Shown here: one piece after another, positions 1 to 64,000 of the stretch
Layout of the letters: every line of letters starts with the position of its first letter
Position numbering within the stretch: the first letter of the stretch is position 1
Assembly (NCBI GenBank): GCA_018303655.1
Contig: JAGVXT010000021.1
Coordinates: 18,811-82,810, forward strand
Reading direction: 5' to 3'
Origin: Candidatus Woesearchaeota archaeon
GTDB taxonomy: Archaea; Nanobdellota; Nanobdellia; Woesearchaeales; GW2011-AR4
DNA: 64,000 nucleotides
Notes under the pieces: generated by a model
Told to the model about the DNA's origin: nothing
Databases searched by the model: none
What the model saw: the letters and a program-made list of their open reading frames with translations, nothing else
Made by a program: the position numbers and the translations under genes

Positions 1-91
1 TTACGTTGGAAGAAAAAACAGCAATATACCGAAAGGCAAACAGGAAACTCGAGAAAACTCAAAACAGAGATGGGAACTAGGCAATAATCTT

Positions 92-352
92 GTGTTGTTT
101 AATTCTAAATCTGAGGGATTATCTTACAATGGACTTGTAGTAAAAGATGGTACAAATATTTACGTGTTTGGAAACGATATTGACGGCGAGATAGCCGCAT
201 TGAGAAAACTTGTAGATAACCAAGAATTCTATTTTAGTAAAAGTGTAGCTTCAAGAGCGGATTATATTTCAGAACAAGATTTGGATGGTTTGTTTGTTTT
301 TGATTATCTGCATACTGATGAGAACACCGAGGTAAATATAAATGGTTTTTAA
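92..352 (+). CDS. hypothetical small protein (86 aa)
   Basis: Open frame directly upstream of and overlapping the start of the surface-protein gene. No recognisable motifs. Confidence 0.3.
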   Translation: MLFNSKSEGLSYNGLVVKDGTNIYVFGNDIDGEIAALRKLVDNQEFYFSKSVASRADYISEQDLDGLFVFDYLHTDENTEVNINGF

Positions 353-2657
353 AAACTTAAAATTAATTTTAGTGTATTTGATCTTAATACTTATAGTCCC
401 ATCTATTTTCGCATTGACACTTCAAGAACTAATTGACTCTTACAATTTTGGATATAATGACGGCACACTTAATATTAATCAGTTTTCTGATTATATGTCA
501 GACTCAAACTCAAATGGACAGAATGATACTTTAATAATAAACATTACCGTTAACTCTACTTACACTGCTTTTTTTGAGGTTTATTTTGATTTGGCAGAAG
601 AAAGTGGAACTTTGTCCAGCAAGATTAATCAAAGCATATCTTCCGGTATATCGAACGTCAATATAAGCTTTGACACTCGCTTATTAAACAAAAATAAATA
701 CAATTATTCTGTGAGAATTTATAACACGACAAATATTTTAGTCTTTAGTAAATACAGCATAGAAACAAGCACCTATAGCGAATTTGAGAATGGAACGAAT
801 ATAAACAGCATAACTGACGAGAATGTAAATGGTAATTACATAAGGATTAATTTAACGCTCAATGTCTCCCAAAATCAAGACACTAATATAACTGCCTATT
901 TAAAATTTAATGAAACCATAATAAGTGCGACAAAACCAGTAACATTATCGTCTGGAACACAAATAGTTTCATTGGATTTTGATAATGAGACTATAAAATC
1001 CACTCATTATAATGGAAACTTCACTTTAGACTCTGTGTCAATAGGTAAAAAACTGATTAAGCCGAGCTATAGCACATCAACCTATAATTATGAAGATTTT
1101 GCAAAAACCTCTTACTTCAGAAACTACAGTAGCGCAGGCATTGATACCAATGCAAATAACTTGTCAGAATTCCTAGAAGTAAACTTTACTATAGCAGTTA
1201 AAAACACAACTACTTATGAAATACAAGCTGAAATATATGACCAATTCAACAATTTTGTCAAAAATCTATCCGCATCGCAAAGCTTGTCTATTGGAAATAA
1301 GACTCTAAGCATAAGGATAAATGGCTCTGACATCTATTCTACAAAAATAAGCGGGCCATATCTATTAAGTGTCGCAAGGCTAATAGAAAATGGAAATATT
1401 ACAGACAAGCAGTTTGAACCTCATACAATAACAAATTTAACCTATACAGATTTTGAGAGACCGCCTTTGCCGGACTTGAAATTGAATATGACTGTAATTT
1501 TCAACCAAACAACAAATCAGTCTAATGTTACAATAAAACTCAACAATACCGGAGAGTCAACAGCTTTTAATGTATTCCTTGATGTTTTTAACAATGAAAC
1601 TTTTTCAGCTATAAATAGTACTGTAATACTAAATGTCAACGAATCAAAAATTTATAATTTTATAGTAAGCAATACATCCAATACAACCCTGTTCACAGCC
1701 ATAGCAGACTTTGACAATCTGGTTGATGAAAGCAACGAAAGCAACAACATTGTGCAGAATACTCCTCCAACAGTTGTTTCTTTAGCTATAGAATCAATAA
1801 CCGCAATGTACACCAATGGAACATTAAAAATCTTTGAATTTGTAATTTTAAATGATGGCGATGCAACAGTTACAGATGTCCAATGGTGGTTTGACACGAA
1901 TGACAGCAATGTAATTAACAGCACCTCAAATACCAGCTTAAGCGCAGGAGAAAGGGCATTTGTTTACTTGCAATACAACTTCTCTGATCAAGGAAGCTAT
2001 AATGTGAAGGCAAATGCAACTGGATTAAGCCAATCAACTGCTGTATCTTCTTCCTTAAGCTCCACTGTAGGCGTGGGGGATTTGGCAATAACAAGCTTCA
2101 GCGCTTCTAACATTGCTGTAACCAATGTGATATTTGAAATACAGGCTCAAAATAATCTGCTGCAAAACCTAACAAACCTAAATTGGTCGTTAACAACAGC
2201 AGACGGGAGTATAATCAACTCAACTAGCCAATTCAGCTCGATACAGCCAAATGAGACTGTGTTTATATTTGTAAGCTATGACTATGGCAAGACTGGAACA
2301 TTCAGCCCGGTTGCTTCTGTTACAAATCAAACATATTCAGACTCAAAAAGCCTAACTTTAGACATAAAGCATATACAGGCTTATAACCTGACTGTTGCAA
2401 ACGAATCTGGCTCAAAAAGAATATTTGAGTTTATAATTAAAAATTCTTTAAATACAAACTTAACAAATACAAATTGGACATTTGACACTAAAAACAGCAA
2501 TGTCATAAATGCCACTTCAAACAGCATATTGCAGCCAAATGAGCAGATGTTTATTTACATAGACTATAACTTCACAGCAACAGGAACATTTAATGTTAAT
2601 GCAACAGCAAGGAATGGAACTTTAAGCGATTCAAGGAATCTGACAATAACAATATGA
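342..2657 (+). CDS. secreted Asn/Thr/Ser-rich surface protein with N-terminal signal/TM segment, CARDB-like repeat motifs and dozens of N-X-S/T sequons
   Basis: N-terminus MVFKNLKLILVYLILILIVPSIFA is hydrophobic. Repeated blocks end in ...DFDNLVDESNESNNIV... (CARDB-like). Composition is extremely rich in N, T and S, with many NxT/NxS sequons typical of N-glycosylated archaeal surface proteins. Confidence 0.6.
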   Translation: MVFKNLKLILVYLILILIVPSIFALTLQELIDSYNFGYNDGTLNINQFSDYMSDSNSNGQNDTLIINITVNSTYTAFFEVYFDLAEESGTLSSKINQSISSGISNVNISFDTRLLNKNKYNYSVRIYNTTNILVFSKYSIETSTYSEFENGTNINSITDENVNGNYIRINLTLNVSQNQDTNITAYLKFNETIISATKPVTLSSGTQIVSLDFDNETIKSTHYNGNFTLDSVSIGKKLIKPSYSTSTYNYEDFAKTSYFRNYSSAGIDTNANNLSEFLEVNFTIAVKNTTTYEIQAEIYDQFNNFVKNLSASQSLSIGNKTLSIRINGSDIYSTKISGPYLLSVARLIENGNITDKQFEPHTITNLTYTDFERPPLPDLKLNMTVIFNQTTNQSNVTIKLNNTGESTAFNVFLDVFNNETFSAINSTVILNVNESKIYNFIVSNTSNTTLFTAIADFDNLVDESNESNNIVQNTPPTVVSLAIESITAMYTNGTLKIFEFVILNDGDATVTDVQWWFDTNDSNVINSTSNTSLSAGERAFVYLQYNFSDQGSYNVKANATGLSQSTAVSSSLSSTVGVGDLAITSFSASNIAVTNVIFEIQAQNNLLQNLTNLNWSLTTADGSIINSTSQFSSIQPNETVFIFVSYDYGKTGTFSPVASVTNQTYSDSKSLTLDIKHIQAYNLTVANESGSKRIFEFIIKNSLNTNLTNTNWTFDTKNSNVINATSNSILQPNEQMFIYIDYNFTATGTFNVNATARNGTLSDSRNLTITI

Positions 2658-2686
2658 TCTGGCAGTAACTTTAAACTATAAGAATT

Positions 2687-3619
2687 TCATCCATAAAACA
2701 ACTCTTCTTTTCCAAGATTTTCCTTGTACCAATCATAAGCTCTTTTAACTCCTTCATGTATATTGACTTCCGGCTTCCATCCTAATGATTTTAATTTTTC
2801 AATTGAAGGGATTCTTGTCATGATTTCTCTTTCTTTTGTTCTTGTGTCCTTTCCAAAGCCGACAATTTTTGGCTTTAGGCTTTTGCCGGAGACTTTGATT
2901 ATTGATTCAGCAAGCTCTTTCATTGTAATCTGGTCTGTATTTGCTATGTTGTATGCTTCTCCTTTTGCGCCTTTTTTTCTGACTGTTTCAATTCCGCTAA
3001 CAACATCGGTAATGTAAGTGAAGCACCTTACCTGGCTTCCGTCTCCAAAAACAACAGGCGCTTCATTGTTCAAAACTTTTTGGATAAAAATTGGCATGAC
3101 CCATTCAAAGCCCTGCCCTGGGCCATAAACATTAAACAGCCTAACAGGATTTATGTCCATGCCATATTCCTGAACATAGCCTTTTGCATACATCTCTGCT
3201 GTTAGTTTTGAAACTCCATAGATGCTAACAGGGCTTTTTGGGCTGTCTTCTTTTATTGGTATTTCTCTTGGCTCGCCGTAAACTTCTGAAGAAGAGGTAT
3301 AAACAATCTTTTTCACATTTGTCCCAAGCGCGCACCTGAAGACGTTTACTGTGCCGTCTATGTTGACAGCCAGTGTGTTTAAAGGCTTTTTATCGGAATT
3401 GACTACTCCAAGCTCGGCAGCAAGATGATAAACAACATCACAATCTCTCATTTCCCATCTTATGTCTTCAAGCACGGACTTTTTTACAAATTCAAGCTTA
3501 GGATGTGTAAATTTAATCGGCTTAATATCAAGAACTTTAACATCATTTCCTTCATTAAGGAGATGCCTGACTAAGGTGTGCCCTATAAAGCCATTTCCTC
3601 CAGTGACCATTATTTTCAT
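2687..3619 (-). CDS. NAD-dependent epimerase/dehydratase (extended SDR; UDP-sugar 4-epimerase-like)
   Basis: N-terminal Rossmann motif VTGGNGFIGHTLVRHLL. YxxxK (YGVSKLTAEMYAKGY). Length 310 aa. Confidence 0.75.
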   Translation of the reverse strand: MKIMVTGGNGFIGHTLVRHLLNEGNDVKVLDIKPIKFTHPKLEFVKKSVLEDIRWEMRDCDVVYHLAAELGVVNSDKKPLNTLAVNIDGTVNVFRCALGTNVKKIVYTSSSEVYGEPREIPIKEDSPKSPVSIYGVSKLTAEMYAKGYVQEYGMDINPVRLFNVYGPGQGFEWVMPIFIQKVLNNEAPVVFGDGSQVRCFTYITDVVSGIETVRKKGAKGEAYNIANTDQITMKELAESIIKVSGKSLKPKIVGFGKDTRTKEREIMTRIPSIEKLKSLGWKPEVNIHEGVKRAYDWYKENLGKEELFYG

Positions 3620-3771
3620 GTTAACTTAGTTGGATTTTTGGTATATTTTTAAATTATTTGTTTTTTAATGTGTATTTATTTCAATATAGTAAATAATTCA
3701 ATTTTATTATGTTTATTTTCAATATAGAAAAAATAAAGTTTAAATGTGGGTGGGTGTTTTCCACTTGAATA

Positions 3772-4965
3772 ATGAAAATTATTCATTTAATGGGCTATTT
3801 TGTGCCTGAGCTAGGCTATCAAGAGTACTACTTGGCGAAGAAGCACAGGGAAATGGGGCATGATGTTTATGTAGTGGCTTCTGACATGCTTTATCCCTTC
3901 CCAAACATAGAAACAATGCTAAAGGAAGCTGGCATCAAAAACACATCAAGAAAAAGAAAGGCAGGTTTCAGCGTTATTGATGGCATCAAGGTCTGCAGGC
4001 TAAAGCATTTTTTTGAGTACTCTGACTTTATTTTGGCTAGGGGATTGAAGCAGGCTCTGGCTAAGATAAAGCCGGATGTAGTTTTTGCGCATGAGAGCAG
4101 GCAGGGCTTGCCTGCATTAGCCGCTTATTATAAAAAATTGTTCAATTACAGGCTTGTTGTAGACCAGCATGACTTCTACCACAAAATTCCCAGCCATCAC
4201 TGGTGGAAGAGACTTTTCAGGTTTTTGGATTATTTTCTGTTCAGGAAGTTTATTGTGAATTACAGCCTTAACAATGCGGACAGGATTGTTGCAGTAACCG
4301 AAGAGACAAAAGAATTCCTGGTAAATATCCATAAGATAGCGCCAAAAAATATTTTATTGATACCTTTGGCAGTTGACACTGGTTTTTTTAAGTTTGACAA
4401 CAAAGCAAAGACAAGCATAAGAAAAAAATTCAATATCAAGAAAGATGACATTGTTTTGGCTTTTTCCGGGACAATAGTAAGGAGAAAGGGCATAGAATTG
4501 CTGCTGGAAGCCGTGTCTGAAATAAAAAATGGAAACATAAAGCTGCTTATTGTTGGAGGAGGCGATAATATTTATATGCAGGAGCTGAAGAATTTAAGCA
4601 AAAAGCTTGGAATTGAAAATAGGACTGTATTTACAGGATTTGTAAAAAAAGATTATGTTAAGGATTATTTTTCTGCAGCTGACATCGGAGTGTGGCCAGG
4701 AAACAACTCCGTAAGCATAATGGAGGCAATGGCATGCAATCTTCCAATAGTGATTGTGGATCTGCAGTTAAGCTATTTGGCAAGCTACAATAACGGCTTG
4801 AAATTTCCAGAGCACAATAAGGAAAAACTAAAGGCAGCATTAAAAAAACTCATTGGAAATAAAAATTTAAGATTAAAAATGGCCAATAATTCTGCATCTG
4901 CAATAAAAAGATATTATAGCTATGATGCGATTGCAGGGGAATTTTTGAATGCAGCTAAAGGCTGA
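3772..4965 (+). CDS. glycosyltransferase family 4 (GT-B, retaining)
   Basis: C-terminal GT4 signature ...GFVKKDYVKDYFSAADIGVWPG...EAMACNLPIV. Confidence 0.75.
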   Translation: MKIIHLMGYFVPELGYQEYYLAKKHREMGHDVYVVASDMLYPFPNIETMLKEAGIKNTSRKRKAGFSVIDGIKVCRLKHFFEYSDFILARGLKQALAKIKPDVVFAHESRQGLPALAAYYKKLFNYRLVVDQHDFYHKIPSHHWWKRLFRFLDYFLFRKFIVNYSLNNADRIVAVTEETKEFLVNIHKIAPKNILLIPLAVDTGFFKFDNKAKTSIRKKFNIKKDDIVLAFSGTIVRRKGIELLLEAVSEIKNGNIKLLIVGGGDNIYMQELKNLSKKLGIENRTVFTGFVKKDYVKDYFSAADIGVWPGNNSVSIMEAMACNLPIVIVDLQLSYLASYNNGLKFPEHNKEKLKAALKKLIGNKNLRLKMANNSASAIKRYYSYDAIAGEFLNAAKG

Positions 4966-6025
4966 ATTTTTTAAGTATATTGACAATATTCCTGCTCGCA
5001 TTTCCATTCCCGTAATTCTCGCTTTGCTTTCCTTTTGGATTAAAATTCCTTACTGCATACCTTATCTTTGCTTTATTTGCTCCTGCAAGAATGTTCCAGC
5101 CGTCATTCACTGTCTCCGTCCATTCTGTCGAGTCTCTCAAAGTGATGCATGGAACTTTGAAAAAATAGGCTTCTTTCTGCATCCCTCCTGAATCAGTAAT
5201 TATTTTTTTTGCGTTTTTCTCAAGAATTAAAGTATCAGCGTAGCTTAACGGCTTTGTTACAATTATGTTTGAATTTTTAAGCTTTTTATCCAGATTGTAC
5301 AGCTTAAGGCATTTTGCCGTTCTGGGATGGACCGGAAAAACAATTTTTTCGCCGATGCTGAGCAGGGCACCCATTATATTGGACAAGTTCTCCTTAATGT
5401 CCGTGTTTCCCGCACGATGCACTGTTGCAAGCAGATAGGATTTTTTGTTGAGCTTTAATTTCCCCAAAATCCTGGAATTTTTTTCAGCAATGCCGATGTT
5501 CCGCTTTATAGAGTCTATCATAACATCCCCTACTTTAAATACATTTTTTGTAATCCTTTCTTTTTTCAGGTTTTGGACAGCTGTCCATGTTGGGCAGAAC
5601 AGTATATCAGAAACTCTGTCTGTCTCTACTCTGTTGATCTCTTCAGGCATGGACTTGTTAAAGCTTCTCATCCCTGATTCAATATGGGCAATCTTGATTC
5701 CAGATTTTGATGCTGCCATTGCCCCTGCCAAAGTCGAGTTTGTGTCTCCAAAAACAATGACCAAGCTTGGCTTTTCCTTCAGAATAATCCGGCACAGGCC
5801 ATCAATCATTTTTTTGATTTGCTTGCTGCGCTCCGCTGACCCAACGCCAAGGTTATAATCCGGCTCCGGTATCCTCATGTTCTTAAAGAAAATTTTGGAC
5901 ATTTCATAATCATAATGCTGCCCGGTGTGGACTACAACTTCATCAAAGTGCTTTCTTATTTCGTGAGATAAAACAGCCAGCTTGATAAACTGCGGTCTTG
6001 CGCCGACAACGCTGAGAATCTTCAT
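4955..6025 (-). CDS. wecB: UDP-N-acetylglucosamine 2-epimerase (non-hydrolysing)
   Basis: MKILSVVGARPQFIKLAVLSHEI...HTGQHYDYEMSKIFF matches the WecB/MnaA N-terminal signature (GxRPxxIKxAP, HTGQHYD). Confidence 0.85.
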   Translation of the reverse strand: MKILSVVGARPQFIKLAVLSHEIRKHFDEVVVHTGQHYDYEMSKIFFKNMRIPEPDYNLGVGSAERSKQIKKMIDGLCRIILKEKPSLVIVFGDTNSTLAGAMAASKSGIKIAHIESGMRSFNKSMPEEINRVETDRVSDILFCPTWTAVQNLKKERITKNVFKVGDVMIDSIKRNIGIAEKNSRILGKLKLNKKSYLLATVHRAGNTDIKENLSNIMGALLSIGEKIVFPVHPRTAKCLKLYNLDKKLKNSNIIVTKPLSYADTLILEKNAKKIITDSGGMQKEAYFFKVPCITLRDSTEWTETVNDGWNILAGANKAKIRYAVRNFNPKGKQSENYGNGNASRNIVNILKKFSL

Positions 6026-6771
6026 TTTTTATCTGATTCCTTTTTCTTCAGCTCATTGGATTTTTCTATCATGTCAAGAAAATCAGACTTTACATCTTTC
6101 TTTAATATTCCTATATTGGGCATAACGCAATGCCCCCCTATGAATCCAGGGTATAATACGGGCCTCACGACATTGGGGTTTGCTATTTTACAGCCGTCAT
6201 TGTATGTTTCATTGAATCTTGTTACTGCCTGCTTAAAATCCGCATTGAATTTTTTGCATATTCTTTCCATTTCCTGATGATATGCTATGCACAGGCCATA
6301 GTATGTTGTGCCAAAAATCTTGCCAAGCTCCGTTTCCATTGGCGATTTCATAGTCTCAGTTTTCATTCCCAACGATTCGAAGTGCTTTTTTGCGTCTTCT
6401 CCTGATTTTTTGTCTGCAGGCCCTATGAACTTGACAAAAAGCAGCAGACCTTTTTTTATTTCAGGGTGCTTTCCCCTGACAGGAGAATGCACCATGCTTT
6501 TTTTGGTTTTATCGTAAATTGCTTTTGTAGTGCCCGGCCTTACAGTTGAGTTTATTACAACAAGCTTGGGATTGTATTTTTTAATGTAGTTAGCGGCTAT
6601 GCCTGCAAAATTATCCATGTAAGGTATGCATATGTGCATAATCTCTATTTCTTCATTAATTTTAATGTCTTCTATATCTCTTTTGAACAGCTTGTACTTT
6701 CCTGAATCTTCTATCACCTGACACAGAGCATTTCCAACTTCGCCTAGGCCTATCACCAATACATTTTTCAT
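6022..6771 (-). CDS. short NAD-binding dehydrogenase, UDP-glucose/GDP-mannose dehydrogenase family-like (lacks C-terminal UDP-binding domain)
   Basis: GxGxxG at N-terminus (VIGLGEVGNAL). PGFIGGHCVMPNIGILKKD resembles the catalytic-Cys motif PGxGxGGxCxPKD of UDP-sugar dehydrogenases. Only 249 aa. Translationally coupled to wecB (ATGA overlap). Confidence 0.45.
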   Translation of the reverse strand: MKNVLVIGLGEVGNALCQVIEDSGKYKLFKRDIEDIKINEEIEIMHICIPYMDNFAGIAANYIKKYNPKLVVINSTVRPGTTKAIYDKTKKSMVHSPVRGKHPEIKKGLLLFVKFIGPADKKSGEDAKKHFESLGMKTETMKSPMETELGKIFGTTYYGLCIAYHQEMERICKKFNADFKQAVTRFNETYNDGCKIANPNVVRPVLYPGFIGGHCVMPNIGILKKDVKSDFLDMIEKSNELKKKESDKK

Positions 6772-7760
6772 AAAAACACCACCTTGCTGTTTTTTGCGGA
6801 TTCGAGCATTTTTGACGCAATTTCCAGAACTTTAAGCCCGTCTTCTCCTGTTACCATTGGCCTTTTGTCCTTGATAATGCAGTCTGCAAATTCCTCGAGC
6901 TCTGCAAGCAATGGCTCTTTATAATTTATTTTTATTTTTATCATATCTCCTTCAACAATGCTTGTGATGCCTTTTGAATAATCAAATTCTTTTTCAGCAA
7001 ACTCATTTTTGTAGAAATACAATTCTTGAGTCAGGTATTTAGCAACAAACATGCCTTTTTCCCCGGTAACGTAAAGCTCCCTTACTTTTTTTGGAGTAAG
7101 CCAGTTTGTGCTTATTATGCCAACAACATTATTCTCAAATTTTATAATGGCATTGAGCATGTCTTCATGGCTTGCGTGTATCCTTTGCCCTGTCTCTGCA
7201 TAAATCCTCTTTATTTTGGCATTATTAAGGTGCATCACAATATCAATGTCATGGACAGCCAAGTCAGTTGTAACTCCTACGTCTATCACCCTGTGGGGAA
7301 ATGGGCTGAACCTATTGGCAGTTATGCTGTATACCTTTCCTAGCTCATTATTTTCAAGTCTTTTTTTAATTTCAGTAACTACCGGATTGAATCTTTCAAC
7401 ATGCCCGACCATTAATTTTACATTTTTTACTTCAGCGGCTTTTATCAGCTTTTTGGCTTCCTGAAGGCTGTCGGTGATGGGCTTTTCAATAAGCACATTA
7501 ATCCCTTTGTTTATAAAAAACATGGCAACACCCTTATGCAGCTTTGTAGGCACGCATACTGAAACAGCATCCAGCTTTTCATCAATTTCTTTATAGTCTG
7601 TAAATGGCTTTGCATTATGCTTTTTAGCTATTTCATTTGCTGCTTTTTCATCTTTGTCGCAAACAGCAATTAATTCTGCATTGCCCATATCTGAGTAAAT
7701 TCTTGCATGGCTCTTGCCCATTGCGCCTGCGCCTATGACAGCAACCTTAAGTTTTTTCAT
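6768..7760 (-). CDS. Gfo/Idh/MocA family NAD(P)-dependent sugar oxidoreductase
   Basis: MKKLKVAVIGAGAMGKSHARIY N-terminal Rossmann motif and overall Gfo/Idh/MocA architecture. Same operon as wecB. Confidence 0.8.
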   Translation of the reverse strand: MKKLKVAVIGAGAMGKSHARIYSDMGNAELIAVCDKDEKAANEIAKKHNAKPFTDYKEIDEKLDAVSVCVPTKLHKGVAMFFINKGINVLIEKPITDSLQEAKKLIKAAEVKNVKLMVGHVERFNPVVTEIKKRLENNELGKVYSITANRFSPFPHRVIDVGVTTDLAVHDIDIVMHLNNAKIKRIYAETGQRIHASHEDMLNAIIKFENNVVGIISTNWLTPKKVRELYVTGEKGMFVAKYLTQELYFYKNEFAEKEFDYSKGITSIVEGDMIKIKINYKEPLLAELEEFADCIIKDKRPMVTGEDGLKVLEIASKMLESAKNSKVVFL

Positions 7761-7861
7761 TTTGATATGGGCAAGAAAATAGAGGGGAATTTATAAATTA
7801 TATGGTTTAAGGTACATTGTTAATTTGTCAAAAAACTTAAGCACTTTTATCTGTCAGCATA

Positions 7862-8071
7862 TTAACTTTTCTTCTTCCAATAGAAAAAAACAGCTAAAAT
7901 AACCAAAACAGAAATAACAGCTATTGCAGCTAACGGACTATAATCTTTCTTTTGCATTTCTTCTTGAAATTTTTTTGTTGCATTTGCTTCTGGCTCTGTA
8001 ATATTTGCAATTTCGCTTATTGTTATATTTTCAACTGTGGGTATTTTCTCTTTAACGGATACAGCAAAATA
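7862..8071 (-). pseudogene. orphan fragment resembling the C-terminal membrane anchor of a surface protein (open frame without canonical start; internal ATG gives 31-aa MQKKDYSPLAAIAVISVLVILAVFFYWKKKS)
   Basis: The translated frame ...ENITISEIANITEPEANATKKFQEEMQKKDYSPLAAIAVISVLVILAVFFYWKKKS* has NxT sequons, then a TM helix and a Lys tail. It mirrors the C-terminus of the 970-aa surface protein immediately upstream. Confidence 0.25.
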
Positions 8072-8086
8072 TTAAAATATGGGATA

Positions 8087-10999
8087 TTAATTTAATTTTT
8101 TGTCTTTTTTTTTTGAATATATTATATATCCAAACAATGTTATTGTTATTACGGACAATATAATTAATATAATTTTTACTGCTTTAGATGTCAATTTAAT
8201 AGTTATAAACGATGCTCCAGTAATATCCGTTAGTTCTTTTATTGATTTTTCAGGTATACTTTCCCCCGTCTTTATTAAGTGAGAAGCGGCATTTCCAGAT
8301 TCTAAAACTTGAATTTGTCCAATATTATCTTGACCATAATTAACCCATCTTACAGCATTATTGATAATAGGATCAATCTCTATGGACCTTGTTATGTTGT
8401 AATCTCCATTTGGAATATTAGGTCTTAAATCTACTGTAAAGTTAACTTGGCCACCATTTGGACCTAAGGTTTCAGCAACCAATGGCAAACAATAAGGCGC
8501 TTCTGCCCTATTAGTATCGGTAGCCTTATCTTGATTAAAGCACTTTGTCTTATTTACGTCAGTAATCCAGAAGAACATCCTTAAGGGTAGTAATGCTCCA
8601 ACAGCATAGCCTTCTTTTACTGGAATGTTTATTGTATAGTCTATGCTTATATTTGAAGTAGCACTTAAAGTGTTGGTTGTGATATTTTCAAATAATATAA
8701 CAGAAGTGTCTGTTCCAGTTACTCTCTTCCAAATGTCCTTTGTTGTTTGGTTTATTGTTCTTAATAAGTCAATACATTCTCCTGAGTTGAAGCAGTTATA
8801 GAGGAATTGTAACCAATTGTGTTCTTCTGTTGTAAGACCTTTTCCTATAAGAGACATAGGCACAACTACCATCTTATTACTATCTGCAATGAACGAATCC
8901 GTTTTACCATAATGTAAATCTGCAGTATATTGACATGTATAATCATCAGGAGCAAATGTATTTGTAGCAGGAAATGGATTAGTTTTAGTTTGTCTAGTAC
9001 TAAAACCACCACAAGTAACTGACATTCTCTGACTACCTGAAAATGTCAGTGTTTTATTTGTAACACTATCTGTTAAATTAAACGTAATAGTCCAATTAGC
9101 ATAAGCAAACTGGAAAGTTTTCGAAAAGCTGCTGTTTCCAAAACCGTCATTCGCTCTTACTCTCCAGAAATAGGTATCTTCATCGTTTGAAGGCAAAGTA
9201 ACATTAACGCCAGTAACTCTATCTGAGTCTTGTGGCACAGAACTGTTGAAGTAGACTCTGTTTCCATTAAAATCACTTTGATTATTAACCTCTATTGTGT
9301 ATGTGATTGTATCAATTCCATCATCATCAACTGAATTGTTCCAATTAAATTCCGGCAAATTAGAAGGTTGATTGCCGAAGCCTGAATTGTTTGCTGGTGT
9401 CTGCAATGTAGGGGCTGTAGGCTTTGTGTTGTTGATAGTAACTATTCTTGCGCTGGATCCTGTATTACTGGAGTTATCAGTGCAGGTAACATTCCATTGC
9501 CATACATTTCTGCTTATATTTACCAGTATCCAGTTAGTTAGGGTTCCATTTTTAACACTTGAATTAGTCTGTTTTAAGGTATTATTAAAGTAAAGTCTGC
9601 AACTCATATTCAGCAATCCAAAGTCGTCAGTTGCTGTAAAGTTAAATCTAAAAGGCCTGTCTTTGAAAAATAAAATAGCATTGTTATCTGGCTTTTCCAA
9701 AGTAACTGTTGGTTGTGCCACATCAGTTAAATTTATTGTAAGATTTCCGCTTGTAGAACTTCTGTTTTGATTTCCAGCTTCATCTTTACATCCTATTGAA
9801 ATATTATATAAACCAGGAGAAGTAAATTCTTTTGTGTCTGGCAAAGTGCAAGTTAAAATATTTCCAGGTGCATTTGTGCAATTTGTTAAAGGATCATTGG
9901 CAATCATATCTGTATAGTTTAAATTTAGAGTGCTTATAGCGCAAAAAGAAGGTTCGCTTAAATTTATTTTTACTGTAGGGGTTTTATCAGAAGTTTTACA
10001 AGAATTTTGCTTGTTTGTGTTCCAGTTTGTGCAGCCTAAGCCTCCTTCAGAAGTTATATTATAAAACTTTATTTCTGGCGGTGTTGTGTCTGCTGCTGAT
10101 ATTTCTACAACTGCTATAATTGTTCCATTTCCTCCATAATCATTTCTATCAGAATTTCCATAACCAATGCCTATTCGATTAGTATTATTCATAGTTATAA
10201 AATCAGCATCACCTGTTTTGGGGGGAGTTTGACTGTTTACTGCTGTTGTAGCAAGTGTTTCACTTCCAATATTACAACCTCCAATATAACCACTGCCTCC
10301 TCCTCCAGCTCCGCCATCTCCTCCTGAAGGGTCAATACCTCCGCCTCCTCCGAAGTATCCATCTCCTCCGCCTCCTCCAACTGCCGCTCCACCTTGATGA
10401 TAACCTGTTCCTCCATTCGGAAATCCTCCAAAAGCTCTATTATCTGTAGCAACAGCTGAACTATTGCCTCCGAATAAAGAACCTCCTGCAAAACTTCCAG
10501 CACCGCCAGCAGTCTGGGTTCCACCTGAACCAGGAGTATCACCAATACCACCAGAACCACTTAATCCTTTTGTACCTCCTCCTGCACCCCCTTGTGCTCC
10601 TCCTGAACCTCCTCCACCTCCTGCAATTGCTAAAAGTTCATCATCACTTTGCCTTGCTATTTGACTTCTACCTCCTCCACCTCCTGCAAGAGGCCTGTCA
10701 ATATTTCCTGTTCCATTGCCACCTTGGCCTACAGTAAGGACTATAGTTTCACCTACTGTAAAATTAATAGTACAATTTGTAAAGCCACCAGCACCTCCAT
10801 GATTAAGCCCAGGACCTGCACCATCTCCTCCAGCTCCGCCACCTCCCCACATTAAGAAATAAACATTTGAGGTGGTGACTGGAATGACAAAAGTTTGATT
10901 AAAACCTGTAGAATTAAAGAAATACTTGGTTGTCGTAGCACTGACAAAAGGTATAACTAATAAAAACATTGCAAAAAACCAAATAAACTTCTTAAACAT
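8087..10999 (-). CDS. large secreted surface protein (970 aa) with signal peptide, glycine-rich (GGxGG) domain, sequon-rich Thr/Asn domains and C-terminal TM anchor
   Basis: N-terminus MFKKFIWFFAMFLLVIPFVSATT. About 240 aa of GGGGAGG/GGAGG repeats. Many NxT/S sequons. C-terminal KAVKIILIILSVITITLFGYIIYSKKKDKKLN is a TM helix plus basic tail. Confidence 0.6.
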   Translation of the reverse strand: MFKKFIWFFAMFLLVIPFVSATTTKYFFNSTGFNQTFVIPVTTSNVYFLMWGGGGAGGDGAGPGLNHGGAGGFTNCTINFTVGETIVLTVGQGGNGTGNIDRPLAGGGGGRSQIARQSDDELLAIAGGGGGSGGAQGGAGGGTKGLSGSGGIGDTPGSGGTQTAGGAGSFAGGSLFGGNSSAVATDNRAFGGFPNGGTGYHQGGAAVGGGGGDGYFGGGGGIDPSGGDGGAGGGGSGYIGGCNIGSETLATTAVNSQTPPKTGDADFITMNNTNRIGIGYGNSDRNDYGGNGTIIAVVEISAADTTPPEIKFYNITSEGGLGCTNWNTNKQNSCKTSDKTPTVKINLSEPSFCAISTLNLNYTDMIANDPLTNCTNAPGNILTCTLPDTKEFTSPGLYNISIGCKDEAGNQNRSSTSGNLTINLTDVAQPTVTLEKPDNNAILFFKDRPFRFNFTATDDFGLLNMSCRLYFNNTLKQTNSSVKNGTLTNWILVNISRNVWQWNVTCTDNSSNTGSSARIVTINNTKPTAPTLQTPANNSGFGNQPSNLPEFNWNNSVDDDGIDTITYTIEVNNQSDFNGNRVYFNSSVPQDSDRVTGVNVTLPSNDEDTYFWRVRANDGFGNSSFSKTFQFAYANWTITFNLTDSVTNKTLTFSGSQRMSVTCGGFSTRQTKTNPFPATNTFAPDDYTCQYTADLHYGKTDSFIADSNKMVVVPMSLIGKGLTTEEHNWLQFLYNCFNSGECIDLLRTINQTTKDIWKRVTGTDTSVILFENITTNTLSATSNISIDYTINIPVKEGYAVGALLPLRMFFWITDVNKTKCFNQDKATDTNRAEAPYCLPLVAETLGPNGGQVNFTVDLRPNIPNGDYNITRSIEIDPIINNAVRWVNYGQDNIGQIQVLESGNAASHLIKTGESIPEKSIKELTDITGASFITIKLTSKAVKIILIILSVITITLFGYIIYSKKKDKKLN

Positions 11000-11079
11000 C
11001 TTCTACCTCTATATCTTTTAAGGCAACTGAATCTATTCTTTTTTGCAACGTATTTATCCCTTGGCTTGTAATCTCAAAT

Positions 11080-11592
11080 TTAATGCATGTTTCTCCGCTT
11101 TTGATCATGGATAGAATCACAAGTTACTATATTTCCATCCAAACTGCAATAATACCCAGCTTTACCAAAATCTATTTTCTTTGTAGAGCCAGCTATACCA
11201 ATTGTATAAGCCTTTTTACTGCATACAGTTTTATTTTTCTGAACAACTTTTTCGCTTAGTTTTTCATAGCTTTGATAAGATTCAGTTCCAATTGCACATG
11301 TTACATTATAAACAAGCTGTTCTTGAGAGCAATCGGTATTTGCTCCTGATGTATTCAAACAAAGCGTGTAATTATGGTAATAAATACAATTATTATATAC
11401 ATTTCTTTCTCTAGTAACATGATCAAAAACGTCTTCTTTTGCATTGTAAAATTCAGTAGTGCAGTCTTGGATTTCATTGACGGTTACATTATTATCCAAA
11501 ACTATTGCAGAAATGACGCTTATTGTTGATAATATTGTTAAAATTGATAGAATTAGAAAGGTCTTTGATTTGAAAAGAATCATGCTCACCAC
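11080..11592 (-). CDS. small secreted cysteine-rich protein (170 aa) with N-terminal TM/signal segment
   Basis: Hydrophobic N-terminus (TFLILSILTILSTISVISAIVL). About 10 Cys. Several NxT sequons. Confidence 0.4.
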   Translation of the reverse strand: MVSMILFKSKTFLILSILTILSTISVISAIVLDNNVTVNEIQDCTTEFYNAKEDVFDHVTRERNVYNNCIYYHNYTLCLNTSGANTDCSQEQLVYNVTCAIGTESYQSYEKLSEKVVQKNKTVCSKKAYTIGIAGSTKKIDFGKAGYYCSLDGNIVTCDSIHDQKRRNMH

Positions 11593-11675
11593 ATTTAATT
11601 TCTATAAGGAAAGTTATGATATAAATATTTTTCGGTTTTTGTATTTTAATGAATGATTTGATTTTTTGCAGGCGC

Positions 11676-12329
11676 TTAATTTTTCATAACTAAAGCGTTA
11701 AATTCATTTACTTTTATTTTTTTAACAGAATTAAAACTGGATGTTTTCCCCAGCCTTGTCAGATGGCTGAATGAAGGGTAATGCACATGCTTGTAGTAGT
11801 ATGGCAGTTTTTTTAGAAATTTTCCTAAAGATATTTTAAAGGAATGTGTCGAGTATTTTTCCTTGTCGATTATTACAGCATAGCCATTTTTTCTTAGCAT
11901 GTTTTTTGCTTTTTTAAGGAATTTTGAAAAGTCATTTTTATGCAAATATTGGAAAACTTCTATAAAAAATATCAAATCATATTTTCTAACATCATCATAG
12001 TTGAGGTAATCTGCTGCTAGGAATCTTGCATTCCTGTTTTTTTTAAAAAATTTTTTTGCAGTTTCCACTCTTTTTCTGGAGAAATCTATTCCAATATATT
12101 CTATTTTTTTTGAAAATGTCAGCTGATTTATGAATCCAAACCATGTGCCATGGCCGCAACCAACCTCAAGTATATTTATCCTATCTTTTTTTTTCAGTGA
12201 ATTCAAAATTTCCAAAACGCTCTTATTGAATATCTCCCTAAAACTTTTGGAAGGTGTCCATTTTGCAAAAATGGATGTTGCCTTGTCAAAATTGCCAATT
12301 ATTTCATATTTCCTTTTTTGTTTGTTCAT
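11676..12329 (-). CDS. class I SAM-dependent methyltransferase
   Basis: Motif I ILEVGCGHGTW. The ORF track extends to 12404, but the internal Met (MNKQKRKYEI) avoids a 100-bp overlap with the upstream gene. Confidence 0.65.
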   Translation of the reverse strand: MNKQKRKYEIIGNFDKATSIFAKWTPSKSFREIFNKSVLEILNSLKKKDRINILEVGCGHGTWFGFINQLTFSKKIEYIGIDFSRKRVETAKKFFKKNRNARFLAADYLNYDDVRKYDLIFFIEVFQYLHKNDFSKFLKKAKNMLRKNGYAVIIDKEKYSTHSFKISLGKFLKKLPYYYKHVHYPSFSHLTRLGKTSSFNSVKKIKVNEFNALVMKN

Positions 12330-13356
12330 TTGCAGATTCTCCCGAAGAGGGCTTTGAGCCCTGCTCAAAAGCCTTTCTGTAAGCCGAAAAAAGCTTTGCT
12401 CCAAGGCTTGCCATCAGCGGCCTGTGGATTTTCTTGAAGCAGCTGGAATTCACCAGTTTGCCTCCAAATCTTTTTTTGAATTCCCTCACCCCGTACTCTT
12501 CACCAGGAACCCCTGCTCCCTGAAAATCAAATATCTCGTATCCGTTTTTGCACCCGTATTCCAGCACATGCCAGACCAATGCGTCATTCGGGAAAAGATT
12601 AAGGTGATCTGAAGATGCCCCCGCATAGAAATCAAACATCTTCTTTTTGTGGAGCAGTATAATCCTTCCGGCAATGCATTTGCCCTCATGCATGGCTAAA
12701 AATAGTTTGGCATTTTCCGGCATCAGGTCAAAAACCGCATTAAAAAAGGATATATCCGGAATAAGCACTCCAACTTTATCGTAGGTTTCCTTTATAAGTT
12801 TGTAAAAGCCAGGCAACGAGCTCCTGCCTGACTCAATTATCTCCAAATTTTTTGCGGCTTTCTTGATGTTTTTCCTTCTGGATTTGTGGATTGCCATGAA
12901 AACTGCATCAGGGTCTTTATCCAGGCTGATCTCGAAGTTAAGGGTTGCTGTCCTGCTGTACCCTTCCGATTCGTACAGCCCCTCAAGAAAGCTGTCATTG
13001 TCGACTTTGGCGCTTGAATAAAGGGCCTTTCTCCTTATGTATTTATCATAATGCTTGATGATGAACTCCGCTGCTTCTCTTCCATGCTCGGAATCCTCAT
13101 ACAAAGGAGCATTTTCTATTATAGCTATAGAAGTCAATGATTTAAGAAATTTTTTTGATTCTATTTTTACAAGCATGCATGCAAGGAGCTTTTCTTCCTC
13201 ATTGGAAACTGCAAGCCTGATGCCGCTTCTGTTTCCTGCACTGCTGTAAGCATCAGCCATCTCATACTTCTGGAAGACAGTGGAATGCGTGTTGCTGTCT
13301 ACAAATTCGTTCCATTTTTCCTTGCCTGGAGATATTAGCTTAAGCCCCATTTTCAT
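12304..13356 (-). CDS. FemAB-like / GNAT-fold aminoacyl transferase family protein (Acetyltransf_6-like)
   Basis: C-terminal ...FDFYAGASSDHLNLFPNDALVWHVLEYGCKNGYEIFDFQGAG...GVREFKKRFGG is characteristic of FemAB/BioF2-like N-acyl/aminoacyl transferases. Confidence 0.55.
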   Translation of the reverse strand: MKMGLKLISPGKEKWNEFVDSNTHSTVFQKYEMADAYSSAGNRSGIRLAVSNEEEKLLACMLVKIESKKFLKSLTSIAIIENAPLYEDSEHGREAAEFIIKHYDKYIRRKALYSSAKVDNDSFLEGLYESEGYSRTATLNFEISLDKDPDAVFMAIHKSRRKNIKKAAKNLEIIESGRSSLPGFYKLIKETYDKVGVLIPDISFFNAVFDLMPENAKLFLAMHEGKCIAGRIILLHKKKMFDFYAGASSDHLNLFPNDALVWHVLEYGCKNGYEIFDFQGAGVPGEEYGVREFKKRFGGKLVNSSCFKKIHRPLMASLGAKLFSAYRKAFEQGSKPSSGESANEQTKKEI

Positions 13357-13442
13357 CCTGCTGAGGTATTGAAAAACTTAGGCAAATACTTAAACATTTT
13401 GAAAAAGCCCTATTCAAGAAAATGTGTTTTCCATATTCCCTA

Positions 13443-14963
13443 TTAACTCGTCGGGGATGCTAAGTGCTTTGACAAGGACCTTATATGCCTGGATAACATG
13501 CCGGGAAGCTTTAGAATAGCAGTTGGATCTCTTTTCAGGAGATAAAGGAAAGACCATGGCCTTTTTTTGAGCTTTGATATTGTAAATTCCCTGTAGAACA
13601 TTTCCCTGTATTTTATAAGCTCTTCCTGGGGCAGGTTAGGAAGCTTAATCATGTAATCGCCGAACAATGCCAAATGGTGGTCAGTAAGGTTTTTCATATG
13701 CTCCTCCTTATCTATATAGCCGTTCTTGATGCAGTCATTGTAAAAAGCCGTGCCTGGGAGAACTGATGGGAATATAACTGTGATTTTATCCAAAGGCAGT
13801 TCCTTTGCAAATTCTATGGAATTCCTTATAGACTGGTGGGTCTCGCCTGGCATTCCTATTATGAAGTATGCATTAAGGATAAATCCCAGCTCATGGGCGA
13901 TGCCTGCAATTTCTCTTACCTTGTCAAGCGACAGCTGCTTGTTCATCACTGTATTCAGCATGTAATCATCCCCTGACTCTATGGGAAGATTCAGCGAATA
14001 GCAGCCTGATTTTCTCATAAGTGTAAGGACTTCCCTGTCCAAAGTTCTTATGGAGACTCCTGCAGGCACTTTCCAGTATATATTCAGTTTTCTTTTTATG
14101 ATTTCATTGCAGATGGCCTTTGTCCTTTCCCTGCTGACCGTAGGATTGTCATCTTCAAGCGCAATTTCTTTTGCATTATACTTCTTGACAAGATGCTCTA
14201 TTTCATCCACAACATCAATAGGGTCTCTTGGCCTCCATGTCGGCCCGCCTACAGAATGGACGCTGCAGAATGTGCATCTTTGGTGGCAGCTTCTGCTTGT
14301 TATCACGGACATCTCCCTTTTTGATTTTTTGTCCCACCTGACTGCGCTGTTTTCAAAGTATTTCTCAACTTTTAAAAGGTGCCTCGCAGGCCATGGAAGC
14401 TCGCTTGGGTTTTTTATGAATTTTGTTTTTGGGTTTTTTCTCATTTCCCCGTTGTCCATGTATGCTATGCCATCTATGTCCAGAAGATTTGGATTGTTAT
14501 TTTCAATATGATTGACAAGGTCAAGGGTTGTGAGCTCAGCTTCAGCAATTAAAACATAGTCAATGTATCCTGTCTTAAGAAAATCCTCGTAATTAACGCT
14601 GGGGTGTATTCCCCCGACAAAAACCTTGATGTTTGGGTTTATTTCTTTTATAATTTTACATGTTTCAACAGTAAATTTCATCCTTATCGCAAAAGGGCAC
14701 GATACTCCCACAACATCGGGATTTTCCTGCTTGATTCTTTCTTTAAGCTCGTCAAAAGAAAGCCCGACATGGTATATCCCTTCCTCAAATTGTTTTACAT
14801 CCCCTTCCACCGCAGCATCTATTATGCTAACTTTGTACTCGTTTTTTTCAAGAACAGCAGCTATATATGCAAGGCTCAAAGGAAGGACAACGTTTACATC
14901 CTTTTTCCTTCTTGTCCTGTTCAAATAAGGGGGATTTATCAAAAGCACTTTTGTATTTTTCAT
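13443..14963 (-). CDS. cobalamin-binding (class B) radical SAM protein
   Basis: N-terminal B12-binding-like domain (MKNTKVLLINPPY...VLPLSLAYIAAVL). Radical SAM cluster motif SCHQRCTFCS (CxxxCxxC). Confidence 0.8.
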   Translation of the reverse strand: MKNTKVLLINPPYLNRTRRKKDVNVVLPLSLAYIAAVLEKNEYKVSIIDAAVEGDVKQFEEGIYHVGLSFDELKERIKQENPDVVGVSCPFAIRMKFTVETCKIIKEINPNIKVFVGGIHPSVNYEDFLKTGYIDYVLIAEAELTTLDLVNHIENNNPNLLDIDGIAYMDNGEMRKNPKTKFIKNPSELPWPARHLLKVEKYFENSAVRWDKKSKREMSVITSRSCHQRCTFCSVHSVGGPTWRPRDPIDVVDEIEHLVKKYNAKEIALEDDNPTVSRERTKAICNEIIKRKLNIYWKVPAGVSIRTLDREVLTLMRKSGCYSLNLPIESGDDYMLNTVMNKQLSLDKVREIAGIAHELGFILNAYFIIGMPGETHQSIRNSIEFAKELPLDKITVIFPSVLPGTAFYNDCIKNGYIDKEEHMKNLTDHHLALFGDYMIKLPNLPQEELIKYREMFYREFTISKLKKRPWSFLYLLKRDPTAILKLPGMLSRHIRSLSKHLASPTS

Positions 14964-15113
14964 CTGGAATCAAGTTGCTTTATCCCTATATAAAGTTTTC
15001 TGAATCCCGGGCTTCAGATTTAGCCATTTTGGGGAATTTGTTATCTTGGATTTCTATAAAATCTGAACAAATTATTTAAATACCTGCTGTTAGCGCTGTC
15101 TTGAGGTGGCTTT

Positions 15114-15251
15114 ATGGGAAACATGATAAAAGGTGATGTGTATTTCTGTGAGGATTGCAAGCTTGAAGTGACAGTCACCAAGCCGTGCGATGAGGATTAC
15201 TGTGACATGATGTGCTGCGGGCAGCAGCTGAAAAAGAAGCATGGCAAATAA
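15114..15251 (+). CDS. desulforedoxin-like small Fe(Cys)4 protein (45 aa; not in the supplied ORF track)
   Basis: MGNMIKGDVYFCEDCKLEVTVTKPCDEDYCDMMCCGQQLKKKHGK. GDVYxCExC...CCG matches the desulforedoxin / desulfoferrodoxin N-domain pattern. Confidence 0.55.
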   Translation: MGNMIKGDVYFCEDCKLEVTVTKPCDEDYCDMMCCGQQLKKKHGK

Positions 15252-15284
15252 CAATTAAAAATGAAATGATATGGGGGAATGAAT

Positions 15285-15419
15285 ATGGAAGGAAAAGAAT
15301 GCAATGCTGACAGCGATATAGTAAAGGAAATTTTGTATATAGCTGAAATTCACGGCTTGACAAATAGGGAAAGATGCATAAAAATTGCGGATATTCTGAA
15401 CAGGCATTTTTCAAAATAG
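15285..15419 (+). CDS. hypothetical small protein (44 aa)
   Basis: ATG-initiated open frame (MEGKECNADSDIVKEILYIAEIHGLTNRERCIKIADILNRHFSK) between the desulforedoxin-like gene and the next CDS. No other support. Confidence 0.2.
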   Translation: MEGKECNADSDIVKEILYIAEIHGLTNRERCIKIADILNRHFSK

Positions 15420-15431
15420 TCTGTAAGGCAA

Positions 15432-16982
15432 ATGATTGGCATAATCCTGGAAAACACAAATAAAAAATCGCTTTACGTATTCAAAACTCTCTTTGGCATA
15501 ATGGGATTTGAATATTATTTTATCAATGAAAAAGATGCGGAAAGCTATCCTGTGGTTGTTTATTACGGAAATAATCCTAATTTAAAATCCAAATACGCGA
15601 TAGAAATACCTGTTTCAGGGGATTTCATAGGCAAAATCGGGAAGAGCCCGTACACAAGATCAAATGGAAAGATAATATTTAACATAGACATTGTATCGCT
15701 ATCTTTCTTTCTTTTGGCCAGGCAGGAGGAGATGGACAACAAGGCAAGGGATATGCACAAAAGATTTGACCATTCTGAGACAATTCTGAAGGATTTCATA
15801 AAAGAGCCCATAATTAATAATTACATCAGGCATCTGGAAGAGCTTATCATTGAAGAGTTTAGAAAGCAGAATCTGCCATTGCTTAAAAAGGCATACTGGC
15901 CTTGTGCAGAAGACTTTGCCGCTTCACTGACGCATGATGTTGATGTGCTTTACAAGTACAATTTCATCGGCTCTTTGGTTCAGGCTAAAAAAATACTGGT
16001 TTTATTTCTAAAGCTGAAATTAAAGCTTGCGTTTTCCTCTGCTTACACAATGATTCAATGCATAATCACAAACAAAAAGCCCTACTGGCAGATGCTGAAC
16101 GTCGCTGATTTCGAGAAAAAATACGGATTTGTTTCATCATTTTACCTTTGCGCGAAAAGAAGGCACAAGCTTGACCCATACTATGATGTCAGGAGCGATG
16201 AAATAAAAAATGCCATAAGAAAGCTGCACAGCATGGGCTTTGAGATTGGAGTTCATGGAAGCTACACCTCTTACCTGGATTTTGAAAAATTAAGAGAGGA
16301 AAAGGAGATACTGGAAAAGGCTTTGAACGGAAAAGTTACCGGCAACAGGCAGCATTTTGGCAGGTTTGAAGCGCCTTACACATGGAGGCTGCACAATAAG
16401 CTTTTTGCTTATGACTCAACTGTCGGGTACATCAACATGAGCGGATTCAGGGCTTCAATCTGCTTTCCATTTATTGCTTATGACGCTCTTGAAGACAAGG
16501 AGCTGGATTTGATAGAAGTACCTTTCACCACATCAGACGGAACTCTTTTTGGCCCCATGAATCTGAGCAAGGAAGACGCATGGAAGGACACGGAAAAGCT
16601 TATCGATAAGATAAGGGAAAATAACGGGCTGATTGTCCTGGACTGGCACCAGCGTGTGATATATGAGGAAGATTACCCCGGATACTGGTGGGTTTACGCA
16701 AAGGCTGTTGAGCGCATAAAAGAATTAAAAGCATACGTCGCGCCTTTAGGCGAGATAACTGAATGGTGGGCAGCAAGGGGGAATTTGATTGTTAAATCCG
16801 GCAAAAAAAACAAAAGCTACGAGATAAGCTCAAAAAAAGAATTGAAAAATGCATCTTTCCTTCTTTACAATGCAGATAAATTCAAAATTGAGGGAAACAG
16901 CAAATACGATGCAATTAAGAAAGATGGCTGTTTTTTGATAAAGTTTGAAATGCTTAAGGATGCTGTGATAAAAATTGATTAG
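15432..16982 (+). CDS. hypothetical protein, possibly polysaccharide deacetylase-like beta/alpha-barrel enzyme
   Basis: LTHDVDVLY and C-terminal ...LDWHQRV...EITEWW are reminiscent of CE4/deacetylase-like folds. The assignment is weak. Confidence 0.3.
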   Translation: MIGIILENTNKKSLYVFKTLFGIMGFEYYFINEKDAESYPVVVYYGNNPNLKSKYAIEIPVSGDFIGKIGKSPYTRSNGKIIFNIDIVSLSFFLLARQEEMDNKARDMHKRFDHSETILKDFIKEPIINNYIRHLEELIIEEFRKQNLPLLKKAYWPCAEDFAASLTHDVDVLYKYNFIGSLVQAKKILVLFLKLKLKLAFSSAYTMIQCIITNKKPYWQMLNVADFEKKYGFVSSFYLCAKRRHKLDPYYDVRSDEIKNAIRKLHSMGFEIGVHGSYTSYLDFEKLREEKEILEKALNGKVTGNRQHFGRFEAPYTWRLHNKLFAYDSTVGYINMSGFRASICFPFIAYDALEDKELDLIEVPFTTSDGTLFGPMNLSKEDAWKDTEKLIDKIRENNGLIVLDWHQRVIYEEDYPGYWWVYAKAVERIKELKAYVAPLGEITEWWAARGNLIVKSGKKNKSYEISSKKELKNASFLLYNADKFKIEGNSKYDAIKKDGCFLIKFEMLKDAVIKID

Positions 16983-17012
16983 AATTCTGCATACAGGCTT
17001 GATTATAAATAT

Positions 17013-18983
17013 TTAATAAAATTTCTTACCTGTTTTTTTATTTTCCAACAACTCGTCCACAACATTCAGGAATCTTTCTGTCGCTTTCCCGTCAATTCTG
17101 TGATAATATTCTAAAATGGATTTTTCTCTTTTTATTTTTATTTTTTTGGAGAATGATTCATCAAACAAAGAACGTTTAATAGCTGTTGGCAAATCTTTTT
17201 TGTTAGTTATTTTTATAAAAGCTTTATTCTTCATATCTCCAAAAAAGTCGTAATTTTCAATAAGGTTGAGCTGTATAACAGGCTTGCCCATAACCGATGC
17301 CTCAAGTATTACAGTTGAGCTTATGGAAACAACAAGATCTGAGCAAAAAAGCAAGGAATAAAGATCCGTATCTTTTGTGACAATTGCCTTATACTTCAAA
17401 TGAGATAGAATTTCATTATAAAAAGAACTATCATCGTCAACATGTAATTTTACAACTAATTCAACGTTCTTTATATTTCTTAGAGATTTGACAATCTCAA
17501 TCAAAGCCGTTCTTGGCTCTGAAGAATCTTCAAAAGGTTGTGATGCAAATACCACCAGTTTTTTTTTATGATCTACTCCAAATTTTCTACACAAGCTTTT
17601 TTTTGAATATTTGTTTTTATTTTCATAGAATATATCTGTTCTTGGTTGACCTGTTATAGCTATTTGATCCTGCCTGTAATTTCCGTTTTTTATCAATAAA
17701 TCTTTAAATTTTTTTCCGAATACAGCAGTCTTTTCTGCTAAGATGCAGTTTAATTTATTTTTATAGCAATGTAAATCCTTTTTACTATAATCATAAGTTA
17801 CTTTAATTGGGGCTATTACACCATGTTGGAGTCCTACTGATGGAATGTTACACATATGTGAAGCAAAAACTAAGAATCTAGAATTGCCATTCTCGTCAAT
17901 GCAGATAGTAATATCAATATTATAATTTTCAATCAGTTTTTTGCTTACTTCCATGTTTCTTGCAGCGCTTAAAAATGAGTCAAACCTGTTAAAGAAGTAG
18001 GATTTGATTTTTGGCTTTAGAATAAAACTAAGATCTATTCCATTATAAGTCAAAGTTTTCTTTAGTTTATTATCTTCATCCAGCCTGTTCCATGCCTTTC
18101 TTAGCCTTTGCCTCAAGAATCCTATATTTTTTGTTATTTCAACGTCAAAATAGCTCCTGAATATAAAATAGTCATAGGGAACAAACGGCCATTTTTTCTC
18201 CCTGATAGATTTCCATTGCGCGTTTTTATCAATCACAACATCAAGAGGCAGTACATTATGCTCGTTTTTGCGAAGCAATTCCCTTAATATGGTGTACGAA
18301 TTATGGTCTCCTCTTATGCTCTCGCTTAAGTTTGTCCAGTCCTGCGTAAACAAAAGAACATTCTTCTTTCCATGCTGCATTTTAATTTGAAAAGACCGCG
18401 TAAAACCCTGGAATATTCTGATAATTCTCGGGAGAGAGCCAAAAAAAAGCTTTTTTATTTTTATTAGATGATTAGTTTTTTCCAAATTTTTACCTTCATT
18501 ATTAATAACAATTCTGAGTCTTATGCCCTTTGTTGATTCCTGCACAATGGAAATGAATTCTTCATCATTATTTAAGAGAAGTATTCTTTTTATATTATTT
18601 TTATTTACTAAAGATCTAACAACATAAATTTCTTTCATTACCCCAACTAGTTGTTCATAAAACCCCTGCCTTACAAACCACCACATTGAATAACCATTAT
18701 ATTCAAGTAACTCTACTAAGGATTTTTCATTTAGAATTTTTTCATGGGGGAAATTTTCTACAAATTTCAATAATTTTTTTTTAAGGGAGTCTAAATTGAT
18801 GTCCTTTGTATAATCACTTATTAGCAAATATTTCAGGCCATGTTCTCTGAAATAAGTCTCCATAGAATTATTCCACAGCACAAATATTTTTTTTTTAAGA
18901 TTTAGGGGATTATTCTCAATTAGATAGTTAACAGTGTTAATATCATTTTTTTTAACTACAAATATATAAGTAATTCTATTCAT
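17013..18983 (-). CDS. GT-B fold glycosyl- or glycerophospho-transferase (TagF/CapZ/KpsC-like), 656 aa
   Basis: C-terminal ...KKLVVFASQPFEDSSEP...CSDLVVSISSTVILEASVMGKPVIQLN resembles the C-terminal domain of TagF-type CDP-glycerol glycerophosphotransferases and related GT-B capsule enzymes. Confidence 0.4.
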   Translation of the reverse strand: MNRITYIFVVKKNDINTVNYLIENNPLNLKKKIFVLWNNSMETYFREHGLKYLLISDYTKDINLDSLKKKLLKFVENFPHEKILNEKSLVELLEYNGYSMWWFVRQGFYEQLVGVMKEIYVVRSLVNKNNIKRILLLNNDEEFISIVQESTKGIRLRIVINNEGKNLEKTNHLIKIKKLFFGSLPRIIRIFQGFTRSFQIKMQHGKKNVLLFTQDWTNLSESIRGDHNSYTILRELLRKNEHNVLPLDVVIDKNAQWKSIREKKWPFVPYDYFIFRSYFDVEITKNIGFLRQRLRKAWNRLDEDNKLKKTLTYNGIDLSFILKPKIKSYFFNRFDSFLSAARNMEVSKKLIENYNIDITICIDENGNSRFLVFASHMCNIPSVGLQHGVIAPIKVTYDYSKKDLHCYKNKLNCILAEKTAVFGKKFKDLLIKNGNYRQDQIAITGQPRTDIFYENKNKYSKKSLCRKFGVDHKKKLVVFASQPFEDSSEPRTALIEIVKSLRNIKNVELVVKLHVDDDSSFYNEILSHLKYKAIVTKDTDLYSLLFCSDLVVSISSTVILEASVMGKPVIQLNLIENYDFFGDMKNKAFIKITNKKDLPTAIKRSLFDESFSKKIKIKREKSILEYYHRIDGKATERFLNVVDELLENKKTGKKFY

Positions 18984-19007
18984 GGTGCTGTCTGCTAATA
19001 AGCTCCT

Positions 19008-19850
19008 TTATAAAAACTTTACTGGCATAATAAAGACTAGTTGAAGATAATCTCTAAAACATAAAATTGTATTGTGGGCGATAGCCCTACAATACATCTC
19101 GGCTCTTTGAGACTTCATATTCAAAGAGCTGACGCTAGTTCCAAATTTTCTTTTGATGGAAAAAATCACAGATTCAGCCATGCTTCTCCTATTGTAAACT
19201 CTTTTCTTAAAATTTTTCAAAACTTTATGCCTTACAAAACCTCTGAAGGCATTCTTTCTTACTTTGACGACTGGGGCAATTCCATTGTCCCACAAAAATT
19301 CATAGAATTTCTCTGAATCGTATGCAGAATCTGCAACTAATTTGCAAGGAAATCTTGCGAACCTTTTAACCAAATATTCTGCATCTTTGATGTCATGCGA
19401 TTTTCTTGCTCTTGTCCTAAGAGCAAGAATTCTCTTGCTTCTTGTGTCAACAGCAAGAGAAATTTTTATGGGAATGTCGACGGGATATGGCTTGTCAATC
19501 CTTTTATAATAGTAAGGGCTTGGCAAAGTCCTTGACATGCCTGTTGAGTCAATCGCAGCAATCTTAACTTTCATGCTTGCTGTGGCAGCAAGCAAAGTTT
19601 GCCAAATTTCAATTGGCATTCTGTAAGCAAACTTTGCTAAGGCAGAATAAGTTGGAACTTTAAGTCCCAAATCGTTTAGCAGATTGCTTGTTCTCCTGAA
19701 ACTCAACTTACATTCTTGCTTTACAAGTAAAGCAATAACATGCTGCCAAAGCTCGTAAGTCTTTGGCCCGAATTTATTTAAATGTCTGGGCAGTTTTGCT
19801 TTCCTTAGCAAACGCTTAACTTTATTTTCTAGTCTTTTTTCCTTTTTCAT
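19008..19850 (-). CDS. IS4/IS5-family DDE transposase
   Basis: N-terminal HTH. DDE region ...KLVADSAYDSE.... Canonical Y(2)R(3)E(6)K signature VYNRRSMAESVIFSIKRK. Likely start is the ATG at 19848-19850; the ORF track extends to a GTG at 19862. Confidence 0.85.
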   Translation of the reverse strand: MKKEKRLENKVKRLLRKAKLPRHLNKFGPKTYELWQHVIALLVKQECKLSFRRTSNLLNDLGLKVPTYSALAKFAYRMPIEIWQTLLAATASMKVKIAAIDSTGMSRTLPSPYYYKRIDKPYPVDIPIKISLAVDTRSKRILALRTRARKSHDIKDAEYLVKRFARFPCKLVADSAYDSEKFYEFLWDNGIAPVVKVRKNAFRGFVRHKVLKNFKKRVYNRRSMAESVIFSIKRKFGTSVSSLNMKSQRAEMYCRAIAHNTILCFRDYLQLVFIMPVKFL

Positions 19851-19870
19851 GGTGGGGTGCACTCCCCACC
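19851..19870 (-). promoter_or_regulatory. perfect 7-bp stem hairpin GGTGGGG-TGCACT-CCCCACC immediately 5' of the transposase ATG (likely translational occlusion of the start/RBS)
   Basis: Seen directly in the sequence. A second hairpin AGCAGCC-TAAC-GGCTGCT follows at about 19872-19893. Confidence 0.5.
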
Positions 19871-19984
19871 CCCAGCAGCCTAACGGCTGCTTGGGTTATT
19901 AAATCTTGAGATTTTCAACAACGCCTGGCATAATAAAATAAATTTTTTATTAGAGAAGTCTAGAAAATATCATAAATTGACTAT

Positions 19985-21466
19985 CTAAGACTGGGCTAAA
20001 GAAGCTTTTCCTTCATCGTTCTCTGAAGTAGAGGCTCTTATTTTCATATAATAATGCTCTTCAGCATCCTTAAATCTCAAATATCCCCCTATTCTTCTTA
20101 AACATGACTTCACAGTTTTTTTAAAACCCCATAACCGATAATAGTCTACTATAAGTCTTGCAAGAATCCACGGTCTTGCATAACAATAGGCTCTCAGTTC
20201 CTTTTCAATATCATTTCTTATCTGAATTAATTCTTCATCTGTAAAATCAGTCATATTAATTTTCAAATCAGAAGCATCTCCGAGATTTTCAACGTATTTA
20301 TCCTCATCATCAATTTTATTTTTCCATTCTTCCCACAATGGCGTGCCAGGAAATGCTGTTGCAAAGAAGAAATTTGCTGGTAAGCCTATTTCCTTACAAA
20401 AATCAACAGTTTCCCTTATTGTTTTCATATTTTCCCCGGGGTATCCAAGCATGAAAGTCCCTCCTGATTTCAAGCCCAGCCCCTTTATTTTCTTGTATAT
20501 TTCTTTGGCTTTCTGCAGATCTATCCCCTTCTTCATATTATCAAGTATTGTTTGGCTTCCACTTTCTAATCCATAAGATATAGAAAAGCAGCCTGCTTTT
20601 TTCATTTTTAAGATAAGGTCCTCATACAAATATTCCAATCTGGTGAGACAATGCCACTTGAGATTTAACTTTTGTTCTATCATTTTGTCGCACATCTCTC
20701 CAACAATCTTCCTGTTAAGCAGAAATAAATCATCAAAAAACATTATTCCATTTATGTTGTATTTTTCTTTTAGATGCTTCATCTCAGCTACAATGTTATC
20801 AGCGCTTCTAAATCTCGCTTTCTCGCCCATAAATGAATGATAGCAGAACTTACAAAGAAAAGGACATCCTCGTGTTATTATCATTGGCATCATTCTTCGA
20901 TTCTGTTCAACTTCTTGTGTGTTTTTAATATAAGTTTCAAAAGGGAACAAGTCCCATTCAGGGAAAGGAATATTGTCAATATTCTCTATTATTTTTCTTG
21001 GAGAAGTATAGATTATGTTTCCATTTTCCTTATATGCAAGTCCATCGACTTTTTTTAGAGCGATGCTTTTTTCCAGAGCATCGGCAAGTTCACAAACTGT
21101 TACTTCTGCTTCTCCAATCATTAATATGTCAGAAGAAGTATATTTAAAAAGAAGATGTGGAATCTCATTAGATATATTACCACCAATAACTATAGGCTTG
21201 TCCGGGTGATATTTTTTCAAAACCGGAGTAAGAAACTTTAAATATTTGTATAATGTTATAACTCCTCCAGTACATACCATATCATAATTTAATTCTCTTA
21301 TCTTATTTTCTACTTCACTTCTATCATAGCGGAAACCATTTATGTCCAGAACCTCAACCTTATGATTGGCTTTTCTCAGAACAGCAATTAGGTATGCCAT
21401 TCCAAGAGGTAATGTAAATGGTGGAAATCTTTCACTTATTGGGCAGTTGACTAAAAGTACTTTCAT
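19985..21466 (-). CDS. cobalamin-binding (class B) radical SAM protein
   Basis: N-terminal B12-binding-like domain (MKVLLVNCPIS...LPLGMAYLIAVL). Cluster motif RGCPFLCKFCYHS. Confidence 0.8.
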   Translation of the reverse strand: MKVLLVNCPISERFPPFTLPLGMAYLIAVLRKANHKVEVLDINGFRYDRSEVENKIRELNYDMVCTGGVITLYKYLKFLTPVLKKYHPDKPIVIGGNISNEIPHLLFKYTSSDILMIGEAEVTVCELADALEKSIALKKVDGLAYKENGNIIYTSPRKIIENIDNIPFPEWDLFPFETYIKNTQEVEQNRRMMPMIITRGCPFLCKFCYHSFMGEKARFRSADNIVAEMKHLKEKYNINGIMFFDDLFLLNRKIVGEMCDKMIEQKLNLKWHCLTRLEYLYEDLILKMKKAGCFSISYGLESGSQTILDNMKKGIDLQKAKEIYKKIKGLGLKSGGTFMLGYPGENMKTIRETVDFCKEIGLPANFFFATAFPGTPLWEEWKNKIDDEDKYVENLGDASDLKINMTDFTDEELIQIRNDIEKELRAYCYARPWILARLIVDYYRLWGFKKTVKSCLRRIGGYLRFKDAEEHYYMKIRASTSENDEGKASLAQS

Positions 21467-21674
21467 TCTTAAACATCTAAACCATCAAGCTTTTATCCAT
21501 AAATATAAATATTTTTGATAATATTATTTATGGAATTACTTGACATTATTGACACCAATATTTAAATTTTCCTATAGCAAAGTGTTGAGGTCACAAAAAA
21601 TTACAGTAAATCTTATAAATCAACTAAAATTCTCATGGATAAATCTATTAGATTGGGAAGGGAGGCTTATTTAT

Positions 21675-23390
21675 ATGCGGCAAACAAAAGCTACTGAAGA
21701 GGAAAAAGAGATATACATATTGGGTATAAATTATGTTGGTGCTGATGCTTCTGCATCTTTGCTTAAAAATGCCAGAATAATTGCATCGGCTATGGAAGAA
21801 AGATTCACAAGGATAAAAAAAGATAGAAGTTTCCCTACTAATGCGATAAACTTCTGTCTAAAATATGCAAATTTAACAATTGAAGACATAGACCTAGTTA
21901 CTTACTATATGATTCCTGAAGATTTGTTTAATAATCTTGTTATACATCACCTTGGAAAGTACTATCCCAAGTCAATTCCCCTATTTACATCTACTTTAAA
22001 TAGGGCCTTAAAAGTTAACAATGTTGAGAAAGAAATAAGAGAAAGATTAAACTATCATGGAAAGATATATTTCTGCGATCATCATTTGGCTCATATAGCT
22101 TCAAGTTTCTTCTTATCTGAGTTCGATGATGCAGCTGCAATATCTATGGATGGTTTGGGAGAAATTGCCAGCACTTTTATAGCTGATGTTGAAAATAATG
22201 AAATTAAAGTATTAAAGAGAGTAGACTTTCCTCATTCACTGGGAATGTTGTATAATGCAGTTACACACTATTTAGGATTTGATGCCGTCCAAGATCCTGG
22301 TAAAGTAATGGGTTTATCTTCCTATGGGGACCCTAAAAAGTATATAGATGAGTTTAGGAAAATTGTTATTCTTAAAGAAGATGGAACATATGAATTGGAC
22401 TTGAGTTATTTTGAATTTCCATTTAGAAGGGATGTCTGGATTTCTGATAAATTCATCAAGGTGTTTGGACCCAGACGAGAGCCAGATAGTCACCTTGAAA
22501 AAAGATATGAAGATGTAGCAGCTGCATTACAAGTCAGACTTGAGGATGTTTACTTCCACATGGTAGAGTATGCCAAGAAAGCCACTAATAAAGACTATCT
22601 TTGCCTTTCTGGAGGTGTAGCTTTAAACAGTGTAGCTAATGGGAGGATTCTAAAGAAAGAGATTTTTAAGGATATATATATTCCTCCGGCATGTGGAGAT
22701 GATGGTTTATCGATAGGGGCACCATTGTATTATAATTTTTGCGTCCTAAAAAATAAAAAAAGATATCCTTTGGAAACACCTTATTTAGGACCCGAATATA
22801 GCGATGAAGAGATTGTTAAAATAATTAAAAAATTTAATTTGAAATACTACAAGTCAGATAATGTATGCAAAGAAACTGCAAAGCTAATAGCAGACAACAA
22901 AATTATAGGATGGTTTCAGGGAAGAATGGAGATAGGACCAAGAGCTTTGGGAAACAGAAGCATTCTTGCAAATCCTGCTTTAAATAATGTCAAAGAATTA
23001 CTGAATTCGAGGGTGAAATTTCGTGAATCGTTCAGACCTTTTGCTCCGAGCGTTTTAGTTGAAGATGTAAAAGACTGGTTTGAATATGACCATCCTGTAC
23101 CATATATGCTGTTTGTGTTCAAGATAAATGAAGATAAACAAAAGTTAGTGCCGGGAATTACCCATATTGATGGTACTGGAAGACTGCAAACAGTAAGTAA
23201 GACAACCAATGAAAAATATCATAAGTTGATAAGCGAATTTAAGAGATTAACTGGCATACCAATGGTTGTTAACACGTCATTTAACATCAAAGGAGAACCA
23301 ATAATTGAAAGTCCTGTTAATGCTATCAAATGCTTCTTAGGAAACGGTTTGGATTATCTTGTTATGAGTGATTTTGTAATAAAGAAATAA
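21675..23390 (+). CDS. carbamoyltransferase, NodU/CmcH/TobZ family
   Basis: ILGINYVGADASASLLKN...HHLAHIASSFF...MGLSSYGDP are NodU-family motifs. GGAGG-like RBS 8 nt upstream of the ATG at 21675. The ORF track's upstream extension from 21540 is probably not translated. Confidence 0.75.
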   Translation: MRQTKATEEEKEIYILGINYVGADASASLLKNARIIASAMEERFTRIKKDRSFPTNAINFCLKYANLTIEDIDLVTYYMIPEDLFNNLVIHHLGKYYPKSIPLFTSTLNRALKVNNVEKEIRERLNYHGKIYFCDHHLAHIASSFFLSEFDDAAAISMDGLGEIASTFIADVENNEIKVLKRVDFPHSLGMLYNAVTHYLGFDAVQDPGKVMGLSSYGDPKKYIDEFRKIVILKEDGTYELDLSYFEFPFRRDVWISDKFIKVFGPRREPDSHLEKRYEDVAAALQVRLEDVYFHMVEYAKKATNKDYLCLSGGVALNSVANGRILKKEIFKDIYIPPACGDDGLSIGAPLYYNFCVLKNKKRYPLETPYLGPEYSDEEIVKIIKKFNLKYYKSDNVCKETAKLIADNKIIGWFQGRMEIGPRALGNRSILANPALNNVKELLNSRVKFRESFRPFAPSVLVEDVKDWFEYDHPVPYMLFVFKINEDKQKLVPGITHIDGTGRLQTVSKTTNEKYHKLISEFKRLTGIPMVVNTSFNIKGEPIIESPVNAIKCFLGNGLDYLVMSDFVIKK

Positions 23391-23418
23391 TTCTAAAAAA
23401 AGAAATTTTATTTTTGGA

Positions 23419-23925
23419 TTAATTAGTCTTTTCTTCTTTCAATATTATGTCTGCAACTTCTCTTATCGCCCCTTCGCCGCCTTTCTTTTTTGTGACAATA
23501 TTTGCGGCTTTTTTAACTTCAGGATATGAATCGCTGACAGCTATTCCGATGCCGGCATATTTTATGCATTCAATATCAGTTATGTCATTCCCGATAAAAC
23601 AGACTTCCTCTTTGCTTATGCTTCTTTTTGCAAGCTCTTTTTTCAAAATTGGTAATTTGTTATTTATTCCTTGAATGCATGGAATTTTTAGCTTGCCGCA
23701 TCGCGTTTTAACGACTTTATTCTTTTCCTTTGATATCACAATAACTTCAATGCCATTCTTCTTAAGCAATTCTATTCCCAGGCCGTCTGACCTGTTGCAT
23801 ATGACCGATTCCTTGCCGTTTTCATCAACAGTGACCTTATTATCAGTCATAACGCCATCAAAATCGCATGCCAAAAGTTTTATTTTAGCAGGATTTGCAG
23901 CTTTTTTGATTTTGTTTTCTTTCAT
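23419..23925 (-). CDS. HAD-IIIA phosphatase, KdsC family (ulosonate/nonulosonate-phosphate phosphatase)
   Basis: LLACDFDGVMTDNKV... matches the KdsC motif I (DxDGVLTD). Length 168 aa. Confidence 0.75.
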   Translation of the reverse strand: MKENKIKKAANPAKIKLLACDFDGVMTDNKVTVDENGKESVICNRSDGLGIELLKKNGIEVIVISKEKNKVVKTRCGKLKIPCIQGINNKLPILKKELAKRSISKEEVCFIGNDITDIECIKYAGIGIAVSDSYPEVKKAANIVTKKKGGEGAIREVADIILKEEKTN

Positions 23926-23931
23926 AACAGC

Positions 23932-24786
23932 TTACCAACAGGTTTTCCCCCCATCAATGACTAAATTTGTTCCTGTCATATAAGAAGATGCGTCTGAAAC
24001 AAGGAATACAATCGCTGCCTTGTATTCATCCTTATCAGCCATTCTTCCCAAAGGGATAAGATTCGCTAATCTTTTGACAAACCCTTCACTCTGATCATTA
24101 TAGACTCCTCCTGGTGATATGGAATTAACCCTTATGCCTTTTTTTGCCCAGTAAGTTGCGAGATACCTTGTCATTCCGATTAGCCCGGATTTGACAACAG
24201 AGTAGGATATTGGCTTGGTAAATTGCTCCTCTTCCTTTTGCCCAGGCTCTCGGTAAATCCTTTGGTCAGGTGCTATAAGCGCCAAATCAGAAGCTATATT
24301 CAAAATAACGCCTTTTCCCTGTTTCGTCATTTGCGCTCCTATAATTTTGCTGCATAAAAATGCGCCCGTTAATCCAACATCCATGTCCTTGTTCCACGTA
24401 CGCAGCGGAAAGTTTTCCAAGCGTGACTTTAATCCGGCAGATCTGCCTTCAACTTTAGGATTGTTTGCTGCATTATTAATCAGAATGTCAACTTTTTTGA
24501 ATTGCTTCATAACCTTTGACAATAATTTTTTTACTGCTTCTTCATTGGTAATATCACAATAATATGCTTTTGCCTTGACTCCAAAAACATTTGCAATTTC
24601 TTGAGCGCATTCCTGCGCTCTTTTTTCATCAATGTCAATCAATATGGGTATGCCTCCCATTTCTGCTATGGCCTCCGCATGTTTTGCTCCAAGCAAACCT
24701 GCTCCGCCAGTGATAACGGCTACCCTGCCATTTAATGCGAAAGCTTCTTTTACAGAATCTTTATGCTTAACCATTTTATTTTTCAT
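23932..24786 (-). CDS. SDR family NAD(P)-dependent oxidoreductase
   Basis: VAVITGGAGLLGAKHAEAIAEMGG (TGxxxGxG). Y...K catalytic pair (YSVVKSG). Confidence 0.7.
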   Translation of the reverse strand: MKNKMVKHKDSVKEAFALNGRVAVITGGAGLLGAKHAEAIAEMGGIPILIDIDEKRAQECAQEIANVFGVKAKAYYCDITNEEAVKKLLSKVMKQFKKVDILINNAANNPKVEGRSAGLKSRLENFPLRTWNKDMDVGLTGAFLCSKIIGAQMTKQGKGVILNIASDLALIAPDQRIYREPGQKEEEQFTKPISYSVVKSGLIGMTRYLATYWAKKGIRVNSISPGGVYNDQSEGFVKRLANLIPLGRMADKDEYKAAIVFLVSDASSYMTGTNLVIDGGKTCW

Positions 24787-25547
24787 AATGATCGTGTTTG
24801 TCCTCCGTCCACCACTAAACAGGCTCCAGTAATAAATGATGCTTTTTCAGATGATAAGAAAAGCACCGCATCTGCAACTTCTTCCGGTTTTCCAAAGCGC
24901 TGCATAGGAACTTCTGCGGCAATGTATTTCTTAAAGAACTCCTTACGTTTTGCTAAGTTCTTTTCCCAACTTCCGCCAGGGAAAAGGATATTTCCCGGAG
25001 CAACGGCATTCACGCGAATATTCTTATCTGCCACTTCTCTGGAAAGCTGTTTCATGGCATGCAGCAAGCCAGCTTTTGCAGCAGTGTAGGGAAGATGCCC
25101 TCCAACTGTCTCTATGCCTACTATGGAAGAAATAAAAACAATAGAACCTCCTTGTTTTGTGAGATATGGGATGGATTTGCTGGCAAGCATCATGCTTCCA
25201 ATAAGGTTTGTGGCAAGCATTGACTGCCAATCTTCAAATTTTAAATCAAATCCGTTCTTTCCTGTTCCGCTTCCAATATTGGCAATTACAATATTTATTT
25301 CACCAAAATGGGAAACTGCCTTTTTGAGGGCGCTGTCAATGGTTTTAGGATTAGCCATATCGCCGTGGATCTTCAGGACATCGTTCCCTTCGCCAAGTAT
25401 ATGGCGTGCTTTCTCGAGACTTTCTGAATCTCGCCCTGTGATGGCTACCTTTGCTCCTTCTTTTGCAAAAGCCTGTGCAATAGCAAGGCCTATACCTTTA
25501 CTGGAGCCTGCTATAAACACAACCTTATTCTTGAGTTTTAAGTCCAT
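24783..25547 (-). CDS. SDR family oxidoreductase (3-oxoacyl-ACP reductase-like)
   Basis: KVVFIAGSSKGIGLAIAQAF. YTAAKAG catalytic motif. 254 aa. Confidence 0.8.
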   Translation of the reverse strand: MDLKLKNKVVFIAGSSKGIGLAIAQAFAKEGAKVAITGRDSESLEKARHILGEGNDVLKIHGDMANPKTIDSALKKAVSHFGEINIVIANIGSGTGKNGFDLKFEDWQSMLATNLIGSMMLASKSIPYLTKQGGSIVFISSIVGIETVGGHLPYTAAKAGLLHAMKQLSREVADKNIRVNAVAPGNILFPGGSWEKNLAKRKEFFKKYIAAEVPMQRFGKPEEVADAVLFLSSEKASFITGACLVVDGGQTRSL

Positions 25548-25554
25548 TTTGTCT

Positions 25555-26397
25555 TTAGTTATAGTTGCAATATTTTAAAACAAATTTTTTATTATTTTTC
25601 GCATATGCCATAGTATCAATTGAATCATCACGTGCAGCTTGCAGTATAAAAGGCCTTGTGTATTTTGCAGCTTTAATCAGTTTAAAGCATGTGGTAAAAT
25701 CCACAGACCCTTGGCCCAAAGGAACGGTCTTTCCATTAAAAATTCTGTCCTTGATATGCACGCTTCCGATCCATTCTTTAAGTATTACCAATTCCTTAGA
25801 GGGGTTGTGCCCTAATGCTGCAGCATTTCCTGTGTCATAATTAAATTTTACCAGAGGATGTTTTATTTTCTCAAAAATGTGTTTCATTGCATATGGCTCC
25901 AAATCTGTTTCTAGATGAATCTCAATTTCAGCTTTTTCCGTATCATTCAAAACTGCATTTAATACATTTAAAAGGCTTGCCTGCTGCTTTTTTGTTTTTA
26001 GCGATGAAGCATCAACAAATGGCAGTACAATATATTTAATCTTCAACATTTTTGCACGTCCAATGAGCCAGCGCAGATGCTCAACAGCATCCTTGTTAAT
26101 ATCCCCATTTTCCTGGATTAATAATATTTTCATATAGTAATCTGCGCAGATAGAGATGACTTGAACTCCTGTTTCTTTTATTTTCTTTTGTATATGTGAT
26201 ATTCCCTCATCACTTTTTACCGGGTTTTTATCCTCGTTTGGCACTTCATAAATCCATTCTATGCAGTCAATTCCGGCTTCTCTTGCAAGGTCAAACTCCA
26301 GTTTCCATGTGTCAAAAGGAAACCACTGAATCATCTTTCCTCTTGGCGGTGAAAGCCGACCTTGCATAATTCCGATTGGATTTGGGAGTTTACTCAT
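25555..26397 (-). CDS. sugar phosphate isomerase/epimerase (xylose-isomerase-like TIM barrel)
   Basis: Length and pattern of a TIM barrel with conserved His/Glu/Asp (IEIHLETD, HIKD). Confidence 0.5.
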   Translation of the reverse strand: MSKLPNPIGIMQGRLSPPRGKMIQWFPFDTWKLEFDLAREAGIDCIEWIYEVPNEDKNPVKSDEGISHIQKKIKETGVQVISICADYYMKILLIQENGDINKDAVEHLRWLIGRAKMLKIKYIVLPFVDASSLKTKKQQASLLNVLNAVLNDTEKAEIEIHLETDLEPYAMKHIFEKIKHPLVKFNYDTGNAAALGHNPSKELVILKEWIGSVHIKDRIFNGKTVPLGQGSVDFTTCFKLIKAAKYTRPFILQAARDDSIDTMAYAKNNKKFVLKYCNYN

Positions 26398-26824
26398 TCA
26401 GCACCTCGACCAATTCTATCCATGCTCCGTTAGGGTCTCTGCAAAAAACAACTTTAGCATAGCCATCTGGAGAAGCCTCTGGAGAGGAATTGAATTTTAT
26501 CCCTTCTCCAAGCAATCGCTTATATTCTTTTTCCACATTATCCACTGTAAATGCTATATGGGAGCATCCTAATCCGGTAATATAGGTATTTTCTGGTTTT
26601 TTTGGATGTGATTTAAAATATAATAATTCAATTAAATTTCCATCTGGCGCTTTCATTTTTATTGTTCTTACTGAGGCATTTTTAAGGGACAGTACAGAAT
26701 CAATATAATTTCCGGATTCTAATTTATCCTTGACTATTTCAAATCCAAGCAAGTCTCTGTAAAAATGGAGTGATTTATCCAAATCACTCACAACTATGCC
26801 TGTATGCCTTATTGCCTTGATCAT
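26390..26824 (-). CDS. VOC/glyoxalase-bleomycin-resistance family protein
   Basis: IRHTGIVVSDLDKSLHFYRDLLGF is a typical VOC N-terminal module. 144 aa. Confidence 0.65.
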   Translation of the reverse strand: MIKAIRHTGIVVSDLDKSLHFYRDLLGFEIVKDKLESGNYIDSVLSLKNASVRTIKMKAPDGNLIELLYFKSHPKKPENTYITGLGCSHIAFTVDNVEKEYKRLLGEGIKFNSSPEASPDGYAKVVFCRDPNGAWIELVEVLNE

Positions 26825-28164
26825 TGCTTTTCAGCCTCTTCTATAGCTTCTTCAAAAACTTCCAATCCTTCATCTAAAGCATTGTCTGGTATTGTCAGCG
26901 GAGGTCCTATCTTTATAGACTCCCTTCCTGTATGAACCAACAAAAGCCCTTTTTCCATGGCTTTGTAACACACCTTTGTGGCAAAGTCTGCATCGGGCTT
27001 TTTTGTCTTTGGATTGATAAATAATACGCCAGCCAATAATCCTTTGCCTAAAACATAAGATATTCTATTAGGATATTTTTCTTTAATTTCATTTAATCTG
27101 GAATGCAAAATTTTTCCCTTGCGCTCGGATTCTTTGATTAAATTTTTGTCAAATAGTTCTTCGAGAACAGCCAACCCTGCTGCACAACAGACTGGATTAG
27201 CGGAATGCGTGCTGCTCATAGAGCCAACATCTGGTATATCCATTACATCTTTTCTTCCCAATACCGCCGATAGTGGAAGGCTTGAGCTAATCCCTTTCCC
27301 GCAGCATATAATATCCGGCTCGATATCATAATGCTGGTATGCAAATAGCTTGCCGGTTCTTCCAAATCCTCCCTGAATATCATCAACACAAATCAAAATA
27401 TTATGCTCTTTGGCAAATTTGGAAAGTTCTTGAATATAATCGCTTGGATAAAAAACAGCTCCCCATCCTATATAGGCTTCAAGCATGAACCCAACTATGT
27501 CTTTATTGATATTAACTTTCTCTTCTAATTTTTTGATGTCATGCCTAAATTTTTCTTTGCCTGATATTTTGCCATTAAGCACCCATGGATATGGAAATTC
27601 CAGCCTGTGTACATTTGGGTCGTCAAAGCCTATCCATGCTCTTGACTTTTGGTTTCCACCCAGCATTTGCGCCCCCATGGTTCTTCCATGCATGCTGCCC
27701 TCAAAGGAGATTATTCCGGGTTTTCTCTTTCCAACTTTATGGGAGTACATGCGCATTAATTTTATTGCGCATTCCGTAGCTTCAGTGCCAGATGATAATA
27801 AAAAGGCTTTTTCAAATTGTTTTGGCACAGATTTTATAAGTTTTTTGATATACCTTGCTCTGATTTCTGTTATGAATGTATAGCTATGTAAAAGGTCATT
27901 GTCAATAATGCTGCTGATTGCCTTTTTTACTTTGGGATTTGAATGCCCGACATTAGCCACGAAAATAGTTGAGGTGAAGTCTATCCAGCAATTCCCCTCT
28001 TTATCCCAGACTTGGAAATTCTTTGCCTTGTCCCATACAACAGGCAATTGCCCATGCATGGACCTGACTTCATATTTTTTTAAGTTATTGATTAGGTTCA
28101 TAGCATTGGAGTTGGGGATTTTGGTGACTATTCTCCTGAATTTTGTTTTAATCATTTTAATCAT
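26821..28164 (-). CDS. class III PLP-dependent aminotransferase
   Basis: 447 aa. LSSGTEATECAIKLMR and DDIQGGFGRTGKLFA (catalytic Lys region) are class III motifs. Confidence 0.75.
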   Translation of the reverse strand: MIKMIKTKFRRIVTKIPNSNAMNLINNLKKYEVRSMHGQLPVVWDKAKNFQVWDKEGNCWIDFTSTIFVANVGHSNPKVKKAISSIIDNDLLHSYTFITEIRARYIKKLIKSVPKQFEKAFLLSSGTEATECAIKLMRMYSHKVGKRKPGIISFEGSMHGRTMGAQMLGGNQKSRAWIGFDDPNVHRLEFPYPWVLNGKISGKEKFRHDIKKLEEKVNINKDIVGFMLEAYIGWGAVFYPSDYIQELSKFAKEHNILICVDDIQGGFGRTGKLFAYQHYDIEPDIICCGKGISSSLPLSAVLGRKDVMDIPDVGSMSSTHSANPVCCAAGLAVLEELFDKNLIKESERKGKILHSRLNEIKEKYPNRISYVLGKGLLAGVLFINPKTKKPDADFATKVCYKAMEKGLLLVHTGRESIKIGPPLTIPDNALDEGLEVFEEAIEEAEKQ

Positions 28165-28192
28165 AATGACCTTGTATTTTTGTAATCTGATT

Positions 28193-28906
28193 TTAGGATT
28201 TTGTATAAAGGATGCCCTTTTTTTCTATTATGAATTGTAAATACTCAAAATCTTCCGGCTGGTCAACTTCCGCAGAGAAGGGGGTTATAAAGGCCAATAT
28301 TTTTGGCCCATGAAGGTTGTTGTGCTTCATTATAAAGTCTGGTACGAGCACATCAACATAGCCATTAGGATGGTAAGCTGGCGGAAAGCTTTGTCTTGGC
28401 AGGTTATAATATTCCGGCCTGGTGTCATCAGGAAACATGCCCACTAGAAATCCATTATTGATTTCGAATGCCTTGCGCGGAGATTCAGCCATTTCATGAA
28501 CTGATCGCAAAGATGATGCCTTATCATTGTTTTTTAAGGCCTTGATCGCCTTGTCAATTAATGATGGCTCCCTTAAAGGTGTTGTAGGCCTGAGGTGCAC
28601 CAGCAACTCCGGCAGACTGCCTTCCTTTTTTTTATGCCATTCTAAAAAATGGGATATAAATTCTATATCTGTAGACGTATCAATAGCCAACTCTCTGGGC
28701 CTCAAAAATGGGACCTCTGCCCCGTATATTTTGGCTATGTCTGCAATTTCCTGGGAATCCGTTGAGACTATTACCCTGTCAATATTTTTTGATCGCTTCG
28801 CTGCAATAATCGAATAAGCTATTAATGGGTAGCCTCCAAGAGGTTTGATATTCTTCTTTGGAATCTTTTTTGACCCGAACCTAGCAGGGATTATTGCAGT
28901 TATCAT
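28193..28906 (-). CDS. neuA: acylneuraminate (nonulosonate/ulosonate) cytidylyltransferase
   Basis: MITAIIPARFGSKKIPKKNIKPLGGYPLIAYSI is the CMP-NeuAc/CMP-Kdo synthetase N-terminal signature. Confidence 0.8.
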   Translation of the reverse strand: MITAIIPARFGSKKIPKKNIKPLGGYPLIAYSIIAAKRSKNIDRVIVSTDSQEIADIAKIYGAEVPFLRPRELAIDTSTDIEFISHFLEWHKKKEGSLPELLVHLRPTTPLREPSLIDKAIKALKNNDKASSLRSVHEMAESPRKAFEINNGFLVGMFPDDTRPEYYNLPRQSFPPAYHPNGYVDVLVPDFIMKHNNLHGPKILAFITPFSAEVDQPEDFEYLQFIIEKKGILYTKS

Positions 28907-28908
28907 TG

Positions 28909-29943
28909 TTAATCTAAATTTTCTACCTTCCTTAATTTTTTAAGGATTGGGATCTCTGACTCGTAAATTCTTTTTTTCCCATCCCCCAGATATAAGGGCA
29001 TCAATCTTGCCACCTCGCAAATGATCTCTATGCCTTTTCTTTCCAGGCTTGCAGACTGGTCGCTTCCGAACATGGATCTGTCCAGAGTTATATGGCGCTC
29101 TACCATGCAAGCTCCCAATGCTATGGCAATCAAAACCGGGTACACCCCTGGCTCATGGCCGCTGTAGCCAACAGGGCAATTGAAGAATTTCCTGAAGGTT
29201 TTTATGACATTTAAGTTATGCTCATTTGGCGGAGTGGGGTATGTTGAAGTGCAGTGCATGATGATTAGATTATTTTCCCCTAAAATATTTACAGCCTTTT
29301 GTATCTGCTCCATTGTGCTCATCCCAGTAGACAATATAATTGGCTTGTTGGTTGATTTTACTTTCATTAAAAGTTTTTTATTAGTCAGCATTGCTGATGC
29401 AATCTTATGGCATGACACATCAAATTTTTCCAGAAAATCAATGCTTTCTTCATCCCAGGCAGATGCAAACCAGATGATATTTTTTTTCCTGCAGTACTCA
29501 TCAATTTCCTTGTATTCATCATAGCCAAATTCTAATGCGCGCTTCAAGTCACCATTGGTTTTGCCAAAAGGGCTTTCTCTGGACATTTCCAGTTCTTCTT
29601 TTGGGTAAACTTTCTCAATAGTCCTCTTTTGAAATTTTACCGCATCACATCCGGATTCAGCTGCAATATCAATCAATTTTTTGCAAATTTCCATGTTTCC
29701 ATTATGGTTTATTCCAATTTCAGCTGTGATAAAAACTGGTTGGTCATGACCCACAAGCTTGCTTCCAATCATAACAGGCTTAGGGTTTCTTTCTTCGAGA
29801 TACATCTTCTCATAAATTTTCCAAGCCTGGGAAATTGCCTGAGTTTTGTTGGGGATAATCCCCTGGCTGTTGTTCACTAATTCAGTAATTTTTCTATTTA
29901 ACTCTTCTGGAATTGTTATTGACTCATATCCTTCTTTTGGCAT
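28909..29943 (-). CDS. neuB: NeuB-family PEP-condensing nonulosonate/ulosonate synthase with N-terminal RHH-like extension and no C-terminal SAF domain
   Basis: ITAEIGINHNGNMEICKKLIDIAAESGCDAVKFQK...ILSTGMS...HCTSTYPTP...VGYSGHE is the NeuB TIM barrel. The about 60 N-terminal residues SITIPEELNRKITELVNNSQGIIPNKTQAISQAWKIY fit a beta-alpha-alpha ribbon-helix-helix pattern. The protein ends right after the barrel. Confidence 0.8.
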   Translation of the reverse strand: MPKEGYESITIPEELNRKITELVNNSQGIIPNKTQAISQAWKIYEKMYLEERNPKPVMIGSKLVGHDQPVFITAEIGINHNGNMEICKKLIDIAAESGCDAVKFQKRTIEKVYPKEELEMSRESPFGKTNGDLKRALEFGYDEYKEIDEYCRKKNIIWFASAWDEESIDFLEKFDVSCHKIASAMLTNKKLLMKVKSTNKPIILSTGMSTMEQIQKAVNILGENNLIIMHCTSTYPTPPNEHNLNVIKTFRKFFNCPVGYSGHEPGVYPVLIAIALGACMVERHITLDRSMFGSDQSASLERKGIEIICEVARLMPLYLGDGKKRIYESEIPILKKLRKVENLD

Positions 29944-29965
29944 TCATATCACCCAAACCTTGTGG

Positions 29966-30025
29966 GTACGGTACGTATATTTAAATATATCTGTTTTTTA
30001 GAGAAATTCTGTAAAAGTACCGTAC
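29966..30025. promoter_or_regulatory. inverted repeat GTACGGTACG ...(41 bp)... (A)GTACCGTAC flanking a palindromic TATA-like box (TATATTTAAATATA) in the neuB / methyltransferase divergent promoter
   Basis: Seen directly. The arms are GC-rich in an AT-rich intergenic region. The left arm lies about 23 bp upstream of the neuB start codon. Confidence 0.45.
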
Positions 30026-30119
30026 TTTAAATAACAATTTGATGTTAAAAGGAAGGGGCGGTTTTCTCAAATACTAAACAAAATCGCTTTCAATAAAATT
30101 TATATATTAAAGGGGACTG

Positions 30120-31182
30120 ATGGTTGGCATGCTAAATAAAAGATATGAATTTGATGGAAAACCGACACTTAAATTAAATAAGCTCCAGCTGAAAAATAAA
30201 AAGCTTGTAGAAGATAAAATTAATTCAAAAGAATACACCTTTGAAAAGGTTAATTGCGTTATTTGCAATGGCTCTGATTTTGAATTATTGGCAGAGAAAG
30301 ATAGATATGGTTTATATGTTCCTACAGTAATTTGCAAAAAATGTGGTTTACTTCAAACAAATCCGAGAATGAATCAGGAATCCTACAATAAGTTTTATGA
30401 TTCAAATTATAGGAGATTATACGAGGGAGGGGAAAACGAAGAGAACATTGCATCCTTCTTTAATAAACAAGTATCTCATGGAGAGTCAATCCTAATGCTT
30501 ATAGAGAGAGAGAGCAAATAATAGATTTGAGAATAAGTTTGTTGTTGAAATTGGAGCAGGTGCAGGAGGCATACTGCAGGCTTTTAAGAACAGAAACAAC
30601 AAAGTCTTTGGCTTGGATTTAGGAACAGAGTACATTAAATTTGGAAAACAAAAGGGCATAAACTTAGAGATAGGAACCATTAAGGAACTAAATAAATTAA
30701 AAGAAAAGCCTGACTTAGTAATTTATTCTCATGTTTTAGAACATATATTAAATCCCTATGAAGAACTAAGAAGATTAAGGAAATACCTAAAGAAAGACAG
30801 CCTAGTCTATATTGAAGTCCCAGGCGTTAAAAACTTAGAGCAATCCTACAACCAGGATTTCCTCAAGTATCTCCAAAATGCACATGTGTATCACTTTTCA
30901 TTGAAAACTTTAGGAAATCTGACAAAGAAAGCAGGTTTTGATTTAATTTATGGAAATGAAAGAATTAATTTAATATTAAGAATAGGGAAAGCGAATAACC
31001 ACTTCCATAGCGATTACAAAGAAACAATTAGCTTTTTGATGAATCTCGAAAGAAGAAGAAAAAATCCACTCAACATGCTTAGAATAAAGAGTCAGGTTTT
31101 TGATTTCCTAATATCCCTAAGCAGAAGAACTAGCACTTTTAAAATAGGAAGAAAAATATATCATTCAATTAAACGTAAATAA
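30120..31182 (+). pseudogene. class I SAM methyltransferase with N-terminal Cys4 zinc ribbon, split by a frameshift at an (AG)6 tract
   Basis: Frame 0 (30120-30521) encodes the CxxC...CxxC zinc-ribbon N-terminus and ends ...IERESK*. Frame +1 opens at 30505 and encodes motif I VVEIGAGAGG followed by ...VIYSHVLEHI.... The junction lies in agagagagagag (30503-30514). (AG)7 or (AG)4 would restore one ORF of about 355 aa. Confidence 0.6.
30503..30514 (+). repeat. (AG)6 dinucleotide tract at the frameshift site
   Basis: Seen directly. Confidence 0.9.
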
Positions 31183-31341
31183 GAGAAAACTGCCCAGAAT
31201 TATTGTTCTTGAGGTATCGCATTCGCTCAATAGATAGAACACTCCTGAAAATTACTTGCTCCGTTTCACTCCGCACCACGCTGCGCTCTTGGCTTAGCCT
31301 ATTAATAGGGTCCCGATGAAAAACGTTTTTTATTTTGAATA

Positions 31342-32832
31342 TTAGGTAGCTCTAAGCCTCCTTAATAATTCTTTTACTTCAGAAACAGTCACCAATCCCC
31401 ATATGAATAAAGATATAACATAAATTGCTCCTGAAACTAATAATATAAGCGGTATTTTAACAAATAAATTCATGGTCATTTGTAGATTGAGGTAGTTCAC
31501 TATTAAAAGGAAGACTATAGAAATGGCAAGATTCTTTATCCATCTAATATACGGTATCTGTATAAGATTTTTCTTTTTAAGAATATAAAGTCCTAAAAGC
31601 GCCATTGATAGGTAAGATATTGCAGTTGCTACTGCAGCTCCCGTAAATCCGAATTTTGGTATTAAGAGAAAATTGAAAAATATGTTTAATATTGCACTTA
31701 TTCCTATTATTTTCGTATTAATACCTGGTTCTCCTATACCAGAAAAAATTCCGCCATTTATTCCCTGAAATGTATGGAACATGATGCCTATTGCCAATAT
31801 TTTCAGAGCCATGCTTCCAATCACATAATTGCTGCCATAAAATAATTCCAGAATTATACTGGAAAATATGATTAATAATGATAAAACTGGCAAGATTAAA
31901 ATCAAAGAAAATCTGTATAATAACCCTATTCCCTTTTTTAGCTCCGTTTTCATTCCTTTATTCCATAATTCAGAGGTAATAGGTAAAAGAACATATCCAA
32001 TAGCACTGGTTATATACCATGTAAGCATTGCAGTGGGTAATACCGCACTGTAGATGCCAACTTCTTCCAACCCTCTAAAATAAGTGATCATTAACTGGTC
32101 AGAATATCCTATCACTATTCCTACTGAAGAAATTAAAATTACTTGTATTCCGTACTTTCTCAGCCTCTTGAATAATGGCTTATCCCAAAAAAATTTATTT
32201 TTAGTAAACGCATCAAAATTTTTATATAAAAACGGAAAGTAAACAAAAAGCAGGATTAAAGAGGTAATAATGTATGCTATAACGGGGCTTAATATGCCAT
32301 AATCCATTTTAAAAAATATTAAGGATATGGCAAGTATCAATATCATTCTTATGATATCTACGCTTGAGAATAGTCCCATCTTTTGGAATCCTTGAAATGA
32401 TGATTTTATTAAAAGTACAAAACTATCAACGAACAAACTTATTGCCATTAATATCAGAACTATCGGTCCAAAGTCGTGTTTTAAAAAATTGACGCCTAAA
32501 TATTTTGCAAAAATCAAAATAATAATTAGAAATATAATATTATTTACTAATAAAACGATGCTAGCGTATATTATTGAATTTTTTATATTCTGGAATTCTG
32601 ACTTTGCTGTAAATTTAGGGATAAAAAAAGCCAAAGCGGTATCTAACCCCAAACCTTTAAAAAAACTAAAGAATCCCAAAAACGCTATTGTTGCGTAGAA
32701 AAGCCCGAATTCTTCAACAGTCAAATTTCTTGCAAAAAAAATCCTAACAAAGTATCCAATAAAAGCCGCGACTATAGAAATCACAAAAACTATTACTACA
32801 TTTTTCAAAGCCTTTTTTGTGTAATTAGTCAT
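31342..32832 (-). CDS. Wzx-like oligosaccharide flippase (MOP/polysaccharide biosynthesis protein family)
   Basis: 496 aa with about 12-14 predicted TM helices. Sits in a glycan-locus context. Confidence 0.7.
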   Translation of the reverse strand: MTNYTKKALKNVVIVFVISIVAAFIGYFVRIFFARNLTVEEFGLFYATIAFLGFFSFFKGLGLDTALAFFIPKFTAKSEFQNIKNSIIYASIVLLVNNIIFLIIILIFAKYLGVNFLKHDFGPIVLILMAISLFVDSFVLLIKSSFQGFQKMGLFSSVDIIRMILILAISLIFFKMDYGILSPVIAYIITSLILLFVYFPFLYKNFDAFTKNKFFWDKPLFKRLRKYGIQVILISSVGIVIGYSDQLMITYFRGLEEVGIYSAVLPTAMLTWYITSAIGYVLLPITSELWNKGMKTELKKGIGLLYRFSLILILPVLSLLIIFSSIILELFYGSNYVIGSMALKILAIGIMFHTFQGINGGIFSGIGEPGINTKIIGISAILNIFFNFLLIPKFGFTGAAVATAISYLSMALLGLYILKKKNLIQIPYIRWIKNLAISIVFLLIVNYLNLQMTMNLFVKIPLILLVSGAIYVISLFIWGLVTVSEVKELLRRLRAT

Positions 32833-32861
32833 GCTGCATATTAGATTATTTAATTTTGATG

Positions 32862-34718
32862 TTAAGCAACCTCAAATATTATCATTCCATTATTGCTGAA
32901 AACGGATCTGAACTTGCTTGATTTTATAAGCCCCTGAATCTTGTTATTTGTTTCATTTGCTCCAAACTTTCTAGCGGTTTGGCCGTCAATCACAATGTAT
33001 TCATACTGGCCTTTCTTAAGCCATTCATAATTCTGCTCAGCTGTCAGGTTAAATCCATTGCGCTGATAGGTTCTGGTGTCATCGCACCAATGGCATATAA
33101 ACTTATCAAGGCCAAGTATCAGCGCATTGTTCGAAAATGTGAATGTTTTTTTTCCAGGCGCTATGTTTTCCTTAAACCAAATGTAGCCCTGGATTTCCTC
33201 GTTTGATGTCCAAAATCCTCCCGGAGGCCATAAGGCTGTGTTTACTGTATACTTAGGAATAAAAGATGTTGTGATGATGCCATAAAACAAAATTCCAAGC
33301 ATGAGCAGCGAAGCTGCAGTTATTGCCGCATTTGATTTTGTAATGCTTTTAACAAGGCTTTTGGCAAAATTTTCTATCAAGCTTATAGCCTCTCCGGACA
33401 ATAATGAGACAGGGATTGCAAGCAGCATCCATGCCCTGAACGGGGATAATTTTATTGGAAACCTGGCAGCATTGACTGCATAAAAAGCAAAAGCAAGCCA
33501 CAGTAATGTGACAAGCCTGCTGTAATTTTCCTTCCTGAACATTTCCTTGTATTTTGAAACAAGAAAAATAATGCCTATTGCTGTTAATAGGGAAAGAATA
33601 ACTCCTATCCCTATTGGATTATTTATCATGTTAACTCCCTTGGCAAAAATAAAATCAGATAAATTGTAAATTCTGTCTCCGGTGCCTGCTATGCCTACAA
33701 CACTGGGATTTGTGCCTAAAAAAGTTCTTACAAGACCATTAAAGCCATAAGCCTTTATCATCGGCATCCACCATAGAATGAAAGACAGCAATAAGCCGGA
33801 AAATCCCGCAAGAAATTCGTACATAAAAAATTTCCTTTCAACTAAAATTCTGCCAATGAAGTATATTAGGAGAAATAAGCCAAAATAAGTGCTGTGGGTT
33901 GGGGATGAAGTCAATGTTGGCGCAATAACTATTGCAGATGCCATCCACCATGCTTTGTCATCTTTTATTTTTTCAATAGCATAAAATGAAACAAAGAACA
34001 ATGGCATTGTCAAGGCGATTGCCCATATAAAATGGCTTAAGAAAGATGGTATGGCAAATAGTGAGAATGCTGCAAATAATGCTTTCTTTGGGCTGTTTGT
34101 GAATGCTTTCGCAAAAAAATAGAAGAATATGATGCTTAATGACACAATTAATGCATTGAAAAACTTGAGAGTCCAGTAAACTGAATTATTTGACTGGTGC
34201 AGAATTCCCATGAGCATATCATATGCAGGGGGATAAGGGTCTATGTAATGGAAAGGGTTTCCAACATTTCGTGCAAAAACGGTCTTTTCAATGGATACAT
34301 ACTTGACGCCCATGGCATGGCTCCATGAATCATCATCCTCTAAATAGGGATATGCAAAAGCCCCTTTAGCATTCATATAAAGAGAAGCAGAAAATAAGAT
34401 AAGCGCTATTAGTGGAAATATGCTTATTGAAAAGTCTTTTGAGTTTTTAAAAATAATTCTGCCTTTCTTGAAATCTTTAAATATCCTGATAAAAATCAGC
34501 AAAATGCTTGCCAACAGGAATATCCTCCAGTCCAGGGGAATTCCGATAAGGTTGAGCAGCAAGCCAAAGGATATCATAGCTCCAAGCCCAATCCCAATCC
34601 TCATTATGTTTCTCTCTAAAAAGTCCTCTGACTCCCTGGCTAATAAGCCAGCACCTAGTCCAAATCCCCATGTGTACAAAAAAAATAAGATTATGCTTAA
34701 TGCAAACATCAATAACAC
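32862..34718 (-). CDS. GT-C-like integral membrane protein (multi-TM N-terminal domain + C-terminal soluble domain); candidate membrane glycosyltransferase/polymerase
   Basis: 618 aa. About 12 TM helices. Acidic loop motif YLEDDDSWSHA after TM1. No WWDYG motif seen, so not a confident AglB/STT3. Confidence 0.4.
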   Translation of the reverse strand: MLLMFALSIILFFLYTWGFGLGAGLLARESEDFLERNIMRIGIGLGAMISFGLLLNLIGIPLDWRIFLLASILLIFIRIFKDFKKGRIIFKNSKDFSISIFPLIALILFSASLYMNAKGAFAYPYLEDDDSWSHAMGVKYVSIEKTVFARNVGNPFHYIDPYPPAYDMLMGILHQSNNSVYWTLKFFNALIVSLSIIFFYFFAKAFTNSPKKALFAAFSLFAIPSFLSHFIWAIALTMPLFFVSFYAIEKIKDDKAWWMASAIVIAPTLTSSPTHSTYFGLFLLIYFIGRILVERKFFMYEFLAGFSGLLLSFILWWMPMIKAYGFNGLVRTFLGTNPSVVGIAGTGDRIYNLSDFIFAKGVNMINNPIGIGVILSLLTAIGIIFLVSKYKEMFRKENYSRLVTLLWLAFAFYAVNAARFPIKLSPFRAWMLLAIPVSLLSGEAISLIENFAKSLVKSITKSNAAITAASLLMLGILFYGIITTSFIPKYTVNTALWPPGGFWTSNEEIQGYIWFKENIAPGKKTFTFSNNALILGLDKFICHWCDDTRTYQRNGFNLTAEQNYEWLKKGQYEYIVIDGQTARKFGANETNNKIQGLIKSSKFRSVFSNNGMIIFEVA

Positions 34719-34750
34719 AATGGGTAAGAAAGGAAAGGCGTATAAAAAGC

Positions 34751-35461
34751 TTACCTTTGTATCAGGAACTCAACATGCCATGTCAGAAATTCGTTAAAAA
34801 ACGGGATTTTTGCAAGATTTATTGGAAAATGTCTTGTCGATACGCCTATTGTCTTTAACCCGCTTTCCCTGATCAGCTTTTTTGCTTTGCTGATTGCCAT
34901 GATGTACAGTTTTCCATATTCATCATCATAAGATGAGTAGCTTCTCACCTTATAAAATTTTCTCGCCAGTTTTATTGCTGTTTTTTCCCCAAAATAATGG
35001 AAAGGCTTGAACTGGTGGGCCCCGACCGGGCTCCAGAAAGGAGGGAAGCTTAGGTAGCATATGCCTCCTTTTTTTAATATCCTTCTTATTTCCAGCAGCA
35101 TTTTTTTAGGCTCTCTTAGGTGCTCTATAACGCTGGAGCAGAAAACAATATCAAAGCTGTATGGCTTAAATGGAAGGATTGCAGCGTCCGCATTGACAAA
35201 TCTTTTATTAATTGCATTGAATTTTTTGCTGTCCATGTCCAGAGAAATGACATGCGCGCCATTCTTGGTTAGCGCGTAAGAATATCCTCCCCTGCCTGAT
35301 CCTATATCAAGAACTCTGGTGCTTTTTAACATGATATTTTTTCTTTTTAGCGACTTTATGACCATCTCTGCCTGAAATTTCTCAAATTCAAAATAGTCCA
35401 TTTCAGACTTATTTCTACTTTTGGCAAGCTTGTAAAGTTTTATGTATTCTTTTATATGCAT
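34751..35461 (-). CDS. class I SAM-dependent methyltransferase
   Basis: Motif I VLDIGSGRGGYS. Motif post-I ...ISLDMD.... 236 aa. Confidence 0.7.
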   Translation of the reverse strand: MHIKEYIKLYKLAKSRNKSEMDYFEFEKFQAEMVIKSLKRKNIMLKSTRVLDIGSGRGGYSYALTKNGAHVISLDMDSKKFNAINKRFVNADAAILPFKPYSFDIVFCSSVIEHLREPKKMLLEIRRILKKGGICYLSFPPFWSPVGAHQFKPFHYFGEKTAIKLARKFYKVRSYSSYDDEYGKLYIMAISKAKKLIRESGLKTIGVSTRHFPINLAKIPFFNEFLTWHVEFLIQR

Positions 35462-35531
35462 CTTTGCGCTAATTTCAACAACAATGCAGGATTAAAATGA
35501 TTTCCCCGACACAGAAAGGTATTTAAATAGT

Positions 35532-36431
35532 TTGCCTTTTTGGAATGCTATGAAAATTGTTGTTACAATACCGGCTTTTAACGAGGCAAAAAGCATTGGA
35601 AGGCTGATAAAAGATATAAAAGAAGCCATGGGCAGCAGCAGGTACAGCTACAGCATTTTAGTTGTAGATGACGGGAGCACGGATAAAACTGCGGAGATTG
35701 CAAAAAAATCAGGAGCCGTTGTTTACTCGCACCCTAAAAATTATGGGCTTGCGGAAACTTTCAAGACAGAAATAAAAAAGTGCCTGGAATTAAAAGCAGG
35801 TGTAATAGTTCACATAGACGCTGATGGCCAGTATCTTCCTAAAGAGATTCCCAGGCTGTTGAAAGAAATTAAAAATGGCTACGACCTTGTCTTGGGTAGC
35901 AGATTTGAAGGCAAAATAGAGTACATGCCGCTAATAAAGAGGATTGGAAATGCTGCATTCTCCAAGGTTGTGTCCCAAATAACCAGAATAAAAATAACAG
36001 ACGCCCAAACTGGCTTTCGGGCATTCACAAAAGAAGTTGCGCAGCTTCCGGTAATTTCAAACCACACCTACACCCAAGAGCAGATTATAAGGGCTGTAAA
36101 AAATAAGTTTAAGATTAAAGAAGTGCCGATTTACTTCGCAAAAAGAGATGGAGAGAGCAAGCTGATAAGAAATCCCTTTGAGTATGCTGCAAAAGCTTGG
36201 ATAAACATCATAAGGATTTACAGGGACTTTGAGCCATTAAGATTTTTTGGGATTTTTGGGAGCCTCATATTTGGAGTCGGGATTGTGCTTGGGCTTTATC
36301 TTGTTTATTTCCAGTTTTTTGGAGGAGGCGCTTTCCGGCATTTGGGATTGATGATGCTTGATATTTTAATCTTAAGCATCGGCTTGCAGGTAATAATATT
36401 TGGGTTCCTGGCCGATATGTACGCAAAATAA
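35532..36431 (+). CDS. GT2 polyprenol-phosphate hexosyltransferase (Dpm1/GtrB/AglD-like) with C-terminal TM helices
   Basis: IVVTIPAFNEAKSIGRLI. DxD (VDDGSTD / DADGQ). Two C-terminal TM helices typical of GtrB-like enzymes. Confidence 0.8.
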   Translation: MPFWNAMKIVVTIPAFNEAKSIGRLIKDIKEAMGSSRYSYSILVVDDGSTDKTAEIAKKSGAVVYSHPKNYGLAETFKTEIKKCLELKAGVIVHIDADGQYLPKEIPRLLKEIKNGYDLVLGSRFEGKIEYMPLIKRIGNAAFSKVVSQITRIKITDAQTGFRAFTKEVAQLPVISNHTYTQEQIIRAVKNKFKIKEVPIYFAKRDGESKLIRNPFEYAAKAWINIIRIYRDFEPLRFFGIFGSLIFGVGIVLGLYLVYFQFFGGGAFRHLGLMMLDILILSIGLQVIIFGFLADMYAK

Positions 36432-36434
36432 ACC

Positions 36435-37175
36435 TTAATTTTTTGCAGTTTTTGTAATGAAGAAGTAAATTCTTTCCTTGCCTTTATAGAGCTTGAAAAC
36501 AGGCACAAGCAGCTTCAGGGCTGTCCTGCTTGGCAGCTTGGTGAGGATATTCTTGTCAAGCAGATTCAGATAATATGCCAGCCTGGGATGTGTCCCGTAT
36601 TCTGTCCTTAGGGTGTAATTATCATTTTTACTTAAAAAACTGTTTATTTCATCAATGTCGGGGGAGCCTTTGACCTTTATGTCATGGATGCCCTTGGATA
36701 TCGTGCCAGTTTTGTTCCATTTGCTTAATATTTTTTTATGCCACTTGTGAAGCCCGAAAATGGTGGTAAACGCGACATATTTTTTTGAAACCCTGTACAT
36801 TTCCTCCAGAGTTCTTCTTCTTTTCCCGCTTGGAAGGTGCTCGTAGCAGTCAGTTGATATCACAACATCAAACTCGTTATTTTTGAATGGGAATTTTTCA
36901 ACAGCCGAGTGCTTTAATTGCTTTAGGTACGGGCTTGGCTTGCCATGAAATTGTATGTCTATTCCTGTGACGGGAGTTTTTATGAATTTGGTGATTCCGG
37001 CACCTCCTGAGCCTATCTCCAGAATTCTTAAGTTTTTATTTTCCTTCTTGAGTTTTTTTACGAAGTTAACGATAGGCCGGTTTCTTAAAACCTGGTTTAC
37101 AGGTATAGCTAGCATTGAATCATAGCTGAGCTTTTCCCTTAAAAAATTTTTTAGATTCATTTCAAGGACTATCAA
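36435..37175 (-). CDS. class I SAM-dependent methyltransferase
   Basis: Motif I ILEIGSGGAGIT. 246 aa. Confidence 0.65.
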   Translation of the reverse strand: MIVLEMNLKNFLREKLSYDSMLAIPVNQVLRNRPIVNFVKKLKKENKNLRILEIGSGGAGITKFIKTPVTGIDIQFHGKPSPYLKQLKHSAVEKFPFKNNEFDVVISTDCYEHLPSGKRRRTLEEMYRVSKKYVAFTTIFGLHKWHKKILSKWNKTGTISKGIHDIKVKGSPDIDEINSFLSKNDNYTLRTEYGTHPRLAYYLNLLDKNILTKLPSRTALKLLVPVFKLYKGKERIYFFITKTAKN

Positions 37176-37312
37176 TCATTAAAGTTTTATATATTTTATT
37201 TTTTAATTTTGACGTATATCTAATTTAATGTCCGGGTTGATTAGTATTATTTAAACCTTATTATTTGTTTTTGGGCATGGCCAACGCCCCACAAAACACT
37301 TAAATACAGAAA

Positions 37313-38422
37313 TTGTTTCTTTCTCCGCATATGAAAATACTGGTTTTTACAAGCAGGTACACTGCATCAAGGGACATAATCAGCGAGGACTTCGGAAGAC
37401 AAGTGAGGCTGTTTGAGCAGCTGGGAAAATTCGGGCATAAGATAGACTTTTTCTGCGTGGATTACAAAAAATTGGAAAACAAGGATACAAAGCTCCATGG
37501 CATGAATATTTTCATCAGGTCGTTCAAGCCTGCAGGATTTTTCAGCTTTTTATCGGATTTGAGGAAAGTAATAAGCAATAAAGATTACGACTTGGTCATC
37601 GCCACTTCTGACCCGTTGTGGGGCGTCATAGGCTATTTTTTATCAAAGAAGTGCAAAAAAAGATTTGTATATGACATACAGGACAACTATTTAGTCTATA
37701 AAAGCTACAAGCTGCCGTTTTTCGGGTTCTTTGAGAGGTATGTGACGAGAAACTCTGATTTGGTCATATGCGCAAGCGACATTTTGGCAAATAATGCAAA
37801 AAAAATAAGGAAAAAGAAAACTGTGACAATACCAAACGGCGTTGACACAAAAATTTTCAGGCCTTTGGACAAGGCAGATTCCAGGAGAAGGCTAAGGCTG
37901 CCTATTGATGCCAAAATAATATCCTACATAGGTTCCATACAGAAAATACAGGGAATGGATATATTGATAAAAGCTTATGAAGAGTTGAGGAAGGAAATAA
38001 AAAATATCAACTTGCTGGTTGCCGGAAGAGTCGGAACCGTCTTCAGGGAAAATTTTGATTTTAACAAGGAAGGCATTATATATCTAGGCTCGCTGCCGCA
38101 AAAAAAAGTTGTTTATGCCATTAACGCCTCTGATGTATTGGTGATTCCCTATCCCAAAAACATCTTTACAGATGTCATGTTTGCGCCTTACAAGATTGTG
38201 GAATTCATGGCCTGCAACAGGCCTATCGTGATTACAGATGCAGGGGAAATGCACAGGCACATAAAAAACAAAAAAATGATTGCAAAGGCCGGAAATATTG
38301 GGGACTTAAAGGAAAAAATAAAGTATGCCCTCAAATTGGAAAAATCCAATTCCAGAAATGCAGCAATGAAGTTTGACTGGAAGAATATTGCGAGAAAGCT
38401 GAATAAGGCTATAAAAGAATGA
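37313..38422 (+). CDS. glycosyltransferase family 4
   Basis: GT-B C-terminal domain. ...EFMACNRPIVITDAGE... matches the GT4 E-x7-E region. Confidence 0.7.
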   Translation: MFLSPHMKILVFTSRYTASRDIISEDFGRQVRLFEQLGKFGHKIDFFCVDYKKLENKDTKLHGMNIFIRSFKPAGFFSFLSDLRKVISNKDYDLVIATSDPLWGVIGYFLSKKCKKRFVYDIQDNYLVYKSYKLPFFGFFERYVTRNSDLVICASDILANNAKKIRKKKTVTIPNGVDTKIFRPLDKADSRRRLRLPIDAKIISYIGSIQKIQGMDILIKAYEELRKEIKNINLLVAGRVGTVFRENFDFNKEGIIYLGSLPQKKVVYAINASDVLVIPYPKNIFTDVMFAPYKIVEFMACNRPIVITDAGEMHRHIKNKKMIAKAGNIGDLKEKIKYALKLEKSNSRNAAMKFDWKNIARKLNKAIKE

Positions 38423-38469
38423 AATAATAATCTTTATAAGCTGTTATAGGCTTCTTAAGAGCGATTTAA

Positions 38470-39498
38470 ATGTTGAATATTGGCGTTATAGGGTGCGGCT
38501 ATTGGGGTCCGAATTTAGTGAGAAATTTCAGTCAGATTAAGGAATGCAATGTTCTATGGTGCTCTGACTTAAGCGATGACCGGCTTCAGCAGATAAAAGA
38601 AATTTATCCAAGAGTAAAAACCACAAAAAACTACATGGAGGTTATAGAAGATAAAAATGTTGATGCTGTTGCAATTGCAACCCCTGTTTCCACACATTTT
38701 GAACTTGCAAAAACAGCATTGCAAAACAACAAGCATGTGCTTGTTGAGAAGCCTTTGGCTGACAACTCAGAACACGCCAAGGAACTGATAGAAATAGCTG
38801 AGAAAAACAAGAAGATTATGATGGTTGACCATACATTTGAGTATGCATCTGCAATAAACAAGATAAAAGGAGTACTGGAGGCTGGGGAGCTTGGGAAGCT
38901 CTTTACAATTGACATGATCAGGGTGAACCTTGGATTGTTCCAAAAGGATATCAATGTTGTATGGGACCTGGCGCCGCATGACATATCCATATTGCTCTTT
39001 TTATTGGGAAGAATGCCAACAAGCGTCAAGGCTGATGGAATGGCTTACATTTTGGAAAATATAGAAGATGATGCGCATATAACCTTGAAATTTCCGGATA
39101 AAATAACAACGCATATGCATGTAAGCTGGCTGGACCCGCTAAAAATAAGAAAAACCACAATAGTCGGAAATAAAAAAATGCTTGTTTATGACGACACTGA
39201 GCAGACAGAAAAAATAAAAATATTTGACAAAGGAGTGACTTTGGAGAAAAATAATCTTCCAAAAGACGAGTATTATGCCACCTGGGAAGAATTCAGGCTG
39301 GTTTACAGGAGAGGCGAAGCCAAAGTCCCTGTTTTGGACAATAAGGAGCCTTTGAATGTCATGTGCAGGCATTTTGCGGAATGTATCAAAAATAATAAAA
39401 AGCCGCTAAGCGACGGGCTTTCAGGCTTGAGGGTTGTTCAGGTTATAGAGGCCATACAGGAATCCCTCAGAAGCAAGGGCAAAGATGTTTTTCTTTAG
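38470..39498 (+). CDS. Gfo/Idh/MocA oxidoreductase (WbpB-like UDP-sugar 3-dehydrogenase candidate)
   Basis: MLNIGVIGCGYWGPNLVRNF. Followed by the acetyltransferase and aminotransferase genes, in the wbpB/D/E order. Confidence 0.75.
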   Translation: MLNIGVIGCGYWGPNLVRNFSQIKECNVLWCSDLSDDRLQQIKEIYPRVKTTKNYMEVIEDKNVDAVAIATPVSTHFELAKTALQNNKHVLVEKPLADNSEHAKELIEIAEKNKKIMMVDHTFEYASAINKIKGVLEAGELGKLFTIDMIRVNLGLFQKDINVVWDLAPHDISILLFLLGRMPTSVKADGMAYILENIEDDAHITLKFPDKITTHMHVSWLDPLKIRKTTIVGNKKMLVYDDTEQTEKIKIFDKGVTLEKNNLPKDEYYATWEEFRLVYRRGEAKVPVLDNKEPLNVMCRHFAECIKNNKKPLSDGLSGLRVVQVIEAIQESLRSKGKDVFL

Positions 39499-39527
39499 CG
39501 AATAAAGCAAATTTTTTAAACTGAATT

Positions 39528-40016
39528 GTGCAACCAACAAAAATGGGACACAGCATAATAGACAAGGTTAAGCTGGGAAAGAATGTGCAGATATACAATT
39601 TCGCAAACATATACGGCTGCGAGATAGGCGACAACACAAAGATAGGAAGTTATGTGGAAATAAGGGAGAATGTTAAAATAGGAAAAAACTGCAAAATACA
39701 GGCTTTTGCGTTCTTGCCACAGGGCGTCATTCTGGAAGATGAGGTTTTTATTGGGCCTCATGCATGCTTTATTAACGACAAAATACCAAGGGCCGCAGTA
39801 AAAGGCAAGTTAAAGCAGATAGGTAAGGATTGGAAGCCGCTGGCAACAATAGTTAAAAAAGGGGCTTCCATAGGCGCTAATGCAACTATACTTGGGGGAA
39901 TTACAATTGGAGAGAACTCCATTGTAGGAGCCGGGTCTGTTGTGACTAAAGATGTTCCAGATAATGTAATTGTTGCGGGAAATCCTGCCAGAATATTAAA
40001 AAAATTAGGCAAATAA
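39528..40016 (+). CDS. hexapeptide-repeat (LbH) sugar N-acetyltransferase (WbpD/PglD-like)
   Basis: Tandem [LIV]-G-x4 hexapeptides ([25 protein letters not shown]...[25 protein letters not shown]). Confidence 0.75.
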
Positions 40017-40017
40017 A

Positions 40018-41124
40018 ATGCAAATCCCCCTTGTTGATTTAAAAAAGCAATATCTAAGCATAAAAGATGAGATCGATTCCGCTATACAGGAAGTGCTGGA
40101 CAATACAGCATTTATACTTGGAAAAAAGGTCGAAGATTTTGAAGGGAAATTTGCAAGGCTGTGCAATGCAAAGCACTGCGTTGGCGTAAATAACGGAACT
40201 TCTGCATTAAGGCTGGCTCTCCTTGCACTTGGCATCAAAGCTGGCGATGAAGTTATAACAACGCCATTTACATTTATAGCAACAGCAGAGGCAATCTCCC
40301 ATATTGGAGCCAGTCCGGTTTTTGTTGATATAGACGAAAAAACTTATTGCATTGACCCGGAAAAAATAAGGGAAAAAATAACAAAAAAAACCAAAGCCAT
40401 AATTCCTGTTCATTTATTCGGCCAGTCTGCAGATATGGATCCTATACTCGAAATCGCAAAAAAGCACAACTTAAAAGTCATAGAAGATGCTGCCCAAGCC
40501 CATAATGCGCTGTATAAGGATAAAAAAGCCGGCTCTATGGGTGATGCAAGCTGCTTTTCATTTTACCCCGGCAAGAACCTGGGAGCATATGGGGAAGCTG
40601 GCGCTGTATGCACCAATAATAAAGAAATTGCAAAAGAGCTTGTCTTGCTGAGGCAGCATGGAGAGCTGACAAGATATTATCATGACATAATAGGCGACAA
40701 CTGCAGAATGGAGGCAATTCAGGGCGCTGTGCTTGGAGTGAAGATAAAATACATAGAGGAATGGACTGAAAAAAGAAGAAAAAATGCGGAACACTACAAT
40801 AAATTACTGAAAGAATCCGGTATAGCGTTGCCTTACGAGGCAGATTATGCAAGGCACGTTTATCATATTTATGCAATAAGGTTAAAAAACAGGGACATGC
40901 TGAGAGAGTTTCTTGGAAAAAACGGCGTATCCGCAGGAATACACTACCCTATTCCGGTTCATCTGCAGAAGGCTTATTCCTTTATGGGCATGAAGAAAGG
41001 CTCATTCCCAGTATCTGAAAAAGTTGCTGGCGAAATTCTATCCCTTCCGATGTATCCGGAGCTTTCAGAAGAGCAGATGGAGTACGTCTCAAATAGTATA
41101 AATGATTTCATCAAAAATGCGTAA
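40018..41124 (+). CDS. DegT/DnrJ/EryC1/StrS family sugar aminotransferase (WbpE/PglE-like)
   Basis: Fold-type I sugar aminotransferase pattern, including the SFYPGKNLGAYGEAGAV (catalytic Lys) region. 368 aa. Confidence 0.85.
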   Translation: MQIPLVDLKKQYLSIKDEIDSAIQEVLDNTAFILGKKVEDFEGKFARLCNAKHCVGVNNGTSALRLALLALGIKAGDEVITTPFTFIATAEAISHIGASPVFVDIDEKTYCIDPEKIREKITKKTKAIIPVHLFGQSADMDPILEIAKKHNLKVIEDAAQAHNALYKDKKAGSMGDASCFSFYPGKNLGAYGEAGAVCTNNKEIAKELVLLRQHGELTRYYHDIIGDNCRMEAIQGAVLGVKIKYIEEWTEKRRKNAEHYNKLLKESGIALPYEADYARHVYHIYAIRLKNRDMLREFLGKNGVSAGIHYPIPVHLQKAYSFMGMKKGSFPVSEKVAGEILSLPMYPELSEEQMEYVSNSINDFIKNA

Positions 41125-41126
41125 AA

Positions 41127-41723
41127 ATGCTGAAATTTTTCATTAAAGCCGTAACAAGAATTCTCTCCACTGATTTTTTTGCAAAGCTTCTGTTTGGGAT
41201 TGACTGCAGCAAAAGCACAGCTGGCTATCAGATAGGATTTTCAACAATTCTGATGAAAAAGGCGCTTAAAAAACTTGTAAAAAGCAATGACAAGGTGCTT
41301 GACATCGGCACTGGCGCATTGGCCATACACGGCATCTGGATAAGAAAGAATATTGGCGCTGATGTGGTTGCTACTGAGATAAGCGATAAATATATAGAAA
41401 GCGCGAAAAAGGTTGCAAAATATAATAATATTAACATCAAGATACTAAAATCAGACCTGTTCAAAGGGATAAAAGGCAGATTTGACTGGGTTATATTCAA
41501 TCCGCCATTCAGAAACAGGAAAGATTCCAACGGGTACAGGATAGTTGAAAGGCTTCTGAAGGATGCCCCGGAAAACACAAGGCTGATGATTGTTGTAAAT
41601 GCCTTTTACGCAAACCAAAAAAGGATTGAAGAAACCATTAAGAATAATGACTATGCGATAAAAGATACCATAACAAAATTTCTTAATCCGTCAAAAGTCT
41701 ATATAGTTGAAAAACAGGCTTAG
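41127..41723 (+). CDS. class I SAM methyltransferase with NPPF motif (HemK/RsmC-like small MTase domain)
   Basis: VLDIGTGALAIHG (motif I) and VIFNPPF (motif IV). Confidence 0.6.
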   Translation: MLKFFIKAVTRILSTDFFAKLLFGIDCSKSTAGYQIGFSTILMKKALKKLVKSNDKVLDIGTGALAIHGIWIRKNIGADVVATEISDKYIESAKKVAKYNNINIKILKSDLFKGIKGRFDWVIFNPPFRNRKDSNGYRIVERLLKDAPENTRLMIVVNAFYANQKRIEETIKNNDYAIKDTITKFLNPSKVYIVEKQA

Positions 41724-43909
41724 GATATTACCACGCGCTTTGCATTAGAAGGTATACCATACATAATTAGGTTCTTTCCAATAGGTTTGTATTGAACATC
41801 TGCATAATTTTTATTGTCTGTGGTGAACTGCATTTTATTTATTTTTTTCCTTATATGCTGCATTAAGGTGATGTCGGTATAAAAATAATTAGGCAGATTA
41901 TTTTCCAGCTCTATTGAAAACCTGCTTCCCTGCTTTTTTACCCTGCTTATAGCCAATGTTTCCCTTGCTTTATAGTATTTTATTATATCATCAGCGCTGG
42001 CAAACCATACGTCACTGTATTTCTGGAAGAAGTTAAACATGCCAGTAACGAATTTTGGGCATTCTTTATCATATTCCGGAACATGCCCTGATATAATCAT
42101 GTAGTCGCAGCCGCTTCTGTATCTTCTGATGAACTCTTGCCTGACCTTGGTGCAGTTTTTTTTATCAAACATCTCCCCTATGCAAACTCCCCAGAAAAGC
42201 TTTGCAGGAAGGAAAAAATCCAAAGGGGCATTAGGAATAGGCCATTCTCTTATCCATTGGATATACTTTGAGGCTGAAAATGCAACTTTCTCCATAGTGC
42301 CTTTTTCAGTTGCAATGCCGTATGGGGCAGCATAGGAAAAAACATGGGACAATGGGATTTCATTGCGCCATTTGCCAATCCATATTCTCTCAGAGCTTTG
42401 TATTTCGCTTGTTATCGCATCTGCATCGAGCCTGTAAATTCTTGGATGCGTATTTGTATGCAATAAATATGACAAATCCTTATTTTGAAATCTTTTTCTC
42501 AACGGCTTGCCTATTCCTAAAAAGCAAAATAAGGTGCTTAATAATGTCGAGAGCAAAGGATATTCTTTCAGATAAAATATTCTATTGCCGATATAGCAAA
42601 AGCGGTGATAGCCTATTCCCAAAGTCCTTGTGGCTATTGCCATTTGAACCCATCTCGGCATTTTTCCTTTTGCCCTGTAAAGGTAATCGTTTATCTTTGC
42701 GTCATCGGTGATTGCGTTAAATGCCATTTTTTTATTTGACTTCCATCTTGTTATGTAGGCGTTTGAAACAGGTTCTGAGCTCAGATGCACAATATTTCTT
42801 GTCTTAGGCTGGTAAGAGAAAATAGAAGCTATATCATCTATATTTTTTTTTTCAGTGTCAAAGTACATTCCTATTTTCCAGTAGGCTCTTAATGAATGTG
42901 CTGGATAATACCCCTGCGGCTTTCCGGTATACTCTTTTTTGTCAATCTGTTGCCAGTAAGGCCTTTTTGGCTCTGACATTGAATGCCAACTGGCTCCGAA
43001 GAAATTCTTTCCTTTTTCCATGTGAATTCCGTCATTCGGCAGCGCCAGATAAGGGCACATTGCAAAAAATGCATTTTTATCTTTAAAGCAGGCATAGTAA
43101 GGATGTTTTAATGTTGTTATATTTCCCCCATCCGTTTTATTTGAATAAAAAGAATTGGTAGATAATTCTTTATGGATATTATCAAGCCTGAACCAAACCA
43201 AAGAGTTCAGAAATTCAACCTTGTTTCCATCCATGTCCTTTGCTTTGTCGTATTCCATCTCTATCTCTGCTTTTGCAATCATATTTTTGCCGTTGGAGCT
43301 CCAGAAATAATATGTTATTGCTATCGGCAAATATCCTTCCTTTGCGCATTTGTTTCCAAAAATCTTCATTGTTCCGCTTATTTTAATTATCTTGATGATG
43401 TTGGAATCAGAAATAATGCTGAAGTTTGTATCTTGCATGTATTTTTGGAGAAATAAATTTCCTCCGGAAGTGACTAATTGCAGAGGCCCGTACTCATTTT
43501 TATTGATTTTTATTTTTTCTATAGAATAGCCGTTTTTTTCAAATAGAATTGATATTTTTTTTGTTGAAATAGCAAGATAAGAATTATTTTTCATTTCAAT
43601 TTTTTTTTTAGGAATTGCATATTTGCTTGGATTTTTTGATATACTATAAAAAATCCGGATGTATTTTATATTGCTTCTATTCGCTATGATTGCTATATTA
43701 TTTTGACTTATATTATTGGAATAATTCAATTTTTGGGCATAATCTTCCTTGTCTATTAAATCAAACAGCAGTTCTCTGCCGTTGTTGTCAAGAACCTTTA
43801 TGCTGCCAAAATCCGTATTCTCAGGAAATTTCAATTCATCAAAACTTACCAATAATAAAGAATTTTTAATTATTGGATAAACATTTAAAATTATACTTTC
43901 TTTTTTCAT
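41720..43909 (-). CDS. large hypothetical protein (729 aa), possibly glycan-modifying hydrolase/deacetylase-like
   Basis: No decisive motif. The C-terminal ...ISGHVPEYD...VWFASADDIIKYY loosely resembles deacetylase-type barrels and the C-terminus of the 15432-16982 protein. Confidence 0.3.
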   Translation of the reverse strand: MKKESIILNVYPIIKNSLLLVSFDELKFPENTDFGSIKVLDNNGRELLFDLIDKEDYAQKLNYSNNISQNNIAIIANRSNIKYIRIFYSISKNPSKYAIPKKKIEMKNNSYLAISTKKISILFEKNGYSIEKIKINKNEYGPLQLVTSGGNLFLQKYMQDTNFSIISDSNIIKIIKISGTMKIFGNKCAKEGYLPIAITYYFWSSNGKNMIAKAEIEMEYDKAKDMDGNKVEFLNSLVWFRLDNIHKELSTNSFYSNKTDGGNITTLKHPYYACFKDKNAFFAMCPYLALPNDGIHMEKGKNFFGASWHSMSEPKRPYWQQIDKKEYTGKPQGYYPAHSLRAYWKIGMYFDTEKKNIDDIASIFSYQPKTRNIVHLSSEPVSNAYITRWKSNKKMAFNAITDDAKINDYLYRAKGKMPRWVQMAIATRTLGIGYHRFCYIGNRIFYLKEYPLLSTLLSTLFCFLGIGKPLRKRFQNKDLSYLLHTNTHPRIYRLDADAITSEIQSSERIWIGKWRNEIPLSHVFSYAAPYGIATEKGTMEKVAFSASKYIQWIREWPIPNAPLDFFLPAKLFWGVCIGEMFDKKNCTKVRQEFIRRYRSGCDYMIISGHVPEYDKECPKFVTGMFNFFQKYSDVWFASADDIIKYYKARETLAISRVKKQGSRFSIELENNLPNYFYTDITLMQHIRKKINKMQFTTDNKNYADVQYKPIGKNLIMYGIPSNAKRVVIS

Positions 43910-45123
43910 TTTATTTGGGAAATTAATTCATTAAACTTTCTTCCTATCAAATCCCAGGAGTATATTTTTTTTACTTTCCTTTTGCCATTTAGTGCCAGGC
44001 TTTTCCTAAGCTTTTCATTATGCAATAATTTTATTATAGCAGCTGACAATTGCTTTGAATCTTTCTGCCTTACAAGAAGCCCAGTCTTGTTATTCTCTAA
44101 TATATCTGGGATTCCGCCGACATTGCTCCCTATTACACAAGTTCCTGATGCCAGCGCCTCAAGGAAGACAACTCCAAGCCCCTCCGTGTCGCCGCTTTCT
44201 GTAATTATGGACGGGCCTACAAATAAATCGGCAGTGGCGTAAAATTCCGGCAGATGCATGTTTTCCATTCCTCCGGCAAAGAGCACGTTTTTATCAAGCT
44301 TGAGCTTTTTTGTGAGAATTTCCAGGTTGCTTCTTTCCGGGCCATCCCCAACAACAACAAGCTTCGCTTCAGGAAATTCTTTCACAACATCTTTCATCGC
44401 CATTACAAGGTATTTAATTCCCTTTTTTTCAGCGAGCCTGCCTACGCTCAGGATAAGTTCTTTTTTTACACCAAGTTTTCTTCTTAAGCTTGTATTCCTG
44501 TTTTTCTGCGTGAATAGTTTCAGGTCAACGCCCATTGGAATTATATTTATTTTTTTTTGACCTGAGATTTTTTCCAATTCTTTTTTTGTATAACTGCTGT
44601 TCGCAGTGCAAAAATCCGAATTGCTCACAGCTAAATAGGAGAGGAATCTGAATAATCTGTTTTTCAGCGGAAAAACATCTCCGGCATGGGCTGTTACAAT
44701 ATAAGGAACTCCGAACATTTTTTTGCATAAATAAGCTAGAAAACCCTGGGGCACTGTCCAGTGCGCATGTATCACATTAATTTTCTCCTTTTTTATTAAT
44801 ATTATAGTATTAAAAAATTCAAAGGCAACAAGCAGCGGCAATTGAATGTAGGCAATTTTATATCTTTTTAAGTTTGCAAAAATCCCGCCTTCATAACAAA
44901 CCTTTTGCAGCTTGTACGGAAAGAAATAGCTGAACCTGTATATATTTACATTGTCAATAACTTCATGCTTCTTCGCTTTGTGGAAATGCGGCGCCAATGC
45001 AACTACCTTATGGCCATGGCTGGCCAACAGTCTGCTTAGCACAAAGACAAAATTCGGCTCCGTGTCATTCCTCCATCTAGGGAATGTCGTAGCTGTCACT
45101 AAGATGTTTTTATTGGACATCAA
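43906..45123 (-). CDS. glycosyltransferase family 4
   Basis: ...GVVFLEALASGTCVIGSNVGGIPDIL... is a canonical GT4 motif. Confidence 0.75.
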   Translation of the reverse strand: MMSNKNILVTATTFPRWRNDTEPNFVFVLSRLLASHGHKVVALAPHFHKAKKHEVIDNVNIYRFSYFFPYKLQKVCYEGGIFANLKRYKIAYIQLPLLVAFEFFNTIILIKKEKINVIHAHWTVPQGFLAYLCKKMFGVPYIVTAHAGDVFPLKNRLFRFLSYLAVSNSDFCTANSSYTKKELEKISGQKKINIIPMGVDLKLFTQKNRNTSLRRKLGVKKELILSVGRLAEKKGIKYLVMAMKDVVKEFPEAKLVVVGDGPERSNLEILTKKLKLDKNVLFAGGMENMHLPEFYATADLFVGPSIITESGDTEGLGVVFLEALASGTCVIGSNVGGIPDILENNKTGLLVRQKDSKQLSAAIIKLLHNEKLRKSLALNGKRKVKKIYSWDLIGRKFNELISQIK

Positions 45124-45162
45124 GTAAAGAATATAGTTATTTATTTAAAAAGCTTGTTAAGC

Positions 45163-46653
45163 CTAGGAAGCCAAGACATTTCTTAAGGTTTTATATACTT
45201 TAAGCTCCGGTGTAAAGGAAAAAAGTCCGTGCTTCCATCTGAATTCCAGCCATTTCATGGCTATCGAATAGGGAAGCTTGTTCCATTTGGGAAAAAGGTA
45301 TTTGAACCAGTCTGAGTTTAAGTATGATATCTGCTGTATGTTGTCCAGGTATTTCCTGTCTGTTTCGCACAGGCTAAAATTAACCAAAGTGCTTCCCCAA
45401 TAAAACTTTGACCATTCTTCAAAGCTTTTTGGCGGCTCAAAGCCGTGCTTTATGGCAAGCTCGTACAAGGGAGTTCCGGGATATGGTGTGTAGATGCCTA
45501 TTCCATGGACCTGGGCTCTTGAATTTTCTTCCTTCAGTTTGACCACCATCCTGCACGTCATCTCTATTTCCTCTTTGGTTTCTGTCGGGAAGCCCATCAT
45601 AAAGCTGTACATTGGAGCTATATTATATTTTTTAGTGTCCCTGTTTACCTCATACACCTGTTCTGCCGTATTCGGCTTGTCAATCATCTTGAGTATTCTG
45701 GGGCTTGCGCTCTCTATTCCAAACCTGAATGAGGAGCATCCTGATTTCACTACCTTTTCCTTTATTTCATTTGGCATTTTTGTGTATGTAAAAACCGTGA
45801 TGCCGGAGGAAGTCCACTTTACATCCATGTTTTCCTTTATCATCAAGTCTGCAACATTTTCAACTCTCTTTAAATCCACGAAATAATTATCGTCATGCGC
45901 CCAGATTCCGTCAACCTTGAAGTCATCTACCACCTGCTTGAACATCTCAAAAGTTTTGTCAGCAGGCATGCCCCTCCAGTACATCCTGTTGAAAAAAAGA
46001 TTGTAGCAAAAAGAGCATTTATGCGGGCATCCCCTGCTGGTCACGCCTATGTCAAGCATCCGCCTTACTTCCCCGTCAAACATCATGCTTCCCTCATTGA
46101 TGTACTTTTCAACATCCACAAGGTGCCATGGAGTTGGCTTTATCTCGGCAAGGTTCATCATCTTTTCATCAGGAGTGTGAATTTTTTTTCCGTTTTCCTT
46201 AAAGGAGATGCTGTTTATTTTTTTTAGGTCTTCCTTGTTTTTTAGTGAATTGACAAGCTTCCTGAAGTTTATGTCGCCTTCGCCTCTCACAATTATATCT
46301 ACATATTCATTCTCCAAAGTCTGGTCCGCAAGCATGCTTGCATGAACGCCGCCCCACACAAGCGGTATCGTGTTATCAGCCAAAGACCTGATGTATTTTG
46401 CAGTCTCCAGCCCGTAATTGATCGGCAGGCCTGTCATTGCAGATATGGCAATGCATACAGGCTGTTGGTTTACATAACTGGTAAGCTTGCTTTTCCAGTG
46501 GGGATCCACCCTCTGGTCCAGGATTTTTACATTATATTCATCAAGAAGCTCCGAGGCGATAGACATCAGGCTATGTGGCGGAGAGAAAGCTGTTTTTTTG
46601 TTGGTTTCCCCTCCGGATGGATAGATTAATACTACATCAACACTTTCTGCCAT
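45163..46653 (-). CDS. cobalamin-binding (class B) radical SAM protein
   Basis: B12-binding-like N-domain. RGCPHKCSFCYN. The likely start is the internal ATG at 46651-46653 (MAESVDVVLIYP); the ORF track extends to 46776. Confidence 0.8.
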   Translation of the reverse strand: MAESVDVVLIYPSGGETNKKTAFSPPHSLMSIASELLDEYNVKILDQRVDPHWKSKLTSYVNQQPVCIAISAMTGLPINYGLETAKYIRSLADNTIPLVWGGVHASMLADQTLENEYVDIIVRGEGDINFRKLVNSLKNKEDLKKINSISFKENGKKIHTPDEKMMNLAEIKPTPWHLVDVEKYINEGSMMFDGEVRRMLDIGVTSRGCPHKCSFCYNLFFNRMYWRGMPADKTFEMFKQVVDDFKVDGIWAHDDNYFVDLKRVENVADLMIKENMDVKWTSSGITVFTYTKMPNEIKEKVVKSGCSSFRFGIESASPRILKMIDKPNTAEQVYEVNRDTKKYNIAPMYSFMMGFPTETKEEIEMTCRMVVKLKEENSRAQVHGIGIYTPYPGTPLYELAIKHGFEPPKSFEEWSKFYWGSTLVNFSLCETDRKYLDNIQQISYLNSDWFKYLFPKWNKLPYSIAMKWLEFRWKHGLFSFTPELKVYKTLRNVLAS

Positions 46654-46775
46654 ATAACTCGCTCTATGGTCATTCTTTAATAGAGTTTCGTATTTAAAGT
46701 TTTCTAAAACCTGCTGCAGCTGGTGCCAGTGATAAAACCAAATCTTTAAATAAAAAGCAGTCGCTTCTTTGGGCA

Positions 46776-48230
46776 ATGAGCAGCGTCAGGAGAATTGCCG
46801 TAAATACTGTATCTTTGGGCATTGCAGAGATAGTTGCAAAGGTTGCCCAATTCATTATTTTTGTTTATGTAGCCAGGCAATTGGGCAATGCTATGTTTGG
46901 AAGATTCAACTTTGCCTATTCATTTTCATTGATAGCGGTGATATTTGCCGATATAGGAATAAACTATATGATTATCAGGGAGATTTCCAGAAAAAAAGAG
47001 CTGTTGAATAAGTTCATTAGCAACTCTTTCTTAATAAAAATAGTGCTGGGCACTATAATTTTTATTTTAAGTGTTGCTGTTCTGAACGCTTTCAATTATC
47101 CCAAAGAGACCAGGATTCTGGTTTATTTGTTTTTAGTGTATATGTTTTTGCGCTCCAATACGGAGCTTCTATTTTCTGTTTTTAAGGCATTTGAAAGGAT
47201 GCACTATGAAGCTTTGATAAAAAGCTTGGGAATCATCTTGATTCTTATTTTAGGCATATACAGCCTGATGTTTGCGAAAAACATAATTTTTCTCGGCTTT
47301 CTGTATGTCCTGGTCGAGCTTTCAGTGTTCTTGGTGACTTTGGCCGTTGTGACGACTAAATTCGTGAGGATTAAACTGGAGGCTGACTTTGCCTTCATTA
47401 AGAAGATAATAAAGCTTGCATTCCCGTTTACATTGGCTGTTATTTTTTCAGGGGTTTATTTTTATATTGACACAATCATGCTTTCATTCATGAAGGGTGA
47501 TGTTCCTGTAGGGGTATACAGCGCTTCCTATAATATAACGTTGGCTTTGTTGTTTATACCAAGCATGTACACCTTTGCCATATACCCGATCCTGGCAAGC
47601 AGTTATGATAAATCTAAAAAAAAGGTTACTTTTATATATGAAAGATCTTTCAAGTACCTGTACATACTTGGCTTGCCTATAAGCATTGGCCTTTTTATTA
47701 TTGCAAGAAATATAATTCTTTTTGTTTACGGGCAGAATTATTCATCCTCAATAATTGCACTGAAAATTTTGGCATGGTTTGTGCTGTTTAAATTTTTAAG
47801 CTACCTGACCGGGATTGTGCTTTCCTCAATAAATATACAAAAATACAGGACCTACAGCCAGGGCACAGCTGCGTTTTTGAACCTTGGGCTGAACCTTATA
47901 TTAATCCCAAAATATAGCTTTATAGGGGCCGGAATTGCCACTTTAACAAGCGAGATAGTTTTATTTGCGCTTACTTTTGCCTTTGTTTCCATGCATTTTC
48001 ATGCTTTCAATGTGCTGAAAATTCTGTATAAGCCATTAATTGCTGCGGCTGTAATGGCAATTGCAGTTATTTTTTTGGAGCTGAACATGTTTTTGGTCAT
48101 AATAATCGGTGCTGTTGTGTACTTCACGGTTTTATTTTTGCTAAAATCATTTGATGAAAAAGATTATTCATTGATGAAAAAATTGATAAAAATAGGCAAT
48201 CCTGATAAACATGAAATGTCATCCAGCTAG
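46776..48230 (+). CDS. Wzx-like oligosaccharide flippase (MOP family)
   Basis: 484 aa with about 12-14 TM helices. Confidence 0.7.
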   Translation: MSSVRRIAVNTVSLGIAEIVAKVAQFIIFVYVARQLGNAMFGRFNFAYSFSLIAVIFADIGINYMIIREISRKKELLNKFISNSFLIKIVLGTIIFILSVAVLNAFNYPKETRILVYLFLVYMFLRSNTELLFSVFKAFERMHYEALIKSLGIILILILGIYSLMFAKNIIFLGFLYVLVELSVFLVTLAVVTTKFVRIKLEADFAFIKKIIKLAFPFTLAVIFSGVYFYIDTIMLSFMKGDVPVGVYSASYNITLALLFIPSMYTFAIYPILASSYDKSKKKVTFIYERSFKYLYILGLPISIGLFIIARNIILFVYGQNYSSSIIALKILAWFVLFKFLSYLTGIVLSSINIQKYRTYSQGTAAFLNLGLNLILIPKYSFIGAGIATLTSEIVLFALTFAFVSMHFHAFNVLKILYKPLIAAAVMAIAVIFLELNMFLVIIIGAVVYFTVLFLLKSFDEKDYSLMKKLIKIGNPDKHEMSSS

Positions 48231-49455
48231 AAAATATTCTGTTTTGGAAAGCATAAAAAACAGGAAAGAAGTTAAAGAAGATGCAGCAATAAATTTTTTG
48301 CAAGGAGAATTGCATGACATAGCCTATTCTTATGTTAACGGGGGTTTTTCCAGAAAGGGCTTTGTTTTTTATCCGTTGATGAAGGGTTTGTCGAACGAAA
48401 ATAAAAATAAAATAATTGGATTGAGAACAGTTGCTGAATTTCTTGATGAGCGTGGCTATGATTTCAGCAGCACGTTGGGCTTATTCAAAAAATTTAAGGT
48501 AAATGGAAAGAGCGCGCCTTTGTTTTTATCCTGTTTGTATAATGATTTTTCAAATGCAGGGAAGCCGAAAACAGAAACCAGAAGAGTGGGATGCGAAGAA
48601 TTTGACTTGAGCAGTTATCCAAGGGAAGATTATGGGTATTTGAAACCGGTAGTGGAGCTAAAGGGGTTTGCTGAAGGTAAGTTGGAGGAATATTTAGTGG
48701 ATCTGCACATACACGGGAGCATAGCCACCAGAGATTATGTAAGGGGCTGGAGCGACTTAGACACGCTTATCATAATAAAGAAAAGTGCCTTGGACAGTCC
48801 TAAGCTGCTTGTTAAGCTGAGGGATTTGCTTTACATGTCTAAAAAGTATTTTTACAAAATTGATCCTTTGCAGCACCATGGCCACATGGTTATAACAGAA
48901 TATGACCTTGATTATTACTGCCAAACATTTTTCCCTTTGATTTTATTTAAGTACTCAAAATCTGTTTTTGGGAAAAAAAGCCTAAATGTCAAAGTTAGAG
49001 ACAGCAAGACAGAGAATGTAGATCGCTTTTGCTCTTTCGCGGATTATTTCAGGAACCTGTACCTGAACAAGAAGTTTTCTATGGGCAGCTACGAGCTGAA
49101 ATTCCTTTTTCATGCCATTGCCCTGTTTCCGACATTGTACCTGCAGGCCAAGGAAATACATGTCTATAAAAAATTCTCATTTGGCATGGCAAGAAAGGAT
49201 TTTGATGAAGTGCTGTGGAATCCGATAGATGAAGTCACCAGTATAAGAAAGGAATGGAAGGCACCAGGCGAGATGCCATTTATTGGGACAATCTCAAGCA
49301 TAAATCCTTTGCTTGCTTATCAGATAAATTCAAAATATCTGGATATGTCCAATAAAATTCAGAGATTAAATAATTTTGACATTAAGAAGATTGTTGTGGG
49401 GATGTATGCGCTTTCGGAAAGTGCATTGAGCAAGATAAAGCCTAGTGATTCCTGA
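48211..49455 (+). CDS. Pol-beta superfamily nucleotidyltransferase-fold protein (414 aa)
   Basis: HIHGSIATRDYVRGWSDLDTLIII matches the minimal NTase motif hG[GS]-x9-13-Dh[DE]. Followed by a HHGH-type segment. Confidence 0.5.
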   Translation: MKCHPARKYSVLESIKNRKEVKEDAAINFLQGELHDIAYSYVNGGFSRKGFVFYPLMKGLSNENKNKIIGLRTVAEFLDERGYDFSSTLGLFKKFKVNGKSAPLFLSCLYNDFSNAGKPKTETRRVGCEEFDLSSYPREDYGYLKPVVELKGFAEGKLEEYLVDLHIHGSIATRDYVRGWSDLDTLIIIKKSALDSPKLLVKLRDLLYMSKKYFYKIDPLQHHGHMVITEYDLDYYCQTFFPLILFKYSKSVFGKKSLNVKVRDSKTENVDRFCSFADYFRNLYLNKKFSMGSYELKFLFHAIALFPTLYLQAKEIHVYKKFSFGMARKDFDEVLWNPIDEVTSIRKEWKAPGEMPFIGTISSINPLLAYQINSKYLDMSNKIQRLNNFDIKKIVVGMYALSESALSKIKPSDS

Positions 49456-50647
49456 AAAGGCTCCTAAATGAAAATAATATTCTTCTGAAAGCAGAACTGC
49501 TTGTTATGAGAATGAATGCGAGTATTAGCTTGTTCTTGAAGCCTCTTTCAGTCTTGTAGCCCAAGGGGAAGAAGCATGGGTAATGAGAGTGCTTAAGCTT
49601 ATTGGCGTACTCAACCTGATCATTTAATATCTGGATTCTTTTTTTTATGATTGGGTCAATATTGCTCTGCATGCATTTTATGGAAAGCCTTTTTTTTATA
49701 TATCTGCTTAGCCTTCCGTCAGCGCTTGAATAGCAGCATAATTGATTCAATAGGCTTATGGGAAGTATGGAGTAAAAGTTCTTGTATTTCACAAAGTGAT
49801 TTATCATCTGGCTTACCGCTCTTTCATTGTTCCATTCCTTCACGAATGAAATCCTGTTTTTGTTGCCCTTAAATATGATGTTTTGTTTTTTTGCGTTTAT
49901 AAGGTTGTTTTTATCCCTTGATAGGAATGCGTTGAATTCCGTAACAAAGTCCATTGACACATAAACCGCCTCTTTCAATAAATCGAAAAGCTCTGCTTCT
50001 CTTGGCTTTTCATTTAGCCTAAACCAATTTTTCCTGAGGTTGTTTACCCTCCCAGAAAAATTTTTCCATGCTGGTTTTTTTAAGCCGGCAATTTCATTGA
50101 AAATATTGAAACTGTGACCTAATGCATTGAGCCTTACCAGAACCATCCTGGCATTAAGCCTTTTTGAAAGGAGTATGTAAAGGTAATCAACCGGAAAATG
50201 CCTTAAAATAACGTCTGCTGTAAGGCAAGTTTTGATTTTTTTAAGCTCTGATTTTGAAGGCGTGTGGATGGCAATTTCCTTTCCGTATATTTTTATGAAA
50301 TTTGAGTTTGGATAGATGTATCTCATGTTTTTCATGATATCCTCAGTTATGATAAAAAAAGGATGAAAAACCAGATAGCTTGAGTCTTTATCGGTGTAAG
50401 TTCTCCTAAGAAATGATGGAAGCCTTGAGCCTTCTTTCAGCACAAATATAAGGTCTATGTCGGATATTCCTGGGACGCTTACATGCCCGAATGTATAGAC
50501 TGAAAGTATTTCCTTTGTTTTTTCTGCTTTGCGCCTTATCTTATCCAGCACACGTTCATAATCTTTTAGCCCGTACTTAATGGGGTGCGCATAGAATGAA
50601 ATATCTTCCTTTTTTAAATTCTCAATGTAGCGGTTTTTTATTTTCAT
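49442..50647 (-). CDS. Pol-beta superfamily nucleotidyltransferase-fold protein, paralog of 48211..49455 (401 aa)
   Basis: FGHVSVPGISDIDLIFVLK (GS..DxD) followed by ...VFHPFFIITED.... Same architecture as the neighbour. The two genes are convergent with a 14-bp 3' overlap. Confidence 0.45.
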   Translation of the reverse strand: MKIKNRYIENLKKEDISFYAHPIKYGLKDYERVLDKIRRKAEKTKEILSVYTFGHVSVPGISDIDLIFVLKEGSRLPSFLRRTYTDKDSSYLVFHPFFIITEDIMKNMRYIYPNSNFIKIYGKEIAIHTPSKSELKKIKTCLTADVILRHFPVDYLYILLSKRLNARMVLVRLNALGHSFNIFNEIAGLKKPAWKNFSGRVNNLRKNWFRLNEKPREAELFDLLKEAVYVSMDFVTEFNAFLSRDKNNLINAKKQNIIFKGNKNRISFVKEWNNERAVSQMINHFVKYKNFYSILPISLLNQLCCYSSADGRLSRYIKKRLSIKCMQSNIDPIIKKRIQILNDQVEYANKLKHSHYPCFFPLGYKTERGFKNKLILAFILITSSSAFRRILFSFRSLFRNH

Positions 50648-50653
50648 GCAGCA

Positions 50654-51454
50654 CTATCTGTACCTTATCGGGTTTCTCTTTTTCATTTCTGCGTACAAGT
50701 AATTGAATTCCTCTCCTGTTATTTCTTTGTTGTTCAGCTTTTTCAGTATGATGCCGAAGTTATAGGGCCCTTCCGCAACCCTGAAGTAATCTATTACCTT
50801 GAATCCAAGAAACTGGAAATATGTTTCATGAAGGCTGCTTATGTAAGCTCCATGGCAATGCACGCTGTAACCATCCTTTTTTGTAAGATCAGATAGAATG
50901 GCATAAATTTCCATGGCCCTGCAAACGTTTGAATGCTTTTCGTCCTCGATGCTTGGGTTGTCGTGCAGCAGGTTGTTTGAAAAGGTTATGTCAAATTTTT
51001 TGCTTGCTTTTGAACCAAAATTTTCCAGACTCAGAATTTTTCCATTGTCTTTTGCCATCAAGCTGGTGGTGTTTGCCCTTGTCTTGCCTAAGAAGCCCAA
51101 ATGTTCGGTTTTTGCATCAACAGGCAATATTTCCAATAAATCAATGCCTGAGAAATCAACGTTTGACAGTACCTTTCTAAGCTCGCTTATTTTTGACTCT
51201 TCAATCTCAAAAATGTTTTTTGCCAGGTTAAATTCAACAAATGGCTCTATAATCGTGAAAAATTCATTTAACCTGTTCTTGGCAAGAAAAGAGCAGTTTA
51301 TGATATTCAAGAGCAAAGGGTCATAGCTGGAATTCAATATTTTTGGAAATTTGTCCTTTTCAAACAAGACTATTCCGTTTCTTGTTTTTTCATGAAAAAT
51401 TTGCACTTTGCTGTTAATTGTGTCATCAATGCCTTTCCTGATGTCAACTTCCAT
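50654..51454 (-). CDS. hypothetical protein (266 aa)
   Basis: No recognisable motif. Confidence 0.3.
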   Translation of the reverse strand: MEVDIRKGIDDTINSKVQIFHEKTRNGIVLFEKDKFPKILNSSYDPLLLNIINCSFLAKNRLNEFFTIIEPFVEFNLAKNIFEIEESKISELRKVLSNVDFSGIDLLEILPVDAKTEHLGFLGKTRANTTSLMAKDNGKILSLENFGSKASKKFDITFSNNLLHDNPSIEDEKHSNVCRAMEIYAILSDLTKKDGYSVHCHGAYISSLHETYFQFLGFKVIDYFRVAEGPYNFGIILKKLNNKEITGEEFNYLYAEMKKRNPIRYR

Positions 51455-51582
51455 AAGCTTGGATTATAAACCTGTTTTATAAAACTTTCCTCAATATTTA
51501 TGCCGATAGTTGGGTGTTTTATTGTCGTTGTATCACAGAAAACTTTATATATGGCAATACATACTTAACAATTGTGAATTAA

Positions 51583-52986
51583 ATGAAAGTATTGCTTATA
51601 CTGCCTCCAAATATAGGAAGGTATGTTGTTGCTACAGTCCCGCATGCCGGCCTTGCTTATCTTGCAGCTATTTTGGAAAGGGATGGCCATCAGGTTGAAA
51701 TACATGACATGAGGATTTATTCTGATGACAGGCTTTTGGCAAAAAAGATTGAAAGCTTCAAGCCAAGGCTTATAGGCCTTTCAACAGCAAGCATCGGGTA
51801 TAAGATGTCTTATGAAATAATCAACACGATAAAGAAAAAATACCCGAATATCCCATTGGCCATCGGTGGGTCATACGCTTCCACGGTTCACACAAAAGTT
51901 TTGGAGGATACTAAAGCAGATTATGCTGTTTATGGGGAAGGGGAACAAACCTTTTTGGACTTGGCAAAAGGAATTGCTCCGAGCAAAATAAAGGGGCTTA
52001 TCTGGAGGGATAACGGGGAGATTATAATGAATCCGCCTTATCCGCTTGTGCAGGATCTTGACAGCATGCCTTTTCCAAAATATGAGAAATTTGAATTAAG
52101 CAAGATGCTTGAGAAAAGGATTCCAATAGTAAGCTCAAGAGGATGCCCGAACAGGTGCACTTTTTGCTCCATACAGCTTGTCATGGGATATCCGTTCAGG
52201 ACCCGAAGCCCTGAAAATGTCTTGAAGGAAATTGAATACTGGTATAAGAAAGGCTACGACACATTTGAGTTCAGCGATGATAATTTCACCTTCAACATGC
52301 CGAGGGCAGAAAAGATATGCGACTTAATAATAGAAAGCGGCATGAAAATAAAGATAATTTTTGGCAATGGCTTGAGGGCTGACAGGGTTAACGCAAATCT
52401 GCTTAAAAAATTAAGGGAAGCAGGATGCATCTGGATAGGCTACGGGCTTGAGACTTCTGATTTGCACAGCCTGGAGCTGTTGAAGAAAGATTTGGATGTA
52501 AACCAGCTGAAATGGGCTGTCAAGGAGTCAAAAAAGCTGGGAATTGAAGTGCAGGTCCATAACATAATCGGAACGCCTGGGTCAACATTTGACACTTTTA
52601 TGAAAGACATTAAGCTTGCGGATGACTTGGGCATTGACCAAGTAAGATTCTTTAACATGATTCCGTACCCCGGAACTGAGATGTTTGAATGGGTAAAGCA
52701 GAATGGCAGGTTTTTGCACCAGCCTGATGAATATCTGAACAGCCTGGATTACTGGGCTGAAGAGCCTGTTTTTGAGACAGATGACTTCACAAGAGAAGAA
52801 AGAATCAAAGCTTTCCGCATAGGCCAGGACAAGGTTATGGAGCTTCATTTAAGAAGGCACTTTGGCAAGGGCTTGGGAAGAATGGGCTTTAAATTATACA
52901 AGAACAGCCTGATAAAAAAGTATGGCATGAAGCCGGCTACAAAAGCTTGGATTATGCTCAAAAGATTAAGAATAAAGCAGCATTAA
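51583..52986 (+). CDS. cobalamin-binding (class B) radical SAM protein
   Basis: [10 protein letters not shown]...[23 protein letters not shown]. Confidence 0.8.
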
Positions 52987-53924
52987 TCCTGATTTTTATT
53001 ATATTTAAAAAAATCTATAGTTTTTCTCAAGCCTTCTTTTAACTCGATTTTCGGCTCCCATTTCAGCATTTTTTTTGCCCTTGATATGTCAGGGCATCTT
53101 ACATGCGGATCATCTATTGGCAATGGCCTGAAAACAATTTTGCTCCTGCTTTTTGTAAGCTCTTTTATTAATTCAGCAAACTCGAGAATGGTGTGTTCTT
53201 CGGGATTTCCAAGATTGACAGGCTCGCTTATGTTTGAAAGCATTAAATTGTATATGCCCTCAACCAGATCGTTCACATAGCAGAAGCTTCTTGTCTGGTT
53301 ACCTTTTCCATAAACGGTCATCGGTTCGTTTTTTAATGCCTGCGTTATGAAGTTCGGCACAACCCTTCCGTCATTTTTTCTCATCCTTGGGCCATAAGTG
53401 TTGAAAATCCTGACAATTTTTGTGTCAAGTTGGTGTATCCTATGGTAGGCCATTGTAAGCGCTTCCGCAAACCTTTTGGCTTCGTCATAGCATCCCCTTA
53501 TTCCAATGGGGTTGACATTGCCCCAGTAAGTTTCAGGCTGCGGATTTACCAGTGGATCGCCGTAAACCTCTGATGTTGAGGCAAGCACATACTTTGATTT
53601 TTTAGCCAATGCCAATCCAAGAGTGTTATGTGTGCCAAGGCTTCCAACCTTTAATGTCTGTATAGGTATTTTCTGGTAGTCAATCGGGGATGCAGGCGAT
53701 GCAAAGTGCAGCACAAAATCAAGCTTTTCATTGACAACAATATGCTTGCTTACATCATGGTAAATATAAGTAAAATCTTTGCTGCTTCTCAAGTGGCTTA
53801 TGTTGCTTATGCCGCCTGTTGCAAGATTGTCCATGGCGATTACCTTGTATCCTTTGCCTAAAAGAAACTCGCAAATGTGGCTTCCGATAAATCCTGCTCC
53901 TCCTGTTATTAATGCTGTTTTCAT
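52983..53924 (-). CDS. UDP-glucuronate decarboxylase (UDP-xylose synthase)-like NAD-dependent epimerase/dehydratase
   Basis: [22 protein letters not shown]...STSEVYGDP...YDEAKR is the UXS/ArnA-type signature. Confidence 0.75.
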
Positions 53925-54655
53925 TTTTGCTTGTAATATCTGTTTGCCTTTTCCAGCTGCTCAATGCTTCCTATATCATACCATTTCTTATCTGTAACAA
54001 AGGAATGCACCTGCTCCCTTTTGTGAAGCCATTCTATGAAATTGCCGGTTTTGTCAGGGTTGTTACCCTGCTCAATGTATTTTTTTATTAAGGGTATTGT
54101 CTTCTTTGGGAACAGATAAATTCCTGTTGAAGCAAGTGTTGATTTTGGGGCAACAGGCTTTTCCTCAAAATTCACGATGATGCCATTATCTATATCAACA
54201 ATTCCATAATGCTTCGCTAATTTAATGTCCTTTACATCATAAAGGACGATAACATTTGATTTTTTCTTTTTGAAGAAATTGGCAGCATCCTCTAAGGGCA
54301 TCTCAAAAAGGTTGTCGCCTGCAACCACTATGATATCATTGTCAAGGTTTTTTTTGGTGATGGTGTGGTGTATGTCGCCCAAAGCGCCAAGCCTGTCTTC
54401 ATTGCTTTTGGTGCCGTCGTTTATTATTTCAATCGGGTTTTCTGCATTAAAATTGTTGATCCATTTTTTGAAATGCTGCTCGAATTTGTCGTTTGTGACA
54501 ATGTAGATTTTATTGATTGAATCTATCTTGCTTAATTTTTTTATTATATGTTCTATTATGGGCTTTCCTGCAACATTCAGCAACGGCTTTGGAGTGTTTT
54601 CTGTCAGGGGATACAGCCTTGTTGCATATCCTGCTGCCAATATTATCGCGTCCAT
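53921..54655 (-). CDS. sugar-phosphate nucleotidyltransferase (short RmlA/GalU-like)
   Basis: [26 protein letters not shown] is the G-x-G-T-R-L...K-P signature. Confidence 0.75.
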
Positions 54656-55957
54656 TTAGTGCACTTCCTTTCTTCCAATGCTGATGTACGTGAAGCCATC
54701 ATTTTTCATGTCTTCTAGCCTATAAATGTTCCTACCGTCAATGATTAATGGATGCTTCATCAGGGATTTTATTCTTTTCATATCAATTTCTTTGAACTCG
54801 TCCCATTCCGTGACTATGACAAGAGCGTCTGCATCTTTTGCGGCGTCGTAAGTGTTGCTGCAATATTCAATATTTTTCAGTATGCCTTTTGATTTTTCCA
54901 TTGCCTTCGGATCATATGCCTTTATTTTTGCCCCTTCTTTCTGCAACTCTGTTATGATGTCAACAGAAGGCGCGAATCTCATGTCATCAGTGTTTGGCTT
55001 GAATGCCAGCCCCAGAATGCCGATTGTCTTGCCCTTTACAATCCACAATGCCTTTTCTATCTTGCTTACAAAATGATTTCTTTGATTATTGTTTATTTCC
55101 TGAACTGCCTTGAGCAGACTGAAATCATATCCGAATTTTTCTGATATCCTTATGAATGCTTCTGCATCCTTTGGAAAGCAAAAGCCCCCATATCCAATTC
55201 CTGCGTCAAGGAAGCTTCTTCCGATTCTTTTGTCATAGCCCATTCCTTCCGCCACTTTTTCGACATCAGCACCTGCTGCCTCGCAGATGCTTGCTATTGC
55301 ATTTATGAAGGATATTTTTGCTGCAAGAAATGAGTTTGATGCGTGCTTTATGATTTCAGCGCTTTTTATGTCTGTGAATATGATTGGAGCCTTTAATGGT
55401 GAGTACAGTTTTTTCATTATATCTTTTGCCCTTTCGCTTTCGCACCCAATCACTATCCTGTCAGGATGCATGAAGTCATTGACAGCGCTTCCTTCCCTCA
55501 AAAATTCGGGATTGCTGACAACATCAAAATCAACTTTGTGCGCATTGTAGCTTTTTATTGACTTTGCAATTTTATCCCCCGTTTCAACAGGCACGGTGCT
55601 TTTCTCAACAATTATCTTGTAAGAGTCCATTACATCCGCAATAGTTCTTGCAACGTCTTCAACGTAGCTCAAATCAGCTTCCCCATTCTTCTTTGGAGGA
55701 GTGCCTACGCAGATGAATATTATATCTGATTCTTTTATTGATTTTTTAAGGTCTGTTGTGAAGCTTATTTTTCCTTTTTTCCTGTTTTTTATTAATAACT
55801 CCTCCAAACCGGGCTCAAAGATTGGAATAATATTGTTATTCAGATTCTTTATCTTGTCCTCTTCTATATCAACGCAGACAACATCGTTTCCAAGCTCTGC
55901 AAAGCAAGCCCCCGTGACCAAGCCAACATAGCCTGCTCCCACAACTGCAATTTTCAT
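54656..55957 (-). CDS. ugd: UDP-glucose 6-dehydrogenase
   Basis: MKIAVVGAGYVGLVTGACFAELGNDV. GGFCFPKD catalytic Cys motif. 433 aa. Confidence 0.85.
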   Translation of the reverse strand: MKIAVVGAGYVGLVTGACFAELGNDVVCVDIEEDKIKNLNNNIIPIFEPGLEELLIKNRKKGKISFTTDLKKSIKESDIIFICVGTPPKKNGEADLSYVEDVARTIADVMDSYKIIVEKSTVPVETGDKIAKSIKSYNAHKVDFDVVSNPEFLREGSAVNDFMHPDRIVIGCESERAKDIMKKLYSPLKAPIIFTDIKSAEIIKHASNSFLAAKISFINAIASICEAAGADVEKVAEGMGYDKRIGRSFLDAGIGYGGFCFPKDAEAFIRISEKFGYDFSLLKAVQEINNNQRNHFVSKIEKALWIVKGKTIGILGLAFKPNTDDMRFAPSVDIITELQKEGAKIKAYDPKAMEKSKGILKNIEYCSNTYDAAKDADALVIVTEWDEFKEIDMKRIKSLMKHPLIIDGRNIYRLEDMKNDGFTYISIGRKEVH

Positions 55958-56021
55958 ATAGCTTTAGAACAGAAACATATTTAAATATCTTACCATTATC
56001 CTACTTTATCATACCTTTAAA

Positions 56022-56822
56022 ATGCCTAAAACTAAAATATCCATAACCATCAATGGGAAGACTTTGCAGGACATAGATTCTATCATTGACAATATATATA
56101 TTCGCAACAGAAGTCAAGCTATAGAGCACCTTGCGAAGAACGCTTTGGGAGAGAACAAGGCTGCTGTTATTCTACTTGGGGGCAATGACGGGCATTTAAG
56201 AATCTCAAAGGAAGATTACAGGCCGACTGCAAGAATAAAAAATAATTCTGTTATAGAACTGGGGCTGAAAAAGCTGAGGGAAAACAATTTCAAGACTGTG
56301 TTCATTGTCGCAAGGCATAATTTATTGACAAAATTGTTTGAAATGCTGAAAGACGGCACAAACTATGGCGTAAAAATAAATTATATTGAAGAAAAATCCT
56401 CCAATGGCACTGCAGATTCTTTGAGGCTGTTAAAAGGAAGGGTTAATGCCAATTTCCTTGTTGTTTACGGCGATTTAATCTTTAACAAGATAAACATTGA
56501 GGAATTGTGGAATGACCACATAAAGCAGAATGCAATTGCAACAATAATGCTTACAACATCTTCAAAGCCAAGCGAAAAAGGAACTGTAAGGGTTGAGGGC
56601 AATAAAGTACTTGCCTTTACGCAAAAGCCTAAAAAATCCGATATTTACCTTGTGTTTTCCCCTATATTTGTTGCAGAGCCCCAGATTTTTGAGTACTCCG
56701 GAGCCAGCCTGGAATTCAATGTTTTTCCTGAACTGGCTGACAAAGGGCTTTTGAACGGACATTTGAGTTCCGAGAAAGAGGTACACATTCATACAAAAAG
56801 AGACGTTGAGAATTTAAAATAA
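56022..56822 (+). CDS. NTP-transferase-fold (sugar nucleotidyltransferase-like) protein with N-terminal RHH-like domain
   Basis: Core: ...AAVILLGGNDG...GTADSLRLL...FLVVYGDLIF. The pyrophosphorylase signature is divergent. The N-terminal about 45 aa KISITINGKTLQDIDSIIDNIYIRNRSQAIEHLAKNAL fit a ribbon-helix-helix pattern. Confidence 0.5.
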   Translation: MPKTKISITINGKTLQDIDSIIDNIYIRNRSQAIEHLAKNALGENKAAVILLGGNDGHLRISKEDYRPTARIKNNSVIELGLKKLRENNFKTVFIVARHNLLTKLFEMLKDGTNYGVKINYIEEKSSNGTADSLRLLKGRVNANFLVVYGDLIFNKINIEELWNDHIKQNAIATIMLTTSSKPSEKGTVRVEGNKVLAFTQKPKKSDIYLVFSPIFVAEPQIFEYSGASLEFNVFPELADKGLLNGHLSSEKEVHIHTKRDVENLK

Positions 56823-56862
56823 GGTGGACAGCTTTTCCAGTTTCCCACACATAAGTGAAGTA

Positions 56863-56970
56863 CTGCTGGAAACGGAGGCTTGCTTAACTTCCGTGAACCC
56901 GGAAAGTGCTTGGTGCACATCCTTTCGGGATGGGAACGGGTGAACCAAGCCCCTATGACCGTCCAAGCAG
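56863..56970 (+). ncRNA. candidate structured ncRNA within a GC-rich island (56823-56975); class unknown
   Basis: About 52% GC in a roughly 33% GC genome. Closing helix CUGCUGG/CCAAGCAG. Hairpin ACGGAGG-9nt-CUUCCGU. Hairpin CCCGGAA...UUUCGGG enclosing GUGC-UUGGU-GCAC. Hairpin GGA(A)CGG...CCGUCC. Loop-loop complementarity GCUUGGU (56908-14) / ACCAAGC (56944-50). Strand is uncertain. Confidence 0.35.
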
Positions 56971-57003
56971 ATGAGTAGATTTGGAGGATTTAAAAAGGTT
57001 TCT

Positions 57004-58116
57004 CTATATTTCTACAATAACCTTCCTCTCTTTTTCATTAACTTCTTTTATTGTTTTGTGATTTTTTAATTTTTCCTTAATCTCTTTCCATGAATGTTTT
57101 TTCGATGCCTTATTGAGTTCGTCAATAATTTCTTTTATCAGCTGGTAGTTCTGGTAAATAAGCTCTCCTTTCTGCCTTGATTCGTGCTCTTCCTTTCTAA
57201 GCTCTCTTATTGTCTGCTGCTGGCTTTCGATGATTCTTTGCAGTTCCTTTAGCTTCTTGTCAAACTCTGTTTCTTTTGGCTCCTTGAAATGAGAGAAGAA
57301 AAATGAGACAGCCTCGCTGAATGCTGGAAATGATTTTTTTTGGTTATTTTTATAAAATTCAAAATCAAACGGAATGACATCAGCAACATTGTTATTTTCA
57401 TCGAAAACAACAAAAGCCTCAATTTTTTTATTTGTTATCTTTTTAATTGAGTTTGTGATTAATTGTGCTTGTTTTTTGTCAATGTTTTTCGGATTAATGC
57501 TTTTGTCAATATTTGAAATCAGGCAGACCTCCTCTGAATACAGGCCTCCTAAGCCAAGCTCTGTTGCCAGAGAAGTCACTAACGAGTCTTTTTTGGAATT
57601 TTTTAACAGAATTGCTAAATCCTCTTCCTTTAACTCAAATAAGTTATAGCTCATCACAGGATATACATATTTCAGTTTTGGCTTTATGCTCCTTTCCCGG
57701 AAATCATGGTGCTCAAGCGCATTCATAATTACATTATGCTCGTCGCAGAGAATTGCGTTTCCTTTTCCAAAGAATTCAGCATAAAGGAATTTCTTTTCTT
57801 CTTTGGCCCTGAACGTTAATTTTATGATTCTTTCAGGATTTATCTGTTCCATCTCTGTCAAAAAATACCCATCAATATGCTTCCTTAAAAACTGCCCGAA
57901 GCCAAGGATTTCCTCATAAGATTCCTTTTCTTCTGCAATGAAAATGGATTTTCCTATGTCAATCCGCAGAAGCCTTTTGCCTGCATTGGTCTTGTAAAGG
58001 CTGAAAACTATCAGTTCTTTCTCAGGCTGGTATATCTTGTCTATTCTTGAGTCTTTCAAGGCTTGCAGCTCTTTAACAAGGTAATGCAAATCTATTGACG
58101 ATAGCTGTTTTTTCAT
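57004..58116 (-). CDS. NFACT-family protein (archaeal Rqc2/FbpA homolog), apparently C-terminally truncated (NFACT-N + HhH + coiled coil only)
   Basis: N-terminus MKKQLSSIDLHYLVKELQALKDSRIDKIYQPEKELIVFSL...LRKHIDG...ERIIKLTF matches NFACT-N. LATELGLGGLYSEEVC is the HhH. A long coiled coil follows. 370 aa, versus about 600+ for full-length forms. Confidence 0.7.
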   Translation of the reverse strand: MKKQLSSIDLHYLVKELQALKDSRIDKIYQPEKELIVFSLYKTNAGKRLLRIDIGKSIFIAEEKESYEEILGFGQFLRKHIDGYFLTEMEQINPERIIKLTFRAKEEKKFLYAEFFGKGNAILCDEHNVIMNALEHHDFRERSIKPKLKYVYPVMSYNLFELKEEDLAILLKNSKKDSLVTSLATELGLGGLYSEEVCLISNIDKSINPKNIDKKQAQLITNSIKKITNKKIEAFVVFDENNNVADVIPFDFEFYKNNQKKSFPAFSEAVSFFFSHFKEPKETEFDKKLKELQRIIESQQQTIRELRKEEHESRQKGELIYQNYQLIKEIIDELNKASKKHSWKEIKEKLKNHKTIKEVNEKERKVIVEI

Positions 58117-58490
58117 GCTTTCTTCAGAACTACCAAATCGCCGTTCTTAACACTGGAAAAGACTTTTGCATTTTTAACATTTCCGAAAACATTGACTTTT
58201 GAAGCTGCCCTTATTTCATTTCCTTTGGAAGCTGGAGTCTTGCCAAAAAATATGCAAAAGCAGCTGCCTTCAGGCCAATAGGCAATATCCCCTTCTGAGA
58301 CAACTTCTTTTGCATCAGGCTCAGCTTCAATATTTGCAGGAATCACAAAATAAATCTCGTCTTCCCACCTGTTCGCAGAGCCTTCTATCGGCAAAGCGTC
58401 ATAAACAGCTTTTGCTGTTGGGGTATTTTTAAGCTCTGCAACAGCATTTATTTGTCCAGAAGTAATTTTCATTTTCATTTTCATTTTCAT
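58113..58490 (-). CDS. cyclophilin-like fold protein (DUF369/Cyclophil_like family)
   Basis: MK(MK)3ITSGQINAVAELKNTPTAKAVYDALPIEGSANRWEDEIYF...GDIAYWPEGSCFCIFFG pattern. The upstream part of the ORF-track ORF (to 58607) crosses a GC-rich hairpin region and is probably not coding. Confidence 0.5.
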   Translation of the reverse strand: MKMKMKMKITSGQINAVAELKNTPTAKAVYDALPIEGSANRWEDEIYFVIPANIEAEPDAKEVVSEGDIAYWPEGSCFCIFFGKTPASKGNEIRAASKVNVFGNVKNAKVFSSVKNGDLVVLKKA

Positions 58491-58500
58491 TTTAATTTTA
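58465..58500 (-). repeat. hexanucleotide tandem repeat (ATTTTC)4(ATTTTA)2 encoding an in-frame MKMKMKMK N-terminus on the minus strand
   Basis: Seen directly. Confidence 0.9.
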
Positions 58501-58682
58501 ATATAGGTATAGGCGAGGCAAAAATTATTGGTAGGAAAATTTTTGCCGAGCACAGTGAGCTGAGCGAGTGAGATGCTTGCGAGTCCGACGAGCAAGCTCG
58601 CGGACAAGTCGAGCTATCGCATTTGACTGTTGTTGCGAAGCAACGGATTAAAATTGTGTACTATTTTAATGATTTTTAATTA

Positions 58683-59864
58683 TCAAATTTCTTCATTTTC
58701 TATTTTGACAGCCTTCTGCTTAAGCCAGTTCTCTATCCTGTCCATGCCTCTCTCAATCTCCTTTATAGAGGTTGCATAGCTTAATCTTACGTGCCTGTCG
58801 CTTCCAAATGCAATTCCGGGAACAACAGCAACAAGTGCTTCATCAAGCAGCTTTGATACAAATTCCATTGATGACATTCCAGTTTCACTTATATCGGGAA
58901 AAGCGTAAAACGCGCCTTCAGGCTCAACGCAGCTTATTCCGCCAATTTCGTTCAGCCTTTTATGGATGAATTTTCTTCTTTCATCAAAGGCATGCACCAT
59001 CTGCCTTACACTCTCTTGAGGCCCGTTCAACGCTTCCAATGCAGCATACTGGGCAATGCTTGTAGGATTGCTTGTGGAATGGCTTTGCAGGTTGTCCATT
59101 GCCTTGATGATTTCCTTCGGGCCTGCTGTATATCCAATTCTCCATCCGGTCATTGCATAAGTTTTTGAAACAGAATTGGACAATATCGTCAGGTTTTTGA
59201 TTTCTTCATTTAAAGAGCCAATGCTTAAGTGCTTCACATCTCCATAGGTGAAATGCTCGTAAACTTCATCAGACAAAACATAGAAATTGTGCTCAACAGC
59301 AAGCTTTGCTATTTTTTTTATTTCCTCATGGCTTACTATTGCGCCGCTGGGATTGCTTGGAGAATTTAGGATAAGCATCTTTGTCCTTGGGGTTATTTTT
59401 TCTTCTACCATGTCTGCTGTTAATTTAAATTTCTCATCAGTTTTGCATAACACCGGCTTTGCTTCAGCTATCTTTATCATCTCCTCGTAGCTTACCCAGT
59501 AAGGAACAGGCAAGATTGCCTCATCACCTTTGTCAAGAACAGCCATTGCAATGTTGAAAAGCGAATGCTTGCCTCCGCAGCTTACCAGTATTTCAGAAAC
59601 ACCATAATCTATGTTATTATCCCTTTTTAGCTTGTCAGCTACAGCCTTCTTTAATTCCGGAATGCCTCCAACAGGAGTATATCTTGTAAAATTGCTGTCA
59701 ATCGCCTTCTTTGCAGCAAGCTTTATGTTATCTGGGGTGTTAAAGTCAGGCTCCCCTGCCCCGAAGATAACAACATCCTTGCCATCTTTCTTAAGATGCT
59801 TTGCTTTGGCATCAATTGCAAGCGTAGCACTCGGCGCAATGTTTCTTACCCTTTGTGCTATCAT
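58683..59864 (-). CDS. aspC: aspartate aminotransferase (class I PLP aminotransferase)
   Basis: ...VIFGAGEPDFNTPDNIK...NSPSNPSGA...SKTYAMTGWRIGY are class I AspAT signatures. 393 aa. Confidence 0.85.
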   Translation of the reverse strand: MIAQRVRNIAPSATLAIDAKAKHLKKDGKDVVIFGAGEPDFNTPDNIKLAAKKAIDSNFTRYTPVGGIPELKKAVADKLKRDNNIDYGVSEILVSCGGKHSLFNIAMAVLDKGDEAILPVPYWVSYEEMIKIAEAKPVLCKTDEKFKLTADMVEEKITPRTKMLILNSPSNPSGAIVSHEEIKKIAKLAVEHNFYVLSDEVYEHFTYGDVKHLSIGSLNEEIKNLTILSNSVSKTYAMTGWRIGYTAGPKEIIKAMDNLQSHSTSNPTSIAQYAALEALNGPQESVRQMVHAFDERRKFIHKRLNEIGGISCVEPEGAFYAFPDISETGMSSMEFVSKLLDEALVAVVPGIAFGSDRHVRLSYATSIKEIERGMDRIENWLKQKAVKIENEEI

Positions 59865-60004
59865 TCAACCACCCAGTTTTTTTTTTGGCTATCAAACTTA
59901 TGTCAAAAACCAAGTATTTATAATACTTTTTATATTGGTTTTTGAGCGGTGACATGCGAAAGCTCGCTTTCGCTCGCTTATGTCGGGCGAAAATCTCCTA
60001 TGTA

Positions 60005-60517
60005 TTATTTAATAAGTTTGGAAATTTTTGACATATTAAAGCTTTTTGTAGTGTCAATCTCTATTATCTTGTGTTTTTTCTTTTTTGCCTCTTCAAGGCA
60101 CACATTGAATATTTCTGCCTGAATGTTTTCCTCTATTTTATTTTTTGAATATTTTCGCTTTTTCAGCCTTTTATTCAGTTCTTTGATGTTGCACTTTGTG
60201 ACAATGCAGAAATCAACATATTTTTTGGGCAGATAATGCGAAAGGTGCGAGTCAATAACTATCCCTTTGTATTTTTTAATTCTATTTTTAGTAATGTTTG
60301 ATTTTTTTAATGTTTTGATTTTTTTAATGAGAAGTTTATTAAGTTTTTTAATGTCTACAATTTTTGTTTTTCTCTTTCTGTCGTAGCCTTCTGACAATTT
60401 GTATTTGTTTATGATCTTGTTAACATCCAGATAATGATATTTCAGCCTATTGGCTAGTTTTTTTGCTATAGTTGTTTTTCCTGTTCCAGGCGTTCCTGTC
60501 ACTATTATGGTTTTCAT
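60005..60517 (-). CDS. P-loop NTPase, Fap7/adenylate kinase isoform 6-like
   Basis: MKTIIVTGTPGTGKTTIAKKLA Walker A motif. About 170 aa with a Lys-rich C-terminus. Confidence 0.55.
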   Translation of the reverse strand: MKTIIVTGTPGTGKTTIAKKLANRLKYHYLDVNKIINKYKLSEGYDRKRKTKIVDIKKLNKLLIKKIKTLKKSNITKNRIKKYKGIVIDSHLSHYLPKKYVDFCIVTKCNIKELNKRLKKRKYSKNKIEENIQAEIFNVCLEEAKKKKHKIIEIDTTKSFNMSKISKLIK

Positions 60518-60571
60518 TGAGGAAAGCTAACCATCATTATATTTAAATATTCTTAATCAATTCTATGGCTT

Positions 60572-60982
60572 ATGCAGGAAGAGATTATTTTATCAACCTC
60601 AAAAAAGCAGGAATTGGCTGATATAACCGATAAGGTAAACGGCATAATTAAAAAGTCAAAAGTCAAAAATGGAATATGCAGCGTATTTGCAGCCCATGCA
60701 ACAGCAGCAATAATTATAAATGAGAACTACGACCCAAACATATGCCTGGATTTGCTGGATGCATTAAACAAATTGATACCAGCAGGAGTCTGGCGGCATG
60801 ACAGAATTGACGGGAATGCAGATGCCCATATAAAATCAGCAATATTGGGCCCAAGCGAGACAATACCTATAAAAAATGGCGAGCTTGATTTGGGTAGATG
60901 GCAGTCGTGCATGTTTGTAGAATTGGACGGCCCGAGAAGCAACAGAAAGATAATTGTAACAATACTGGGTGATAAAGATTAA
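60572..60982 (+). CDS. YjbQ/UPF0047 family protein
   Basis: ...CSVFAAHATAAIIINENYDPN...WRHDRIDGNADAHIKSAILGPSETIPI... is the UPF0047 pattern. 136 aa. Confidence 0.7.
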   Translation: MQEEIILSTSKKQELADITDKVNGIIKKSKVKNGICSVFAAHATAAIIINENYDPNICLDLLDALNKLIPAGVWRHDRIDGNADAHIKSAILGPSETIPIKNGELDLGRWQSCMFVELDGPRSNRKIIVTILGDKD

Positions 60983-61436
60983 CTGCGACTTGTGCGGCAA
61001 AACAACGGAAAGCCTTGCAAAAGCAATAATTGAAGGAGTGCAGCTTGATGTCTGCAGTGACTGCGCGAAATTCGGAAAAGTAATTGAAGCTGTAAAAAGA
61101 CCAAGCGCAAAAGAGCAACATAAGCAATATATCAAGCAGCAAGCAAAGGAAGAAAAGGTTGAGCTTCTTGTTGAAGATTACGCTGAAATAATCAAAAAGA
61201 AGCGTGAATCGATGGGATTGACGCAAAAAGACTTTGCAAACAGGATAAATGAAAAAGATGTTACAATCCACAAGATTGAAACAGGCTCATTTAACCCTCC
61301 TTTGCCTTTGGCCAAAAAACTTGAAAGATTTCTTGGAATAAAGATCATTGAGCAGCACGAGGAAAAATTTGAAAGCTCAAGGAAAAATAAAGATGAGGGA
61401 TTTACTTTAGGAGACTTTATTAAGCTTAAGAAGTGA
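60969..61436 (+). CDS. mbf1: archaeal multiprotein bridging factor 1 (aMBF1): N-terminal zinc ribbon + C-terminal XRE-type HTH
   Basis: CDLCGK...CSDC zinc ribbon. ...MGLTQKDFANRINEKDVTIHKIETG is the HTH. Confidence 0.8.
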   Translation: MIKINCDLCGKTTESLAKAIIEGVQLDVCSDCAKFGKVIEAVKRPSAKEQHKQYIKQQAKEEKVELLVEDYAEIIKKKRESMGLTQKDFANRINEKDVTIHKIETGSFNPPLPLAKKLERFLGIKIIEQHEEKFESSRKNKDEGFTLGDFIKLKK

Positions 61437-62808
61437 TTCTTCTGTAGATTTCATATCTACAAGAACCTTTTTCTTTTTCATACACTTTTTTGAACTTGGC
61501 AAGGGTGCTTTGCAGTATTTTCACATTTTCTTCGCACAAAGTGTCAATTTCGGCAGATGGGCAGGGAAGATCGCAGTTATTAAAAAGCACTATATCAGCT
61601 TTGTCTTTGTCTTTGCTGATAAGATTAATCATCTGCTGGGAAGAATACAAAAGGCCGCTGATTTTGATGTCAGAATGAAGCGCATATAATGGGTTTGTAA
61701 TCCACACATTGCCTTTATTGTCTTTAAGATAATTCTGAAGCTGCAAAAACCCTTCATCATCTGCCTGGGATATGTAGTTGACTTCGTTGAATGATTCAAA
61801 AACCGTTGAAATCCAGAACACACATATAATGCAAAATAATGCCAATGCGGTTTTTTTATAGCGTATTTTTTTGTATATTTCCAAAAGACAATGTGATGTA
61901 AGCAGGTACAGAAAAGGAAGAACAAGAAGCATAAACCTCATTTCCTTTTGCTTGACAAGAGTAAAGATGACAATATAGATTAATGGAGATAAAAATATTG
62001 AATAAAATGCAGGATTTCTTTGGAATGCAAACGGCAAAAAGAACAGCAATATCAAAAAGAAATTTTCTTTGAGCAGTCCGGTAATATAAAACCCACCTTC
62101 TTTGTACATCGGCCACCCGGTTGTCCTTGCCAGATAGCTTTGAGTTTTATAAGGCAGCAGCATATCGTGATACAAATAATGATTAACCAAAAGGTACAGC
62201 ACAATTGGCAGCAAAAACCCTATAGTTATGTAAAACAACCTTTTGTGAAAATTAGGTTTTTTATAAAAATAAATCAAAAATGGGATATAAAGTCCCAACA
62301 AAGCAAACACCTGGAAAAACCTTGTCATTACGGCAATGCCTGAAAAAAGCCCCATGAGAAAAAATTTATTGCTTAAAAAAAAGTAGAAAGCCAATAGCGC
62401 AAAGAAAGCAGATGGTATCTCTGTCAGTATGTTTGAGCTGAAAAAAAGAAAATTAAATGAAAATGCGGTAAAAAACGCTGCCAATAATCCTATTTTCTTT
62501 GAAAAGAGATTTAATCCAATTCTATAAGTCATAAAGATGGTAAGAACTGCAAATACAACAGACACAATCCTTGCAAAATATATGGCATCAAAGCCAAGCT
62601 TCCAGCCTATGCCGAGTATAAACGGGAATATCAATGGCCTTGACTCCTCCCACAAGCCTGATTTTCCTGATGAGAATATGTACTTTCCCATGCTGATATA
62701 TACAGAACTATCCCACCAGACATCCTTATAGAAATTAATAAAAAGCGCATTTGCGCAGATAAAAGCAAGCATTATTATGATTATTCCAATGTTGTTCTTA
62801 AGCCTCAT
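61426..62808 (-). CDS. GT-C-like / PMT_2-like integral membrane glycosyltransferase candidate
   Basis: 460 aa with about 11-13 TM helices. N-terminal loop ...YKDVWWDSSVYISMG carries an acidic motif, as in ArnT/PMT-type enzymes. Confidence 0.4.
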   Translation of the reverse strand: MRLKNNIGIIIIMLAFICANALFINFYKDVWWDSSVYISMGKYIFSSGKSGLWEESRPLIFPFILGIGWKLGFDAIYFARIVSVVFAVLTIFMTYRIGLNLFSKKIGLLAAFFTAFSFNFLFFSSNILTEIPSAFFALLAFYFFLSNKFFLMGLFSGIAVMTRFFQVFALLGLYIPFLIYFYKKPNFHKRLFYITIGFLLPIVLYLLVNHYLYHDMLLPYKTQSYLARTTGWPMYKEGGFYITGLLKENFFLILLFFLPFAFQRNPAFYSIFLSPLIYIVIFTLVKQKEMRFMLLVLPFLYLLTSHCLLEIYKKIRYKKTALALFCIICVFWISTVFESFNEVNYISQADDEGFLQLQNYLKDNKGNVWITNPLYALHSDIKISGLLYSSQQMINLISKDKDKADIVLFNNCDLPCPSAEIDTLCEENVKILQSTLAKFKKVYEKEKGSCRYEIYRRITS

Positions 62809-62851
62809 TTTGTTAAAAAATACTCAGGAATAAATAATACTTTCTAAAGAA

Positions 62852-63943
62852 TCAGTCAATCTTGTTGCCGTGCTTGTTCAGCATGTACCATTCCATTGGG
62901 GTCTTGGACAATGCTTTGAAAATGCCGACATTCACATAATATGTGACAACCAATCCATAGCTGAATGAAGATGCTAACATTGGCAAAGACAATCTTGCCT
63001 TGTTTGCCTTTATAAGAGCAATGCAGCTTGCAAACAGCAAGCCGCTGGTCAATGCTATATTCCTTGTTAATTCGTAAAGGAATCTGCCCCATTCAATTGG
63101 GGCTGGAGCATGGGTTATAAAGCTCAGTGTTCCTGTTATGAAAAGCCCTGCCAAAAGCACTGAAATCAGGTAACCGCTGCAGAATATTCCCTGCATGTAA
63201 AACTTGTCTATAAAATTAAGATGATTGCTCTTAGCAATGTCTCTAAAATGCCTCTTCCATGAGTAGATAACCCCATAGGCCCATCTCATTTGCTGTTTGT
63301 ACAGGTCTTTAAGCGTGTACGGGACTTCACTATCACATTCTAGGTCATCAAGATATTTTATTTTATATCCTCTCTCAAGAAGCCTTAGGGAAAACTCTAT
63401 ATCCTCTGTCAGGTTTCCGCTTTCCCAGCCGCCAAGCTTGATTAGTACATCTTTCCTTACAGCTTCTGCAGAACCGCACAGAAAAGTAATCTTTCTCCTG
63501 TTGTATATGAATGGTATTGTTATATGGTGGCATGTTGAAACAATTGCCGCTCCAAGAGCAGTTATCATGTTCTGATTTGCATTTACCAATTTCCATCTTG
63601 CCTGCACGCCTGCTATTTTATCGTCTTTCATGAAAGGCTGCACAATTTTTTTTATAAAGTCTTCGTGCGGCATGAAATCAGAGTCAAAAATAACAAGGAT
63701 AGAGCCTTTTGAATGCTTCAGCATGTTGTTAAGGTTGCCTGGCTTATAGCCTTCATTGCTTTTTCTCTTGATTATTTTTACTAAATCATGCTCGTTTGCA
63801 AACTCCTGCAGTTTTTCTGAGATTTCCGGCTTGTTGCTGTCATCCCCTATTATTATTTCGTACTTGTCTTTTGGATAATCAAAACTCAAGCAGCTTTTGG
63901 CGCATCTTATGGCTGCAAGCTCATTAAATGTGGGAATCTGCAC
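62852..63943 (-). CDS. GT2 processive beta-glycosyltransferase (cellulose/chitin-synthase-like) with C-terminal TM helices; N-terminus may extend beyond the ORF-track start
   Basis: IPTFNE (ribosyl-binding region). DSD (DxD). QQMRWAYG (QxxRW). The first ORF-track residue already sits in the conserved IIP.YNE region, so the true start is probably upstream toward the window edge. Confidence 0.7.
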   Translation of the reverse strand: MQIPTFNELAAIRCAKSCLSFDYPKDKYEIIIGDDSNKPEISEKLQEFANEHDLVKIIKRKSNEGYKPGNLNNMLKHSKGSILVIFDSDFMPHEDFIKKIVQPFMKDDKIAGVQARWKLVNANQNMITALGAAIVSTCHHITIPFIYNRRKITFLCGSAEAVRKDVLIKLGGWESGNLTEDIEFSLRLLERGYKIKYLDDLECDSEVPYTLKDLYKQQMRWAYGVIYSWKRHFRDIAKSNHLNFIDKFYMQGIFCSGYLISVLLAGLFITGTLSFITHAPAPIEWGRFLYELTRNIALTSGLLFASCIALIKANKARLSLPMLASSFSYGLVVTYYVNVGIFKALSKTPMEWYMLNKHGNKID

Positions 63944-64000
63944 AGTGACAAAAGGTAGTTCTCCATCATAGCTTTTCTCATTTTTATGCTCCCGCTTCTT

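Follow-up and report, generated by a model that had tools for sequence, protein, structure and literature searches.

Four B12-binding-domain radical SAM enzymes that probably modify surface sugars in a Woesearchaeota glycan island

Results

The window analyzed here is a stretch of 64,000 nucleotides from a Woesearchaeota (DPANN) archaeon of Rifle groundwater. It is almost entirely a glycan island devoted to cell-surface glycan biosynthesis, and its product is likely N-glycans or an S-layer glycan. Pfam annotation detected three GT4 genes, GT2 genes, two Wzx flippases and five class-I SAM methyltransferases, so the island and the neighboring gene types named in a preliminary description of this DNA were all recovered. 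N-glycosylation sequons are very abundant in three secreted proteins that the window also encodes. One of these proteins is a candidate glycoprotein substrate, with a sequon density of 4.1 per 100 residues versus a window median of 0.4. Features of the island include:

342-2657, plus strand: sequon-rich ORF, 54 sequons (7.0 per 100 residues)
8087-10999, minus strand: 970-aa secreted protein, candidate glycoprotein substrate, with an N-terminal signal-like segment, a C-terminal transmembrane anchor and 40 N-x-S/T sequons
17013-18983: TagF-like glycerophosphotransferase
31342-32832, minus strand: second Wzx flippase (Pfam and hydropathy scan)
32862-34718, minus strand: orphan membrane protein with 10 transmembrane segments, candidate polymerase or GT-C enzyme (hydropathy scan)

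Four ORFs of the island, denoted R1 to R4, combine a B12-binding domain with a CxxxCxxC radical SAM core, as had been noted before:

13443-14963, minus strand: R1, B12-binding-domain radical SAM protein, 506 aa, CHQRCTFC at residue 226
19985-21466, minus strand: R2, B12-binding-domain radical SAM protein, 493 aa, CPFLCKFC at residue 201
45163-46653, minus strand: R3, B12-binding-domain radical SAM protein, 496 aa, CPHKCSFC
51583-52986, plus strand: R4, B12-binding-domain radical SAM protein, 467 aa, CPNRCTFC at residue 188

The R3 ORF is open upstream to a TTG at 46776; we placed its start at the ATG at 46653 because the resulting 496 aa agree with the length of its orthologues. The PF04055 Radical_SAM core scored 80, 98, 73 and 76 bits in R1 to R4 (gathering threshold 29.5) and encloses the CxxxCxxC motif in each, as in members of the radical SAM superfamily. 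Ahead of this core all four carry the PF02310 Rossmann domain, the layout of class B enzymes (81, 45, 34.5 and 75 bits; gathering threshold 32.1), the match of R3 being marginal. Among 56 ORFs extracted from the window the CxxxCxxC motif is confined to R1-R4, hence chance is no concern, and the four motifs are invariant in family alignments. A hydropathy scan found no transmembrane segments in R1-R4, and each has a strongly basic, amphipathic C-terminal tail (net charge +4 to +14 across the last 45 residues); together these properties are compatible with work at the membrane surface.

R1-R4 are 25-29% identical to one another, whereas the closest relatives of each, at 40-45% identity, belong to other phyla. 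They therefore represent four separate subfamilies and not a local gene expansion, and calling them paralogous, as was done earlier, was too strong. The subfamilies are distinct, widespread and uncharacterized. Of the named NCBIfam families scanned (HpnJ, BchE, Sden_1168, PhpK, AprD4, MgmA and others), none matched any of R1-R4 at or above its cutoff, the highest fraction of any equivalog cutoff being 42%, for R1 against Sden_1168. HpnJ (TIGR03471), the first or second NCBIfam partial match for all four, was rejected as their identity, with 193.6, 169.2, 109.9 and 156.3 bits for R1 to R4, or 19-34% of the 577.6-bit cutoff. The same holds for BchE (TIGR02026; all four 144-159 versus 481.35 bits), Sden_1168 (NF038361; best R1, 240.6 bits over residues 4-425, versus 575), PhpK (TIGR04479; best R2, 155 versus 600 bits), AprD4 (NF033070; 50-98 versus 500 bits, aligned over the core only), the MCR glutamine C-methyltransferase MgmA/QCMT (TIGR04014; 74-120 versus 360 bits) and the lipid/ladderane B12-type radical SAM family (TIGR04072; 92-127 versus 360 bits). 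R4 matched ApyD partially (162 bits, far below cutoff), and partial matches to MiaB/RimO were found as well. Methylases (Sden_1168, PhpK, MgmA/QCMT, CysS) and non-methylases (HpnJ, BchE, AprD4) both occur among the best partial matches. JGI names such as 'Mg-protoporphyrin cyclase' on homologues are over-annotations.

Two genes lie directly downstream of R1 (Pfam):

11676-12404, minus strand: class-I SAM methyltransferase
12304-13356, minus strand: FemAB-like/Acetyltransf_6 gene

This trio is retained in the related locus L170, whose R1 is 83% identical, and L009 likewise places an R1-type gene close to a FemAB-like one. R1 orthologues of 38-42% identity come from a Methanoperedenaceae archaeon, a Clostridia bacterium and an AglB-bearing archaeal contig, in each case from a glycan cluster.

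Upstream of R2 we noticed genes of sugar-acid synthesis:

21540-23390, plus strand: NodU/CmcH-type carbamoyltransferase, divergent from R2 (Pfam Carbam_trans_N, Carbam_trans_C)
23419-29943, minus strand: ulosonic/nonulosonic acid module (Pfam)

The carbamoyltransferase scored 171 bits as NodU-like, under cutoff; L015, L097, L101 and L125 likewise have a carbamoyltransferase close to a B12-type radical SAM gene. The module brings together the three genes that define a ulosonic/nonulosonic acid cluster, a NeuB synthase (260 bits), a CMP-sugar cytidylyltransferase (CTP_transf_3, 96 bits) and a KdsC-type phosphatase (TIGR01670, 127 bits, over the cutoff of 107), along with two SDRs, a xylose-isomerase-like TIM barrel, a VOC/glyoxalase and a class-III aminotransferase. 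PseF-like (142 bits), NeuB_NnaB (259 bits) and PseI scores were under cutoff. Since the latter two did not pass, we do not assign the sugar to one type; it may be Neu, Leg, Pse, KDN or Kdo-like. R2-type genes adjoin NeuB and/or a CMP-transferase in 7/7 independent contexts, as opposed to 1/53 more distant R2-like genes; the association of R2 with NeuB is specific. In the window, L011 and L170, R2-type genes stand directly beside aminotransferases and oxidoreductases.

The region of R3 and R4 comprises:

43906-45123, minus strand: GT4 glycosyltransferase directly downstream of R3 (Pfam Glycos_transf_1, 158 bits)
46776-48230, plus strand: Wzx flippase between R3 and R4 (Pfam Polysacc_synt, 12 predicted transmembrane segments)
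48211-49455, plus strand: orphan gene 1, between R3 and R4
49442-50647, minus strand: orphan gene 2, between R3 and R4
50654-51454, minus strand: orphan gene 3, between R3 and R4
52983-56822: nucleotide-sugar genes beside R4 (Pfam: SDR epimerase/dehydratase, NTP-transferase, UDP-glucose/GDP-mannose dehydrogenase, second NTP-transferase)

The three orphans matched no family at E<=0.001; two carry the Pol-beta nucleotidyltransferase G-S...D-x-D motif and one matches CdnD weakly. L012, L013, L016, L017 and L019 retain them together with R3 or R4. Four Woesearchaeota loci (three or four genomes), with R3 orthologues of 58-90% identity, retain the R3-Wzx-orphan module; L012, L016 and L019 retain R4 too, and the short contig of L017 stops before the R4 position. 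Conservation in Woesearchaeota extends to a module made up of R3, R4, the Wzx flippase and the three orphans. The nucleotide-sugar block also flanks the R4 orthologues of L013 and L014. At E<=1e-30, the R3 family comprises 2,273 cluster representatives. R4 forms about 65 sequence clusters of 64-94% identity, the named ones nearly all from Woesearchaeota or Nanoarchaeota, and the glycan clusters of L015 and L172 contain homologues of R4 at 42-49% identity.

All Pfam-annotated homologue loci show a glycan context (L007-L011, the P0128 contig, L012, L013/14, L015, L170 and L172). Among relatives of at least 300 bits, 21 of 22 loci have a core glycan gene within 5 kb (R1-type 4/4, R2-type 4/4, R3-type 7/8, R4-type 6/6). 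Distant relatives (120-300 bits) have glycan neighbors in only ~50-65% of loci, and some form arrays of 4-6 radical SAM genes without any glycan genes. The preliminary description would have been contradicted by homologues that never lie near glycosylation genes elsewhere; homologues of all four do co-localize with them. In L172, L015 and L009 radical SAM genes alternate with glycosyltransferase genes, suggesting action on the growing glycan.

AlphaFold2 models of R2 (pLDDT 86.6) and R4 (pLDDT 92.6) gave full-length fold matches to the class B enzymes CysS (9n1b), TsrM (6wte), MgmA/QCMT (9ccb), TokK (7kdx) and OxsB (5ul2), with E of 1e-18 to 1e-24; structural-alignment identity is only 14-23% and the C-terminal domains differ. 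These enzymes act on protein glutamine, polyketide or carbapenem intermediates, tryptophan or a nucleoside. The closest or near-closest structural neighbor (TM 0.67-0.78) is AprD4 (6fd2), a 1,2-diol dehydratase of the aminoglycoside paromamine that is of similar size. Bound to this sugar substrate, it is the top Foldseek match of R2, and it gave the best TM-score for both models (R4 0.76/0.78, R2 0.69/0.75). AprD4 binds no B12, and it and ArsL illustrate that similar sequences may lack cobalamin (PMC12931638). In sequence, AprD4 aligns to the radical SAM core only (R1 271-436, R2 199-379, R3 205-405, R4 182-373), whereas a search against solved structures aligned the N-terminal domains of R1-R4 to the proven cobalamin domains of CysS, TokK, OxsB and TsrM, and the cobalamin domain of MgmA/QCMT aligns with them too. 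These alignments favor R1-R4 being true, cobalamin-dependent class B enzymes.

Discussion

R1-R4 probably modify surface sugars. Radical tailoring of glycan sugars or of their lipid carrier had been suggested before; the link to glycans holds for all four enzymes, whereas nothing favors the carrier over the sugars. Judged from sequence, the most likely reaction is C-methylation. Our proposal as a whole, which we put forward tentatively, is that class B enzymes wired into glycan assembly C-methylate sugars; here we infer substrates, cobalamin binding and methyl transfer. The soluble enzymes, each built from a putative cobalamin-binding Rossmann domain at the N terminus, a [4Fe-4S]/SAM barrel carrying CxxxCxxC and a basic helical tail at the C terminus, would work on the cytoplasmic side, ahead of glycan flipping, each serving a different part of glycan assembly. 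R1 would partner with the FemAB-like acyl/aminoacyl transferase and the methyltransferase, R2 with the CMP-ulosonic (sialic-acid-like) acid pathway, and R3 and R4 with the GT4, the Wzx flippase, the nucleotide-sugar genes and the three orphans. Reductive cleavage of SAM would yield a 5'-deoxyadenosyl radical that takes a hydrogen from an unactivated carbon of a nucleotide- or CMP-activated sugar or of a lipid-linked oligosaccharide; methylcobalamin would give its methyl group to form the C-methyl sugar, and a second SAM would re-methylate the cobalamin. Several points count against the proposal: five class-I methyltransferases already give the island methylation capacity independent of R1-R4, the top partial matches include the non-methylases HpnJ and BchE, the B12-domain score of R3 is marginal, and glycan neighbors are less frequent among distant relatives.

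Class B sugar C-methylation has precedents in GenK, GenD1 (GntE), Fms7 and MoeK5, and the substrate of Fom3 is CMP-activated (PMC9204698; PMC12931638). These enzymes share with R1-R4 the layout of a B12-binding Rossmann domain and a CxxxCxxC barrel, act on sugars, lipid-linked sugars or cytidylylated substrates, and are encoded among glycosyltransferase and sugar-nucleotide genes (PMC9204698, PMC12931638); the likeness is one of layout and gene context. They belong to actinomycete antibiotic pathways, whereas genes of the R1-R4 type occupy islands for primary cell-surface glycans in archaea and candidate phyla.

The four enzymes might instead tailor glycans without methylation, which we consider rather unlikely: one or more by AprD4-like 1,2-diol dehydration, others by ring contraction, oxidation or epimerization of the HpnJ/OxsB kind. 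A keto-deoxy sugar arising from dehydration would then be reduced by a neighboring SDR or aminated by an aminotransferase, and cobalamin would perhaps be absent or a mere electron sink. The aminotransferases and oxidoreductases beside R2-type genes are what formation of such a carbonyl intermediate would lead one to expect, and the structural matches to AprD4 with its sugar point the same way. DPANN, CPR and Omnitrophota with reduced genomes usually have no cobalamin synthesis of their own; the host lineages are probably B12 auxotrophs, which also counts for this reading. HpnJ, the first or second partial match of all four, is a hopanoid-associated non-methylase proposed to contract the ring of lipid-linked glucosamine (PMC9204698); the window holds no hopanoid genes. 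Cobalamin-free members are known in the class B sequence network (PMC12931638). Against this reading, AprD4 and HpnJ family scores are low, the N-terminal domains resemble genuine cobalamin domains, and the majority of characterized class B enzymes are methylases (PMC12931638).

It is improbable that the glycan neighborhood is incidental and that the true targets are membrane lipids (GDGT-MAS/Tes, ladderane-type), cofactors, tRNA/rRNA or peptides (ApyD, RiPP-type). The conservation of R4 throughout Woesearchaeota is unusual and resembles that of a housekeeping gene, many distant relatives occupy the arrays lacking glycan genes, and there are partial matches to ApyD (for R4), TIGR04072 and MiaB/RimO; however, those scores are all far under cutoff, Pfam annotation of the window found no precursor peptide, lipid or cofactor genes adjoining any of R1-R4, the NeuB association of R2 is specific, and close relatives recur across phyla in glycan operons, where glycosyltransferase genes of the same strand often flank them. 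Least probable is that R1, and possibly others, is a P-methyltransferase of the Sden_1168/PhpK/Fom3 type placing a methylphosphonate-type group on the glycan: Sden_1168 is the best family match of R1 and aligns over nearly its full length, JGI labels one homologue, P0025, 'phosphonoacetaldehyde methylase', and the TagF-like gene and two nucleotidyltransferase-fold orphans hint at phospho-substituents, but R1 stays well under the family cutoff, Pfam annotation of the window revealed neither a PEP mutase nor a phosphonopyruvate decarboxylase nor any further phosphonate gene, and the physiological substrate of SD_1168 is itself not known (PMC9204698).

Under the C-methylation or radical-remodeling proposal, the R2 subfamily could possibly, though more speculatively, be a dedicated step of ulosonic (sialic-acid-like) acid biosynthesis acting on a keto-deoxy sugar acid of 8 or 9 carbons in CMP-activated form. 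If so, it would be a previously unrecognized step, present in Omnitrophota and Margulisbacteria as well as in DPANN archaea. On a wider view, loci in which glycosyltransferase and radical SAM genes alternate would edit lipid-linked surface glycans by stepwise radical chemistry and yield sugar structures so far absent from any glycan database.

Two further observations concern gene organization. L172 carries a fusion of NeuB with AP_endonuc_2. In the window, one gene separates the R1 module from the R2 module:

19008-19862, minus strand: DDE transposase (Pfam DDE_Tnp_1)

It marks a strain-variable junction: past the transposase, Fic and hypothetical genes replace R2 in L001 and L002, L003 and L004 agree with the window, and in L170 the transposase is absent from the junction.

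Four B12-type radical SAM genes of the window

We identified four proteins in the window, here denoted R1 to R4, that carry B12-binding and Radical_SAM domains:

13443-14963, minus strand: R1, 506 aa, B12-binding and Radical_SAM
19985-21466, minus strand: R2, 493 aa, B12-binding and Radical_SAM
45163-46653, minus strand: R3, 496 aa, B12-binding and Radical_SAM
51583-52986, plus strand: R4, 467 aa, B12-binding and Radical_SAM

The N-terminal B12-binding domain (PF02310) scored 81, 45, 34.5 and 75 bits in R1, R2, R3 and R4, respectively (Pfam gathering threshold 32.1), and the Radical_SAM core (PF04055) scored 80, 98, 73 and 76 bits (gathering threshold 29.5). Each protein has one copy of the CxxxCxxC motif, and a motif check of the ~56 substantial ORFs of the window detected it in none of the others. 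As both domains pass their thresholds and the motif is confined to these ORFs, the four B12 radical SAM genes noticed in the preliminary description are real and do not reflect a chance pattern. Alignment of the four revealed common positions GG, GE(G/A)E-like, CxxxCxxC, DD, G-C, E, G-x-P and P-G-T, and no transmembrane segments were predicted in any of them.

The genes had also been described as paralogous. This holds in the sense of a common old superfamily; recent local duplication is ruled out by their mutual identity of only 25-29%, and by sequence they are four separate subfamilies. R1 has three relatives at 80-95% identity, after which identity drops to at most 44%, in proteins of DPANN, Methanoperedenaceae, Clostridia, Aminicenantes, Dependentiae and CPR. 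Relatives of R2 at 67-87% are followed by a large bacterial set at ~42% (Omnitrophota, Margulisbacteria, Planctomycetota and Nitrospirota). R4 has ~65 sequence clusters of relatives at 64-94%, the named ones nearly all from Woesearchaeota or Nanoarchaeota, and relatives elsewhere at 42-55%. For R3 we counted 2,273 representatives of 50%-identity clusters at E<=1e-30. Further cysteines (C258, C292 and C356), semi-conserved among R2-type proteins, had raised the possibility of an auxiliary Fe-S cluster; they are dispersed, and at least the one at the G-C position recurs in all four subfamilies. Some R1-family homologues (P0083, P0098, P0060, P0069, P0084, P0085) are fusions to a class-I SAM methyltransferase domain (~705 aa) or to TPR repeats (~540 aa).

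The last 45 residues form strongly basic, amphipathic helices with net charges of +9 (R1), +4 (R2), +6 (R3) and +14 (R4), supplying most of the net positive charge of each protein. The tails may anchor the proteins at the membrane surface, which would suit work on lipid-linked intermediates there.

Predicted cobalamin binding and the likely reaction

None of R1 to R4 reached an NCBIfam equivalog cutoff. The best partial scores were to HpnJ (169), BchE (158) and PhpK (155) for R2, to BchE (147) for R3, and to ApyD (162) and HpnJ (156) for R4. The names BchE, YgiQ and RimO, given to homologues by the source databases, were ruled out, all scores being below cutoff.

AlphaFold2 models of R4 (pLDDT 92.6) and R2 (pLDDT 86.6) matched CysS, TsrM, MgmA/QCMT, TokK and OxsB with E-values of 1e-18 to 1e-24. 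The match to AprD4, a sugar 1,2-diol dehydratase with no cobalamin bound (PMC12931638), was equally good, with best TM-scores of 0.67-0.78. AprD4 thus matches as well as the class B (cobalamin-dependent) folds, yet is a cobalamin-free dehydratase, and therefore the fold by itself does not tell a methylase from a dehydratase. A distinction does emerge when the sequences are searched against solved structures: whereas the N-terminal domains of R1 to R4 align to the cobalamin domains of CysS, TokK, OxsB or TsrM, the AprD4 alignments are confined to the radical SAM core. This difference favours genuine cobalamin binding by the four putative enzymes. Characterised class B enzymes are mostly C-methyltransferases, and GenK, GenD1, Fms7, MoeK5 and Fom3 act on sugar, CMP-activated or lipid-linked substrates (PMC9204698; PMC12931638). 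We tentatively regard C-methylation as the single most likely reaction of R1 to R4, at a little under even chances. Non-methylating radical sugar chemistry, with the shared AprD4 fold on its side and the N-terminal cobalamin-domain alignments separating R1 to R4 from AprD4 itself, is possible and a serious rival.

The glycan island and its candidate substrates

Pfam and NCBIfam searches assigned almost all genes from 2.7 to 64 kb of the window to glycan synthesis. Glycosyltransferases include three GT4, at least two GT2 and one GT-C/PMT_2 enzyme, and the membrane components are two Wzx flippases and a 10-TM orphan membrane protein. Nucleotide-sugar genes encode UDP-GlcNAc 2-epimerase, SDR epimerases/dehydratases, NTP-transferases and UDP-Glc dehydrogenase. 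We also detected DegT and GFO enzymes, a hexapeptide acetyltransferase, a TagF-like transferase, a VimE-like deacetylase (DUF7033), a NodU-like carbamoyltransferase and five class-I methyltransferases. An ulosonic acid module comprises NeuB, a CMP-transferase, a KdsC-type phosphatase (above the subfamily cutoff), a class-III aminotransferase, a TIM barrel, a VOC protein and two SDRs. Contigs from the Rifle aquifer metagenome carry identical copies of R1, and a protein sharing 95% identity with it is labelled Candidatus Woesearchaeota; R3 orthologues at 85-90% identity come from groundwater Woesearchaeota genome bins.

Three secreted proteins of the island are very rich in N-x-S/T sequons, the window median being 0.4 per 100 aa:

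342-2657, plus strand: 54 sites, 7.0 per 100 aa; N-terminal signal-like hydrophobic segment
8087-10999, minus strand: 970 aa, 40 sites, 4.1 per 100 aa; signal-like segment and C-terminal TM anchor
11080-11592, minus strand: 5 sites, 2.9 per 100 aa; N-terminal signal-like segment

They are plausible glycoprotein substrates, and candidates for S-layer or surface glycoproteins adjoining their own glycosylation genes. No AglB gene was found within the window.

A DDE transposase gene (19008-19862, minus strand) lies between the R1 and R2 modules. Beyond the transposase, the metagenome variants L001 and L002 carry Fic and hypothetical genes in place of R2, L003 and L004 agree with the window, and L170, a close relative with R2 78% identical, has no transposase between the two modules. 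At this junction the island is rearranged from strain to strain.

Two neighbouring ORFs of the island look like a split or frameshifted gene of the sugar C-methyltransferase type: a 133-aa ORF (30120-30521, plus strand) with a weak zinc-finger/Methyltransf_13-like match, and a 189-aa ORF (30613-31182, plus strand) matching only the C-terminal part of Methyltransf_23. A 249-aa ORF (6022-6771, minus strand), kept in L001 and L002, has only fragment matches to the N-terminal and central domains of UDP-glucose/GDP-mannose dehydrogenase and represents a dehydrogenase that is truncated or else short and divergent. The NeuB ORF (28909-29943, minus strand) has an N-terminal extension of ~70-90 residues, its domain match beginning at residue 70-90; this may reflect a wrongly called start or an additional small domain.

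Homologues in glycan clusters of other genomes

Relatives at 40% identity or more lie in a glycan cluster at every Pfam-annotated locus retrieved, so homologues do co-localise with glycosylation genes, in line with the radical tailoring of glycans suggested in the preliminary description. R1-type loci are from a Methanoperedenaceae archaeon (L007), a Clostridia bacterium (L008) and an archaeal contig with STT3/AglB (L009); R2-type loci from Omnitrophota (L010), Margulisbacteria (L011) and a DPANN-like contig; and R4-type loci from three Woesearchaeota (L012-L014), GCA_002011125.2 (L015) and a Thermodesulfobacteriota bacterium (L172). In several clusters, glycosyltransferase genes alternate with two to four B12-type radical SAM genes, as in L172, ordered GT2, radical SAM, GT4, methyltransferase, radical SAM, GT4, sulfotransferase, GT4, radical SAM.

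We scanned 163 loci with iterated HMMs built from marker genes of the window. The sample leans toward relatives of seeds that are themselves glycan-linked, and the enrichment can be judged against general expectation only. Of the relatives scoring 300 bits or more, 4/4 (R1), 4/4 (R2), 7/8 (R3) and 6/6 (R4) had at least one core glycan gene within 5 kb. The fraction was ~50-65% for distant relatives (120-300 bits), some of which lie in 4-6-gene radical SAM arrays (Acidobacteriota, Smithella, Thiosymbion), and 154 of 246 for all radical SAM ORFs scanned. A metagenome scan with the R2 alignment settled on generic motifs (RGCPYxCxYC, ESGSQ) and yielded mostly class B enzymes at 26-35% identity rather than R2 orthologues, which served as a distant-relative comparison set. 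A link between the carbamoyltransferase and B12-type radical SAM genes is weak, because the two are close in only 4 of the 163 loci.

Three to six B12-type radical SAM genes within ~20 kb were observed in Acidobacteriota (L058, L062, L072, L074), Smithella (L055, L087), Thiosymbion (L028, L033) and Woesearchaeota (L049). Glycan markers were detected within the locus in none of these arrays except L049 (one GT2), L033 (one SDR epimerase) and L028 (Wzx and GT2, by iterated markers). The arrays point to other multi-step radical pathways using distant R2 and R3 relatives. For R1 to R4, with glycan clusters around their closer relatives, an unrelated substrate is improbable, and glycan tailoring, taking methylating and non-methylating versions together, is well supported and probable.

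R2 and the ulosonic acid pathway

R2-type genes adjoin NeuB and/or a CMP-sugar cytidylyltransferase in all seven independent contexts: the window, L170/L171, the contig of homologue P0128, L011, L010 (the same locus as L073), L040 and L090. Such a neighbour was found for 1 of 53 R2-like genes at 120-200 bits and for no R1- or R4-type gene. In L170 a single strand carries Wzx, NeuB, Fe-ADH, DegT, CMP-transferase, KdsC-like phosphatase and R2, in this order. Relative to L170, a carbamoyltransferase is inserted in the window, and inside the ulosonic acid module (23419-29943, minus strand; 5499-9911 in L170) the class-III aminotransferase, VOC, TIM-barrel and two SDR genes take the place of Fe-ADH and DegT. 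The tailoring genes are thus exchanged, whereas the core partners of R2 (synthase, phosphatase and CMP-transferase) remain. The Fe-ADH/DegT pair presumably resembles the KdnB/KdnA route, in which a terminal hydroxyl is oxidised and then aminated, giving Kdo8N. Either cassette could yield an amino-ulosonic acid. The glycan cluster L172 encodes a fusion of NeuB synthase with an AP_endonuc_2 (xylose-isomerase-like TIM) domain (4676-6556), which ties the TIM-barrel gene of the window (25555-26397) to the NeuB pathway.

The strict pairing of R2-type with NeuB and CMP-transferase genes leads to the concrete hypothesis of a modified sialic-acid-like sugar that is as yet undescribed, for which the class of substrate is defined. 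No open-access paper was found combining 'radical SAM' with 'nonulosonic acid', and the link appears undescribed in the open-access literature searched.

A probable role of radical SAM enzymes in surface glycan assembly

R1 to R4 are new and unassigned members of a known enzyme class. To our knowledge, sugar-acting class B radical SAM enzymes are known from antibiotic pathways only. Were primary surface glycans the substrates of the four subfamilies, ordinary archaeal and bacterial glycan assembly would include radical C-C chemistry, on a scale indicated by R3 relatives alone, with more than 2,000 cluster representatives. Episymbionts with reduced genomes (DPANN, CPR, Omnitrophota) that have several putatively B12-dependent enzymes in surface-glycan islands would need scavenged cobalamin to build the host-contacting cell surface. 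We found no open-access paper linking radical SAM enzymes with AglB, N-glycosylation and archaea. For the radical SAM genes in the capsule locus of Campylobacter HS:19, a paper that does not mention B12 gives only the annotations 'radical SAM metalloprotein' and sulfatase-maturase-like enzyme.

The R1 module

The trio of R1, a FemAB-like gene and a methyltransferase gene is shared by the window and L170. In L009 a FemAB-like gene is found close to an R1-type gene. The arrangement was not seen at the R1-type loci L007 and L008. L009 gave the only FemAB-like match in the 163 loci scanned with this marker (L170 lies outside the scanned set), and the pairing was dropped as a general rule. The best partial NCBIfam scores of R1 were to Sden_1168 (240.6, cutoff 575) and HpnJ (193.6, cutoff 578); P-methylation by R1 is very unlikely.

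The R3/R4 module

Four soluble proteins without a Pfam or NCBIfam family at E<=0.001 are conserved with R3 and R4 across Woesearchaeota:

41720-43909, minus strand: 729-aa orphan, no family
48211-49455, plus strand: 414-aa orphan, Pol-beta nucleotidyltransferase G-S...D-x-D motif
49442-50647, minus strand: 401-aa orphan, Pol-beta nucleotidyltransferase G-S...D-x-D motif
50654-51454, minus strand: 266-aa orphan, no family

The profile of the 414-aa orphan weakly matched the CD-NTase CdnD (E 6e-4), and permissive Pfam thresholds gave it a weak nucleotidyltransferase match and added nothing for the other orphans. Profile searches of the 401-aa and 729-aa orphans against solved structures returned no match. 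LicD/fukutin-like phosphotransferases are one possibility for the orphans, and new glycan-modifying enzymes another.

The Woesearchaeota loci L012, L016, L017 and L019 (R3 58-90% identical) preserve the gene order R3, Wzx, 414-aa orphan, 401-aa orphan, 266-aa orphan. R4 follows in L012, L016 and L019; the short contig L017 ends before its position. On the other side, the order R4, epimerase, NTP-transferase, UDPG dehydrogenase and NFACT is kept in L013 and L014. This Woesearchaeota module appears undescribed in the open-access literature searched.

In L016, where R3 is 90% identical, an additional B12-type radical SAM gene (3483-4922), 34% identical to R4, adjoins the R4 orthologue. Close relatives differ in how many B12-type radical SAM genes the island has.

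Follow-up and report, generated by a model that had tools for sequence, protein, structure and literature searches.

The Kdo8N pathway of Shewanella comprises KdsA, KdsC, the alcohol dehydrogenase KdnB, the aminotransferase KdnA and KdsB. The Kdn pathway of Bacteroides thetaiotaomicron comprises a Kdn-9-P synthase (BT1714), a Kdn-9-P phosphatase (BT1713) and a CMP-Kdn synthetase. This pathway and the vertebrate NANS/NANP/CMAS route share three enzyme types with the cassette reported here: a NeuB-family synthase (using a sugar phosphate, as is proposed for the cassette), a HAD phosphatase of the YrbI/C0 type and a cytidylyltransferase of the CTP_transf_3 family. The legionaminic and pseudaminic acid pathways (LegB/C/H/G/I/F, PseB/C/H/G/I/F) use NeuB and NeuA homologues and lead to CMP-activated amino-ulosonic acids of surface glycans, the product class proposed here; in them a 4,6-dehydratase and DegT enzymes introduce the amines at the NDP-hexose stage, ahead of condensation, with no phosphorylated intermediate. 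YcjS-YcjR-YcjQ of E. coli (3-keto-glucoside route) is a characterised oxidise/epimerise/reduce triad (dehydrogenase, TIM-barrel epimerase, dehydrogenase) with a transient keto sugar. GmhA is the sedoheptulose-7-P isomerase of heptose biosynthesis; LmbR and LmbN are involved in octose-8-P assembly in lincomycin biosynthesis. The NulO cluster of Leptospira interrogans includes an adjacent NeuB / aminotransferase / NeuA trio, LA_1613 (neuB2 with an extra domain), LA_1614 (PLP aminotransferase) and LA_1615 (neuA2), likened to the cassette reported here by its description.

The locus belongs to a genome of the Woesearchaeota (DPANN) that was recovered from aquifer metagenomes. The window is the whole stretch of DNA that was analysed (64 kb). 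It includes eight closely spaced genes, all on the minus strand, from 29943 to 23419 (ORF coordinates), with intergenic distances ranging from a 28-base spacer down to an 8-base overlap. Pfam matches of the eight proteins have E-values of 2.6e-10 to 4e-96. The features are sorted in gene order.

29944..30119, minus strand: putative promoter region of the operon
28909..29943, minus strand: NeuB-family ulosonate(-phosphate) synthase, 344 aa (PF03102, 260 bits)
28193..28906, minus strand: NeuA-type CMP-ulosonate synthetase (CTP_transf_3), 237 aa (PF02348, 96 bits)
26821..28164, minus strand: class III PLP aminotransferase, 447 aa (PF00202, 323 bits)
26390..26824, minus strand: single-domain VOC (glyoxalase I-like) protein, 144 aa (PF00903, 73 bits)
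25555..26397, minus strand: metal-dependent TIM-barrel keto-sugar epimerase-like protein (AP_endonuc_2), 280 aa (PF01261, 95 bits)
24783..25547, minus strand: SDR1, classical SDR, predicted NADP(H)-type, 254 aa (adh_short_C2, 198 bits)
23932..24786, minus strand: SDR2, classical SDR of the polyol/sugar-acid dehydrogenase type, predicted NAD-type, 284 aa
23419..23925, minus strand: YrbI/KdsC-family ulosonate-phosphate phosphatase (HAD), 168 aa (TIGR01670, 127 bits)

The promoter and flanking signals come from sequence reading only: the NeuB start is preceded, at a distance of about 35-45 nt, by a TATA-like A/T-rich stretch, ATATATTTAAATATA; GGTGA stands just ahead of the NeuB ATG, and the KdsC stop is followed by an oligo-T run. 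The gene set (NeuB-NeuA-class III aminotransferase-VOC-TIM barrel-SDR-SDR-KdsC) and its ORF coordinates agree exactly with a first-pass annotation of this DNA. As also stated there, the operon includes no DegT aminotransferase, 4,6-dehydratase or hydrolysing 2-epimerase, none being found among the Pfam matches of its genes; the operon differs in this from the legionaminic and pseudaminic acid pathways. DegT (40018-41124) and WecB (4955-6025) are encoded elsewhere in the window, each within another sugar module. WecB is the only 2-epimerase of the window, lies 23 kb away and is of the non-hydrolysing type (TIGR00236, 322 bits, versus 82 bits for NeuC).

The operon represents a conserved cassette of wide distribution and is not peculiar to this Woesearchaeota. 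Four independent contigs from metagenomes carry the same gene string. Orthologues of all eight genes also occur in a cultured methanogen, Methanoplanus limicola (39-64% identity; 54% for NeuA, 39% for SDR1), seven of them in the order of the window, the phosphatase being upstream of NeuB there. This recurrence is far beyond chance. Seventeen long metagenome loci were collected with the aminotransferase as entry point: NeuB, NeuA and the VOC protein accompany it in all 17, and the TIM-barrel protein, SDR1 and SDR2 are additionally present in nine. The VOC protein, whose closest matches among solved structures are uncharacterised VOCs and glyoxalase I, is thus an obligate partner of the aminotransferase. 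Fusions found in relatives join NeuA to the aminotransferase (P0125, P0131, P0136), NeuB to a GmhA-like isomerase and NeuA to the HAD phosphatase (L013); the last parallels mammalian CMAS. The co-occurrence, the NeuA::aminotransferase fusions and a family identity of 50-83% uphold the earlier assignment of the aminotransferase, VOC, TIM barrel and both SDRs to the pathway. A DPANN relative (L058) retains NeuB, SDR2 and KdsC (70-77% identity), whereas NeuA, the aminotransferase, VOC, TIM barrel and SDR1 are replaced by an unrelated cytidylyltransferase, DegT and GNAT; this joint replacement indicates that NeuA and the aminating module move as a unit. The suggestion of a possibly new route also stands: neither family models nor the literature gave a characterised cluster for Kdn, Kdo8N, Neu5Ac, Leg or Pse whose genes correspond one-to-one to those of the operon.

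NeuB scores below the equivalog cut-offs (259 versus 400 bits for the NeuB model; 207 versus 340 for PseI). It has an N-terminal extension of about 55 aa and no SAF domain, a domain kept by vertebrate NANS; in an alignment to 1xuz and others, its C-terminus falls where this domain would start, and the metal and PEP residues are retained (E75, K103, Q105, K180, S183, H263, E282, H284). The extra basic residues K106 and R107, which adjoin the PEP-binding KxQ motif, are invariant in the SAF-less NeuB clade and specific to it; no member of this clade has an acidic residue where N. meningitidis has E134. The closest family model of NeuA is PseF (142 bits, under the cut-off of 206). The phosphatase carries the DFDG nucleophile motif; its relatives with a solved structure are KdsC and BT1713-type enzymes. 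It scores above the YrbI/KdsC subfamily cut-off (TIGR01670, 127 versus 106.95 bits) and below the equivalog cut-offs (KdsC, 135 versus 208; Kdn-9-P phosphatase, 102 versus 180). It is adjacent in 49 of the 53 genome loci of the SAF-less clade. This adjacency, the NeuA::HAD fusion and the invariant K106/R107 support the initial argument that a KdsC-type phosphatase implies a phosphorylated condensation product.

The AF2 model of the TIM barrel (pLDDT 91.9) has as best PDB folds the L-xylulose-5-P 3-epimerase UlaE (TM 0.82), the 3-keto-D-glucoside 4-epimerase YcjR and ketose 3-epimerases; UlaE and YcjR act on the carbon beside a keto group. SDR1 has the TGxxxGxG and YxxxK motifs and Gly-Arg after strand beta2, versus Asp after beta2 in SDR2. 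The best family models of SDR2 are PRK09186 and gluconate 5-dehydrogenase; among solved structures it is closest to mannitol, gluconate-5, sorbitol and xylitol dehydrogenases. SDR2 is the commonest tailoring gene beside the SAF-less NeuB clade (33/53 genome loci). By analogy with YcjS-YcjR-YcjQ, the TIM barrel and the differing SDR cofactor motifs fit an oxidise/epimerise/reduce triad. Sequence identity to that system and to UlaE is only 15-23%, and the cassette differs in that its dehydrogenases are SDRs, that it would be biosynthetic, not catabolic, and that an aminotransferase would intercept.

What was observed (the genes present, their conservation and co-occurrence, the fusions and the catalytic motifs) makes it reasonably probable that the product of the operon is a CMP-activated, amine-bearing 3-deoxy-2-ulosonic (sialic-acid-like) surface sugar, the phospho-sugar being formed first and tailored later. 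If so, the route would differ from those of the textbooks. The chemistry of each step, the identity of the substrate, the site of amination and the placing of the tailoring before or after CMP activation are proposals. The SAF-less NeuB would join PEP and an aldose phosphate, here most simply mannose-6-P (yielding Kdn-9-P) and, in relatives with a GmhA-like isomerase, probably heptose-7-P. The terminal phosphate would be taken off by the YrbI/KdsC phosphatase. The NAD-type SDR2 would turn a hydroxyl, probably one of the acyclic tail, into a ketone; the neighbouring carbon would be epimerised via an enediolate by the metal-dependent TIM barrel, perhaps with the VOC protein; a carbonyl would be converted to an amine by the class III aminotransferase; and the leftover carbonyl would be reduced by the NADP-type SDR1. 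CMP would then be coupled to the sugar by NeuA. Further decoration may come from carbamoyl-, methyl- and radical-SAM enzymes encoded nearby, and a transferase and a flippase would finally export the sugar to the surface glycan that the genes of the surrounding island specify.

The order of events (ulosonate phosphate, dephosphorylation, hydroxyl oxidation, transamination, then CMP activation) would be that of Kdo8N, but all enzyme families differ: NeuB is found for KdsA, an SDR for the iron alcohol dehydrogenase and a class III for the DegT-like aminotransferase. The epimerase-like TIM barrel, the VOC protein and the second SDR are additions. With respect to the Kdn and NANS routes, the cassette has five extra conserved enzymes. 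A GmhA-like isomerase is often added in relatives, adjoining or fused to NeuB, a likeness to the heptose and lincomycin routes, and methanogen-type loci also carry transketolase and transaldolase; with this heptose-phosphate isomerase, the product could have a C10 instead of a C9 backbone. Unlike in the heptose pathway, no kinase or nucleotidyltransferase accompanies it. The 64-kb window itself encodes neither this isomerase nor any other that would supply the aldose phosphate, which counts against the proposed route. The same holds for relatives in which the aminotransferase-VOC pair is found without TIM barrel or SDRs (L063, L064, L070, L072), where the carbonyl would need another source, for which radical SAM/SPASM enzymes are no more than a guess.

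It is rather unlikely, given the evidence on both sides, that tailoring precedes condensation, i.e. that the SDRs, TIM barrel, VOC and aminotransferase epimerise/aminate a ketose or aldose phosphate to an unusual amino-sugar phosphate before NeuB (with PEP), KdsC and NeuA act. UlaE, the nearest relative of the TIM barrel by fold and sequence, is a ketose-phosphate 3-epimerase; since it works on a sugar phosphate, the TIM barrel and SDRs could act upstream, and the phosphate would be retained until condensation is over. A Leptospira NeuB is fused to an 'endonuclease-like' domain that may be of the same TIM family (PMC3438082). However, the fusions and the L058 module swap associate the aminotransferase with the final enzyme, NeuA, and not with NeuB; SDR2 relatives have unphosphorylated polyols and sugar acids as substrates; and the cassette encodes no kinase or sugar-phosphate mutase.

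NeuB, KdsC and NeuA could also form a plain Kdn (or Kdo-like) pathway, the other five enzymes serving a separate substituent or sugar and being co-located by the glycan island. NeuB with KdsC alone is common (e.g. Melainabacteria loci), and glycan islands mix pathways, a WbpB/E/D-like set being found in this window. This reading is improbable in view of the 17/17 association of the aminotransferase with NeuB, NeuA and VOC in both domains, the gene order kept from methanogen to marine contigs and the NeuA::aminotransferase fusions; the cassette also includes no acyl-activating or acyl-transfer enzyme.

The aminotransferase belongs to a distinct, tightly conserved subfamily (50-83% identity across archaea and bacteria; 60-83% among the best 120 homologues listed). 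Its catalytic K290 is invariant. Lys418 replaces, in 110/110 members, the canonical carboxylate-binding Arg (LRIxPPL in PDB homologues), and the closest solved relatives are amino-acid racemases, isoleucine 2-epimerase and GABA transaminases, so its reaction could differ from simple transamination. That it is instead a PLP-dependent racemase/epimerase or lyase acting on an amino-bearing intermediate is nevertheless improbable: the cassette has no alternative nitrogen source, and L058 has a genuine sugar aminotransferase (DegT) and an acetyltransferase instead of the class III enzyme, which argues that this slot is an amination step.

An 'animal-like' Neu5Ac pathway (ManNAc-6-P + PEP -> Neu5Ac-9-P -> Neu5Ac -> CMP-Neu5Ac), once proposed for related Leptospira genes (PMC3438082, PMC4758666), is very improbable: phospho-sugar synthase, phosphatase and cytidylyltransferase are all there, but the operon has no hydrolysing 2-epimerase (the distant WecB being non-hydrolysing), ManNAc kinase or N-acetyltransferase, NeuB is far under its equivalog cut-off, and five conserved enzymes would be left without a role.

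Around the operon lies a glycan island that encodes glycosyltransferases, a flippase and methyltransferases and includes the following genes.

17013..18983, minus strand: candidate CMP-ulosonate glycosyltransferase (weak matches to surface-carbohydrate proteins, BFO_1060-family glycosyltransferase and Glyphos_transf)
19985..21466, minus strand: B12-binding radical SAM enzyme
21540..23390, plus strand: carbamoyltransferase of the NodU/CmcH type (Carbam_trans_N and _C both present)
31342..32832, minus strand: Wzx-type flippase (Polysacc_synt and MurJ matches)

The carbamoyltransferase is convergent with the operon, has homologues beside NeuB in relatives (L005, L058, L074) and is probably a further tailoring enzyme. 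B12-binding radical SAM genes accompany the NeuB-NeuA-aminotransferase-VOC core in 5/17 loci; the enzyme is possibly a C-methyltransferase acting on the sugar. The candidate glycosyltransferase is a lead drawn from its weak matches. In M. limicola, the gene at the cassette end is matched by TIGR04331 (LIC12162-family transferase, named for a Leptospira gene; 716 bits). The flippase is 58% identical to one adjoining NeuB in L058.

The operon belongs to a conserved cross-domain cassette which, judged from its sequence, would make a CMP-activated amino-ulosonic acid, and which is broader than the first-pass annotation stated. The cassette is defined as an aminotransferase of the subfamily carrying Lys418 (K418) beside NeuB, NeuA and a VOC protein. 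A TIM barrel and two SDRs are optional, as are a KdsC-type phosphatase, a GmhA-like isomerase and a LIC12162-type transferase (TIGR04331 family, named after a Leptospira gene). The eight co-directional ORFs previously described on the minus strand were recovered at exactly 23419-29943, and each assignment is backed by Pfam and NCBIfam. The genes are given in operon order.

NeuB, minus strand: PF03102, 260 bits (Pfam).
NeuA, minus strand: cytidylyltransferase, CTP_transf_3 (Pfam).
Aminotransferase, minus strand: Aminotran_3, PF00202, 322.6 bits (Pfam).
VOC protein, minus strand: Glyoxalase (Pfam).
25555-26397, minus strand: TIM barrel, AP_endonuc_2 (Pfam).
24783-25547, minus strand: SDR1, adh_short (Pfam).
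23932-24786, minus strand: SDR2, adh_short (Pfam).
Phosphatase, minus strand: HAD, YrbI/KdsC subfamily TIGR01670, 127 bits vs a cut-off of 106.95.

Neighbouring genes lie at most 28 bases apart and overlap by up to 8. On reading of the sequence, the operon start is preceded by an A/T-rich, TATA-like stretch and GGTGA, and oligo-T comes after its end. Four independent aquifer-metagenome contigs carry an identical string of genes. Database proteins that are identical or nearly so bear Woesearchaeota / DPANN source names. As had been claimed, the operon is devoid of DegT aminotransferase, 4,6-dehydratase and hydrolysing 2-epimerase: a Pfam search of the eight genes for the canonical Leg, Pse and Neu5Ac enzymes found no NDP-hexose 4,6-dehydratase, DegT, N-acetyltransferase, hydrolysing 2-epimerase or PseG. 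The window has one 2-epimerase, at 4955-6025: a WecB of the non-hydrolysing type (322 bits vs 82 for the NeuC model), rejected for that reason as a supplier of ManNAc to NeuB.

Scanning metagenomes with the aminotransferase yielded 80 loci; counts are based on the 17 with 4.5 kb or more of flanking sequence on each side. NeuB, NeuA and VOC accompany the aminotransferase in all of these (17/17). TIM with both SDRs is found in 9/17, the GmhA-like isomerase in 9/17 and the LIC12162-type transferase in 9/17; a variant with B12-radical-SAM genes and neither TIM nor SDRs accounts for 5/17. The window falls within the cassette definition, all eight genes being present. Carriers include DPANN archaea, methanogens, Nitrospirota and many marine contigs. 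In the cultured methanogen Methanoplanus limicola, each of the eight window genes has an orthologue (39-64% identity). NeuB through SDR2, seven genes, are in window order, with an added methyltransferase gene separating NeuB from NeuA; the phosphatase gene is found upstream of NeuB. The set is preceded by transketolase, transaldolase and GmhA-like isomerase genes, and a LIC12162-family transferase gene follows the last SDR.

Three gene modules are distinguished: (A) NeuB and NeuA, usually with KdsC; (B) TIM, SDR1 and SDR2; (C) aminotransferase and VOC. Module B occurs without module C (e.g. in loci L013 and L050), and module C without module B (L063, L064). L058 (10001-14872), from a close DPANN relative, shows modules exchanged naturally inside a single lineage: NeuB, SDR2 and KdsC are kept at 70-77% identity, and an unrelated CTP_transf_3 cytidylyltransferase, a DegT and a GNAT acetyltransferase replace NeuA, aminotransferase, VOC, TIM and SDR1. 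The exchanged slot is therefore read as the amination step, with the cytidylyltransferase co-varying with the aminating enzyme. In several homologues (proteins P0125, P0131, P0136) CTP_transf_3 is fused to the aminotransferase, an arrangement confirmed in L063. Such Rosetta-stone fusions and the module swaps bind the parts of the cassette together. The five 'odd' enzymes can thus be counted as part of the pathway, given the constant company of aminotransferase, NeuB, NeuA and VOC, the fusions and the M. limicola orthologues.

The core of the pathway is formed by NeuB, NeuA and the phosphatase. NeuB has the TIM-barrel domain with the metal- and PEP-binding residues of solved synthases: E75, K103, Q105, K180, S183, H263, E282 and H284 correspond to catalytic residues in 1xuz and 8h2c, and no fewer than 118 of the 120 best homologues keep each of these eight positions. 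The protein differs from the NeuB/PseI synthases in scoring below both equivalog cut-offs (TIGR03569, N-acetylneuraminate synthase, 258.9 vs 399.65; TIGR03586, pseudaminate synthase, 206.7 vs 340.25) and in its lack of a SAF (antifreeze-like) domain: PF08666 gave no match, and the protein stops at position 277/329 of the TIGR03569 model. In Neu5Ac, Leg and Pse synthases, this C-terminal domain gives Arg314 to the sugar site. Solved NeuB, PseI and SpsE are about equally far from the window protein (E-values 1e-42 to 1e-25). The position of Neisseria meningitidis Glu134 is acidic in none of the best 120 homologues; in every one of them, a Lys-Arg pair that the solved enzymes lack follows immediately on the KxQ motif. 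This pair is a plausible, putative set of phosphate ligands. An N-terminal extension of NeuB (about 55 residues, window 29779-29943, MPKEGYESITIPEELNRKITELVNN...) looks ribbon-helix-helix-like by eye and had no match in Pfam. It occurs in 62 of the 120 best homologues, every named carrier being DPANN; methanogen and bacterial orthologues (278-295 aa) are without it. The extension might stand in for the absent SAF domain in dimerisation, or be regulatory.

The phosphatase has the HAD DxD nucleophile motif (DFDGV, residues 21-25). A KdsC-like phosphatase adjoins NeuB in 49 of the 53 genome loci found with the window NeuB, and one locus has it as a fusion with the cytidylyltransferase. A phosphorylated condensation product, as first proposed, is well supported because of this adjacency and this fusion.

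The aminotransferase is a fold-type I class III domain in which the catalytic K290 is invariant. The best 120 listed homologues (60-83% identity) come from archaea and bacteria, including Methanoplanus limicola, Methanoregula, Thermodesulfovibrio and Proteobacteria. In class III aminotransferases, the Arg of the LRIxPPL motif binds the alpha-carboxylate of glutamate/2-oxoglutarate. This canonical Arg, present in the PDB homologues, is replaced by Lys418 in the window protein and in 110/110 aligned subfamily members, an invariant change that marks a predicted distinct specificity. The 'class III aminotransferase' of the Aeromonas flagellin island was rejected as the same cassette, as it sits within ordinary pse clusters. 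A plasmid search with the window aminotransferase gave nothing but one GabT at 33% identity.

The TIM barrel was modelled with a pLDDT of 91.9 and superposes best on UlaE (L-xylulose-5-P 3-epimerase, TM 0.82), then on YcjR, then on ketose 3-epimerases. YcjR is a 3-keto-D-glucoside 4-epimerase; UlaE, YcjR and the ketose 3-epimerases all invert the carbon beside a carbonyl. E163, D188, H214 and further residues are invariant in the family and are candidates for the acidic/His metal site of such epimerases. The nearest solved relatives of SDR2 are mannitol, gluconate-5, sorbitol and xylitol dehydrogenases. Under established SDR rules applied to the residues after beta2, the Asp of SDR2 is typical of NAD enzymes and the Gly-Arg of SDR1 of NADP enzymes, and the cofactors are predicted accordingly. 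The VOC protein resembles glyoxalase I and uncharacterised small VOCs; a possible precedent is CetB/ValD, cyclitol-pathway VOC enzymes that act as epimerases on alpha-hydroxy-ketones. These clues fit together, which suggests a route through a keto intermediate: the sugar would be oxidised, epimerised, then transaminated or reduced. An analogous oxidise/epimerise/reduce sequence via a keto intermediate is known from YcjS-YcjR-YcjQ. By analogy, tailoring of the tail of the ulosonate after dephosphorylation is favoured, because an acyclic polyol is the usual substrate of these families and terminal aldehydes are frequent amination targets of class III enzymes. Transamination at the C2 keto group of the ulosonate was rejected, since NeuA needs the anomeric hydroxyl. 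L060, L063 and L064 are variants lacking TIM and either one or both SDRs; in them, small radical SAM/SPASM proteins of 268-295 aa adjoin NeuB. They might be BtrN/anSME-like alcohol oxidisers making the carbonyl for the aminotransferase.

Two backbone lengths were considered. For the window operon, a nine-carbon Kdn-type backbone from mannose-6-P is the simpler assumption, because a GmhA-like isomerase is rare across the NeuB-anchored genomes (2/53) and none is present in the 64-kb window. That the cassette family, possibly including the window operon, makes a ten-carbon amino-ulosonic acid and not a nine-carbon sialic-acid analogue is considered rather unlikely. In such a route, the GmhA-like isomerase would convert sedoheptulose-7-P into heptose-7-P, the SAF-less NeuB would condense heptose-7-P with PEP, and the phosphate would be removed before the tail is oxidised and aminated. 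NeuB::GmhA-like fusions exist in this NeuB clade (P0083, P0085; the fused isomerase domain of P0085 scores 203 bits vs a gmhA cut-off of 209). In M. limicola and one related contig (L062, 3760-6820; L067, 1067-4100), split transketolase, transaldolase and GmhA-like isomerase genes lie ahead of the cassette; the sugar-acid operon thus brings its own sedoheptulose-7-P supply there. The fusions, the isomerase in 9/17 loci and the transketolase and transaldolase of these two methanogen-type loci together point to heptose-7-P made from sedoheptulose-7-P, and to a putative ten-carbon acid, in the isomerase-bearing relatives. The GmhA paralogue could simply be a mannose-6-P maker, which would count against ten carbons. 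Mass spectrometry has detected higher-carbon CMP-ulosonic acids, unexplained and without genetics, in Magnetospirillum and Methanococcus (PMC8157484; bioRxiv 10.64898/2026.04.20.719630). A ten-carbon product, if real, would supply their missing genetics.

No one-to-one match to a characterised pathway was found in the family models or in the literature, searched for any published route that uses these enzymes (including KdsC with NeuB and SDR, DPANN nonulosonic acids, Kdn-9-P and ten-carbon ulosonic acids). The operon core works like the Bacteroides Kdn and vertebrate Neu5Ac-9-P pathways; it departs from the B. thetaiotaomicron-type Kdn system in its phosphatase, which falls under the Kdn-9-P phosphatase equivalog cut-off (NF058599, 101.6 vs 180). 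The favoured tailoring logic, amination included, resembles that of Kdo8N; however, KdsA (DAHP-synthase fold), the iron-type alcohol dehydrogenase KdnB and KdnA are absent, and NeuB, SDRs and a class III aminotransferase are present instead. None of the enzymes of the Leg/Pse pathways is encoded in the operon. The cautious proposal of a different, possibly new route to a CMP-activated amino-ulosonic acid is thus supported, with its individual reactions, the site of amination, the chain length and the point at which CMP is attached being inferred.

Leptospira has an unexplained trio, for which an animal-like Neu5Ac route was proposed (PMC3438082, PMC4758666): a PLP aminotransferase, neuA2, and a neuB2 that carries an additional 'endonuclease/phosphatase-like' domain. 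Likened by its published description, this trio is probably the same module, and the LIC12162-family model also connects the cassette to Leptospira. A NeuB::TIM fusion, sought as a further link, was not found among the best 120 TIM homologues listed. The cassette could explain the orphan genes of the Leptospira NulO locus, pathogenic Leptospira being probable carriers, and could account for unassigned CMP-ulosonic acids in mass-spectrometry surveys.

To our knowledge, just a handful of routes to sialic-acid-like sugars are known, all of which install amines on nucleotide-hexoses before PEP condensation. The cassette would be a distinct route with a sugar phosphate as its starting point; tailoring would follow condensation if the favoured reading holds. 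It is directly testable in its cultured carrier, M. limicola. Sialic-acid-like sugars affect how hosts, phages and partner cells perceive microbes. DPANN archaea live attached to host cells, and the cassette product is a candidate surface determinant for them.

The operon clearly lies in an extensive surface-glycan island (glycosyltransferases, a Wzx flippase, many methyltransferases, a carbamoyltransferase, three B12-radical-SAM genes), in which a DegT trio and WecB serve other sugar routes. Other features of the window are as follows.

4955-7760: WecB, accompanied by a dehydrogenase-like gene and another GFO oxidoreductase.
8087-10999, 32862-34718, 41720-43909: large ORFs of 970, 618 and 729 aa.
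12304-13356, minus strand: FemAB-like / GNAT-type protein, in an archaeon.
13443-14963, 19985-21466, 45163-46776: three B12-binding radical SAM genes, distantly similar to C-/P-methyltransferases and HpnJ.
15432-16982, plus strand: DUF7033 protein; sub-threshold match to VimE, UDP-2,3-diacetamido-glucuronate deacetylase (112 bits vs a cut-off of 440).
19008-19862, minus strand: DDE transposase (IS element), between a candidate transferase and a radical SAM gene; on sibling contigs too.
38470-41124: WbpB/WbpD/WbpE-like trio (GFO oxidoreductase, hexapeptide acetyltransferase, DegT), more than 10 kb from the operon.
56823-56966, minus strand: isolated 5S rRNA (Rfam, 55.7 bits); no other rRNA and no tRNA was found in the window.

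The trio at 38470-41124 and the WecB group at 4955-7760 probably represent independent routes to 2,3-diacetamido uronic acids, which occur in archaeal N-glycans. B12-radical-SAM genes in the island and in 5/17 related loci hint that the sugar undergoes C-methylation or radical chemistry. The 970-, 618- and 729-aa ORFs had no match in Pfam, nor the latter two in NCBIfam; the 618-aa ORF adjoins the flippase, and a family-less 691-aa ORF lies in a comparable place in L058. The FemAB-like ORF and the called start of a methyltransferase ORF (11676-12404) overlap by about 100 bases; one of the two starts is probably mis-called.

Follow-up and report, generated by a model that had tools for sequence, protein, structure and literature searches.

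A NeuB-family synthase of a Candidatus Woesearchaeota archaeon carries an N-terminal extension that sequence profiles and structure prediction identify as a bona fide CopG-type ribbon-helix-helix (RHH) domain, and two copies of a palindromic site bracket the TATA-like element of its own promoter. This fusion, RHH-NeuB, is encoded in a stretch of 64,000 nucleotides that was analysed as a whole and is referred to here as the window (Table 1). With a probability that we put at roughly 0.75, RHH-NeuB is an archaeal PutA-like trigger enzyme that autoregulates its own ulosonic-acid operon; binding, the sign of regulation, oligomeric state, and ligand are inferred. Two criteria for a trigger enzyme, an enzyme and a DNA-binding domain on one polypeptide and a cognate operator at the promoter of its own operon, are met, the former by a single continuous ORF and the latter by a conserved box pair whose binding by the protein is inferred. 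The bacterial enzyme PutA has an N-terminal RHH domain, acts as an autogenous repressor, and couples this repressor function to proline availability (PMC5293562).

Table 1. Features of the RHH-NeuB gene, its promoter and its putative operon (window coordinates)
Feature	Position	Strand	Basis or remark
RHH-NeuB gene	28909..29943	-	ORF, 344 aa
N-terminal RHH domain and linker	29776..29943	-	Predicted RHH, residues 1-49; conserved K/R-N-P-K-P linker, residues 52-56
NeuB-family PEP-condensing TIM-barrel domain, without SAF	28909..29775	-	Residues 57-344 and stop
Shine-Dalgarno-like GGTGAT	29948..29953	-	5 nt before ATG (29943), read from sequence
Proximal operator box GTACCGTAC (gene strand)	29966..29974		Between TATA box and gene start; putative operator, no binding data
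TATA box TTTAAATA	29978..29985	-	Within palindrome ATATTTAAATAT (29977-29988); conserved island in promoter alignment
Distal operator box GTACGGTAC	30017-30025		Putative operator, no binding data
Distal box, extended 15-bp palindrome AAAGTACGGTACTTT	30014..30028
Cytidylyltransferase	28193-28906	-	CTP_transf_3, PseF/KdsB-like matches
Class-III aminotransferase	26821-28164	-	Pfam/NCBIfam
VOC/glyoxalase protein	26390-26824	-	Pfam/NCBIfam
Xylose-isomerase-like TIM barrel	25555-26397	-	Weak similarity to L-ribulose-5-P 3-epimerase
SDR	24783-25547	-	Pfam/NCBIfam
SDR	23932-24786	-	Pfam/NCBIfam
KdsC/YrbI-type phosphatase	23419-23925	-	TIGR01670, 127 bits vs cut-off 106.95

A NeuB-family synthase with an additional N-terminal domain

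The protein is annotated at its source as 'N-acetylneuraminate synthase family protein'. The only Pfam family found in it is NeuB (PF03102; residues 90-324, E 2.5e-77, 260 bits against a cut-off of 22.1), and the Pfam column for all homologues likewise lists PF03102 only. The motifs EIGINHNG, KFQKR, GYSGHE, and ERHIT are invariant among 52 homologues, so that both requirements for NeuB-family membership, the PF03102 TIM barrel and the conserved motifs, are met; a C-terminal tail, SE.P...KLR, is conserved in the TIM-barrel domain of RHH-NeuB. Foldseek matches the catalytic part best to 6ncs, a 285-aa SAF-less Leptospira NeuB, then to PseI and NeuB, with SpsE among the top matches. Membership in the N-acetylneuraminate synthase and pseudaminic acid synthase equivalogs is not met: the scores lie far below the cut-offs (258.9 against 399.65 for the NeuB model TIGR03569, 206.7 against 340.25 for the PseI model TIGR03586), and the sugar product is therefore probably a different one. 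The match to the NeuB model covers positions 1-277 of 329, which indicates that the SAF part is missing, and that to the PseI model ends at 267 of 327. The Pfam scan detects no SAF domain either, and both collections bear out the absence of this C-terminal domain that the preliminary description had reported.

The sequences of solved NeuB, PseI, and SpsE proteins align with the window protein only from its residues 53-56 onward, starting at their own residues 4-14, and about 55 N-terminal residues are thus extra. An extension of about 60 residues had been claimed; the extension stands, with its length corrected to about 53-56 aa. A mis-called start or a fused small ORF is ruled out, as one continuous ORF joins the enzyme and the RHH domain in more than 45 homologous clusters, with the MPKEGY start conserved. 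The database search that the preliminary description had proposed places this architecture of about 343 aa in dozens of 90%-identity clusters, and the sources, where named, are DPANN archaea (Pacearchaeota, Woesearchaeota, and Nanoarchaeota MAGs). In four bacterial loci (L006, L010, L023, and L063) an extension seemed to appear in tblastn; it runs through stop codons or unrelated upstream genes, and these bacteria consequently lack the RHH domain.

The N-terminal consensus is MPKEGYxSITIPxxLxxxIxxFVxxSxGxxxNKxQAIxQAWxxYE. The predicted fold has the beta-strand, helix, helix topology of about 45 residues that is expected of an RHH domain, with an extended strand at residues 6-12, a helix at 13-25, and a second helix at 33-49. 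An alignment-based AlphaFold2 model of the monomer has a pLDDT of 93.4 for the full protein and 91.5 for the domain alone; in it residues 1-12 are extended, and the second helix reaches residue 49 or 52. A fold search with the domain model returns a CopG-family protein, the omega repressor, and RelB in lower ranks, with the archaeal-virus regulator SvtR and Arc further down and scattered non-RHH matches from rank 16. Foldseek gives the same enrichment of RHH proteins at TM scores of 0.6-0.77, with E-values that fall short of significance, as the length of only 56 residues would lead one to expect.

Single-sequence searches are weak. Pfam and NCBIfam scans of the 60-aa extension give sub-threshold noise and a weak match to DUF7120. 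The window protein itself has no Pfam match to RHH_1 (PF01402), the family matched by the largest number of members (4 of 33 homologues, best E 1.5e-4). The best PDB match of the N-terminal profile is CopG, aligned over nearly its whole length with an E-value of 0.05. A metagenome scan with the same profile recovered, besides more RHH-NeuB genes (L083-L094), about 20 small stand-alone genes of 43-123 aa that start MPK[KE]G[YF]xS[IV]T; the JGI name for such proteins is 'predicted CopG family antitoxin'. The fused domain aligns with these stand-alone MPKKGY-type proteins in hhalign with 98.7% probability (E 1.6e-16), and three of them exceed the RHH_1 gathering score, and it is on this transitive link that membership of the fused domain in RHH_1 rests. 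CopG and the stand-alone archaeal CopG-type RHH proteins are its best sequence relatives. The RHH-like fold first proposed from the residue pattern is thus upheld by the AlphaFold2 prediction, with pLDDT values above 90, by two fold searches, and by profile homology to stand-alone CopG-type proteins.

The most conserved positions of the domain are K3, G5, S8, T10, K33, A40, and W41. The conserved polar residues S8 and T10 alternate along the strand, and, by alignment with CopG, the segment K3-T10 makes up the N-terminal arm together with the strand positions that face outward. K33 is located at the start of helix 2, the part of the fold that contacts the phosphate backbone in RHH-DNA complexes. 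The stand-alone proteins lack an enzyme; from them the fused domain is distinguished by a longer loop between its helices and by the helix-2 motif NK[TS]QAIxQAW.

An exhaustive search with the N-terminal profile returned, besides NeuB fusions (some of them fragments), mostly short matches of 44-111 aa and one 324-aa match with four matched stretches; no other enzyme fusion partner of this RHH domain emerged from this search, in which only a sample of the short matches was inspected. Two long proteins of repeat type (P0156 and P0197), with seven to eight short matched stretches each, are probably spurious. One 235-aa protein (P0157) combines the same RHH domain and the first NeuB hairpin with an unrelated C-terminal domain and is probably an assembly chimera or a different fusion. 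In another NeuB fusion (P0209) the RHH domain resembles the classical stand-alone type and lacks the QAW motif.

Paired palindromic boxes at RHH-NeuB promoters

The inverted repeat reported upstream of the gene at 29966-29975 / 30016-30025 exists; a repeat finder places its arms at 29966-29979 and 30012-30025 (14 nt, 86% complementary), with an exact 9-nt core of GTACGGTAC / GTACCGTAC. Each arm alone is a 9-bp palindrome of the form GTAC-N-GTAC, and the feature is better seen as two copies of a palindromic site, GTACNGTAC, 51 bp apart from centre to centre. The palindromic TATA-like element around which the repeat was said to lie is also present, and only its central placing fails: just 3 nt separate it from the proximal box, upstream of which it is located. 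Read along the gene strand, the distal box comes first and is followed by the TATA box, the proximal box, GGTGAT, and the ATG. The transcription start is predicted, from the position of the TATA box alone, at about 29955-29960. GGTGA elements like that of the window also occur in five other RHH-NeuB loci (L083, L085, L086, L028, and L090). Beyond the two promoter copies, GTACNGTAC does not occur in the 64 kb, and no second box pair was found there; the 11 other TACNGTA cores of the window are isolated, at a density about or below chance, and GTAC itself is depleted (90 seen against 217 expected).

Other short elements adjoin the boxes. A TATA-like octamer directly precedes each box of the window on the gene strand (TATTTAAA at 30026-30033 and TTTAAATA), and the octamers and boxes together make a larger inverted repeat. 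In L083 and L084 a TATA-like element likewise adjoins the distal box and could be a second or divergent promoter.

The comparison across genomes comprises all 16 non-redundant RHH-NeuB loci available (the window, L083-L093, L028, and L116, L118, and L119 from divergent subgroups), with protein identities that go down to about 50%. In all 16 the operon promoter has a pair of TAC-N-GTA boxes, in most cases GTACNGTAC, the distal box at -60 to -110 and the proximal box at -8 to -47; the TAC-N-GTA core is present in 15 of 15 tabulated promoters. In L092, where RHH-NeuB comes second in its operon after a cytidylyltransferase gene, the box pair (spacing 52) is upstream of the latter. The TACNGTA core occurs 33 times in 1,950 nt of upstream sequence and 17 times in the remaining 133,721 nt of the loci, a 133-fold enrichment. 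A MAFFT alignment of 15 promoters contains only three conserved islands, the distal box, the TATA element, and the proximal box; the rest is variable.

The spacing between the boxes falls into two classes, one of 51, 51, 51, 52, 52, 52, and 53 bp and one of 62, 62, 62, 63, 63, 63, 64, 64, and 64 bp, which differ by one helical turn. These classes were set after the data had been seen, and the sequences are related; the phasing is kept although the surrounding intergenic DNA has diverged beyond alignment. From the distal box to the start of the TATA-like element the distance is 31-34 nt in 12 of the 15 loci and 23 nt in the other three, and from the TATA-like element to the proximal box it is 2-4, 12-15, or 23 nt. 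Of the two sites the distal box is the better, and its palindrome is extended, with the consensus A-G-TAC-N-GTA-C-T-T-T, and the proximal box is often GTACNGTAA. In the leaderless variants L116 and L119 the proximal box abuts the ATG. Autoregulation of the sugar operon, raised as a possibility in the preliminary description, gains support from this footprint of a phased box pair around the TATA element in 16 of 16 loci, from which binding is inferred. The same description had accepted that a widespread, purely structural extension would refute it. Half of this condition is fulfilled, as the extension is indeed widespread in DPANN archaea; it is, however, always accompanied by the operator pair, which argues for DNA binding.

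Upstream of each of the stand-alone RHH genes (L096-L115) lie several boxes, TACNGTA or GTACNGTAC, with 35 cores in 1,950 nt (130 nt upstream of each gene) and 8 in the other 33,766 nt, a 76-fold enrichment. Autoregulation is typical of RHH proteins. In the stand-alone family a pairing of RHH beta-strand and DNA recognition site thus looks to be readable, as far as sequence comparison goes. Negative controls came from a genome-collection scan with the full-length alignment, which gave almost only RHH-less short forms from bacteria. The 79 bacterial loci with RHH-less short NeuB (499 kb) contain eight relaxed matches to the boxes, none of them within 600 nt upstream of the gene, and the 200 nt upstream are free of them in three low-GC RHH-less loci whose operons are similar. 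All of these controls are bacterial and none is archaeal, so lineage and presence of the RHH domain are confounded.

Proposed autoregulation by RHH-NeuB and competing explanations

The simplest reading of this co-occurrence would be that the fused RHH domain binds the boxes, and the enzyme very probably acts as the on-off switch of its own operon; there are no binding data. CopG-type RHH domains of the enzyme oligomer would pair into dimers (only the monomer has been modelled), and their two-stranded beta-sheet, with the signature MPKEGYxSITI, would insert into the major groove of GTACNGTAC; the alternating conserved polar residues of the strand (S8 and T10) and the occurrence of palindromic boxes together with the domain lend this indirect support. 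The two boxes, separated by 5 or 6 helical turns and bracketing the TATA box, would be presented on one face of the DNA; an oligomer with two RHH dimers could fill both cooperatively, bending or looping the TATA region. Box occupancy would hinder TBP, TFB, or RNA polymerase, giving negative autoregulation; because the proximal box comes after the TATA box and before the start, and abuts the ATG where transcripts are leaderless, its occupation should block polymerase recruitment. A substrate or pathway product held in the catalytic domain would probably alter the geometry, relieving or strengthening binding, and ligand occupancy of this domain would couple expression to pathway flux. The chances seem evenly balanced for the broader proposal that, in the genome-reduced DPANN archaea, a biosynthetic enzyme is the dedicated transcription factor, clamping phased GTACNGTAC operators around the TATA box until released by a metabolite, and that the pair of MPKxGYxSxT and TACNGTA holds family-wide; DNA binding and switching are inferred here as well.

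Archaeal metagenomes contain stand-alone proteins that share both the signature and the boxes, which leaves room for the boxes to be operators of a separate MPKKGY-type RHH protein encoded elsewhere in the genome, the fused domain then being mainly a dimerization or allosteric module. Regulatory N-terminal domains of that kind are known on comparable enzymes: PEP-utilizing TIM-barrel enzymes that carry them are among the fold matches (1rzm, 3nvt, and 5j6f), and the related DAH7P synthases carry N-terminal ACT or chorismate-mutase domains. This explanation is nevertheless improbable, given that the window encodes no stand-alone RHH or other protein with an MPKxGY-type signature, that in 16 of 16 loci the fused domain is accompanied by the box pair, which RHH-less operons lack, and that K3, S8, and T10, the residues expected to face DNA, are together with K33 the most conserved, a conservation for which pure dimerization gives no reason. 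It is still possible that a stand-alone RHH protein with this beta-strand, from another part of the genome, is the real binder or a further one. Slightly less favoured again is activation or dual regulation by RHH-NeuB, in which the distal box recruits or stabilizes TBP/TFB and the proximal box has merely a modulating role. In favour of this, the distal box is the better palindrome of the two, and its distance to the TATA element is the most constant feature of these promoters; its centre, however, is about 40 bp from the TATA box, and known archaeal activator sites lie next to the BRE, nearer the TATA box than this. The proximal box, between TATA and start or against a leaderless ATG, occupies the typical repressor position for archaeal regulators.

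We give very little credence to an origin of the repeat that is unlinked to the N-terminal domain, be it an RNA element (a hairpin or riboswitch-like structure of the 5'-UTR) or a chance or restriction-site feature. The two arms do pair in the predicted fold, and GTAC is a common restriction site that is depleted in the window; yet each arm is independently palindromic, and conservation and phasing across 16 loci exclude chance. The distal arm, being upstream of the TATA box, should not be transcribed. The predicted fold of 29944-30035 on the minus strand is no better than that of shuffled sequences (z -1.13), and Rfam finds nothing there; an RNA-level element is rejected.

Autoregulation by the fused RHH domain, the reading preferred here, rests on a principle that is already known, in PutA as an RHH-enzyme fusion that regulates its own operon and in NikR as an RHH domain joined to a ligand-binding oligomeric core. 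PutA of E. coli and Salmonella is trifunctional, with an N-terminal RHH domain followed by proline dehydrogenase and P5C dehydrogenase, and differs from RHH-NeuB in being bacterial and in its unrelated chemistry (a flavoenzyme, as opposed to PEP-aldose condensation). Its switch is flavin reduction with membrane binding, operator sequence and layout differ, and no sequence relationship to RHH-NeuB is detectable beyond the fold (11% identity). NikR has a C-terminal tetrameric ligand-binding sensor domain that, unlike the partner in RHH-NeuB, is not an enzyme; its half-sites are about 16 bp apart, in contrast to the 51-64 bp between the RHH-NeuB boxes. Beta-strand signature and TACNGTA boxes in the own promoter are common to RHH-NeuB and the stand-alone archaeal MPKKGY subgroup, and the NeuB-family TIM barrel is shared with NeuB, PseI, and Kdn-9-P-type synthases, among them the SAF-less 6ncs; no solved or bacterial NeuB form examined carries an RHH domain.

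In the literature searched (RHH with NeuB, DPANN nonulosonic acids, and archaeal RHH-enzyme fusions) no description of the RHH-NeuB architecture was found, in agreement with the preliminary description, which knew of none; nor were the NeuB partner, the DPANN setting, the operator, or the phased layout of two boxes and TATA element. To our knowledge no archaeal RHH-enzyme example has been described. In DPANN archaea, which are uncultured, the regulation of transcription is almost uncharted. In this locus regulator, operator, promoter layout, and pathway can be read from sequence, and a single recombinant protein together with 90 bp of DNA would suffice to test the proposal. If it is true, a trigger enzyme on the PutA principle exists in Archaea, and the recognition pair of MPKxGYxSxT with TACNGTA would help to predict the regulons that many small archaeal RHH proteins control. 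Current annotation overlooks the fused domain and is corrected by this finding for a family that comprises dozens of protein clusters or more.

The inferred sugar pathway and its surroundings

The rest of the putative operon (23419..28906) lies on one strand, with genes that overlap or are tightly packed, and related gene sets are present in orthologous loci. The criterion for a Kdo/Kdn-type pathway, a KdsC/YrbI-type phosphatase and a CMP-ulosonate cytidylyltransferase in the operon, is met. By inference, RHH-NeuB most likely condenses PEP with a phosphorylated sugar in the first committed step, and the product is most likely a CMP-activated, amino-modified Kdo/Kdn-like ulosonic acid for surface glycans rather than Neu5Ac. 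SAF-less short NeuB enzymes are widespread in bacteria and have similar operon partners (KdsC-type phosphatase, SIS isomerase, cytidylyltransferase, and aminotransferase). RHH-less relatives adjoin KdsC-type phosphatases and SIS isomerases or are fused to SIS domains; in P0083, P0085, L123, and L125 the short NeuB is fused to, or lies beside, SIS sugar-phosphate isomerase domains. Aminotransferase, glyoxalase, methyltransferase, and KdsC-type genes are its partners across bacteria, and these partner sets suggest a widespread, uncharacterised ulosonic-acid pathway.

The whole window is, as far as its predicted genes tell, a glycan-biosynthesis island. It includes three B12-binding radical SAM enzymes (13443-14963, 19985-21466, and 45163-46776, all on the minus strand), a carbamoyltransferase (21540-23390), and a flippase-like protein (31342-32832); large ORFs without a Pfam match include 342-2657, 8087-10999, 32862-34718, and 41720-43909. 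The gene divergent from RHH-NeuB (30120-31182, plus strand) is a single gene for a SAM-methyltransferase with a Zn-ribbon, and a frameshift near 30500-30520 splits its ORF. The SAM motif VVEIGAGAGG lies in a third frame between the two ORFs, and the gene is split in the same way in the gene calls of two other assemblies (L001 and L002). A 5S rRNA gene is located at 56823-56966 on the minus strand (Rfam RF00001, 55.7 bits); it stands alone, as the window has neither a 16S nor a 23S rRNA next to it. Over the whole window the 4-bp palindromes CTAG, ACGT, TCGA, GATC, and GTAC occur at 0.16-0.42 of expectation and CGCG at 0.31, a depletion that may reflect restriction-site avoidance; TGCA and AGCT are over-represented.
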